DNA of 41,064 nucleotides from Catajapyx aquilonaris. Taxonomy: Eukaryota. Both the position numbers and the translations under genes were made by a program. The DNA lies in NCBI GenBank assembly GCA_000934665.2, contig JYFJ02003472.1:1-41064 (forward strand). Direction: 5' to 3'. This document shows positions 1 through 41,064 of this stretch, one piece after another (the first letter of the stretch is position 1; every line of letters begins with the position of its first letter). The notes beneath the pieces were generated by a model that did not search any database, was not told the DNA's origin, and saw nothing but the letters and a program-made list of their open reading frames with translations.

Positions 1-360
1 TCATTTTGATCAGGTAACTATATGTGCGTTTTTCATCCCTTGGTGTGGGCTACCAATGCACCGAATTTGAAGAAAATCCGGTGAGGTCGAAATTTGACCT
101 CTGCCCCCCTCAAAATTGGGTCACGAGGTCATTTTGATCAGGTAACTATAGGTGCGTTTTTCATCCCTTGGTGTGGGCTACCAATGCACCGAATTTGAAG
201 GAAATCGGTGAGGTCGAAATTTTCTGATTTGACCTCTGCCCCCCTCAAAATTGGGTCACGAGGTCATTTTTAGCAGGTAACTATAGGTGCGTTTTTCATC
301 CCTTGGGGTGGGCTACCAATGCACCGAATTTCAAAAAAATCGGTGAGGTTGAAATTTTTT
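1..360. repeat. Tandem repeat, ~128-135 bp unit, ~2.7 copies visible
   Basis: Unit TCATTTTGATCAGGTAACTATAGGTGCGTTTTTCATCCCTTGG... starts at 1, 129 and 264. Confidence 0.9.
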
Positions 361-474
361 GCGTTGAAAAATGACCCAAGTTGGCAGGGCAAATCTTCGG
401 ACATCATATGATTTCCATAGGCCCTCCAGCAATGCAAGCTCGGAAATCATATGATGGCCGTAGGCAGCAAAGGG
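1..474. mobile_element. Right end of a piggyBac-like non-autonomous element with an internal tandem repeat
   Basis: Ends ...GCAGCAAAGGG|TTAA (TTAA at 475-478). Subterminal inverted repeat at 398-416/442-460 (1 mismatch). Left end lies outside the window. Confidence 0.6.
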
Positions 475-514
475 TTAACTGATGCACATTTGTTGGGGCC
501 ACACAATTCATATA

Positions 515-1115
515 CAGTAAAACTTCCATAAGTCGAATCTCCATGGGACCGGAAAAAAAACTTCGAGTTATAGAAGATTCTAGTTAGAGAAGTTTAGAAA
601 ATTTTAACCACAGAACTCTATAAGGAAGCCTACCTTTATATCCAGCGACGAAAGGTGTTCCAAACTTTAAAATTATTGTCACTATCACACTTACAGTGTT
701 TCTCATTGTTTTGTTGTAAAAAAAACCTCAGCTATATGGACATTTGGCTACTCTTAGATTCAAGCTGTGGATTCAAGGATGCAATTGTCACAATCGAATC
801 AAACACTTCTTTGGCTACGTCTGGTAGACGGAGATCAGGAAATTGAGCCTTTCTGTACATGTGGCCTACTCTCGACCCTTCGTCTGGGAAATGAGACAAT
901 TTTCCATACTCGCCAACATGAACTTCGACTTAGGGAGACTGGAAATGCATTGATATCCCATCGAAAGGCCCTGCCTGCACTTCGAGTTATGGAGAACTTT
1001 CAGTTATAGAAATTCCATTTAGGGAAGTTTATTTCCTATTATTTTACATTGTGACCAACCAAGCTCATCATTTTCTTCGACTTATAGAGAACTTCGACTT
1101 AGGGAAGTTTTACTG
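515..1115. mobile_element. pogo/Tigger-type (Tc1/mariner superfamily) MITE
   Basis: TIRs CAGTAAAACTTCCATAAGTCGAA / TTCGACTTAGGGAAGTTTTACTG, flanked by TA on both sides. Internal repeats of TTCGA(C/G)TTA. Confidence 0.85.
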
Positions 1116-1340
1116 TATCACTTTTTGATTTTTCTTTATAATTATGTCATGCTCAAAACACGAAACAATAAATTTTATTTCCAAGTTATCTAACACAACA
1201 ATATATTCATATCATATTACCATTCTATAGCATCACGATTATGTTCCCATTATGTTCCAGTTAACTGGCAAAAACATGCCATTTTCCAGGAATTGCGTTA
1301 GACCCTGATTTCCTCAACACTAACAATAAGACAAACTCAC

Positions 1341-1484
1341 CTTCCGTTGTTGCCTTTGGTTTTTTTCGCAACTTGAGCCACAACCAGGACCATCAGCTGA
1401 GGGAGCAGATGGTCCATGTTCATCGCTGGAGTCATTCACACTCAAGGTCAGGTCACCTACTTCAGCCTTTTCCGTTTCATCAAC
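1341..1484 (-). CDS. Orphan linker exon E5 of the ZNF family; its partner zinc-finger exon is probably left of the window
   Basis: 144-bp open exon (VDETEKAEVGDLTL...QRQQRK) with ttgcag acceptor and GTGAGT donor. No E1-E4 or promoter lies between it and gene A's stop. Confidence 0.6.
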
Positions 1485-2283
1485 CTGCAATATTCAATAA
1501 GACTTGTAGTGAATCTGCCCTTGTTTTCACCAGTTCTATTAACATCACTTACAACAAACAGATTCTCCGTCTTTACTCTTTTATCAGTTTTACGAGGGCC
1601 ATGTGCTCAATTGCTCATTGACTTTAAATTTTGAGAATGTAGGCTACATATTATGAATTCTACAGTTTAAGTATGACAGTGTAGCCATTTGTTATCTTTA
1701 TGTCACCTGTAATAAAAATTACAAGCTTACCATGCAGTGAAATTACCCTTCTGTTCCTGCCAGCCAGTCATGTACTGTTCATGGCTGCATATTATGACCT
1801 CTATACATGGCTTACCACTGCAAGATAAGCGCAGATATATGATGTGATAATTATGATTATTTGCTAATTGATAAATTTACAAGTTCAAAAGGTTCAAAAA
1901 TGTAAATCTTAAGTTTTCTTTCACTCTTCCTGCCTTTTATTGTAACTTTGGATCTGCATCGAGGCAGAAACATGGTTAGGTTAAACCAGATATCAAAATA
2001 ACATCATTTGAATGATCTCATTAATACAAAGGAATCGCAAGACATTTTCTGACACAAGTTGCAATGAATTGACTTGACACCAGCGTGCATTAGCGTGTGG
2101 TGTTTCATGGCAAGGCAGAAAATGTGTTATGGCACATGGCGCAACTCTAACGTTACCAAGACCAATGTGTATTATGTACATCAACAAGGTCGAGCTTCTG
2201 TTCAGAAGTCGCCCAGAACAGGCATGTATAATTGCTCATCGGGATTAAACAAAAGAAGCAAACAAACAAGACAAGGTGCAACT

Positions 2284-3533
2284 TTACAACCCTTTTCTTG
2301 TGTGGGTTTTCTTGTGATAATTTAAGTGATCACGACGAGCAAATTTCCTCTGGCATATGTCACAACAATACGGCTTCTCACCAGTGTGAGTCTTCATATG
2401 GGCAACCAAGATATATTTGTACTCAAACTTTTGGCCACAGTGGGAGCAAGAGTGCAACTCTCTTTCCCCAGTGTGAATTTGCATGTGATACTTCAGTTGC
2501 CTAGCTAGTGTGTAGGATTTTTTGCACACTTGACACGAATACTGCTTCCTGCCAGTGTGGGTCACCTTGTGATCTTCCAAAACACACCTATCACGAAACC
2601 TCTTACCACACACTTCACAAGAATAAGGCATAATACCAAGATGGACAACCTTATAATGCAATTTCAAGGCCTTGCTTGACATGTACCGTTTTTCACAGGC
2701 AGTGCAACCAAAAGGCTTTTCATCACTTCCGTGAACAAATCTATGCCTTTTGAACAACCCACTGTGTTTAGTCCTATATGAGCATCGATCACACTGATGC
2801 CATTCTTTCCCAGGCATCTCCTTTCCTTTCACTGTATCCAAAGCACCAGAAGTCCCAAGGTTCAGATCAGAGAAGGCGTCAGTGTCATTTGGACTATCTG
2901 TTTTGGTTGGCTGCATAAGCTGCTTGCACTACAAAGAGTTCAAAAGTAAATCAGGTGGTAATGAGCATTTCAAGTTTTAAGTTGATTAAAAGTTGTGATA
3001 AAGGACAATAGCATTCTGATCAATCTGCAGCCTTTTTAAAAAAGAAGATAGAAACCAACTCTACCAAAGGTTTAAGATGAGAGAGAATAAAAAGTAATGC
3101 ACAGCTTTTTAAATTTCGAAAATTCACACCACCACCACCGAACATATACACATGAGCATAATTATGTTCCCTAAGCTGAAGGTAATTTTAGCTTATGAAT
3201 GCCAGCGTACTTTTAAGATTACATAAATTAATGTTAACAGGGGAGGTGGATTGGTGCTGTGGAAACATACACGCCCACAGATGTAAGGGTGCCGAGTTCG
3301 ATCCCAAGCCCGGGCTTTCTCCCCCCTCATCTAGTGCAGAGTTGGATCGTCTCTGGTTTCGTCTCGGGTGGGATTCCTTGAGACTAACCACCCAGGAGAA
3401 CTCACAAAATGACCATATGAGACATTGGCCTGCACCTTGCACTTCCCCTCCCACTAATCCTTGCCTGTGGGCCCAGGCACTCTACATGACATTCACATTA
3501 AAGGTCCCCATGAGGGGTCAAATCACTACCCAG

Positions 3534-3598
<65 letters not shown>

Positions 3599-6500
3599 AT
3601 TAACCTTAACATTGCCAAGTGTGTGGCTTTATTGGAAGCTATCCATCATAAAGTAGGCCACTCGGCAAAAGAAAGCGAACATTTTAGGTAGACACACATG
3701 TATCAATCCCAAGTCTGGCTATGAAAAATAATTTATAGGCCACTGCGGCTGTGTAATAAATGGGAAAGAAAGTCCAGATTTTTAGGCAGAAAAAAAACCC
3801 GAAATAGGCACGAAATAACACCAAAATAAGCACTGAAATAAGCATGAAAAAACCTCAAATAGGCACAAAGATTATACTTTTACAGAAAATGAATAAGACA
3901 GCATAATTTTATCTAGGCCTAAACTCCTAAAGTATTTAATAAGTCACAAACCGGAGTGAAAACCGAATAACAACGATTAACTTACAGGCAATCACAAAAG
4001 GTGGGCAAAAGACATAAAGTGCAAGCAAGTATCGTTTGCTCCACTGGACTCCACTGGACCGCTCTCCACTTGTACAATATGGTGAGCTAAATATTTGTCT
4101 AAAATTTAGAAAAGTATTTGGCATACGCGCCACGGCAACATGATTCGCATGACTTCTGGATGATTTTGGTCCTTTCAGGAGCACACAAAATAGCCCGGAA
4201 AAAACACCCAAATATGCCTCTTAATGGGCTCAAGAAGTCCCGAAATCGGTTCACAATGTTCAAAAAATATCCCAAAAAATGCCAAATAGCGAAATGCAAA
4301 ACGCCACAATAGGCAAAATAGTTCCCAAATCCAAAAAAATTGGCCATTTTAGGCACTATAAAACCTGCATTTTCCACATCCTTCACTTATGAAATGGATA
4401 GATCTCTTCACAAAACCATCGCAACGGTTAAGGTACTATTTAGGCATTTGCCTAAAAATCCGGACTCCAGTAATAAAAATAACAGTAGGACAAGCACTGC
4501 ATTAATTAGTTTCAGTGCAGGCCTAGCTACACTGGAATAATTTTATTCCGGGGAAAGATCTGGTGTTACACCAATACTGTTTGTTGTAAGATCCATGTTA
4601 AAATTCATGTTGGGTTCATGTGACATTTAACTGGCAAAATAACCGGCTTTTCCATCAGTAATAGGTCCTTTTGGCTTAACACCAAGAGAAACATACCTTC
4701 CTTTGTCGCCTTTGGTTTTTTCCCCGACTTGAACCACGAAGAGCATCGTTAGCTGAGGGAGCGGATGGGGCATGTTCATCAATGGAGTCATTCACATCCA
4801 AAGTCAAGTCACCAATTTCAAGATTGTCTGTTTCATCAACCTGCAATAAGACAATTAGTGAATCTATTTCAGCTCTTGTTCCCGTTAGTTCTATTCACAT
4901 CAGTTGCAGCAAACACCTACCCATGTGCTCTAAAATATTGTGAAACACTTGCCTCTAATGGAATCTCCTCAAATTTGATGGGCCCAGTGTTCTCCCAGGT
5001 TGCAGAAGTGGAGGCCTGAAGTAAAATGAAAGGCAACTAGAGATTCGTAATAATATAATAATCAGACTTGTAGTACACTCCAGGTAACATTATAAACAAA
5101 GATCTCCAGATATATGGAGCATTCGACAAAATATTCACTGTGAAAAACATATCTACGTAAAATCATCTAATTCCTTCATTTATGGGGTTGTCACTAATTC
5201 AAATATGCTGACCTTTAAAAATTCCCATATTTTTTAGAATGTATGTTGCGCAAACACTGCACAATCAAGTCAGGAGGTGGATGTCAAAAGTGGCTGTCTT
5301 CATTTGTCATTGTTTTTGAGATGTCATGGCCATTAAAATCTTCAAGTAAAGGCACACTTAATCAGACAAAGACATTGGTCGAAATGATTCATCTTAGTTA
5401 TTGGTACCATAACAAGAGTGGATTCAGCTATACAAATCAAAGCTATAGAAGTGCCATTTTCTCAGAATGAGGTGGGGTCAAGATGACTTCTAATGGCTTC
5501 CACATCCTCGTGTAATCTATCAAGTAAACACACCGTACCTGGCTCCATGACTCACTCTCCGTCTCCGTCTCCTGCTTCATTGTTCCCTCTTGAAGCAAGT
5601 GCGATTCTTGATTCCCATTAGAATGAACTTCTTCAATGACTGGAAGGTCAGGTGAGGAAGCTTCCGAATCAATATTGCCAACGAGGGCAGCAATTTCGCT
5701 GATGTTTTTGGCTGTCTCTGCCTTCAAATCTCCATTCCAGTTCCCCTAAAAAAATAAGAACACATTTTCTGCAATTGACTAACAAAGTTACTGGTAGGAA
5801 CAGGTACTTCAATTTTTTTAACTATCCCAGGACCTTATTACAAAGTGTGTTTCCAATCAACTGTTCCGATAAACACTTGCCCCATAACCAGTGATTCATT
5901 ACATGACAGTCAGACCTCCTATGAACGAATGGGGCAAAAATTCTTAAAGAAGATTTCAAGTTTTTATTTTCCTGCATCGATTCATAATCAACATTTTAAA
6001 CTACAAATAATCCCACAGAGCTATTTAGAAGTATAGGTTTAAAATTACATATGTAGAGCTGACTTAAATTGTGTGGTTCTACGTGGCCGAGTCAAAACAA
6101 ATTGGGACTGATTTTTTATGTGGTAAAGAGAATTAGTTCATGACGTTTCGTGAGTGGCATCGTGTCCGGAATGCCTTGAAGTATTAGTTCACCAATTTTT
6201 TGTTTGACAATATTCCAAAATCCTGACAGTGACACCGAAAGTAAGCCTAGGTTTGTATTCGCCTCCGCTCTGCCAAGAGGTTGGCAGTGAGGACCCACAA
6301 TCAGGTTGATGTTTTTCTTCCATTTGAGGACGACACCGATGGAGGCATATGGCATGCTAAGAGAGTGCTAGAGCAGTGGTTCTCAAACTTTTTTGAACAA
6401 GTACCACTCCGTGAGGATCAGTAAACTGAAGTACCACTGTCAATGAATGGTTAATTTACACCGGTGTTGCTTTGAAGAAAATGTCACTATAATCACTGTA

Positions 6501-7226
6501 ATGACTATAATTTTGAGGTTAAAGTGATATATAACTAGTTAAAGAATAGTTTTTAAAAAGGGCGAGGCGTATAAACAGGTAAAACGACAGCAATATGCGC
6601 AGGCCACATGAGTATCGGTACCACTTGACATGGCTTGAAGTACCACCAGAGGTACGCGTACCACAGTTTGAGAACCGCTGTGCTAGAGGGCGAGGATTCG
6701 ATGAGTCCTCAAGTTGTTGACTGCAAAGGAGAAGCAGATGCGGGTGGAGGTTTGTGAAGAGCTTCAACGTCTTGTGGCCTCATCTGGTGACCAGTATCTG
6801 CTACTCACAATCTTAGCATGTCGTACACCTCCATGGCTGTTTTATTCAATCGGAAGCAAATCCTGAACCTACCCTTGTCCTCACCTCCTGCACTTCCCAG
6901 TCCTCTTCCTCCGCTTTAATTTCTGTTTCAATGTCACACGTATGCATCGACTCGCTGCCTGCATCTCCAGCGTCCACAGAAACAGACTCGGTGGGAAGGG
7001 ACTGGCCTGAAGCATCTTCTGGAATGCAAGACGCATTGATATCCGATGCGCACGCCCTTGTTCCTCCTTCATGCGTACCTTCCCTTCCACGCTTCTCCTT
7101 CTTCATCCACCCCTCCACCCTCCCGATGGCCTCCTGGCACCAGTCCACCCTGGAGACCAACCATTCCAGAAGCTTCTCGTTGCGGAGGGAGACTTCCATC
7201 AGAGATTCTAGAGTGACTGGAGCCAT
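2284..7226 (-). CDS. Gene A: coiled-coil/acidic-linker/6xC2H2 zinc-finger protein, ~446 aa
   Basis: Exons 7226-7079, 7018-6885, 5745-5539, 5015-4953 (GC donor), 4840-4697, 2928-2284 join in frame. Six C2H2 fingers with HTGEKP-like linkers. Confidence 0.85.
3240..3596 (+). mobile_element. tRNA-derived SINE with (ATT)n tail
   Basis: A-box-like TGGTGCTGTGG, B box GAGTTCGATCCC and (ATT)n tail at ~3534-3596. 16-bp TSD TAAATTAATGTTAACA / TAAATTAACCTTAACA (2 mismatches). Confidence 0.8.
3534..3596. repeat. (ATT)n microsatellite (SINE tail)
   Basis: About 21 perfect ATT units. Confidence 0.95.
3771..4466. mobile_element. Non-autonomous TIR element rich in AAATAGGCA-like repeats
   Basis: Inverted repeats AGTCCAGATTTTTAGGCAGA / TTTGCCTAAAAATCCGGACT. 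No clear TSD; superfamily unassigned. Confidence 0.55.
6082..6363. mobile_element. Truncated copy (left arm and core) of the mariner-type MITE at 8715-9124
   Basis: Near-identical to 8715-9000, including left flank (~5965-6081 vs ~8598-8714), so it was copied by segmental duplication. Confidence 0.75.
6374..6680. mobile_element. hAT (Charlie/Buster-like) MITE
   Basis: TIRs CAGTGGTTCTCAAAC / GTTTGAGAACCGCTG. Perfect 8-bp TSD TGCTAGAG (6366-6373, 6681-6688). Confidence 0.92.
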
Positions 7227-7323
7227 GGCTTTAAGTCCTAACTCGGGTTCTGTGATGTTTGGGTGGGTAAGGGAAATGAAAGGAAATCTTCAAAGGAACG
7301 TGCTTCTAACGGTTTTTTACACG

Positions 7324-7341
7324 GTCGCCATCTTGGATTGG
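7324..7341 (-). promoter_or_regulatory. CCAAT + YY1-type motif upstream of gene A
   Basis: Minus strand CCAATCCAAGATGGCGAC, conserved upstream of all 7 ATG-bearing first exons. Confidence 0.6.
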
Positions 7342-7812
7342 GTTTTAAAGGGCGTGTTCCCATCGCCGTCTGAGAAACAGTTCTGAGGGTACGTTCTGAC
7401 CGGTGTTTTCAATGGAATGTCAGGGTTGGAAATAAAGTCAACTGGATACACAGCACCATATATTAAATGCTGCAGATTATTGTTAATGTTCATTAATAGC
7501 CGAGTTCCTGGCATACGAACATTTGACACTGGCACTTTGATAGTGACATTTTTATGCAAATTGCGTCATTGGTATTGACATTTTCATGTCAGTGAGCCAA
7601 TCAGTTTAGGGTGCATACAGGTTGCAACTTTTAATTCAAATGCATATATATGTTCACAAAACAGGAATTTATTTATGTAACTTTAGGTATGAACTGCATT
7701 GATACATATTCTGACAGAAGTTGCACTGCGTAGGCTTAACACCAGCGGGCATTAACATGTGGTGTTTTATGAGAGGTAATGCAGCAAATGTCTTATCATG
7801 CATGGTGCAACT

Positions 7813-8460
7813 CTAAGACCTTGCTCCTTTGTGGGTTTTCTTGTGCTTAGTTAAGGAACCACGTTGAGCAAACTTCCTCTGGCAAATGTCACAACAATAC
7901 GGCGTCTCACCAGTGTGAATTCTCACATGCGCAACCAACCAAGATTTGCATCCGAACCCTTTGCCACAAATGGAGCAAGGGTGTAACTCTCTTTCCCCAG
8001 TGTGAAGTTTCATGTGATACCTCAAATTTTTAAGTAGAGTAAAGGACTGTTTGCACACGCGACATGAATGCTGCTGCTTGGCAGTGTGGGTCATCTTGTG
8101 CCCCTCCAAAACATACCTATCACGAAACCTCTTACGACACACTTCACAAGAATAATGCATGATAACACCATGATGGGCAACCTTATAATGCAATTTCAAG
8201 GCCTTGTTTGACATGTACCGTTTTTCACAAGCAGTGCAACCAAAAGGGTTTTCATCACTTCTGTGAACAAATCTATGCCTTTTGAACAACCCACTGTTTT
8301 TAGTCTTATATGAGCATCGATCACACTGATGCCATTTCTTTCCTGGCACCTCCTTTCCTTTCACTGTATCCAAAGCACCAGAAGTCCCAAGGTTCAGATC
8401 AGAGAAGCCATCAGTGTCATTCTCACTCACTCTTTCAGTTGGCTGCAGTAGTTGCTTGCA
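7813..8460 (-). CDS. Module B: lone 6xC2H2 terminal exon (no own promoter or intact E1-E5)
   Basis: Open 648-bp exon with intact ttgtag acceptor, phase 0. Fingers 1-3 are nearly identical to gene A. Confidence 0.7.
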   Translation of the reverse strand, partial: CKQLLQPTERVSENDTDGFSDLNLGTSGALDTVKGKEVPGKKWHQCDRCSYKTKNSGLFKRHRFVHRSDENPFGCTACEKRYMSNKALKLHYKVAHHGVIMHYSCEVCRKRFRDRYVLEGHKMTHTAKQQHSCRVCKQSFTLLKNLRYHMKLHTGERELHPCSICGKGFGCKSWLVAHVRIHTGETPYCCDICQRKFAQRGSLTKHKKTHKGARS

Positions 8461-8714
8461 CTACAAGGAATTCAAAAGTAATGCATCGGTGGGAATGAGC
8501 ATTCCAAGTTTTAAGTTGATGAACATAAAGTAGGCAACTTGGCAAACGAAAGTTAACATTTCAGCTAAACAAACAAGTATATCGATTCCAAGCGTTTTCT
8601 TTTCCTGCATCGATTCATAATCAACATTTTAAACTACAAGTAATCCCACAGAGCTATTTAGAAGTGTAGGTTTAAAATGACATAAGTAGAGCTGACTTAA
8701 ATTGTGTGGTTCTA

Positions 8715-9124
8715 CGAGCCCGAGTCAAAACAAATTGGGACTGACTTTTTATGTGGTAAAAGGAATTAGTTCATGACTTTTCGTGAGTGGCATCGTGTCC
8801 AGAATGGCTTGAAGCATTAGATCACCAATTTTTTGTTTTAAAATATTCCAAAATCCCAAGCGACAGTGACAGCGAAGTAAGCCTAGGTTTGCATTCGCCT
8901 CTGCTGTGCCAAAAGGTTGGCAGTGAGGACCCACAATCTGTGTTGAGGTTTTTCTTCCGTTTGAAGACAACACCGAAGGAGGCATATGGCATGGTAAGAG
9001 GAACAAAAATTGGTGACCTAATACTTCAAGGCATTCTAGACACGATGCCACTCACGAAAAGACATAAACTAATTCTCTTTATCACATTAAAAAATCAATC
9101 CCAATTTGTTTTGACTCACCCTCA
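8715..9124. mobile_element. mariner-type MITE with ~115-bp TIRs
   Basis: GAGTCAAAACAAATTGGGA... (8722-8836) is inverted at 9002-9117. TA flanks. Confidence 0.85.
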
Positions 9125-9806
9125 TACTTACCAGTGTGAAATCATCGTGATGCTGGTAAGCTTTACGAGGATGAATCAAAAAGAAATTCACAACACAGCC
9201 AGAGTCGATCAGCACCTGATCCGTCATGCCCTACCCTTGTCCTCACCTGCTCCGAGTGAATTAAATTTTAAGAATTCACGCATTAATATATAGTTCCACA
9301 GTTTCTGTATGAAATGTAGGCACTTGTTGTCTTAATGACACTATGTATGAGACAATAGAATGGTAAAAGTCAAAAGTGATGTAAGTGCCAAAAAAAAAAG
9401 TTCGCGCTTGAGTTACACATGACAATATTTTTGTGACATGCTTAACAAGGTCTGTGCAGGATTCAAGTCCTAGAAAAAATAACTGCGGCTTAGACAAGTC
9501 TCATACGCAAAACGAGCACATGGGGACTTGGGAGTCTTGGAGGAATGATTTCATTGCAAGGTAAGTGCAGATGTAGGGGAAGATAATTGCTATTATTTTC
9601 AAATCTAAAATTATTATGCTGAACGTATTTTAATGTCAATCAGAAGCTTTCTTTCAGTCATGGTGTTTTTCATTGTAACAATGTACCTTGACTGAGACAA
9701 CAACATGGTTAGGTTTGAGTGCATGATTTTTTATTTTTTTTGACAAATTTGGTGTTTTATGACAGGTAATGATTGTAGCAAATGTCTTTTCATGTGTGGT
9801 CCAACT

Positions 9807-10995
9807 CTACGACCTTGCCACTGTGTGGGTTGTCTTGTGACGAAACATGGTACTACGACAAGTAAACTTCCTCTGGCAAATGTCGCAACAATACGCCTTC
9901 TCACCAGTGTGAATCCTCACATGTTTAACCAAGTCAGACTTGAACTGGAACCCATTGCCACAGTGGCTACAAGAGTATAACTCTCTTATTCCAGTGTGCC
10001 ATATCATGTGATACTTCAATTTCCTAGCTAGAGTAAAGGATTTTTTGCACACTTCACATGAATGCTGCTTCCTGCCAGTGTGGGTCGCCTTGTGCTCCTC
10101 CAAATGCCCCCTCTTATTAAACTTCTTATCGCACACTTCACAAGAAAAAGGAGCAACACCAATATGTACAGCCTGATAATGCATTTGCAAGGAGCACTTT
10201 TCCATGAATCTCTTTTCACAAGCAGTGCAACCGAAAGGCTTTTCATGACTTCTGTGACCAGTCCCATGCCTTTTGAACAAAGCACTGTTTTGAGTATTAT
10301 ATGAGCATTGATCACACTGATGCCATTTCTTCCTTGGCATCTCCTTTCCTTTTACCATTTCCAAAGCCCCAGAAGTCCTACGGTTCTGATCAGAGAAGCC
10401 ATCAGTGATCTCTGTTTCAGTTGGCTGTGTTAGTTTCTTGTGCTGCAAAGAATTGAAACGTAATTAATGTGAGAATGAGCAGTTTCAGTGCATGTTCTAG
10501 CTTTACTTCATTCATTTATTCTGGTGAAAGGTGTGATGTTACATCAATGCTGTTCATGTCAATATTCAGGTCAAGGTCATGTTAAAGTTAACTGGCATAA
10601 AAACCGCTATTTCCAGCAATCAGGTTTGGCCATGTTTCGCTTAACACTAAATCAAACATACCTTTCTTTGTTGCCTTTGGGTTTTTTCCAGACTCGAGCC
10701 ACGAAGAGGATCATCAGCTGAGCGAGCAGATGGGGCATGGTCATCGCTGGAGTCATTCACACGCAAGGTCAGGTCAGCATTTTCCGTTTCATCAACCTGA
10801 AATATTAAATAGGACTTCTAGTGAATCTATTCTTGCTCCTGTTCTCATCAGTTCCATTCACATCACTTCCTGCAAACTGCTTCCTCGTCTTTACTCTTTG
10901 ACTAGGACCATGTGCTAAATTATAATGTGAAAAACACTTGCCTCTAATGGATTCGGCTCAACTTTGATGGACTCCCAGGTTGCAGAAGTGGACGC
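9807..10995 (-). CDS. Module C: promoterless E4+E5+6xC2H2 cassette
   Basis: Exons 10995-10942 (GC donor), 10796-10662 and 10442-9807, all open with intact splice sites. E4 and E5 each carry an in-frame 9-bp deletion. Confidence 0.72.
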
Positions 10996-11566
10996 CTGTG
11001 GAAAAATGACAGATCAGTCAAGATTGGTAATAATATAAACGGACATGGAGTACCGATAATATTTTACCTGTCATAAACTGGCAGGAAAGTGACAAAAGCA
11101 GTGCTTTCATTAAAACCCAAAATATAAAACCATCATGTTTGCAGACTGACCGTTTCACCACATTATGCTTCCCATCCTCTTCCTCCACTTTTATTGAAAA
11201 TCTAAAAATTTGAAGGTTAAAAATGTTGGAAAATGTTACTCGGCAGATATCTTTCACTCTCTCTCTGTGTGTGGTTTTTATTGCAACTTTGGATCTTGAC
11301 TGAGAGTGCGACATGGTTGATTAAAATACGCATCAAAATTACATTATTTGAATTAAATCTCACCAACACAATGGATAATATTGCTTAAACTCACTAGTCC
11401 TTAAAATGCCATACAACTGCTTGTCTTCCGTGGTGAATGCGTTTTACGGGTATTATCAGGAATGATCTGCAAAACGACATTTTATGACACAAGTTGCATA
11501 GAGCAGACTGAACACCAGTGGGCATTAGGACGAGCCAGCAAATGTTTATTCACACATGGCGAAACC

Positions 11567-14316
11567 CTACGACCATTCTCCTGTGTGGGTTTTCTTGTGA
11601 TAAAGTAATGTACCGCGCTGCGTAAACTTCTTCTGGCATATGTCACAACAATACGGCTTCTCACCAGTGTGAGTCCTCAAATGTTCAACCAATCGAGATT
11701 TGTGCTCAAGCTTCTTGCCACAATGAGTGCAAGGGTGTAACTCTCTTTCCCCAGTGTGAATTTTCATGTGATACTTCAGTTGCTTAGCTAGCGTATAGGA
11801 TTTTTTGCACACTTGACACGAATGCTTCTTTTTGCCAGTGTGGGTCATCTTGTGGTCCTCTAAATCCCTCTCATGACGAAACGTCCTGCCACACACTTCA
11901 CAAGAATAAGGCTTAGCACCAAGATGGTCAGCCTTATAATGCAATTGCAAGCCCTGGTTTGACATATATCGTTTTTCACAAGCTGTGCAACCAAAAGGCT
12001 TTTCATGACTTCTATGACCAAGAGTATGACTTTTGAATGATGCACTGTCTTGAGTCTTATATGAGCGCAGATCACACTGATGACAATTCTTTCCTGGCAT
12101 CTCTTTTCCTTTCACTGTATCCAAAGCACAAGACATCCCATGGTGCTCAGCAGAGAAGCCGCCAATGTCATTCGGACTCTTTCTTTCAGTTGGCTGCATT
12201 TGTTTCTTGCACTACAACGAATGTCGGATTGTAAGAAAGTACACAATACACTTTAGAGATCCAGCAAAAGTATGCAATGAAAAATTACGCGTGTGAATTT
12301 GGCTCACCACCTACGTCGGATCGAAGTGAAATCAATGGACTATGTAGTACTCTCAATGGACTCTTTGGACCTTTTTACTCTGTTCATTGGACCCTCTTAG
12401 TTTCAGAGATATTCGGTTTCAAAGCTTTCCAGCCAAATATTTCAATTGCGATTGTACAGACCCCATTTGAAGTAGCCGTCTGAAATTTATAAACCTGGCA
12501 GTAGTTGCCTTAGGATTACCAGGTCGATAATTCTCGTTAATTTTGGACTCGCATAGTTTCATAATATATTGTCCGCTTTAAAACTTCGGTAAATATTTTG
12601 AACCAGGATTCTCAGTCACTCGATTCGACAGAGCCATGGGAAATCAATGTGTCTCCTACGTATGGTATCATTAAATATTACTGGAACCCCACAACTACCA
12701 TCCAACTAGAATGGTCTGCGATGGTTGGATCCATACGTTAAAATTAACTGGCAAAGAAAACCTTCTTTTCCAGTAATTTGGATTGGCCCTGATTCTTTCA
12801 ACACTAAGACAAACATACCTTCTGTTGTCGTCTTTGGTTTTTCCGCTGTCTTGAGCCACATTCAGATTCATCAGTTGAGCGAACAAATGGGACATACTCA
12901 TAGCTGGAGTGATTCACACCCAAGGTCAGGTCACCAATTTCCCCCTTCTGCGCTTCACCAACCTGCAATATTCAAGAGGACTATTAGTAAATCTGCTCTT
13001 CTTCTCATCAGATCCATTCACATCACTTCCTGCAAACTGATTCCTGGTCTTTACTCTTTTACTTATGACCATGTGTTACATTATCATGTGAAACACTTGC
13101 CTCTAATGGAATCGCCTCAACATTGATGGCACCAGTGTTCTCCCAGGTTTCCGAAGTTGAGGTCTCGGAAAAATCACAGATCAGTAGGAATTAGTAACAA
13201 TATAATCAGACATAGAGTGCCCATACTTTAGCTGTCATACAGTGGCAGGCATCAGACAAAAGTAGTGATTTCATCAAAAACAAAAATATAATCCTCAAGT
13301 TTTCAGACTCACTGTTTTGCTTTTTGCAATTAATTGCTATACCTGGCTCAATAACTCACTCTCCGTGCCCATCTCTTGCTTCACTGTTCCCTCTTGCAGC
13401 AGGTGTAATTCTTGAGTCCCATCGGAATGAACTTCTTCATTGACTCCGAAATAGGCTGAGGAGGCTGATACACCTGCGCAGGTGAATATGGAAAAATTGC
13501 ATAGTCAGAGTGCACACAAAGTGGGTTAGTTAATTGACTCCTCAAAGAGGTCAGCTGATTGACCCTAAACTGCTCTGACCACCTCGGACAGAATATATTC
13601 CTGCTTGTTCCAAATGATACTTCCCAACTCTGAGGACAAGATTCATGCTCAGCAAAATATGAAACTTACTTGGAGGATTATTAAGTGCCCTGTAAGTGGC
13701 ACAAATTAAACCATGGTTTCATTCCCCGTGAGCCTACATACATTTTACCATGCGCGTGTGACATTAAAGAGTGTGTCATACTTGCTGAACGTCCATCTTC
13801 TGAATCAGCATTGCCGACAAGGGCAGCGATTGCACTGATGTTTTTGGCTGCCTCTGCCGCCAAGTCTCTATTCCAGCTCCACTGAAAAAATATAAGTTCA
13901 TTCAATTGTGAGGCGTAATGCTACACGCGTTTAGACTATCAGCACTTGACCCTGCATCCTGTCCTGTAATCACCTGCTGCGATTCCCAATCCTCTTCCTC
14001 CACTTTTATTTCTTTTTCAGCGTTATACGCAGGCATTGACTCGCTGACTGCGTCTCCAGTGTTGACAGAAACAGACTCGGTGGGAAGGGACTGGCCTGAA
14101 GCATCTTCTGGAATGCAAGACGCATTGTTATCCGATGCGCACCCTTGTTCCTCCTTCATGCGTACCTTCCCTTCCACGCTTCTTCTCCTTCTTCATCCAC
14201 CCCTCCACCCTCCCGATGGCCTCCTGGCACCAGTCCATTCGTGACATCAACCCTTCCAGAAGCCTCCTGTTGCCTAGAGACACTTCCATCAGAGACTCCA
14301 GGGTGACTGGAGACAT
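11567..14316 (-). CDS. Gene D: coiled-coil/C2H2 zinc-finger protein, ~455 aa (finger 1 has Cys->Arg)
   Basis: Exons 14316-14166, 14107-13974, 13881-13782, 13473-13343, 13163-13101, 12962-12819, 12211-11567 join in frame. Confidence 0.8.
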
Positions 14317-14472
14317 GGCTTGTGCACCTCTAAGAGTCCTCAGTCCGGATCAGGATGTTCGACAGATGGTCCAGATGATGCTGGACCAGAAGAGAAGGAA
14401 GGGGGGTCCAAAAGGAGGCGGAAATGGAAAGGAAATGCTTCAGAGGAACAGTCTTCTTAAAGGAAAGAGACG

Positions 14473-14489
14473 GTCGCCATCTTGGATTG
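14473..14489 (-). promoter_or_regulatory. YY1-type motif upstream of gene D
   Basis: CAATCCAAGATGGCGAC on the minus strand. Confidence 0.55.
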
Positions 14490-15041
14490 TGTGGCAGAGG
14501 GCGTGTTCCTATCGCCGTCTATAAAAAAAGTTTTTAGGGCGCCTTCGGACCGGTGCTTTTTTGCCAGTGTTGGAAACACAATCATTTGACATGAAGCACC
14601 AGTTATTAAATTAAGGAAATTCATTAATGTTCGTTTTTAATAGCTACGTAATAGCGAATGCATCAAACCGTACCCATGTGACACTGGGTGACTAGTTCAG
14701 TTGAACAGATGCTGAGCTATTAATGCATAGCAAACATTTCAATGGGAGCAATTATTCACATTGAGCTTACTACCCGATGAGGGTCAGTATCGATGGACAC
14801 ACAACAGAAATATATTTCCCAAACATACAGTTAGTCGGTACTCATTTGCACTAGAAAGCGAAGGACACTGATTCATTAATGCTACATATAATTATTTACT
14901 CATGAATTCCAGTTTCCAAAAGTATTCAGGAATGAACTGCAAAAAGACATTGGTCTGACACAAGTTGCATTGAAACAATTTAACACCAATGAGGGGGTTT
15001 TTTTAAACCAGAAAGGGCAGCAAATGTTTTATTATGCAACC

Positions 15042-17364
15042 CTACCACCTCGATCCTTTGTGAGTTACCTTGTGACGAATTAAAGAACTATGTCGAGCAA
15101 ATGTTTTCTGGCATATGCGACAACAATAGGGCTTCTCACCAGTGTGAGTCCTCATGTGTGTAATCAGGTGACATCTGCGCTCAAACCCTTTGCCACAAAT
15201 GGAGCAAGAGTGCAACTCTCTTTTTCCAGTGTGAAGTTGCATGTGATACTTCAAATGTCTAGCATGAGAAAAAGATTTTTTGCACACTTCACATGGATGC
15301 TGCTTCTTATTGTCAGTGTGGGTCAACATGTGCTGCTCCAATCCCCACTTCTCACAAAACTTCCTGCCACACACTTCACAAGGAAAATGTTTAAAACCAA
15401 GATGGACAACATTATAATGCGCTTGCAAGTTGTAGTTTGACATAAATCGCTTTCCACATGCATCACAACCGAAAGGCTTTTCATGACTTCTGTGAACTAT
15501 TTGATGCCTTTTTAAGTGTCCACTGTGTTGAGTCTTATATGAGCACAGGTCACACTGGTGCCATTTCTTCCCTGGCATCTCCTTTCTTTTCACAATTTCC
15601 AAAGCACCAGAAGTCCCCTGGTGCTCAGCAGAGAAGCCATCAGTGTCATTGGGACTATCTGGCTCAGTTGGCTGCATTTGTTTCTTGCACTGCAAAGAAA
15701 TCAAAAGTAATGCAAGTGGGAATGAGCATTCCAAGTTTTAGGTAACTGGGCCTGGCACTGATTTGTTCAACACTAAGACAAACATACCTTTCTTTGTCGT
15801 CTTTGGTTTTCCCACCGACTTGCATCACATTCAGATTCATCAGTTGAGTGTACGGATGGGACATATTCATCGCTGGAGTCAGCTGCACCCAAGGTCAGGT
15901 CACCAATTTCCTCCTTCTCCGCTTCACCAACCTGCAATATTCAAGATGACTATTAGTAAATCTGCTCTTCTTCTCATCAGTTCCATTCACATCACTTCCT
16001 GCAAACTGATTCCTGGTCTTTACTCTTTTACTTATGACCATGTGTTACATTATCATGTGAAACACTTGCCTCTAATGGAATCTCCTCAACCTTGATGGAC
16101 CCAGTGTTCTCCCAGGTTGCAGAAGTTGAGGCCTTGGAAAAATCGCAGATCAGTAGCAATTAGTAATAATATAATCAGACATACAGTACCCATACTTTAA
16201 CTGTCATACAGTGGCAGGCATCAGACAAAAGTACTGATCATAAACAAAAATATAATCATCCAGTTTTGAGACTGATCTATATAAATTGAAACAGAAAAGT
16301 TGTGGTGTTTTATTGGAATGAGATTCGGTGTAATGAGTCACTTTTGGCTTCCACCCACTCAAACAATGACCATACCTGGCTCAAAAACTCACTCTCCGTC
16401 CCCGTCTCCTGCTTCACTGTTCCCGCTTGCAGCAGGTGTAGTTCTTGAGTCCCGTTGGAATGAACTTCTTCATTGACTGAGATATGGGTTGAGGAGACCG
16501 CTCCACCTGTGTAAGTGAATACCGAAAAAGCGTGTAAAATGGCAGAATCAGATGAAAAACAAATTGGGTTAGTTAATCATCTCCCACTTGACTCCTCAAA
16601 GAGGTCAGCAGATTAACTCTGAACTGCTCTGACTACCTCTGACATAATAAATGTTCCTACTTGGTCCAAATGACACTTAACTCCGAGGACAAGATTCATG
16701 CTCAGAAAAATGCGAAACTTATTTGGAGGATTATTAAGTACCCTGTAAGTGGCACAAATTAAACCATGGTTTCATTCCCCGTGAGCCCACATACATTTGA
16801 ACATGCGCGTGAGGCATTAAAGAATGTGTCATACCTGCTGAATGTCCATCTTCTGAATCAGCATTGCCGACAAGGGCAGCGATTTCACATATGTTTTTGG
16901 CTGTCTCTGCCGCCAAGTCTCTATTCCAGCTCCCCTGAAAAAAATATAAGTTTATTCAATTGAGGTGCAGGTTACACACTTTTAGACTATCAGCACTTGA
17001 CCCTGCATCCCGTCCTGTCCTCACCTGCTGCGCTCCCCAGTCCTCTTCCTCCACTTTTATTTCCTCTTCAATCTTACACGCAGGCATTGACTCGCTGCTT
17101 GCGTCTCCAGTGTTGACAGAAACAGACTCGGTGGGAAGGGACTGGCCTGAAGCAACTTCTGGAATGCAAGACGCATTGATATCCGATGCGCACACTTGTT
17201 CATGCTTCATGCGTACCTTCCCTTCCACGCTTCTCCTTCTTCATCCACCCTTCCACCCTCCCGATGGCCTCCTGGCACCAGTCCATCCGTGACATCAACC
17301 CTTCCAGAAGCCTCCTGTTGCCTAGAGACACTTCCATCAGAGACTCCAGGGTGACTGGAGACAT
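15042..17364 (-). CDS. Gene E: coiled-coil/6xC2H2 zinc-finger protein, ~455 aa
   Basis: Exons 17364-17217, 17158-17025, 16934-16835, 16506-16376, 16132-16070, 15931-15788, 15689-15042 join in frame. Confidence 0.85.
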
Positions 17365-17521
17365 GGCTTGTGCACCTCTAAGAGTCCTCAGATGTTCGAC
17401 TGATGGTCCAGACGATGCTGGATCAGAAGCGAGTCGAAAAAAGGAAGGAAGGAGGTCCAAAAGGAGGTGGAAATGGAAAGGAAATGCTTCAGAGGAAGAG
17501 TCTTCTTAAAGGAAAGAGACG

Positions 17522-17539
17522 GTCGCCATCTTGGATTGG
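17522..17539 (-). promoter_or_regulatory. CCAAT + YY1-type motif upstream of gene E
   Basis: CCAATCCAAGATGGCGAC on the minus strand. Confidence 0.6.
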
Positions 17540-18162
17540 GTTCTCCTAGAGGGCGTGTTCTTATCGCTGTCTAAGAAACAGTTCGTAGGGTGCCTTCCGA
17601 CCGGTGCTTCCTTGTCAGTGTTGGAAACAATATCATTGGGCATGCAACTTTCATTCAACTCGTACTTTCCATAATGTGACACACCCTTTAAACCTTTATT
17701 GCAGAGTATACAATATATCAGGTGCCTCAACGTGCCCTTGGTGTGCATTTATGTGCAGCAGGCACAACTATTAAGGTCATGTCATGGCCTGGAAAAAATT
17801 TACTATGAAATATATTATAAGAATCCTCCTGGAAAAGTCAGTCGGAGAACTCATAAACGATATCGATGAACACACAACAGACATTTATATCCCAAAGATA
17901 CAGTTAGTCGGTACTCTTTGCACTAGAAATAAGTGAAGGACACTGATCCATCAATGTTACGTATAATTATTTACTCATGAATTCCAGTTTCCAAATTATT
18001 CATTTCCTGTACTGCGTCAGAGACAAGTTATCCTCTAGCAAGCTTACCCTCCAGTGAAATTACCCTTTTGTTCTTGCCACCAGTGCACACCAGTGTGTAT
18101 TAACATGTGGTGTTTTATGGCAGGTAACATATAGCAAATGTCTTGTAGCAGATGGCGCAACT

Positions 18163-20432
18163 CTACGACCCTTCACCTGTGTGGGTTTTCTTGTGATGAG
18201 TTAAGGACTCATGACGAGCAAAATTCTTCTGGCAAATGTCACAGACATATGGCTTCTCACCAGTGTGAATCCTCACATGCTTAACCAATTTAGATTTCTG
18301 CTCAAACTCTTTGCCACAATGGGTACAAGCATGTAACTCTCTTTCTCCGGTATGAAGTTGCATGTGATACTTCAAATGTCTAGGAAGAGTAAAGGATTTT
18401 TCACAGAGTCCACATGGATGCTGCTTCCTGCCAGTGTGGGTCATCTTGTGCTCCTCCAATTTCCTCTTATTGCCGAATTTTTTATCGCACATTTGACAAG
18501 GAAAAGGTGCAACAGCAAGATGGACAGCCTTATAATGCAATTGCAATGAGCGGTTTTCCATGAATCTCTTTTCACAAGCAGTACAACCAAAAGGCTTTTC
18601 GTCACTCCTGTGAACGCTTCTGTGCCTGTTGAACTGGCCGATGTCTTGAGTCTTATATGAGCATCGATTACACTGATGCCATTTCTTCCTTGGCTTCTCC
18701 TTCCCTTTTACCATTTCCGAAGCACTGGAAGTCCCTTGGTGCTTACCAGAGAAGCCGTCAGTGTCACTCGAACTCTCTCTTTCAAAGGGCCGCATTTGTT
18801 TCTTGTGCTACAAAGGATACAAAAGTAATGAAGGTGGAATGAGTATTCCAAGTTTTAACTTGATCTCAAGTTGCTGTGAACAATACATTCGCATGAGGTA
18901 ACCCAAGAGATACACCAAGTTTTAATACGATGGTGAATCAAAAAGCAATTAGGTTTGGCAATGATCTGCTTAACACTAAGACAAACATACCTTCCCTAGT
19001 TGCCTTTGGTTTGTTTTCTGACTCGAGTCATGAAGAGGATCATCAGCTGCGGGAGCATATGGGGCATGTTCATCACTGAAGTCATTTATACGCAAGGTCC
19101 GGTCACCCATTTCCGCCTCTTCTGCTTCATCAACCTGCAACAAGACTTTCAGTGCATCTGCTCCCGTTCTAATCACATCCTGCTTCCTCATCATTACTCT
19201 CTTACGAGGACCACGAGTCAAATTATAACGTGAAACACTTGCCTCGACAGGAATCTCCTCAACTTTGATGAACTCAGTGTTCTCACAGGTTGCAGAAGTA
19301 GAGGCCTGAAGAAAAATCACAGATAAATGTACACAGGTAATAATTTAATCAGACAAAGAGGTCTAGGAATCACGTCTGCAGCAATACAAATCGAAACGTT
19401 TAGCTTCCACCTCCTCCACTAAACAGGTAATGACCATACCTGGCTCCATGACTCACTCCCCCTGTCATCCGTCTTCTGCTCCAGTGTTCCTTCTTGAAGC
19501 AGATGAGATCCTCGAGTCCCATAAGAATGAACTTTCTCAATGACTGGAAGATCAGGTGACGAAGCTGCTCCACCTTCAAGTGAACACAGGAAAATGGATG
19601 AGACAGATGGCACACAAAAGGGGGTCAGTTAAGCATATCCAGTTTGACTCCAAAAGGGGGGTCCACTGATTAACCTTGAACTTCTCTGACCACCTCTACT
19701 CTGACAGTATATTCTCGCTTGATCCAAATGATACTTCTCAATTTAAGGTCAAAGTTCATGCTCAGCAAAATATGAAACTTAGTTGGCGGATTATTGAAGA
19801 CACTGCCATTGGCACATGTTAACTCATGGTTTTATTGCATGTAGGCCTACATCCCTTTTAACATGCGCGTGTGACATTAAAGAATGTGTCATACCTGCTG
19901 AATGCCCTTCTTCCGAATCAACATTGCCGACAATGGCGGCACGTTCGCTGATGTGTTTGGCTGTCTCTACTTCCAAGTCTCTATAACAGCTTCCCTTTAA
20001 AAAATATGAACACATTTGATTCAATTCCCTAATCAAGTTGCTGGCCCTTTTAATTTTTTACTCTAGAAGCACTTGATCCTTCATGCCCTCACCTCCTCCG
20101 ATGCCCAATCCTCTTCCTCCGCTTTTATGTCCTCTGCAATGTCATACTCAGGCATTGACTTGCTCCTCGCATCTCCAGTGTTGACAGAAACAAACTCGGT
20201 GGGAAGGGACTGGCCTGAAGCACCTTCTGGAATGCAAGACGCATTGTTATCCGATGCGCACCCTTGTTCCTCCTTCATGCGTACCTTCCCTTCCACGCTT
20301 CTTCTTCATCATCCACCCCTCCACCCTCCCGATGGCCTCTTGGCACCAGTCCATTCGTGACATCAATCCTTCCAGAAGCCTCCTGTTGCCTAGAGACACT
20401 TCCATCAGAGACTCCAGGGTGACTGGAGACAT
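18163..20432 (-). CDS. Gene F: coiled-coil/6xC2H2 zinc-finger protein, ~455 aa
   Basis: Exons 20432-20285, 20226-20093, 19994-19895, 19573-19440, 19305-19243, 19134-18991, 18807-18163 join in frame. Confidence 0.85.
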
Positions 20433-20597
20433 GGCTTGTGCACCTCTGGAGTCCTCAGTCCGGATCAGGATGTTCGACAGATGGTCCAGATGATGCTGGA
20501 TCAGAAGGGAGTCGAAAAAAGGAAGGCAGGACACCAAAGGAGGCGGAAATGGAAAAGAAATGCTTCAGAGGAACAGTCTTCTTAAAGGAAAGAGACG

Positions 20598-20615
20598 GTC
20601 GCCATCTTGGATTGG
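20598..20615 (-). promoter_or_regulatory. CCAAT + YY1-type motif upstream of gene F
   Basis: CCAATCCAAGATGGCGAC on the minus strand. Confidence 0.6.
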
Positions 20616-21438
20616 GTGGCAGAGGGCGTGTTCCTATCGCCGTCTGAGAAACAGTTCGCAGGGTGCGTTCTGACTGATATTTTTCAATGGAACGTCCAGT
20701 GTTGGAAATAATGCCGATTGGATATCCAGCAGGTCATTTCCGACAATTTTCACTCATGTTTATGGCTGCCTCTGCCTCCCAAATCTCCATTCCATATTAC
20801 CTGAAATATAACCGCAAATTTTATTCAATTGCCTAACAAAGTTACTGGCGCCATTAATTTTTTTTTGTCAACTCTCCCAGCCACTAATTGCCAAAATGGT
20901 GTTTTCAATCATCGTCTCAATAAAGCCAATGTCCCATGACCAGTGATTCGTCAGTCTTCACATAACACTCACATCTCCCCAGATGTAGGACATGGTAATT
21001 ATGAATAATTGCAAAATACTATAAAAATGAAAATATTGAAAATGTGCAAAAAAATGGTAGTCAGGAACATTCTTTCACTCTTTGTGCTTTTTATTGTAAC
21101 TTTGGATCTAGGCCGAGACAGCAACATGGGTCGGTATGGGTTGTAAGTAAACTATCAAAACAACATCGAATGAATCTCATTATCGCCCATGATAAACAAA
21201 AGGAATTGCTTAAACTCACAAAAATTTTAAACAATTGTACAACTGCTTCTCTTCCCTTGGTGACGAATCACTTTCTTCACGTATTTTCAAGTATGAACTG
21301 CAAGAATAGGCTACATCTTCTGACTCGATATGCACTGAGAAAGCTGTAATAACACCCGTGTGCATTAGTGCGCGGCTTTTTCAACCAGGTAGGCAGGAAA
21401 TGTTGTATCACGCATTGTGCAACCTCTACTTCCTTGCT

Positions 21439-24400
21439 TTAGCGATGGGTTTTCTTGTGATAAGAGAAGGAACTGCGATGAGAAAACTCCCTCTGGCATA
21501 TGTCACAGCAATACGGTGTCTCACCAGTGTGAATTCTCATATGAGCGACCAACGCAGATTTGCTCTTGAACCCTTTGCCGCAAATGGAGCAAGGGTGTAG
21601 CTCTCTTTCCCCAGTGTGAAGTTTCATGTGATACCTCAATTGCGTGGGTAGAGTAAAAGATCTTTGGCACACCTCACATGAATGTTGCATCTTGCCAGTG
21701 TGGATCATCTTGTGGTCCTCAAATCTACTCCTCGAACTAAACTTCATATCACACACGTCACAAGAAAAAGGAGCTACAGCAAGATGAACAGCCTTATAAT
21801 GCAATTTCATGGTGTAGTTTCTGGTAAATTGCTTATCACAAGCAGTGCAACAGTAACCCTTTCCACACCTTCCTTCAACAGTTTTATGCCTTTTGAAGTT
21901 ACTACTGTTTTGAGTCTTGTACGAGCATTGATCACAACGATGCCACTTCTTTCCAGGCAGCTCCTTTCCTTTCACCATTTCCAAAGCCCCAGACGTCCCA
22001 TGGTTCTGATCAGAGAAGCCATCAGTGTCCTTCCGACTCTCTCTTTCGGTTGGCTGCATAAGCTGCTTGCACTACAAAGAATTCAAAAGTAATGCACTTT
22101 TATATTGATTTCAAGTTGTCGTGATTAAGGACATTAGCATGAGATATCTCAGGCCTTTCATATTAACCAAGACAGAAACCAATACTACCGAAGTTTAAAT
22201 GAGGGAGGAATGAAAAAGACTGTGATTCAGGTTGGGGCCTGAGCAGGCAGATGGGGTTGTGAACTGGAGACTGCCCCATGGCTATTGCGGTGCCCCATTG
22301 TGCGCCAAATAGGTACCCCAGGCGGCAGGCCTAGAAAAGAGCGAGCGAAGCGAGTGGTTTTCTAGGCCTGCGCCCTAGGAACATGCGAGCAGAGTGAGGG
22401 TTTTCCGAGTATTCTGCATTAATTTGTCTCAGTGCGTGGGGCATGGTCTAGCAACACTGCGATTCATTTATTCTGGTGAAAGGTATCATGTGACACCAGT
22501 ACTGTTCATGCTAAGAATCATGCTAAGTTCATGTTAAAGATAACTGGCATAAAAACTGCTTTTTCCAGCATACAGGTTTTGCCCCTGTTTCGCTTAGCAC
22601 CAAGAGAAACATACCTTCCTTTGTGGCCTTTGGTTTTTCCCCGACTTGACCCACGAAGAGGATCATCGGCTGATAGAGCAGATGGAGCATGTTCATCGCT
22701 GGAGTCATTCACACGCAAGGTCAGGTCAGCTATTTCCTCCTCTTCTGCTTCATCAACCTGCAATATTCAATACGACTAATCAATAAATTCCTGCTCTTGT
22801 TCCACCAGTTCCACTCAAATCACTTATAGCAAACTGCTTTCCCATCTTTACTATATTACGATGGTCATGTGCAGAAGTATAATGTGAAACACTTGCCTCT
22901 AATAGATTCTCCTCAACTTTGATGGACTCGGTGCTCTCCAAGGTTGCAGAGTCCTGCGAGGAAAAATATGCTTGACTCTGTTTACAGCTGCAGTTTTCTC
23001 ATGGAAACAACGTGCACCATTAGCAAAAAAAATACGATAACAATCGGTAACAATGTGAGCCCTTGGCGACGACCTAAACAAACTCCCGTATGCATGGACA
23101 GCCTATGGGGATTCGACATGTCTACACTTCTGCGACCGTACGGCCGCAAAGATGGAGCAATGGACACAAAAATTACACCAAAAAATAGGACATGATCTGG
23201 CGCAGGGCACCTTCGTCGTCATTTTACCATTTTCGGCCTAGAAGTGACCTTTTCATCGAGTTGAAGCAAAAGGAAAATGGCGTTCCCAAAATGCCCATTT
23301 GAATAACATGGCGGCAGGAACGCGACAAAGTCGGGAACGCTTCTGCGCCCGTACATTCACAATTTCAATGCGATCACATCGAGTATGGTACCATAGTAAA
23401 GGCCAAACCTTTCCACAGGGCACCTTCTTTGTTATTTTTCCGATTAACAGTGCGTTTCGCCACAAAAAATAAAATTCCCTCAAAAATGCGCCTACCGTAT
23501 TTTTACTGATGCACCCCCGTAACTCTCAGGCATGTCATATATGATTTCAGCAGGTCATTGTAGCTGACAATTATAAGAGAGTTCTGGGGAATATTATCAA
23601 CAATGGGAACAATGGGAAAAGGCGACCCACCATTTTTGGACAATCCATCTGTGTGATAAACGCCGCCAAATACGCAGGGGTCCATATTTAAAAATGGACA
23701 GCAGGTCCCGTCGACTCTTAACTTGAAACGTGGGGTCCTTTTCGGACCCCAGGGTATGCTTATGTCACCACCCCTCCGCTAGCTTTTGTCAAAATGAAAA
23801 ATCGCACACCTGTATTCCTCAAATATACTCTTTCATACCTGAAAAAAAATTATGTGCCACAAAATTTTTGTTTATAATAGAGGGATTGTCATTAAGACGC
23901 TCACGAATCATCTTAGGGTCCCAAAAGGATCCCACGTTTCAAGTTAAGCACGTCTAAAGGAGATTTCATGCTGAGGGTTGAGAATGTATTCGTGGGACAT
24001 ATTATTGGTAAGTAGCATTTTTTAAAAAATTCGACAAAATATCCAACGGGAGGAAAAAAACCTATTCCAGTCCTTCATTTACATCATGGCTTGTTTCTAA
24101 TTGGAAATATGTAGCCCCTTCATACGTTTTTTTTGCACTGTTGAAATGTCGAAATGTGCAATCCAGTAATGACCATACCTGGCTCCATGACTCACTCTCA
24201 GTGCCCATCTCCTGCTCCAGTGTTCCCTCTTGGGGCAGGTGCGATCCTGGAATCCTGCAAGAATAAACTTCTCCAATGACTGGAAGATCAACTGAGGAAG
24301 ATGGCCCATCTGCAAGGGAACACGTGCAATTAGCTTAGTCAGATGGCGCACAAAGGGAGTCAGTTAAGCATATCTCGTAGTTTGACTTCCAAATAAAGTC

Positions 24401-25347
24401 CATATCTTTGCTTGGTCCAAATGATACTTCCAAACATTGCGGACAAGGTTCATGCTCAGCAAATTATGATTGGCACATATTAAAGCGTGGCCTACCTGCT
24501 GAATGTCCAACTTCTGAATCAACACTGCCGACAAGTGCAACAATTTCCCTGATGTTTCTGGCTGTCTCTGCGTCCAGGTCTCTGTTCCGGGCACCCTGAA
24601 AAATAACTCTTAATTTATTCTGTCAACTCTCTCAGACCCATAGACTATTGCAAACTGTATTTCCAACCATGAGCAGTGCTTCATCACGTGACACTTCTTC
24701 CATGAACCAATGTGGCAAAAAAAATACCTTGAATCAATGCCTCAAGGCCGTATTTTTCTGTGTCAGTACACTTATATCACCAAAATTTTTAACCAAATGA
24801 AACCAGCACTGATTGCGATCTGAACATGGAGGTCTAAAATATCAAAAAAACTATGTAACCACTTGCCAAAATTTGGCAAAGGTGGTTGGTCTCTTTCTCC
24901 CCCATCCACCCTCCCTCCCTCTCTCTTCTGCCTGGAAGACATCTTGCTCCAGTTGTTCAGCCTGTAGTCCTACACATGGGACAAAGTCTAACAGCACATG
25001 ATCTTGTCCTCACCTGCTCCCAGTCCTCTTCCTCCACTTTTATTTCCTCTTCAATCTTACACGCAGGCATAGACTCGCTGCTTGCGTCTCCAGTGTCCAC
25101 AGAAACAGACTCGGTGGGAAGGGACTGGCCTGAAGCATCTTCTGGAACGCAAGACGCATTGATATCCGACGCACGCCCTTGTTCCTCCTTCATGCGTACC
25201 TTCCCTTCCACGCTTCTCCTTCTTCATCCACCCCTCCACCCTCCCGATGGCCTCCTGGCACCAGTCCACCCTGGAGACCAAACACTCCAGAAGCCTCCTG
25301 TTGCCAAGAGACACTTCCATCAGAGACTCCAGGGTGACTGGAGACTT
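21439..25347 (-). CDS. Unit G: ZNF family member lacking promoter and normal ATG, with a 1-bp frameshift in E5 (possible pseudogene or alternatively spliced module)
   Basis: Exons 25347/25320-25200, 25141-25014, 24595-24496, 24309-24179, 22953-22897, 22757-22615 (143 bp rather than 144), 22071-21439. The zinc-finger exon is open. Confidence 0.6.
23717..23948. mobile_element. MITE-like inverted-repeat element bounded by TTAA
   Basis: CTTAACTTGAAACGTGGGGTCCTTTTCGGACCC / GGGTCCCAAAAGGATCCCACGTTTCAAGTTAAG. It lies within a larger foreign segment (~23030-23990). Confidence 0.6.
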
Positions 25348-25852
25348 CTACGTGATGCAAGTGCAGATGTAGGACATGGTAATTATGAATAATTGCAAAA
25401 TTTAAAATGAAGATATTGAAAATGTGCAAGAAATAGTAGTCAGGAACATTCTTTCACTCTTCGTGCTTTTATTGTAGCTTTGGATCCTGACCAGGGATTA
25501 CTAGAAGTAATCCCTGTCCTGCGCCTGAGACCGCAACATGGGTCGGTATGGGTGTAAGTAAACTATCAAAACAACATTGAATGAATCTCATTATCGCCCA
25601 TGATAATAAACAAAGGGAATAATTGCTTAAACTCACATAATTTTTAAACAATTGTACAACTGATTCTCTTCACTTGGTGAATTACTTTCTTCACGTACTT
25701 TCAAGTATGAACTGCAAGAATAGGCTACATCTTCTGACTCGATATGCACTGAGAAAGCTGTAATAACACCCGTGTGCATTAGTGCGCGGCTTTTTCAACC
25801 AGGTAGGCAGGAAATGTTGTATCACGCATTGTGCAACTCTACTTCCTTTGCT

Positions 25853-28282
25853 TTAGCGATGGGTTTTCTTGTGATAAGTTAAGGAACTACGATGAGAAAA
25901 CTTGCTCTGGCAAATGTCGCAACAATAGGGCTTCTCACCAGTGTGGACCCTCAAATGTTCAACCAATCGAGATATGTGCTCAAACACTTTGCCACAGTGG
26001 GAGCAAGAGTGGAATCCTCTTTCTCCAGTGTGAATTTGCATGTGATATTTCAATTGCGTGGGTAGAGTAAAGCATTTTTGGCACACTTGACATGAATGCT
26101 GCTTCCTGCCAGTGTGGGTCATCTTGTGGTCCTCCAAATCCCACCTCCTACTAAACTTCTTATCGCACACTTCACAAGAAAAAGGAGCTACACCAAGATG
26201 AACAGCCTGATAATGCAATTTCATGGAGTGGTTTCTCCTAAATTGCTTATCGCAACCAGAGCAACAGTAACCCTTTCCACACCTTCCTTGAACAGTTTTA
26301 TGACTTTTGAAGTTACTGCTGTTTTGAGTCTTGTACGAGCATTGATCACACCGATGCCACTTGCTTCCTGGCAGCTCCTTTCCTTTCACCATTTCCAAAG
26401 CACCAGACGTCCCACGGTTCTGATCAGAGAAGCCATCAGTGTCCTTCCGACTCTCTCTTTCAGTTGGCTGCATAAGCTGCTTGCACTACAAAGAATTCAA
26501 AAGTAATGCACTTTTATATTGATTTCAAGTTGTCGTGATTAAGGACATTAGCATGAGATATCTCAGGCCTTTCTTATAACCAAGATAGAAACCAATACTA
26601 CCAAAGTTTAAATATGAAAGGGGGAATGAAAAAGACTGTGATTCGGGTTGGGGCCGGAGAAGGCGGATGGGGTAGTGAACTGGAGAATGCCCCATGGCCA
26701 CTGCATTGGAGAAGGTGGGGTGGAAGAATCTCGGTGGGGTTTGGTCGAAGGCAGGCTGGGAGGAGTCAGTCAGACTGCGGGGCTCAAGCCGAACATCAGC
26801 CGCCAACAGAACAAATTCACTCTTTGTGTTGGTGTATCCTCAATTCCTCATGGCTTTTATTGATGCTGAGGATTTGATATTGTAAAAGTTGTGAATTTAT
26901 TTTTTTATTCGTCCTCGTATGTCATGCTCAAAACAACATAACACAAAATTTTATTTCTGCGCCCTAGGCAAATGCAAGTGCAATGGAGTGAGGGTTTTCC
27001 TAGTATTCTGCATTAATTTGTCTCAGTTCATGGGGCCTGCCCTAGCAACACTGCGATTCATTTATTCTGGCGAAAGGTATGATGTGACACCACTGCTGTT
27101 CATGCTAAGAATCATGTTAAGTTCACGTTAAAGATAACTGGCATAAAAACTGCTTTTTCCAGCATATGGGTTGGGCCCCTGTTTCGCTTAACACCAAGAG
27201 AAACATACCTTCCTTTGTGGCCTTTGGCTTCTTCCCCGACTTGAGGCACGAAGAGGATCATCATCTGACTGAGCAGATGGGGCAATCCTATTGCTGGAGT
27301 CATTCACACGCAAGGTCAGGTCACCTATTTCCTCCTCTTCTGCTTCATCAACCTGCAATATTCAATACGACTAATCAATCAATTCCAGCTCTATTGTTCT
27401 CTCCAGTTCTACTCAAATCACTTACAGCAAACTGCTTTCCCATCTTTACTATATTACGATGGTCACGTGCGGAATTATAATGTGAAACATTTTCCTCCAA
27501 TGAATTTTCCTCAACTTTGATGGACTCGGTGCTCTCCAAGGTTGCAGAGTCCTGCGAGGAAAAATATTGCTTGACTCGGTTTACAGCTGCGGTTTTCTCA
27601 TGGAAACAACATGCATTATTTAGCATTCAGGCATGTCATATATGATTTCAGCAGGTCATTCAAGCTGACAATTATAAGAGAGTTCTGGGGAATATTATCA
27701 ACAATGGGAACAATGGGAAAAGGCAACCCACAATTTTTGGACTATCCATTCGTGACATAACCGCCGCCAAACACAGGGGCCCACATTTAAAAATGGACAG
27801 CAGGTCCCGAGTTGCTCGACTCTTAATTTGAAACGTGGGGCCCTTTTCGGACCCCAGGGTATGCTTATGTCACCACCCCTCAGCTATCTCTCGCCAAAAT
27901 GAAAAATCGCACACCTGCATTCCTCAAATATACTCTTTCATACCTGAAAAAAAATTATGTGCGACAAAAATTTGGTTTAAAATAGAGTTATTGTCATTAA
28001 GACGCTCACGAATCATGTTAGGGCCCCAAAAGGATCCAACTTTTCAAGTTAAGCACGGCTCAATGAGGTTTCATACTGAGAGTTGAGAATGTTTTCAAAA
28101 ATGTCAAAAAAGTGATGACGTAATATGATCACATGATATTGTCCTCACCTGCTCTTGTTCCCAGTCCTCTTCATCCACTTTTATTTCTGTTTCAATCTCA
28201 CACGCAGGCATTGACTCGCTGCCTGCATCTCCAGTGTCCATAGAAACAGACTCTCCGGGAAGCAACTGGCTCGAAGCAACTT
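25853..28282 (-). CDS. Module H: promoterless E2 + (E4 without donor) + E5 + C2H2 exon
   Basis: Open E2 28282-28149, E5 27352-27209 and E6 26485-25853 have intact splice sites. E4 starts at 27551 but its donor is mutated to GAAAAT. Confidence 0.65.
27822..28053. mobile_element. Second copy of the TTAA-bounded MITE-like element (segmental duplicate)
   Basis: 27628-28093 is near-identical to 23528-23990. Confidence 0.6.
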
Positions 28283-28504
28283 CTGGAATGCAAGAGGCCC
28301 ATTCAGCGAGCTACTCGCAGTCAGTTGTGGTTGCAACTTTTATTCAAATGTTTGCCAGACACACTCACTGTGAGTCATGTGAGCCTTGATTTGCATAATA
28401 GACAATTTAAGTACCTGAAACTGCCCTACATTTATGCGTAAGCTACTATTCACTATTTGGATCTTGTCTGAGGCAGCATATGTTTTATCAGACATGGCAC
28501 AACT

Positions 28505-30732
28505 CTACGAACTTGCTCCTTTGTGCGTTTTCTTGTGATAATTTAAGGAACTACGTTGACCAAATGTCTTCTGGCAAATGTTGCAACAGTACGGCTTCTC
28601 ACCAGTGTGAATCCTCTCATGTTCAACCATTTTAGATTTGTGCTCAAACCCTTTGCCACAATGGGTACAAGCATGTAACTCTCTTGCTCCGGTGTGAAAT
28701 TGCATGTGAAGCTTCAATTGTCTAGCTCGAGTAAAGGATCTTTTGCACAATTGACAGGAATACTTGCCAGTGTGGGTCATCATGTGGTTCTCCCAATCCC
28801 TCTTCTCGCGAAACTTCTTATCGCACACTTCACAAGAGAAAGCGGAAACACCAAGGTGGACTACCCGATAATGCATTCGCAAGTAGTAGTTTGATTTAAA
28901 TCGCTTTTCACAGGCAGTGCAACCAAATTCGCCATTTCTGTGGACTTTTTTATGCCTGTTGAAGGTCCCAGTGTATGCAGTCTTATACGAGCATAGATCA
29001 CACTGATACAATTTCTTTCCTGGCATCTCCATTCCCTTCACCATATCCGAAGCACCAGAAGTCCCCTGGTGCTCAGCAGAGAAGCCATCAGTGTCATTTG
29101 GACTCACTGTTTCAGTTGGCTGCAGTAGTTGCTTGCGCTACAAAGAATTCAAAAGTTGTCGTTAGGGACTGTACACATGTGCATATATGTTCTCAAGCTT
29201 AAGGGAATGTTACCATATGTATATTTAAATATAATTTGTTTCAATGCAGGGGTCTTAGCCCATTTACACTGCATTCATTTATTAATGTGAAAGGTCTTAA
29301 GATCCATGATTCATGAGGTAACTGGCAAAATTTAAAAAAAAACCTGCTTCTCCAACAAATTAGGTTCGGCGAAGGAAGGTACGTTTGTGTTAGTTTTAAG
29401 CGGATCAAGTCCATTCCGCTTAAAACTAACACAAACATACCTTCCTTCGTCGCCTTTGGTTTTTCCTGCAACTTGAGCCACAACCAGGATCATCTGAGTG
29501 AGCAGATGGGGCACGTTCATTGCTGGATTCATTCATTTTCATGGTCGGGTCACCAATCTCTGCGATTTCCGTTGAATCATCAACCTGCAGTATCAAATTG
29601 TACTATTAGTAAATCTACTCTTGTTGTCATCAGTTATATTCACATCATTTGCAGAAAACTGATTTCTCGTCTTTTATGATGGCCATGTGCTAAATTATAT
29701 GGTGAAACACTTACCTCTAAAGGAATCTCCTCAACTTTGACTGACTCGGTGTTCTCCCACGTTGCCGAAGTAGGGACCTGCAGTAAAATAAGACATAAAT
29801 GAAGACTACTGTAATCCAATCAGACATGGAGTACCCATAATTCAACAGCAGTAAACTGGCAGGATGAAAATATTCAGGCAAAGGTGCACCTCATGAGCCA
29901 AGGACCTTGGCAGACATTAGTTATCTTGGTACAGTACAATAACAAGGAGAGGAAATGGTGGGAATCACATTTCCAGCAATCCAAATAGAAACTGAAAAGT
30001 CGAGCGTTTCTCCAAATCAGGTTTGGTGGAATGAGCCGCTTTTTCATTCCACATCCACAAGTAATCAAGTAATGTCCATACCTGGCTCCATGACTCATTC
30101 TCCGTCCCCGTCTCCTGCTCCAGTGTTCCTTCTTGAAGCAATTGTGATCCTTGAATCCCACAGGAATGAAATTCTGGAATGACTGGAAGATCAGGTGATG
30201 TAGCTTCTGAATCAGCATTGCCAACAAGGGCAGCAATTTCATTGATGTTTTTGGCTGTCTCTGCCTCCAAGTCTCTATAACATCTGCCCTAAAAAGTAAG
30301 AACACATTTAATTGAATTCATTAACAAGGTTACTCGTGCTTATAATTTTTAAAGTCTATCAGCACCTGAACCTTCGCGTGCTCTGTGCTCACCTGCTGCG
30401 ACTCCCAGTCGTCTTCCTCCACTTTTATGTCGTCTTCAATGTCATACTCAGGGATTGACTTGCTCCTTGCATCTCCAGTGTTGACAGAAACTAACTCAGT
30501 GGGAAGCAACTGGCCTGAAGCATCTTCTGGAATGCAAGACGCATTAATTCCTGATGCCCATCCTTGTTCCTCCTTCATGCGTACCTTCCCTTCCACGCTT
30601 CTTCTTCTTCATCCACCCCTCCACCCTCCCGATGGCCTCCTGGCACCAGTCCACCCTGGAGACCAACAATTCCAGAAGCCTCCTGTTGCCTAGACAGACT
30701 TCCATCAGAGACTCCAGGGTGACTGGAGACAT
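28505..30732 (-). CDS. Gene I: coiled-coil/6xC2H2 zinc-finger protein, ~442 aa
   Basis: Exons 30732-30585, 30526-30393, 30288-30082, 29777-29715 (GT donor), 29584-29441, 29137-28505 join in frame. Confidence 0.85.
29370..29449. repeat. 35-bp inverted repeat with 10-nt loop covering the E5 splice donor of gene I
   Basis: CGAAGGAAGGTACGTTTGTGTTAGTTTTAAGCGGA / TCCGCTTAAAACTAACACAAACATACCTTCCTTCG. Confidence 0.92.
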
Positions 30733-30883
30733 GGCTTGTGCACCTCTGGAGTCCTCAGATGTTCGACTGATGGTCCAGATGATGCTGGATCAGAAGGAGA
30801 TGGACTAGGGAAGGAAGGGGGTCCAAAGGAGGGGGAAATGGAAGGAAATCCTCAAAACAACGTGCTCTTAACTGCAAAAGACA

Positions 30884-30901
30884 GTCGCCATCTTGGATTG
30901 G
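30884..30901 (-). promoter_or_regulatory. CCAAT + YY1-type motif upstream of gene I
   Basis: CCAATCCAAGATGGCGAC on the minus strand. Confidence 0.6.
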
Positions 30902-31638
30902 ATTTTAGAGGGCGCGTTGCTATCGCTGTTTGAGAAACAGACGATAGGGTGCGTTCCGACCGATGCTTTCAATGGAATATCAGGGGTTGGAAACAATGCC
31001 GATTGGATATATTTAATTATGTAGTACACCAGATGATCAGATATGAATATTCTGGAGAATTATGCTAATGTTCAACAATAGACAAGTGTATGACTTAGGA
31101 ACATTTGACATTTTTTTTCTCCAGACATAATTTATTGATAATTGACATTTTCATACGGGTAATAAATGCGCTACTTGCAGACAGTTGTGGTTGCAATTTT
31201 TTATTCAAATGTTTGCCACACACTCACTGAGCCATGATTGCATAATAGACAATTTACGTAAGGTGACTGAAACTGCCCTTCAGGTACAGTACATTTACGT
31301 ACTCGTACATTCCCTGACCGTGCTTTTTATTGTAACTTTGGGCTTCCTGGTTGAGACAGCAACAATGTTAGGGATGGGTGTAAGTAAAGTACATATCAAA
31401 ATAACATTGAATGAATGTAATTAACACGAATGAGTTAATGCTTTAAATTCGCCTCACTCTTTAAAAATGGTGCAACTGATTGTCTTTGGTTGTACTTACG
31501 AGTACATGCTTTTTTCAATGAACAGCAAGCTATGACATTTTCTGATACACAAGTTGTGGCATTGAGAAGGCTTAACACCAATGTGCATTATATTATGTGA
31601 AGTATGGAAGAAAATGTTTCATCACGCATGAAGCAACT

Positions 31639-34068
31639 CTACGACGGTTGTGCTCCTGTGTGGGTTTTCTTGTGACGAAGAAAGTTACTGCGATTAGCAT
31701 ACTTCTTCCGGCAAATGTTGCAACAATAAGGCTTCTCGCCAGAGTGGACCCTAACATGTTCAACCAAGTGGGATTTGTACACAAATCCTTTGCCACAGAC
31801 GGTACAAGAGTGCAACTCTCTTTCCCCGGTGTGAAGTTTCATGTGATATTTCAAATGTTGAGCTAGAGAATATGATTTTTCACACACTGGACACGAATGC
31901 GGCTTCTTACCAGCGTGGGTCATCTTGTGCTCCTCCAATTTGCTCCTCTCGCAAAACTTCTTTTCGTCACTTCTGTGAACAATTTTATGCCTTTTGAAGT
32001 GTCCGCTGTGTTGTGACTTATATGAGCACAGATCACACTGATGCCATTTCTGTCCTGTCATCACCTTTCTTTTCACCATTTCCGAAACACCAGACGTCCC
32101 CTGGTGCTCAGCAGAGATGAAGCCATCAGTGGTGCTCTGACTCTCTGTTTCAGTTGGCTGTATTTGTCGCTTGCGCTGCAAAGAATTCAAAAGTAAAGCA
32201 GGTGGGGATCAGAATGCAAGTTTTAAGTTGATCAAACATACCTTCCTTTGTCGCCTTTGGTTTGTTTTGTGACTTGCGTCACAAAGAGGATCATCATCTG
32301 AGTGGGCAGATGGGGCATGGTCATCGGTGGAGTCATTTACACGCAAGGTCAGGCCAGTGGTTCCTGCCTTTTCCGTTTCACCAACCTGCAATATTCAAAA
32401 AGACTTTTAGTGAATCTGCTCCCATTCTCATTACTGCTATTCAAATCACTTACAGACTGCTTCCTCATCTTTATTCTCTTACGAGTGCCATGTAAAACAC
32501 TTGCCTCTAATGGAAGTTCCTCAAAATTGATGAATTCAGTGTTCTCGCAGGTCGCAGAAGTGGAGGCCTGTGGGAACATAACAGACCAGTTGCAATTGGT
32601 AGTAATATAATCAAACTTGTAGTACCCCAATTTTACCTGTCATAAACTGGCAGGTACCAGACAAAATTAAAATTTTGACATCAAAAGCGAAAATAATTAT
32701 AATCATCATGCTTGCAGGCTGACTGTGTCGCCACAATTAGCTTCCCATAAAATCAGGCACTTCTCCCAAGCAAATGTGTGGGTGCTAACCACAATGTGAT
32801 GCACTGTTACGATTATCTCGTTCATCTTGCAATTACAACAATAAATTATGCTTGACTGTGGTTTTTTCAGGGAAACAATATGCATTATTTATTTCCAACC
32901 CATGTCCTAAATGACATCAAGATGTCATTAAAGAATAATGTCAGCAAGTTTGGGGGCATTTAGGTAATACTGTCAAGAAAATATCTCTAAATATGCATGT
33001 AACATTAGACAAAAAAATTCACTGGGAAACACATATCAAAAATCATTACTTCAATCCTTCAATTACACCACTGATTTTCCGTAATTTAAATATGTTGCCC
33101 CTTAAAAATTCCTCCAGTTTGTAGAATATATGGTGTACAAACACTGTACTATCTAGTGAGGAGATTGAAGTCAAAAGGGGCAATTGTTTTTATTTCGCCT
33201 TTGAGCTGGCACTGCCGTTAAAATATTCAAGTGAAGGTACACAGAAATAATGAGCCGAAGACCTGCGTGCAAATGAGTCATCTTGGTACATGCAAATCAG
33301 GGAAACACATTTGCAGCTGTAGAAATTGAAACTGAAAAGTTGTATTTTCTCAAGATGAGGTTCGGTGAAGAGATTTTGGCTTCCACATCCTGAACTAATC
33401 ACGTAATGACCATACCTGGCTCCATGACTCACTCTCCATGTCCATCTCTTGCTTCAATGTTCCCTCCTGAAGCAATTGCGGTCCTTGAATCCCATGGGAA
33501 TGAACTTCTCCAATGACTGGAAGATCAGACGAGGTAGCTTCTGAATCAACATTGCCAATAAGCGCTTCAATTTCACCGGTGTTTTGGGCTGTCTCGGCTT
33601 CCAAGTCTCTTTTACAGCTCCCCTAAAAAAATAACAACACATTTAACTACATTGACTAATAAGGTTACTGGCACTTTTTGATTTTTAGAAGTCTAGCAGC
33701 ACTTGATCCTTCGTGTGCCCTGTCCTCACATGCTGCGACTCCCAGTCCTCTTCCTCCACTTTTATTTCTGTTTCAATGTCACACGCAGGCATTGACTCGC
33801 TGACTGCATCTCCAGTGTCCATAGAAACAGAGTCGGTGGGAAGGGACTGGCCTGAAGCATCTTCTGGAATGCAACCGCATTGTTATCCGATGCGCACCCT
33901 TGTTCCTCCTTCATGCGTACCTTCCCTTCCACGCTTCTCCTTCTTCATCCACCCCTCCACCCTCCCGATGGCCTCCTGACACCAGTCCATTCGTGACATC
34001 AATCCTTCCAGAAGCCTCCTGTTGCCTAGAGACACTTCCATCAGAGACTCCAGGGTGACTGGAGACAT
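31639..34068 (-). CDS. Gene J: ZNF family member, ~410 aa, with in-frame loss of finger 2 and half of finger 3 (4 complete fingers)
   Basis: Exons 34068-33921, 33863-33730, 33622-33416, 32567-32505, 32385-32242, 32175-31639 join in frame. Confidence 0.8.
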
Positions 34069-34213
34069 GGCTTGTGCTCCTCTAAGAGTCCTCAGATGTT
34101 CGGATGATGGTCCAGACGACGCTGAACCAGAAGCGAGTCGAAAAGGGGGTCCAGAGGAGGTGGAAATGGACGGAAATGCTTCAGAGGAGCAGCCTTCTTA
34201 AAGGAAATGGATG

Positions 34214-34231
34214 GTCGCCATCTTGGATTGG
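34214..34231 (-). promoter_or_regulatory. CCAAT + YY1-type motif upstream of gene J
   Basis: CCAATCCAAGATGGCGAC on the minus strand. Confidence 0.6.
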
Positions 34232-34746
34232 ATTCCAAAGGGCCTGTTCTCACCGCCGTCTGAGAAACAAACCTGAGGGTGCGTTCTGACCGGTGCTTTC
34301 GTGACAGTGTTGGAATGACGACTGGATACGCAGCATCAGATATTAAATTATGTGACTTAATTCTGATTTAAACCAGCCTACCTTCCCTTCAACCCTTCTT
34401 CATCCAACCCGCCATCCTGTGCATTCGTCTCCGGGAGGATTCTGGCGATAATGTGTGCCTTTTCGAAACAACTTATTCAATTATGATGTTCATGCAGCAA
34501 CAATTTATTTACAAATATACACTCAGTATACTCGAAAGTGTAGGAAACAAATGGTCAATCCACTGAATCGCTGAACTGAATTTTAATGATTTAACACTTG
34601 AAATCCACAGTTGTAGTATGAAAAGTGGACAGCTATTATCCATATGATGCAAGTTGCACTGAAATGGCTTAACACTAATGGTGTTTCATGACAGGTAATG
34701 CAACAAATGTGTTGTAACATTTTTTGAAATCCTAGGACTTTGCTCC

Positions 34747-37438
34747 TCAGTGGGCTCTTTTCTTGTGACGAATTAAGTCACCACGACCAGCAAACTGCTT
34801 CTGGCATATGTCGCAACAATAAGGCTTCTCACCAGTGTGGACCCTAATATGTGCCACCAATAGAGATTTGCATGCGAACCCTTTGCCACAAGTGGAACAA
34901 GAGTGTAACTCTCTTTCCCCAGTGTGAAGTTGCATGTGATACTTCAAATGTCTAGCTTGAGTAAAAGATTTTTCACACAGTCCACAGTGATGCTTCCTGC
35001 CAGTGTGGGTCACCTTGTGCTCCTCCAATTTGCTCCTCTCGCAAAACTTCCTACCACAAACTTCACAAGAGAAAGGTGCAACACCAAGATGGACAGCCTG
35101 ATAATGCATCTGCAAGTAGCGGTTCGATGTAAATCTCTTTTCACAGGCAGTGCAACCAAAGGGCTTTTCGTCACTTCTGTGAACTATTTGATGCCTCTTG
35201 AAGTGTCCGCTGTGTTGAGTCTTATATGAGCACAGATCACACTGAAGCCATTTCTGAGCTGGCAGAGCCTTTCTTTTCACCATTTCCGAAGCACCAGACG
35301 TCCCCTGGTGCTCAGCAGAGACGAAGCCATCTGTGGTGCTCTGACTCTCTGTTTCAGTTGGCTGTATTTGTCGCTCGTGCTGAAAATAATTCAAACGTAA
35401 AGCAGGTGGGAATCAGCATGGCAAGTTTTAAGTTGATCAAAAGTTGTAATGATTAAGGACAATAGCATGAGCAATATAACCATGATGGAAACCAATTCTA
35501 CAAAAGTTTTAAAACATTGACATATCAACTCTTAATGTAAATTCAGAAGAGTTATCACAGAAACCGATCCTGACATTCACGTATGAAAGGGCAAGTGAGT
35601 TCATGCTAAAGGTAACTGGCATAAAAACTGATTTTTCCAGCAATTAGGTATTGCCCATGATTCGCTTAACATTACGTCAAACATACCTTCCTCTGTCGCC
35701 TTTGGTTTGTTTTGTGACTTGCGTAACAAAGAGGATCATCATCTGAGTGAGCAGATGGAGCATGTTCATGGATGGAGTCATCCACACGCAAGGTCAGGTC
35801 ACCGATTTCCACCTTTTCTGTTTCACCAAACTGCAATATTCAATATGACTTCTAGTGAATCTGCTCTTGTTCTCATTACTGCTATTCATATCACTTACAG
35901 CAAATTGCTTCGTGGGCTTCATTCTCTTACGAGTGCCATGTAAAACACTTGTCTCTAATGGAAGTTCCTCAACATTGATGAACTCAGTGTTTTCCCAGGT
36001 TGCAGAAGTGGAGGCCTGTGGAAAAATAACACAGCAGTTGCAATTGGTAGTAATACGTAAAACCAGAGTTGCAGTACCCCTATTTTACATGTCATAAACT
36101 GGCAGGTACCGGACAAAAGTAGAGATTTTGGCATGAAATGCCAAAATAATTATAATCATCATGTTTGCAGGCTGACTGTTTCGCCACATTTAGCTTCCCA
36201 TAAAATCAGGCACTTCTCCCAAACAAATGTGTGGGTGGTAGCCACATGCGATGCACTGTTACGATTATCTCTTTCGTTTTGCAATTACAATTGAGGCGCT
36301 CAGAGGAAGATTGAACCGATTGGCGATTGAAGTCAAAAGTGGCTATCTTATTTTTTTCTTGCTTTTGAGTTGAGACTGCCATGAAAATCTTCAAGTAAAG
36401 GTATGCCTAATGAGCCAAAGACCTGGGTAAAAATTAGTCATCTTGGTATACCCGCAAGCATGAAGTTGGAGATGCTGCGGGCCTCCTCTGACCTTTCTTT
36501 ATCCAACTCGAATTAATGGATTATTTTTGGACTGAGTTAGCTGTTTCAGGCCTGTGTTCATGTCTTTATAACAGTATATATGATACCGTAATAGCCGAGA
36601 TTGGAAGAGCACCCGGCCGTCTCCAACTTTATGCTTGCAGGTGTACATGCAAATCTGAGAATCGCATTTGCAGCTGTACAAATCGAAACTGAAAAGTGGA
36701 ATTTTCTCAAGATGAGGTTCGGCGAAGAGTCTGCATTTGGCTTCCACCTCCTGAAGTAATCAAGTAGTGTCCCATACCTGGCTCCATGCCTCACTCTCCA
36801 TGTCCATCTCTTGCTTCAGTGTTCCCTCCTGAAGCAATTGCTGTCCTTGAATCCCACAGGAATGGACATCTGGAATGACTGGAAGATCCGTTGAAGTTGC
36901 TTCTGAATCAACATTGCCGACAAGTGCAGCAATTTCAGTGATGTTTTTGGCTGCCTCTGCTTCCAAGTCTCTATTACAGCTCCCCTAAAAAATACGGCCA
37001 TGTTTAATTGAATTGACTATCAAGGTTACTGGCACTTTTTGATTTTTAAAAGTCAAGCAGCACTTGATCCTTCATGTGCCCTGTCCTCACAGTCTGCTCC
37101 GACTCCCAATCCTCTTCCTCCACTTTTATTTCTGTATCAATGTCACACGCAGGCATCCCCTGGCTGCCTGCATCTCCAGTGTTGACAGAAACAAACTCGG
37201 TGGGAAGGGACTGGCCTGAAGCATCTTCTGGAATGCAAGACGCATTGTTATCCGATGCACACGCCCTTGTTCCTCCTTCCTGCGTACCTTCCCTTCCACG
37301 CTTCTCCTTCTTCATCCACCCCTCCACCCTCCCGATGGCCTCCTGGCACCAGTCCATTCGTGACATCAACCCTTCCAGAAGCCTCCTGTTCCCTAGAGAC
37401 ACTTCCATCAGAGACTCCAGGGTGACTGGAGCAGCCAT
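34747..37438 (-). CDS. Gene K: coiled-coil/6xC2H2 zinc-finger protein (~423 aa if E4 is skipped)
   Basis: Exons 37438-37288, 37227-37091, 36984-36778, [36015-35953, donor mutated to AC], 35830-35687, 35379-34747. Confidence 0.8.
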
Positions 37439-37601
37439 TGCTTCAACCCTAGAGCCTTCAGTCCTGATTCTGATGTCGGCAAGGGAAGACCAGAAGATGC
37501 CAGTCAAATCCTGGAATTGGAATTGAAGAAAGGGGGTCCAAAAGGAGGTGGAAATGGAAGGAAATGCTTCAGAGGAACAGTCTTCTTAAAGGAAAGAGAC
37601 G

Positions 37602-37619
37602 GTCGCCATCTTGGATTGG
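37602..37619 (-). promoter_or_regulatory. CCAAT + YY1-type motif upstream of gene K
   Basis: CCAATCCAAGATGGCGAC on the minus strand. Confidence 0.6.
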
Positions 37620-38154
37620 ATTTCAGAGGGCGTGTTCCAATCGCTGTTCGAGAAACAGTGTGTAGGGGTGCATTCGGACCGATGTTTCGCATGGAAAGGC
37701 AGTGTTGGAATGACCACTGGATATGCAGCATCAGATGTTAAATGATGTGACTTTGTAATTAAAATGTAATCGACATAGCAAATGGAACACCCAAATGTTG
37801 GAAATGGTTGACTTATTTCCAAGGGGTAGGCCACCCAACATGAACTTTTATCTTTACGTAAGAATACAATGACTTTTTTATGATTTATCTGTAGCCCCTT
37901 ACTAATGAAATACTCATCGAGGCTTGTCAACAAAAATGTTGTAAATGGATCAGATTATCCGGCTGCAACACGTCATCAGCGTAAATCGATGGTCGTATAT
38001 TTCCTGTGTCCGTGGGCTTATATCAATATTTTTAACCAAATGATTGTGATGTGAACATGGGAGGTCTAAATAAGTGACGGAAATATATTGCTGACTAAAA
38101 TGGCGTGGTTTTGCCCAAGACACAATACCCGTGTGAACATGCGATCTTATCCCA

Positions 38155-38395
38155 GTGTCCTCATCTGCTCCGCTCCCCAGTCTTCTTCCATCCATTTAGA
38201 TTTCCTCTTCAAAAGTCACATGCAGGCATCGACTGGCTGCTTGCATCTCCAGTGTCCATGGAAACAAACTCGGTGGGAAGCAACTGGCTCGAAGCAACTT
38301 CTGAAATGCAAAGACGCATTAATTTCCAATGCACACGTCCTTGTTCATGGTTCATGCCTACCTTCCCTTCAACCCTTCTTCATCCATTCTTTTTC
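38155..38395 (-). pseudogene. Degenerate E2/mini-intron/E1-end remnant of the ZNF family
   Basis: Homologous to E2 (CTCCAGTGTCCATGGAAACAAACTCGGTGGGAAGCAACTGG) but the E2 donor is lost (CAG|AT) and E1 is truncated. A smaller paralogous remnant lies at ~34380-34410. Confidence 0.7.
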
Positions 38396-38495
38396 CATGC
38401 ATTCGTCTCCAGGAGGATTCTGGCGATAATCTGTGCCTTTTCGAAACAACTTATTCAATTATATGATGTTCATGCAGCAACAATTTATTTACAAA

Positions 38496-38530
38496 CTAGC
38501 AGCGGTACCCGTTCTTCGCACGGGGAAAAA
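38496..38530 (-). mobile_element. Helitron-type 3' terminus (element extends rightward; 5' end not located)
   Basis: Minus strand CCCGTGCGAAGAACGGG hairpin followed by TACCGCTG-CTAG|T. The paralogous empty site at ~34515 reads ACAAA^TATAC. Confidence 0.7.
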
Positions 38531-39239
38531 AAGAGCGTGGATAATTACACCGAAATCTTCTTAGATCTCAAGCAATATTAAATGCAAAACTGCTCATTCC
38601 CTTGCCTATGTAGGCACTGGAAGGGTGTAAAAATTCTGGTTTGTTTGCGTAATAAAGAGCCACGCAACTATGGCCATGTGGTTATCAGAATACAAAAAGG
38701 TGGGACAGATGGAGAGAGAAACAAATAGGAAAAAGAAGAAAGGAAAGACTGGCATCTCTCTTAGTCTGTCTCCTATCCCAAAGACCTGTCCGACTTCGGC
38801 GGCCCTACCACGACACCTAGACGAAACTACCGCCGGCATAGCTCTTCAGGATCATGGGAAAACGAAAGCCCACCACCACGGCAAGGTGGAGATACATTGG
38901 GGGGAGGGGACATAAAAAATTTTGATAAAAAATTGGGGCAAGTGCAAAATTTGAAGCCATTTATAGGCCTGTTTCTATATGGTGATCACCAACAAAATTC
39001 TGGTGCCTTACATTACAAAATGGTAAGGCATACGTAGATTATCAAAATATGTTATTAATGAATTAATTTATAGCAGCAAACCCGTGTGTAGTGTCTGGTA
39101 CATATGTTGAACCTGGTGTCAGTCAACGTACACACAGAAGTGATCGAAACCGGAGGGATAATTGGACAGTGTTATGCAATAATGGGTCAACCCACAAAAA
39201 TGTCAAAATTGAGCCAAGCCCAGGAACATACACCTAAAG

Positions 39240-39981
39240 CAGAGTGTCTTAGCCTTTTCGGGCCTCTGCACCCCTTTGTAGACAATATACAGGGTGTTTA
39301 CGACCTAACTTTACAAACTTCCAGGGGTGATAGAGGGGACCAAGACAAACATTTTTGACATAGGAACCCGTGTCCGGAAACGCCATCTAGAGGGGGTTCA
39401 TAGACAAGGAACGGGTGCGCTCAGACGCGTCACGCGAGAGGCGCTAGTCGAGCGGACTGTTTTGTTGATAGATGGCGCTCGGATAGTAACCAACTATGCG
39501 ATGCGCCATAATGTGGCAACAGCAGAGCCATCTAGCAACTAAAGTCCGCCTCCTAGGAGACGCACGGATAGTCAACAGTGGTTCTGTTGTTGCCAGGTTA
39601 TGGCGTATCGCGTTGTTGTTTACTTACATACGCCATAACCTGGCAACAACTGTGCGCCATCTATCAACAAAACAGTCCGCTCGCCTAGCGTCTCTCGTGT
39701 GACGCGTCTGAGCGCACCCGTTCCTTGTCTATGAACCCCCTCTAGATGGCGTTTCCGGACACGGTTTCCTATGTCAAAAATGTTTGTCTTGGTCCCCTCT
39801 ATTACCCCTGGAAGTTTGTAAAGTTAGGTCGTAAACACCCTGTATATTGGTCCTTGTCGCACCCCCTTTACCAGGGGTGATTGATTACGTTCATATAGTT
39901 AGACCAGTTTATATTAACTCTTGTTTAGAGGTACACCTCGCACCCCCTGGAGGTGCGGGCACCCCAGGCTAAGAACCGCTG
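39240..39981. mobile_element. hAT MITE (~190 bp of own sequence) interrupted by a mariner-type MITE
   Basis: TIRs CAGAGTGTCTTAGCCT / AGGCTAAGAACCGCTG. 8-bp TSD ACCTAAAG / ACCTAAAT. Confidence 0.75.
39290..39842. mobile_element. Tc1/mariner-type MITE with ~190-bp near-perfect TIRs
   Basis: TA|CAGGGTGTTTACGACC...GGTCGTAAACACCCTG|TA. Arms at 39290-39478 and 39654-39842. Confidence 0.92.
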
Positions 39982-40171
39982 ACCTAAATAAGGATCCTAC
40001 TTAATTCAGTTAAAATCATGCACGTGAAATCTGCATACTTCTGCCACAAATGACCGGAAAGAACACTGAATTAATTTCACAGGTATGACCTTTAAAGCAC
40101 CTTTTCTCAAAACTGTTCTCATGTGGGTTGATGCATTATTGCATAACACCGTCCAATTATCAAAATAATCC

Positions 40172-40380
40172 AGTAGGTACCCGTTTTACACCCCTCCATT
40201 TTACGCCGTTCTACATTAACGCAGGTTTGAATATGACATCATAAAATTTTTAAATTGAAAAATTGTTATAACGTGGAAATTATGCTGGTTGTGAAGTGGC
40301 CATGAAAGATTTCCCATGCGGGAAGTACCCGTTTTACGCCGCTACATTTTACGCCGTTTCGCATTAACCCCGGTTTAAAT
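40172..40380. repeat. Two direct copies of a Tigger-like terminal motif
   Basis: GTACCCGTTTTAC..C..CATTTTACGCCGTT...CATTAAC..GGTTT at ~40177-40230 and ~40325-40378. Confidence 0.5.
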
Positions 40381-40971
40381 ATTACATTTGAAAATTTTGT
40401 ATCATAATTTTAAAATAATATTTGATTACACAATCTGAACATGAAGGCATCACTTCAACACTTCTGATGAGACCAAACCCACGAACGTATACCTGCTCTT
40501 CTTTCCTCTGTGTTTCCTGGTGCCTTGTGGCAGGTTCTATCGATATATGAACTGTACAGTACCGTATTGTTCGGTATTGTTGATCTCGGAACTCCCCTAA
40601 GTACTCCAACCGTTCATTGTTACAATACCCTACTCGTATACTGCAATTCTTGCTGCAATTATATTATTCTTGCCAACCTGCCCGTTGTTCTATTGTTTTC
40701 ATTGTTCAAGATGCAATGTTGATTTCATTTTAGAACGCGAGTGAGAGAGAGGCAGATCCTTCTTTTGGGCTTGTTGACAGCCAGGGTTGCTAGGCAATTG
40801 CTTAATCTGCTGAAAACCCCCCTTAGACTCAAAAAAGTTCGGGTTTAAGACTTTTCTCGGGGTCAGTGATATGTAAGACATGGCTCTGAGAAATTTGAGC
40901 GCTCTCCGTGCCCGGGAAGTGGCTTAATTAGGCGTGATAAATAAATATACGTACAAATGTTGAGCTTTATA

Positions 40972-41064
40972 CAGGGTGTTTATTGTAACTCTGCAAAGAC
41001 TTTCAGGGGTAATAGAGGGGACCAAGACAAGTATTTTTGACATAGGAACCCGTGTCCGGAAACG
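40972..41064. mobile_element. Left end of a related CAGGGTG mariner-type MITE, running off the window
   Basis: TA|CAGGGTGTTTA...AGAGGGGACCAAGACAA...GACATAGGAACCCGTGTCCGGAAACG matches the 39290 element. Confidence 0.85.

Follow-up and report, generated by a model that had tools for sequence, protein, structure and literature searches.

The window, which is the whole stretch of 41,064 nucleotides analysed here, carries on its minus strand 11 open C2H2 finger exons and eight copies of a first-exon peptide, E1. We consider it likely that these belong to a tandem family of compact C2H2 zinc-finger (ZNF) transcription-factor genes analogous to the KRAB, ZAD and FiNZ families, which silence mobile DNA in mammals, flies and carp, and that it is a family in which the proteins are headed by a helix, the contact residues of the fingers are diversified and the 5' end of the genes is homogenised. 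The family is probably lineage-restricted.

Gene models with 6-7 exons each were built by establishing homology exon by exon with conserved splice sites (Table 1). The cluster spans positions 2284-37438, ends that correspond to the last gene's stop codon and to the start codon (ATG) of the first gene with an E1, and uninterrupted ORFs of 410-455 aa were present in seven of the eight E1-bearing genes. The models bore out the tandem layout proposed by the first-pass annotation, in which a constant 5' module is followed by variable fingers on a single exon. The introns of the exemplar, G8, were all GT-AG except intron 5, which was GC-AG. In G2 the donors after E2 and E5 were AC rather than GT or GC, and the splicing of this copy may be defective. 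G3 has a deletion that removes finger 2 and a portion of finger 3. The partial copy G5 begins about 220 nt past the stop codon of G4, and its finger 1 is without the second His; in G9 the second Cys of finger 1 was replaced by Arg. G6 is probably defective, with the ATG of E1 changed to AAG and a 1-nt frameshift in E6.

Table 1. Positions of the genes, partial copies and associated features in the window.
Feature	Coordinates	Strand	E1	Finger exon	Description
Decayed 5' block	38165..38400	-			End of E1, intron 1 and E2-like stretch; stops and frameshifts
G2	34747..37438	-	37288-37438	34750-35379	6 coding exons, with E3 fused to E4; 443-aa stop-free frame by homology
G3	31639..34068	-	33921-34068	31642-32175	6 coding exons; intact 410-aa ORF
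G4	28505..30732	-	30585-30732	28508-29137	6 coding exons; intact 442-aa ORF
G5, partial copy	25853..28282	-			E2-, E5- and E6-like exons and open finger exon, without E1
G6	21439..25347	-			E1 present; open finger exon; long intron rich in repeats
G7	18163..20432	-	20285-20432	18166-18807	7 coding exons; intact 455-aa ORF
G8 (exemplar)	15042..17364	-	17217-17364	15045-15689 (E7)	7 coding exons; intact 455-aa ORF; E2 17025-17158, E3 16835-16934, E4 16376-16506, E5 16070-16132, E6 15788-15931
Intron 1 of G8	17159..17216	-			58 nt; class of 57-60 nt, 93% identical among 7 paralogues
G9	11567..14316	-	14166-14316		7 coding exons; intact 455-aa ORF
G10, partial copy	9807..10995	-			E5- and E6-like exons and open finger exon, without E1
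G11	7813..8460	-			Lone open finger exon; no upstream exons found
G12	2284..7226	-	7079-7226	2287-2928	6 coding exons; intact 446-aa ORF
Further E6-like exon	1341..1486	-			Finger exon beyond the window start
Starts of E1 matches (tblastn)	7226, 14316, 17364, 20432, 25344, 30732, 34068, 37432	-			
Joints in X5 contigs	15689/15788, 16504/16833, 16933/17024, 18807/18991, 19133/19242				

An Rfam scan of the window returned no match. The 79 intergenic or intronic ORFs of at least 55 aa gave no transposon protein in Pfam, and one sub-threshold MH1 match. ORFs antisense to E1 were observed on the plus strand and were attributed to the purine-rich sense strand. In DNA run X1 the summed contig depth was about 550-1150 over E1 and about 50 nearby; as depth is not copy number, this is a weak hint of further E1 copies.

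Five of the modelled introns (introns 2, 3 and 6 of G8, and introns 5 and 6 of G7) were skipped exactly in contigs of X5, and the depth at all five joints was 0 in DNA run X1. E1 was joined to E2 without intron 1 in one X5 contig. The library type of X5 is not on record, and it was taken to be an RNA library because of these spliced joints. With X5 taken as RNA, the genes are transcribed, and their splicing follows the models. The possibility that intron 1 is kept and translated was considered and rejected, as the intron has a frame-breaking length of 57-58 nt in five of the seven copies measured and 60 nt in the other two.

A tblastn search with the 46-aa E1 peptide gave eight matches with E-values of 5e-24 to 1e-28; over 45-46 aa these were 84.8-100% identical to the query. 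The three other matches in the window (E 0.37-5.2) were noise. In the alignment of the 49-aa E1 exon, 38 of 49 positions were invariant, and the most divergent copy, that of G12, had 85% amino acid identity. This is concordant with the earlier description of E1 as almost invariant across eight copies. AlphaFold2 predicted a single unbroken helix over residues 6-48, with a mean pLDDT of 94.5. The heptad pattern noted previously (a/d series L,L,M,C,I,V,M) was present but statistically weak: the best register had hydrophobic residues at 9 of 14 a/d positions, a count that 947 of 10,000 shuffles of the same composition also attained. The call of a coiled coil, which leaned on this statistic, is thereby weakened. 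A complex prediction for two E1 copies scored 0.07 against a mark of 0.32, in a comparison run without controls, and weighs neither for nor against self-association.

The conservation of E1 did not end at the exon boundary. Nucleotide identity among the paralogues was 93% in E1, 93% in intron 1 and 86% in E2, versus 65-80% in the other introns and 78% in E7. The dS of E1 (0.19) and E2 (0.17) was about one third of that of the fingers (0.52), and was only 0.08 for E1 codons 28-49. The conservation of intron 1 is not explained by RNA structure, since folding the intron with its flanks gave no stable structure (z +0.93). As intron 1 was as conserved as E1, the invariance of E1 does not reflect protein constraint alone. 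The low dS at the 5' end and the conservation of intron 1 therefore point to a block (E1, intron 1 and E2) that is kept alike by gene conversion or recombination, together with purifying selection on E1. The reading of E1 invariance as protein-level constraint in the first-pass annotation thus stands only in part: much of it is homogenisation at the DNA level, with purifying selection visible alongside (ω 0.25). As a caution for tandem families, gene conversion can account for much of what looks like a 'perfectly conserved domain'; the sign of it here is an intron that equals its adjoining exon in conservation.

It could be argued that homogenisation is the whole explanation, and that E1 is a meaningless leader of an ordinary poly-ZNF cluster, invariant only through gene conversion at the 5' end or a very recent segmental duplication (covering the promoter-proximal sequence, E1, intron 1 and E2). 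The intron identity and low dS described above would fit this explanation, as would the mosaic relationships of the exons, the nearest paralogue differing between E5, E6 and E7, and the decayed copy near 38165-38400, which still keeps the sequence of intron 1 and E2. We nevertheless consider it unlikely. Inside the same homogenised block the ω of E1 was 0.25 versus 0.91 for E2, so amino acid change has been selectively removed from E1. In the first 27 E1 codons of G12, silent changes were about as numerous as replacement changes in a by-eye reading of the alignment. The number of invariant residues and the confident prediction of E1 as one helix also argue against a meaningless leader.

The first-pass annotation did not recognise the E1 domain, and neither did the searches performed here. 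None of the eight E1 copies matched a Pfam family, envelope families included, at E<=10, and a PDB profile search with E1 (177,635 sequences) gave nothing significant, the best match having an E-value of only about 1. Searched with single E1 sequences, phmmer gave 0 PDB matches at E<=10. A phmmer search of 1.84e9 representative proteins, in a library with many fish proteomes, gave 0 matches; at whole-library E-values a domain of 46 aa would escape detection once its identity fell below about 55%, and the lack of relatives may be due in part to an unannotated lineage. Among longer proteins, 63 candidates were retrieved with E1 plus E2 and none was significant, and the 240-aa N-terminal part, compared by blastp with 120 listed ZNFs, gave nothing below E 0.8. 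The E1 alignment had 23 pattern matches in viral contigs and 329 in metagenome contigs, none of them confirmed. In a Foldseek comparison of the E1 model with BFVD, two matches were obtained at E 8-9.5, values which are meaningless for a lone helix. In the literature, where a peptide is not searchable by meaning, the only N-terminal modules associated with fish ZNFs that came up were FiNZ and the KRAB-like proposal, and nothing matching E1 was found.

The best PDB match raised the question of a viral origin. Residues 6-24 of E1 aligned to Moloney MLV p15E (1mof_A, residues 18-36) with 11 of 19 identities, including an N-R-R core, and the aligned Asn occupies a core position in the E1 heptad. 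An immunosuppressive motif bearing N-R-R is a conserved hallmark of gamma-type envelope proteins, and its Asn lies in the trimer core. E1 might then derive from the transmembrane (TM) subunit of a gamma-type retroviral envelope, as a domesticated piece that runs from where the N-terminal heptad repeat ends into the first part of the immunosuppressive-domain motif, captured as a first ZNF exon and retained as a trimerising or dimerising helix. This origin seems very improbable to us. The E-value of 1mof_A (1-1.5) against 177,635 sequences is at chance level, an equally weak second match was to an unrelated viral membrane protein, no further retroviral TM chain was matched in the PDB, and single E1 sequences did not reproduce the match. 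In gamma-type envelope TM the immunosuppressive motif is followed by CX6CC, which is absent from E1 (one Cys and no CC), and the E1 model stays helical where TM proteins turn. The phmmer and Pfam results above, and the lack of support among viral contigs and BFVD folds, point the same way. Were the helix nevertheless derived from an envelope TM, an anti-retroelement defence family would carry a piece of a retroelement.

The finger exons were stop-free in all 11 cases and encoded six C2H2 fingers each, with fewer in G3 and single zinc ligands lost in G5, G6 and G9. Fingers 1 and 2 were atypical, finger 2 being spaced H-x4-H. Pfam assigned the finger exons to PF00096 (69-89 bits, cut-off 25.2) and PF13465 (88-100 bits) for the three exons searched, and a pattern search of the alignment of 11 exons gave six fingers; both identify them as tandem C2H2 arrays of consecutive C-x2-C-x12-H-x3-4-H fingers. 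The finger exon matched 745 longer proteins with a best identity of 49% and no orthologue among them. With the pre-finger region plus fingers 1-2, one of five candidates was a match, a 1769-aa ZNF236-like fish protein (47%). Judged by its best finger matches only, the cluster would come from a eukaryote that is probably a ray-finned fish.

The four-letter contact strings previously read for finger 3 and finger 6 were exactly reproduced; ESKE and HSSY each occurred twice, giving 10 distinct strings among 11 arrays. The claim that contact residues differ between paralogues was upheld by an excess of nonsynonymous change: pN at the 24 contact codons was 0.443, permuted positions averaged 0.245 (sd 0.035), and none of 500 random position sets reached 0.443. 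At the contact positions (-1, 2, 3 and 6) ω was 1.1-1.55 versus 0.28-0.42 at other finger positions, making them 4-5 times faster; ω was 0.02 for the zinc ligands, compared with 0.42 for other finger positions and 1.55 for contact positions. The bootstrap 95% interval of contact ω was 0.92-1.80 with all 11 arrays and 0.78-1.56 with the seven intact genes. In this dN/dS comparison the contact positions were therefore the fastest, but their ω was not significantly above 1, and local relaxed constraint may be acting on them. Strong purifying selection acts on the zinc ligands and on the framework of the fingers, and divergence at the contact positions is close to neutral in rate or exceeds it; the paralogues should consequently read different DNA sequences.

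A contact ω compatible with 1, and the presence of damaged copies (G2, G3, G5, G6, G9, G10 and G11), are also what a decaying pseudogene array would display, the hypervariability of contact positions then being neutral drift. It is extremely unlikely that this describes the cluster, as the absence of stops from every finger exon, the seven open full-length ORFs, the existence of spliced contigs and the low ω of the zinc ligands (0.02) and non-contact finger positions (0.28-0.42) would all have to be set aside.

Between E1 and the fingers lies a linker of about 190 aa, which is acidic (19-23% Asp+Glu) and probably disordered. Three psi-K-x-E motifs were found in it, namely IK[VA]EE in E2 (7/7 proteins), [LVM]KQE in E4 (5/7) and [IV]K[VF]EE in E5 (4/7), and we take these conserved motifs to fit the SUMO-acceptor consensus. 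The basic NQRRQRK-like patch that ends the linker is a likely nuclear-localisation signal. The FiNZ module starts with an F-I-K-E-E-like motif, and this start presumably resembles the psi-K-x-E motifs of E2 and E5 rather than E1.

In ZNFs, the N-terminal domains ZAD, SCAN and BTB mediate dimerisation. Should the E1 helix self-associate, the family would resemble the ZAD-ZNFs of insects and the SCAN-ZNFs and BTB-ZFs of vertebrates in carrying an oligomerisation module N-terminal to its finger array, and ZAD-ZNFs likewise form lineage-specific tandem clusters. No Pfam match to ZAD (PF07776), SCAN (PF02023) or BTB (PF00651) was found in the N-terminal exons, and E1 has one Cys, unlike ZAD, which needs four zinc-binding Cys. 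KRAB (PF01352) was absent at E<=1 from the E1+E2 read-through ORFs, E2, E3-E4, E5 and E6, and at E<=10 from the eight E1 copies. KRAB is a multi-helix fold, whereas E1 is modelled as a single helix, and the cluster proteins carry only six fingers. A further mark of KRAB-ZFPs is binding of TRIM28/KAP1, or of TRIM33 in the case of the fish KRAB-like proteins. Tetrapod KRAB-ZFPs, as well as those ZNFs proposed to be 'KRAB-like' in ray-finned fish, share with the cluster one or more constant 5' effector exons, variable single-exon fingers, tandem clustering and rapid change at positions -1, 2, 3 and 6 (PMC9101882, PMC11603059).

The cyprinid FiNZ-ZNFs (Wells et al. 2023, PMC10547256) have two coding exons, of which the Glu-rich FiNZ exon, 28 aa long, lies directly upstream of the one for the fingers. 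Similarities to the present family (PMC10547256) are a short lineage-specific N-terminal module on its own exon without similarity to known domains, a single-exon finger array, large tandem expansions, fast-evolving fingers and an acidic N-terminal region. The layout found here was not that of FiNZ, as there are 6-7 coding exons, with a 49-aa helix exon and 4-5 linker exons before the fingers; the two families are set apart by this description of FiNZ and not by sequence.

In each full gene of the family, a first exon of 49 aa, predicted to form one long amphipathic helix, is followed by the acidic linker with its basic patch and by a last exon that encodes all six fingers. We propose that the helix would serve as a protein-protein interface, through self-association or cofactor docking, in a role like that of KRAB, ZAD, SCAN or FiNZ, and the acidic linker with its putative SUMO motifs might add repression. 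The family may diversify to track fast-changing targets, for example transposable elements (TEs). The repressor or effector function and the TE targeting are proposed purely by analogy. A more specific reading, that E1 is an undescribed ZNF-associated domain, a 43-residue helix that oligomerises or recruits corepressors at the head of KRAB/FiNZ-like, TE-tracking repressors of one poorly annotated animal lineage, is possible, but we put it forward tentatively and lean against it.

Fast-changing genomic targets have repeatedly been met by lineage-specific ZNF expansions with a private N-terminal module, such as KRAB, ZAD, SCAN and FiNZ, and with every new module the coupling of a finger array to the chromatin machinery is tried out independently. 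A module that consists only of a helix and has no relatives would be a structurally distinct addition to these solutions. With six fingers and about 450 aa, this is a small and tractable family in which TE targeting might be tested outside tetrapods and cyprinids.

The tandem C2H2 zinc-finger family formed a one-directional minus-strand array of 11 open finger exons (E7), called as six-frame ORFs, and eight copies of the 49-aa first exon (E1), located by tblastn with the E1 peptide from the first-pass annotation (84.8-100% identity to the query). The GC content of the window was 39-46%, with a CpG observed/expected ratio of 0.54. The best finger matches by identity were from percomorph fishes (43-49%), and insect and amphibian proteins were also among the matches listed.

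Positions of finger exons, E1 starts and intron 5 donor sites (gene copies numbered from high to low coordinates)
Feature	Position	Strand	Source
Finger exon, G2	34747-35412	minus	six-frame ORFs
Finger exon, G3	31639-32208	minus	six-frame ORFs
Finger exon, G4	28505-29137	minus	six-frame ORFs
Finger exon, G5	25853-26485	minus	six-frame ORFs
Finger exon, G6	21439-22071	minus	six-frame ORFs
Finger exon, G7	18163-18807	minus	six-frame ORFs
Finger exon, G8	15042-15737	minus	six-frame ORFs
Finger exon, G9	11567-12211	minus	six-frame ORFs
Finger exon, G10	9807-10463	minus	six-frame ORFs
Finger exon, G11	7813-8460	minus	six-frame ORFs
Finger exon, G12	2284-2928	minus	six-frame ORFs
E1 starts	7226, 14316, 17364, 20432, 25344, 30732, 34068, 37432	minus	tblastn
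Intron 5 donor, G8	16068-16069	minus	exon mapping
Intron 5 donor, G7	19241-19242	minus	exon mapping

The exemplar gene G8 (17364-15042) had seven coding exons (148, 134, 100, 131, 63, 144 and 645 nt) and an unbroken ORF of 455 aa, with GT-AG introns except for intron 5, which was GC-AG. When its exons were mapped onto the other copies, the seven-exon structure was also found in G7 and G9, and a six-exon version with E3 and E4 fused in G2, G3, G4 and G12; uninterrupted frames of 410-455 aa were present in seven genes. The GC-AG intron 5 (donor GCAAGT) was kept in G3, G6, G7, G8, G9, G10 and G12, and its donor was GT in G4 and AC in G2, where two donor sites read AC. G6 carried AAG in place of ATG and a 1-nt frameshift, E1 was missing from the partial copies G5, G10 and G11, remnants of a decayed 5' block lay at ~38165-38400, and an E6-like exon (1341-1486) belonged to a copy that runs off the window.

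The partial copies (25853-28282, 9807-10995 and 7813-8460) lay directly downstream of full genes with their finger exons still open, G5 beginning ~220 nt past the G4 stop; such copies could have arisen by unequal crossing-over or could serve the upstream gene as alternative 3' ends. A 135-bp tandem repeat (2.7 copies, 91% matches) occupied positions 1-358 and extended past the window start, and a perfect (ATT)21 microsatellite was located at 3534-3597 in the long last intron of G12. At 22224-22524 and 22826-23728, the summed contig depth in the DNA run X1 was 2,700-11,600 versus ~50 nearby, which points to a high-copy repeat within the long intron of G6, a defective gene; its ORFs gave no match to a transposon protein domain.

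Contigs from run X5, whose library type is not on record, skipped exactly five modelled introns. Four of these had CT..AC ends (GT..AG on the minus strand) and the fifth fitted a GC-AG intron; the GC-AG intron 5 of G7 was skipped in an X5 contig. All five joints had a depth of 0 in X1. One X5 contig joined E1 to E2 without intron 1 (17237 to 20228, the E1 end being 6 nt shorter) and, because of its 12 differing letters, probably derives from a paralogue at another genomic location, which suggests that this paralogue is expressed and has a slightly different E1 C-terminus. We read the X5 contigs as cDNA-derived evidence for splicing as modelled, which is uninformative on expression level.

Across the 11 arrays, the 24 codons for contact positions (-1, 2, 3 and 6) had a dN of 0.67, a dS of 0.43 and a ω of 1.55, compared with a ω of 0.42 for other finger positions and 0.02 for the zinc ligands. 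None of 500 random sets of four non-ligand positions per finger reached the observed contact pN, and entropy was maximal at positions -1, 2 and 3, in line with the hypervariability noted in the first-pass annotation. Change at contact positions is thus 4-5 times as fast as elsewhere in the finger and equals or exceeds the neutral rate. With the dS of all finger codons as denominator, contact ω was 1.27 (bootstrap 95% interval 0.92-1.80), or 1.10 (0.78-1.56) in the seven intact genes, intervals that include 1, so that this sample does not formally establish ω>1.

Mean nucleotide identity among seven paralogues and substitution rates (Nei-Gojobori, pooled over pairs)
Feature	Identity	dS	dN	ω
Upstream 200 nt	78%			
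E1	93%	0.19	0.048	0.25
E1 codons 28-49		0.08	0.014	0.18
Intron 1 (57-60 nt)	93%			
E2	86%	0.17	0.152	0.91
E3-E4		0.39	0.179	0.45
E5	84%			
E6	75%	0.34	0.290	0.84
E7 (finger exon)	78%			
Fingers		0.52	0.213	0.41
Other introns	65-80%			

The nearest paralogues differed by exon (G8 and G12 for E5, G8 and G9 for E6, G9 and G12 for E7). These mosaic relationships, the conservation of intron 1 to the level of E1 and a threefold deficit of silent change in the 5' block point to gene conversion or unequal recombination as the process that homogenises the 5' end. As an alternative to gene conversion, intron 1 (17159-17216 in G8, and in six other genes) could have a function at the DNA or RNA level. RNA structure was rejected as the cause of its conservation (z +0.93, no stable fold), as was intron retention, because most copies have an intron length not divisible by three. 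Besides being homogenised, E1 has been shielded from replacement changes to a greater extent than E2, its neighbour in this block. The near-invariance of E1, previously attributed to constraint on a domain, thus reflects purifying selection only in part, as intron 1 is equally conserved. The 3' half of E1 was nearly invariant at silent sites (codons 28-49). Its sense strand (~17217-17270, minus, and paralogues) was purine-/G-rich with several GGG/GGGG runs, which accounts for long plus-strand antisense ORFs across E1; the tract could be G-quadruplex-prone or conversion-prone.

In the alignment of eight copies, 38 of the 49 E1 positions were invariant, and AlphaFold2 on this alignment gave one helix (residues 6-48, mean pLDDT 94.5). 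The a/d series of the proposed coiled coil was present (L6, L9, S13, N16, L20, L23, M27, C30, I34, V37, M41), but its score was equalled in the best register by 947 of 10,000 shuffles and is unremarkable because the sequence is hydrophobic enough. The first-pass annotation had not recognised the domain, and the searches agreed. No Pfam family was found for the E1+E2 ORFs (E<=1), for any of the eight single E1 peptides (E<=10) or for the remaining N-terminal exons. Searching 1.84 billion representative proteins by phmmer gave no match at E<=0.001, and none of 63 candidates from a word-seeded search among longer proteins was significant, with whole-library significance unattainable for a domain of 46 aa at less than about 55% identity. 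This library includes many fish, amphibian and insect proteomes, so its annotated proteins contain no close relatives of E1; none were found in viral or metagenome contigs. Full-text literature searches yielded no description of this module.

The E1 profile gave two PDB matches (E ~1). Residues 32-45 aligned to 9e41_B, a viral membrane protein of 75 aa, and residues 6-24 to Moloney MLV p15E (1mof_A 18-36) with 11/19 identities including N-R-R. The p15E match falls on the motif that typifies the TM subunits of gamma-type envelopes. Kinship of E1 with such a subunit is nevertheless very improbable, as the match is at chance level and was not reproduced with single E1 sequences, Pfam gives no envelope support and E1 lacks the CX6CC motif.

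Residues 50-240 were 19-23% acidic and 6-9% basic. The psi-K-x-E motif, the SUMO-acceptor consensus, occurred in E2 of all seven proteins, with acidic residues after it (IK[VA]EE), in E4 of five ([LVM]KQE) and in E5 of four ([IV]K[VF]EE); E6 ended in a basic NQRRQRK-like patch in most copies. SUMO-modified repressors recruit silencing factors.

On each membership test that could be run, the family fell outside the KRAB-, ZAD-, SCAN- and FiNZ-headed ZNFs. The N-terminal exons had no Pfam match to KRAB, ZAD or SCAN, E1 has only one of the four Cys needed by ZAD, and FiNZ-ZNFs are set apart by their exon structure. By analogy, the E1-headed cluster may nonetheless work like these families. Its genes are spliced with open frames, finger scaffolds are constrained while contact residues diversify, and the 5' block is homogenised with E1 under purifying selection. 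Following KRAB-ZFPs and FiNZ-ZNFs, as described in PMC10547256 and PMC11603059, the E1 helix would be a protein-protein interface for self-association or cofactor docking, the acidic linker with its SUMO motifs would mediate repression, and the paralogues would differ in the DNA that they bind, with transposable elements as plausible targets.

Follow-up and report, generated by a model that had tools for sequence, protein, structure and literature searches.

A probable young lola-like unit with alternative 3' zinc-finger cassettes and an orphan non-BTB N-terminus in a tandem gene array of Catajapyx aquilonaris

Background

In the Drosophila gene lola, common 5' exons are spliced to one of several alternative 3' sets, each of which encodes C2H2 fingers; the combination of one effector or oligomerisation module with many zinc-finger ends is known mainly from insect BTB genes. 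KRAB-ZNF, ZAD-ZNF and the FiNZ-ZNF of fish are lineage-specific tandem C2H2 families with a conserved N-terminal module, and to our knowledge one promoter serving several finger cassettes is no described feature of these families. In conjoined genes (tandem chimerism) transcription reads through past the first poly(A) site, and an upstream donor is joined to a downstream internal acceptor with skipping of the terminal exon. Up to twenty protein isoforms are given for Drosophila lola in a passage of one report (10.1101/132027), and passages of two others (PMC6237743, PMC12692577) describe the isoforms of mod(mdg4) as arising exclusively by trans-splicing of 3' exons which possess their own promoters.

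The window analyzed here, the whole stretch of 41,064 nt from Catajapyx aquilonaris (JYFJ02003472.1), carries on its minus strand zinc-finger genes arranged in tandem. One of these, gene D, probably forms a single transcription unit with the headless modules C and B downstream of it, the unit ending in alternative 3'-terminal zinc-finger cassettes. On balance the locus is best described as a lola-like unit of recent origin, with alternative 3' cassettes and an N-terminus that is orphan and non-BTB, an interpretation which is in part supported. As in lola, one gene would yield transcription-factor isoforms with different DNA-binding ends, and several zinc-finger cassettes (three open exons) lie behind one set of common exons E1–E3. 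In contrast to lola, the common part specifies an orphan 50-amino-acid helix instead of a BTB domain, two cassettes are shown and one more is possible, the cassettes contain six fingers rather than one pair, cassette C brings two linker exons of its own, and the locus resides within an array of otherwise autonomous paralogues. Unlike those of mod(mdg4), the cassettes are located downstream on the same strand and a cis joint explains the RNA contig described below; the C-terminal domains are also of another kind, and no BTB domain is present here.

Organization of the array

The whole window contains 11 six-finger C2H2 terminal exons versus seven conserved promoter cores. This core, AATCCAAGATGGCGAC, occurs in seven exact copies in the window, against 0.25 expected by chance. 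The promoter/5' UTR block could be aligned in seven of eight upstream regions, the exception being U5, a family member behind unrelated upstream sequence. Exon 1 is present in eight copies, 86–100% identical to that of gene D, and the GC donor of exon 4 in seven of the eight matched copies. Within the fingers, family members differ by 0.68–0.70 at the contact positions versus 0.29–0.31 elsewhere, with B and C behaving the same as the full genes, and the mosaic similarity of cassette B is a sign of gene conversion within the array. The array thus resembles the KRAB-ZNF, ZAD-ZNF and FiNZ-ZNF families in its tandem arrangement, its short conserved N-terminus, its fast contact residues on a steady framework and its signs of gene conversion; it differs from them in that its N-terminal module has no Pfam family.

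The original prediction placed a promoter and intact exons E1–E3 in gene D only within nucleotides 7813–14490, and this was confirmed: the span contains a single promoter core (14473–14488), and BLAST revealed homology to the 5' exons in gene D only.

Gene D

The promoter and 5' UTR block of gene D (14420–14560; like all features below on the minus strand unless stated otherwise) is common to the full paralogues, and an RNA contig extends to about 14480–14490, at this block. Exon 1 (14166–14316, with the ATG at 14316) encodes the family-conserved 50-amino-acid N-terminal segment, for which AlphaFold2 predicts a single helix over residues 6–49 (pLDDT 93.8). Among 1.84 billion representative proteins none is related to this module. 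A Pfam search of five N-terminal pieces found no family at E≤0.1 in any of them, and the N-terminal exons gave no match to a KRAB, SCAN or ZAD domain. These results support the earlier proposal of a non-BTB N-terminus: both the Pfam search and the predicted single-helix structure of E1 speak against a BTB/POZ domain in the common 5' exons.

Exon 2 (13974–14107) follows a 58-nt intron and was placed using splice sites and frame; in paralogue U7 an imperfect joint (17160->17237) fits removal of the homologous short intron. Exon 3 is divided into exon 3a (13782–13881; joint 13471->13780 and frame), which ends in phase 1, and exon 3b (13343–13473; RNA joint, splice sites and frame), the donor of which at 13343 is in phase 0. 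With the cut at +2, this joint corresponds to removal of a 308-nt GT-AG intron between exons 3a and 3b. Exon 4 (13101–13163; 63 nt) has a GC donor and is bordered by joint 12961->13100 which, after an allowed shift, represents the GC-AG intron between exons 4 and 5. Exon 5 (12819–12962; 144 nt) ends in the donor AAG/gtatgt, which an RNA contig joins to 10994/10995; from this donor the paths to the alternative cassettes diverge.

Three zinc-finger cassettes

Three zinc-finger exons had been predicted in this span, and each proved to be open as far as its one terminal stop, with an AG acceptor directly before it: cassette D (11567–12211; 645 nt; Pfam, ligands and RNA contig 11269–11671), cassette C (9807–10442; 636 nt; Pfam and RNA contigs) and cassette B (7813–8460; 648 nt; Pfam, ligands and invariant columns). 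All three are six-finger terminal exons possessing the tandem C-x2-C-x12-H-x3/4-H pattern with TGEKP-like linkers (PF00096/PF13465), and matched zf-H2C2_2 (PF13465) with E-values of 5.6e-26 (D), 6.2e-22 (C) and 4.5e-23 (B), PF00096 also being above the cut-off in each. The zinc ligands are intact in B (24/24) and C (24/24) versus 23/24 in D, finger 1 of which is without one Cys.

The acceptor of cassette D has the poorest pyrimidine tract among the 11 copies (longest pyrimidine run 3 versus 4–7; 7 T versus 9–12) and is without the family's conserved intron tail. The intron which precedes it measures 607 nt versus 98–219 nt for three RNA-confirmed introns.

As in lola and mod(mdg4), each cassette appears to be a terminal exon with a 3' end of its own. 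The 3' UTR of cassette D (11269–11566) contains AATAAA at 11282, and an RNA contig stops at 11269, 13 nt past this signal; that of cassette C (9713–9806) contains AATAAA at 9735, and the contig stops at 9713, 22 nt past it. Contig ends are weak evidence of 3' ends. For cassette B the 3' flank (7635–7812) provides a sequence signal only, AATAAA at 7673 and ATTAAA at 7635. Two cassettes, D and C, each with its own 3' end, thus lie behind one promoter core.

Anatomy of modules C and B

BLAST analysis of gene D against the window showed that module C corresponds to nucleotides 13317–12737 of gene D (E4 and E5) and also to its zinc-finger exon. Identity between C and D is 76.6% over 595 nt and similar in introns and exons. 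Exon 4 of module C (10942–10995; joints 10994->12818 and 10795->10941; GC donor) and exon 5 (10662–10796; joints 10795->10941 and 10442->10662) are each exactly 9 nt shorter than their counterparts in gene D (54 versus 63 nt and 135 versus 144 nt), as originally noted. Module B matches gene D by its zinc-finger exon and about 10–30 nt of flank only.

In searches of the window neither module displayed full E1–E3 homology or a nearby family promoter core. Upstream of module C lies a relic of the 3' end of exon 2 and the start of intron 2 (11140–11195), matched by seven of seven full units with 78–93% identity; this 56-nt relic marks the 5' truncation point of the module. Module B likewise has a relic upstream of it (9203–9255), which comprises the exon 2 donor together with the start of intron 2 and matches U3, A and U6 (E-values 5e-05 to 0.003). 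Immediately before cassette B the conserved 3' end of intron 5, with the motif TACTTTTGAATTCCTTGTAG, is preserved (8461–8527; 82–88% identity to five paralogues).

The arrangement recalls that of conjoined genes in that transcription would pass the poly(A) site of gene D, the E5 donor of gene D is joined to an internal acceptor of module C and cassette D is skipped. It differs from them in that the downstream partner is no autonomous gene: module C has neither promoter core nor E1–E3 nor the family start codon context, and only the E2 relic. Splicing from gene D is the sole visible way in which E4 and E5 of module C could be translated.

Reading frames

The E2/E3, E3/E4, E4/E5 and E5/E6 junctions had been described as phase 0. 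In the exon model the donors of E3b, E4 and E5 are in phase 0, as is every cassette acceptor; the E3a/E3b and E1/E2 junctions are phase 1. The expectation that cassettes could be joined in frame was borne out, all six spliced isoforms that were tried being open to a single terminal stop. The isoform of gene D itself comprises 455 open codons, and that running from D E5 through C E4 and C E5 to cassette C is in frame with 515. The latter carries the E4–E5 linker twice, a duplication which looks accidental rather than designed.

RNA evidence

The RNA data are from one public run (X1), the kind of which is not on record. It behaves as cDNA, since 11 joints fall at exon borders read from the sequence: seven are CT..AC, three fit GC-AG and one is imperfect.

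A single contig of 840 nt (word depth 6.72) joins the E5 donor of gene D (12818/12819) to the E4 acceptor of module C (10994/10995), and further joins C E4 to C E5 and C E5 to cassette C. Its pieces (13820–13780, 13471–13100, 12961–12818, 10994–10941, 10795–10662 and 10442–10348) explain it fully (41+372+144+54+134+95 = 840), with no other letters in the two pieces shown. The joint is known from this one contig of one run, and as a k-mer contig it is no proof of a single molecule reaching from E3a to cassette C; the gene D side of the route is traced back to exon 3a only, not to the promoter. The contig retains intron 3 of gene D (13342–13164), which introduces a premature stop at codon 174, and the molecules sampled may therefore be immature or unproductive.

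Cassette D and its 3' flank are covered by contig 11269–11671 (word depth 8.87), the intron bin before it (12217–12817) has a word depth of 0.19, and a joint from D E5 to cassette D is absent among the joints listed for run X1. Cassette C is covered by contigs 9713–10068 and 10118–10326, in addition to the joint into 10442; their word depths are 15.5 and 7.8, a measure which cannot rank the parts.

None of the four junctions put forward in the original prediction (13343->10995, 12819->10442, 12819->8460 and 10662->8460) is among the joints listed; 12819->10995 was found instead. The idea of a lola-like shared N-terminus is in part supported, module C being spliced in frame to exons of gene D in one contig, though by no junction that had been predicted.

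Constraint on cassettes B and C, and alternative explanations

Private changes at family-invariant columns number 0/52 in B and 4/56 in C, versus 1–5 in full genes, and all indels in the comparison of zinc-finger exons are multiples of three. The terminal branch of cassette C is 0.14 substitutions per site long, and no segment of it exceeds 92% identity with any copy present in the 41,064-nt stretch. In a neutral simulation run 5000 times over the maximum-likelihood terminal branches of B and C, the frame remained open with all ligands kept in 0.0008 of the runs for B and 0/5000 for C; halving the branch length gave fractions of 0.021 for B and 0.0034 for C. Since the mosaic structure of cassette B (nucleotides 45–350 of the codon alignment are 92–96% identical to gene A, the 3' part being nearest to U5) makes gene conversion possible, the simulation is weakened: conversion from working paralogues could have held the frames open. 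Terminal-branch dN/dS (three-point) is 0.75–1.17 for C, 0.77 for B and 0.81 for U4; among full-length genes it is 0.28–0.58 in five and 0.88 in U3. The high values of the headless cassettes fit relaxed constraint as well as diversification, and the constraint on B and C may predate the 5' truncation, stemming from a time when they were whole genes.

These data bear on the proposal that B and C represent partial duplicates in decay and that the D E5 to C E4 product is functionless read-through splicing. The polymerase would sometimes pass the poly(A) site of D, the spliceosome would use the intact acceptor of a dead copy, and the frames would be open through youth or through gene conversion from working paralogues. 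Such decay would agree with the dN/dS values (near 1 in C, 0.77 in B), the stop-bearing intron in the sole contig with the D to C joint, the duplicated linker, the A- and U5-like parts of cassette B, the E2 relics and repeat insertion, which show the modules to have been hit by deletions and insertions, and the C–D identity that is alike in exons and introns. However, C has kept 24/24 ligands without stop or frameshift over its 0.14-substitution branch, an outcome reached in none of the simulated runs and in few at half length; in their private violations B and C do not exceed the full genes; and B retains the family acceptor motif though the rest of the intron is unrecognisable. The depth of the joint contig is moreover of the same order as that of the cassette D contig, and depth cannot rank them. 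Decay is considered rather unlikely. Under a further proposal, which appears quite improbable, C and/or B would be units in their own right, transcribed from start sites that have no sequence in common with the family promoter, and the cis joint would be a minor by-product. Such units would either encode zinc-finger-only proteins, initiated at an internal ATG such as the Met immediately ahead of finger 1, or be joined in trans to the exons of D, as in mod(mdg4). The depths of the cassette C contigs relative to the joint contig are no more than a hint in this direction, U5 illustrates that a family member can follow unrelated upstream sequence, and the variable 3' exons of mod(mdg4) have their own promoters according to passages of PMC6237743 and PMC12692577. 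Against this, neither C nor B has a family promoter core in its vicinity, upstream of B there is nothing but the C 3' end, the E2 relic and a repeat, the one upstream exon to which C E4 was seen joined is D E5, and C E4 and E5 have remained in frame with their 9-nt deletions, which would be of consequence only if translation entered them from upstream.

Proposed mode of expression

In the favored explanation, a single unit headed by gene D, the modules behind gene D are 5'-truncated copies of the family gene unit. They are without promoter and E1–E3, but their splice acceptors, the open frames of their six-finger exons and their poly(A) signals have been preserved. Transcription would begin at the gene D promoter for both of two routes. 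In one, D exon 5 (donor 12819) would be joined to cassette D, the transcript ending near 11269; in the other, cassette D would be skipped and 12819 joined to C E4 (10995), C E5 and cassette C, ending near 9713. The predicted proteins of 455 and 515 amino acids would have the orphan N-terminal helix and an acidic linker in common, with six-finger arrays differing mostly at DNA-contact positions, and would presumably be made and be of consequence. The weak acceptor of cassette D may tune the choice between the routes. Cassette B is probably a third alternative end.

It is possible, though doubtful, that the whole array is a tandem family becoming lola-type, in which selection retains the four promoterless cassettes (B, C, U4 and perhaps U5) to serve the full gene upstream as alternative DNA-binding ends (D->C->B, U3->U4->U5); two elements would then tune the choice, the degraded acceptor of the resident cassette and the family-conserved GC donor. 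If so, it would illustrate a route to multi-cassette transcription-factor genes, with an N-terminal helix lacking known relatives. The locus looks like an early stage in the origin of multi-cassette loci, in which ordinary partial tandem duplication in a fast-evolving zinc-finger family has given rise to cassettes without promoters, of which at least one is spliced in frame to the upstream gene. Should the isoforms work, a single promoter would control factors of differing DNA specificity, and gene counts for the window would diverge, being seven by promoters versus 11 by finger exons. Gene finders would label B and C pseudogenes or fragments.

Foldback repeat

The repeat upstream of cassette B (8713–9126, no strand assigned) is a foldback, MITE-like element with 88-nt arms that are 89% complementary. 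A second copy, 91% identical, is present in an intron of gene A at 6363–5952.

Organization of the array

Stop-to-stop ORFs and a BLAST comparison of the gene D unit against the window revealed paralogous genes arrayed in tandem on the minus strand. The window contains eleven terminal exons, each of approximately 630–650 nt and each coding for six C2H2 fingers, which were named, in order of increasing coordinate, A, B, C, D, U7, U6, U5, U4, U3, U2 and U1. A full unit comprises E1, E2, E3a, E3b, E4, E5 and the zinc-finger exon. The upstream block of the family possesses an invariant core, AATCCAAGATGGCGAC, present in exactly seven copies in the window (0.25 expected by chance) and carried by A, D, U7, U6, U3, U2 and U1; the exact motif of gene D lies at 14473–14488 on the minus strand. 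The core resembles the YY1 motif, AAGATGGCGGC. Rfam gave no matches.

In D, U7 and U6, E3 is interrupted by a 308-nt intron (13474–13781 in D), in place of which U1, U2, U3 and A have only approximately 20 nt. This intron is spliced out of the RNA in D and U7, and represents either an intron gain or insertion in one subgroup or a loss in the other. The U2 finger exon (31639–32175) has suffered an in-frame deletion of some 39 codons, which takes the last part of finger 2 and the first part of finger 3; the exon is still open, with 15 private departures from family-invariant columns, nine of them deleted positions. Upstream of the U1 promoter lies an isolated E1/E2-homologous fragment (38161–38397; 78% identical to D 14199–13970), which no further exons of a unit adjoin within the window. 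The window starts with 2.7 tandem copies of a 135-bp repeat (1–358), and an (ATT)21 microsatellite is found in the gene A intron (3534–3597).

Gene D and the headless modules

Within 7813–14490 the promoter core and E1–E3 are confined to gene D, as was shown by BLAST against the window and by motif count. The three finger exons, those of D (12211–11567) and of the 5'-truncated, headless modules C (10442–9807) and B (8460–7813), are all open, immediately preceded by AG and recognized by Pfam as C2H2 arrays; finger 1 of D is devoid of one Cys ligand. Module C also has E4 (54 nt versus 63 in D) and E5 (135 nt versus 144 in D), each 9 nt shorter. On the single promoter and E1–E3 set, the open finger exons, their AG acceptors and the shortened E4 and E5 the original prediction was correct. 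Its assignment of phase 0 holds for the donors of E3b, E4 and E5 and for the acceptors of C E4, C E5 and the three finger exons, the E1/E2 and E3a/E3b junctions being phase 1. Six isoforms spliced in silico all read through without interruption to a single stop at the end, in line with the in-frame joining of cassettes which it proposed.

As cassettes the headless modules are not clean: upstream of C lies a 56-nt relic of the end of E2, and upstream of B an E2 relic of approximately 50 nt. Also upstream of cassette B (8713–9126) is a MITE-like foldback repeat whose 88-nt arms are 89% complementary; its second copy, 91% identical, is at 5952–6363 in the gene A intron.

RNA evidence

A search for sequencing runs over 7700–14600 found none recorded as RNA. 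One run of unrecorded kind, here called X1, matched, containing 27% of the sampled words, and was mapped on 2000–20000 of the window. The 11 joints listed from it are all at exon borders already read from the sequence, and since they are spliced at these predicted borders X1 was taken as cDNA. Seven have CT..AC ends, that is, GT-AG on the minus strand, three (the E4 donors of D, C and U6) fit GC-AG after an allowed one-base shift, and one, in the U7 E1/E2 region, is imperfect.

Five of the joints are carried by a single 840-nt contig (word depth 6.72). It is a chain of six pieces, of 41, 372, 144, 54, 134 and 95 nt, which total exactly 840 and come, in this order, from D E3a, from D E3b through the retained intron 3 to D E4, from D E5, from C E4, from C E5 and from the C finger exon; a k-mer contig cannot tell whether a single molecule spans E3a to the C fingers. 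Its central joint skips 1823 nt, from the D E5 donor AAG|gtatgt (12819) to the C E4 acceptor ccacag|G (10995), and takes out the entire finger exon of D together with its 3' end. This joint requires spanning reads; molecules in which D E5 is spliced to C E4 therefore exist. The D finger exon is likewise found in RNA (contig 11269–11671), the intron bin 12217–12817 having a depth of 0.19. Contigs stop 13 nt beyond the AATAAA of D (11282) and 22 nt beyond that of C (9735), which fits two separate 3' ends, and those of D extend to about the promoter core.

Neither the joint of D E5 to the D finger exon (12819 to 12211) nor any of the four originally predicted (13343 to 10995, 12819 to 10442, 12819 to 8460 and 10662 to 8460) is among the 11 listed, contigs showing presence and not absence. 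The proposal of alternative terminal cassettes is supported in part, by the D-to-C link in one contig from one run, at a junction which had not been foreseen.

D intron 3 (13164–13342) is retained in the sole contig covering it, and the joints listed include no E3b to E4 joint for D, U7 or U6. Retention leads to a stop at codon 174, and may be regulated or simply reflect pre-mRNA.

Probable alternative cassettes and rival explanations

On balance we lean towards one promoter serving alternative zinc-finger cassettes. The D promoter would drive the transcript, and the E5 donor would then choose between cassettes. The intron before the D finger exon measures 607 nt, and the acceptor of this exon is the weakest among all eleven copies, with no family motif, a longest pyrimidine run of 3 (versus 4–7) and 7 T (versus 9–12). 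Were this exon used, the RNA would end near 11269 and specify a protein of 455 aa; were it skipped, the next good acceptor would be that of C E4, the RNA would end near 9713 and the protein would have 515 aa with a doubled E4–E5 linker. Joins of D E5 to B and of C E5 to B are both in frame when spliced in silico, and, judged from the sequence, cassette B may be reachable from either donor.

The D-to-C product could also be read-through into decaying relics, which we regard as unlikely but by no means negligible, and the evidence for constraint on the headless cassettes points both ways. On the side of constraint, B and C each keep 24/24 zinc ligands, D, U4 and U5 having 23 and U2 being without part of two fingers. 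In alignment columns that do not vary among the other copies, private changes number 0/52 in B, 4/56 in C and 1–5 elsewhere (comparisons with the other nine copies, U2 being left out of these for its deletion), and indels are multiples of three only. When random substitutions were simulated over terminal branches of ML length 0.086 for B and 0.140 for C (5000 runs each), an open frame with all ligands was kept in a fraction of 0.0008 of the runs for B and in none of those for C, these fractions being 0.021 and 0.0034 at half the branch length. Distinct residues per column in the family number 4.25 at DNA-contact positions versus 2.35 elsewhere in the fingers, and the variation profile along the fingers of B and C is the same as in full genes. 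The intron tail and acceptor of B are kept (82–88% identity to the family over approximately 60 nt), the remainder of this intron being unrecognisable. Against constraint are three-point terminal-branch dN/dS values of 0.75–1.17 for C and 0.77 for B, with 0.81 for U4, 0.88 for U3 and 0.28–0.58 for A, D, U7, U6 and U5. Also against constraint, C–D identity is similar over introns and exons (BLAST of gene D against the window), and B is mosaic in its similarity, 92–96% identical to A over the first half and nearest U5 in the 3' part, so that gene conversion could have refreshed its frame.

That C and B are independent or trans-spliced units appears improbable. With seven promoter cores for eleven finger exons, B, C, U4 and U5 are without the family promoter. 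The X1 bins 6207–9211, which include cassette B and the 5' part of gene A, have no cover and are uninformative on expression.

Whole-exon pairwise dN/dS (0.31–0.90) was rejected as a discriminator, headless copies not being separated from full ones, and was replaced by ligand counts, invariant-column counts and the three-point branch estimates.

The shared N-terminus and comparison with known systems

The shared part opens with a 50-aa segment, 86–100% identical among eight copies, which is predicted to form one long helix (pLDDT 93.8) and might serve as an oligomerisation or effector-recruiting module. In agreement with the expectation of a non-BTB N-terminus, Pfam finds neither BTB nor any other Pfam domain in the N-terminal exons. 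A search for longer homologous proteins with 134 aa of unit U1 gave none, HMMER over 1.84 billion representative proteins gave no matches to the N-terminus, and an Atlas search with D E1 reached a best score of 0.85, below the useful range. The C zinc-finger exon matched only three generic C2H2 proteins (33–42% identity).

KRAB, ZAD and FiNZ are lineage-specific tandem zinc-finger families carrying a conserved N-terminal module, and the present gene family resembles them. The D/C/B unit is set apart from ordinary conjoined genes by module C, which is not an autonomous gene. In lola and mod(mdg4), constant 5' exons are joined to alternative 3' zinc-finger ends; work on these loci includes PMC13490949, PMC6237743, PMC12692577 and 10.1101/132027. 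The D/C/B unit is like them in this logic, but is not a member of their family, given the lack of a BTB or other Pfam domain in its N-terminal exons and of an N-terminal relative in two large protein searches. The literature search found insect loci and nothing on a multi-cassette zinc-finger unit of non-BTB type, which is no proof of absence.

A possible second unit and GC donors

U3, U4 and U5 (21391–30969) possibly form a second multi-cassette unit, to judge by their exon content. U3 is a full gene with its promoter core at 30884, followed by U4 and then U5. U4 (28298–25853) has complete E2, E4, E5 and finger exons and is without promoter, E1 and E3, while in U5 the sequence upstream is unrelated and E1 starts only from an internal ATG (25320). 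U4 and U5 are identical over the final 70 nt of intron 5.

In seven of the eight copies matched by pattern, GC (gcaagt) opens the intron that follows E4 (minus-strand donors at 13100, 10941, 19242, 16069, 22896, 32504 and 4952), GT being confined to U3. GC-AG splicing is seen in the RNA contigs of D, C and U6, and a weak donor conserved in a family with alternative splicing may be regulatory.
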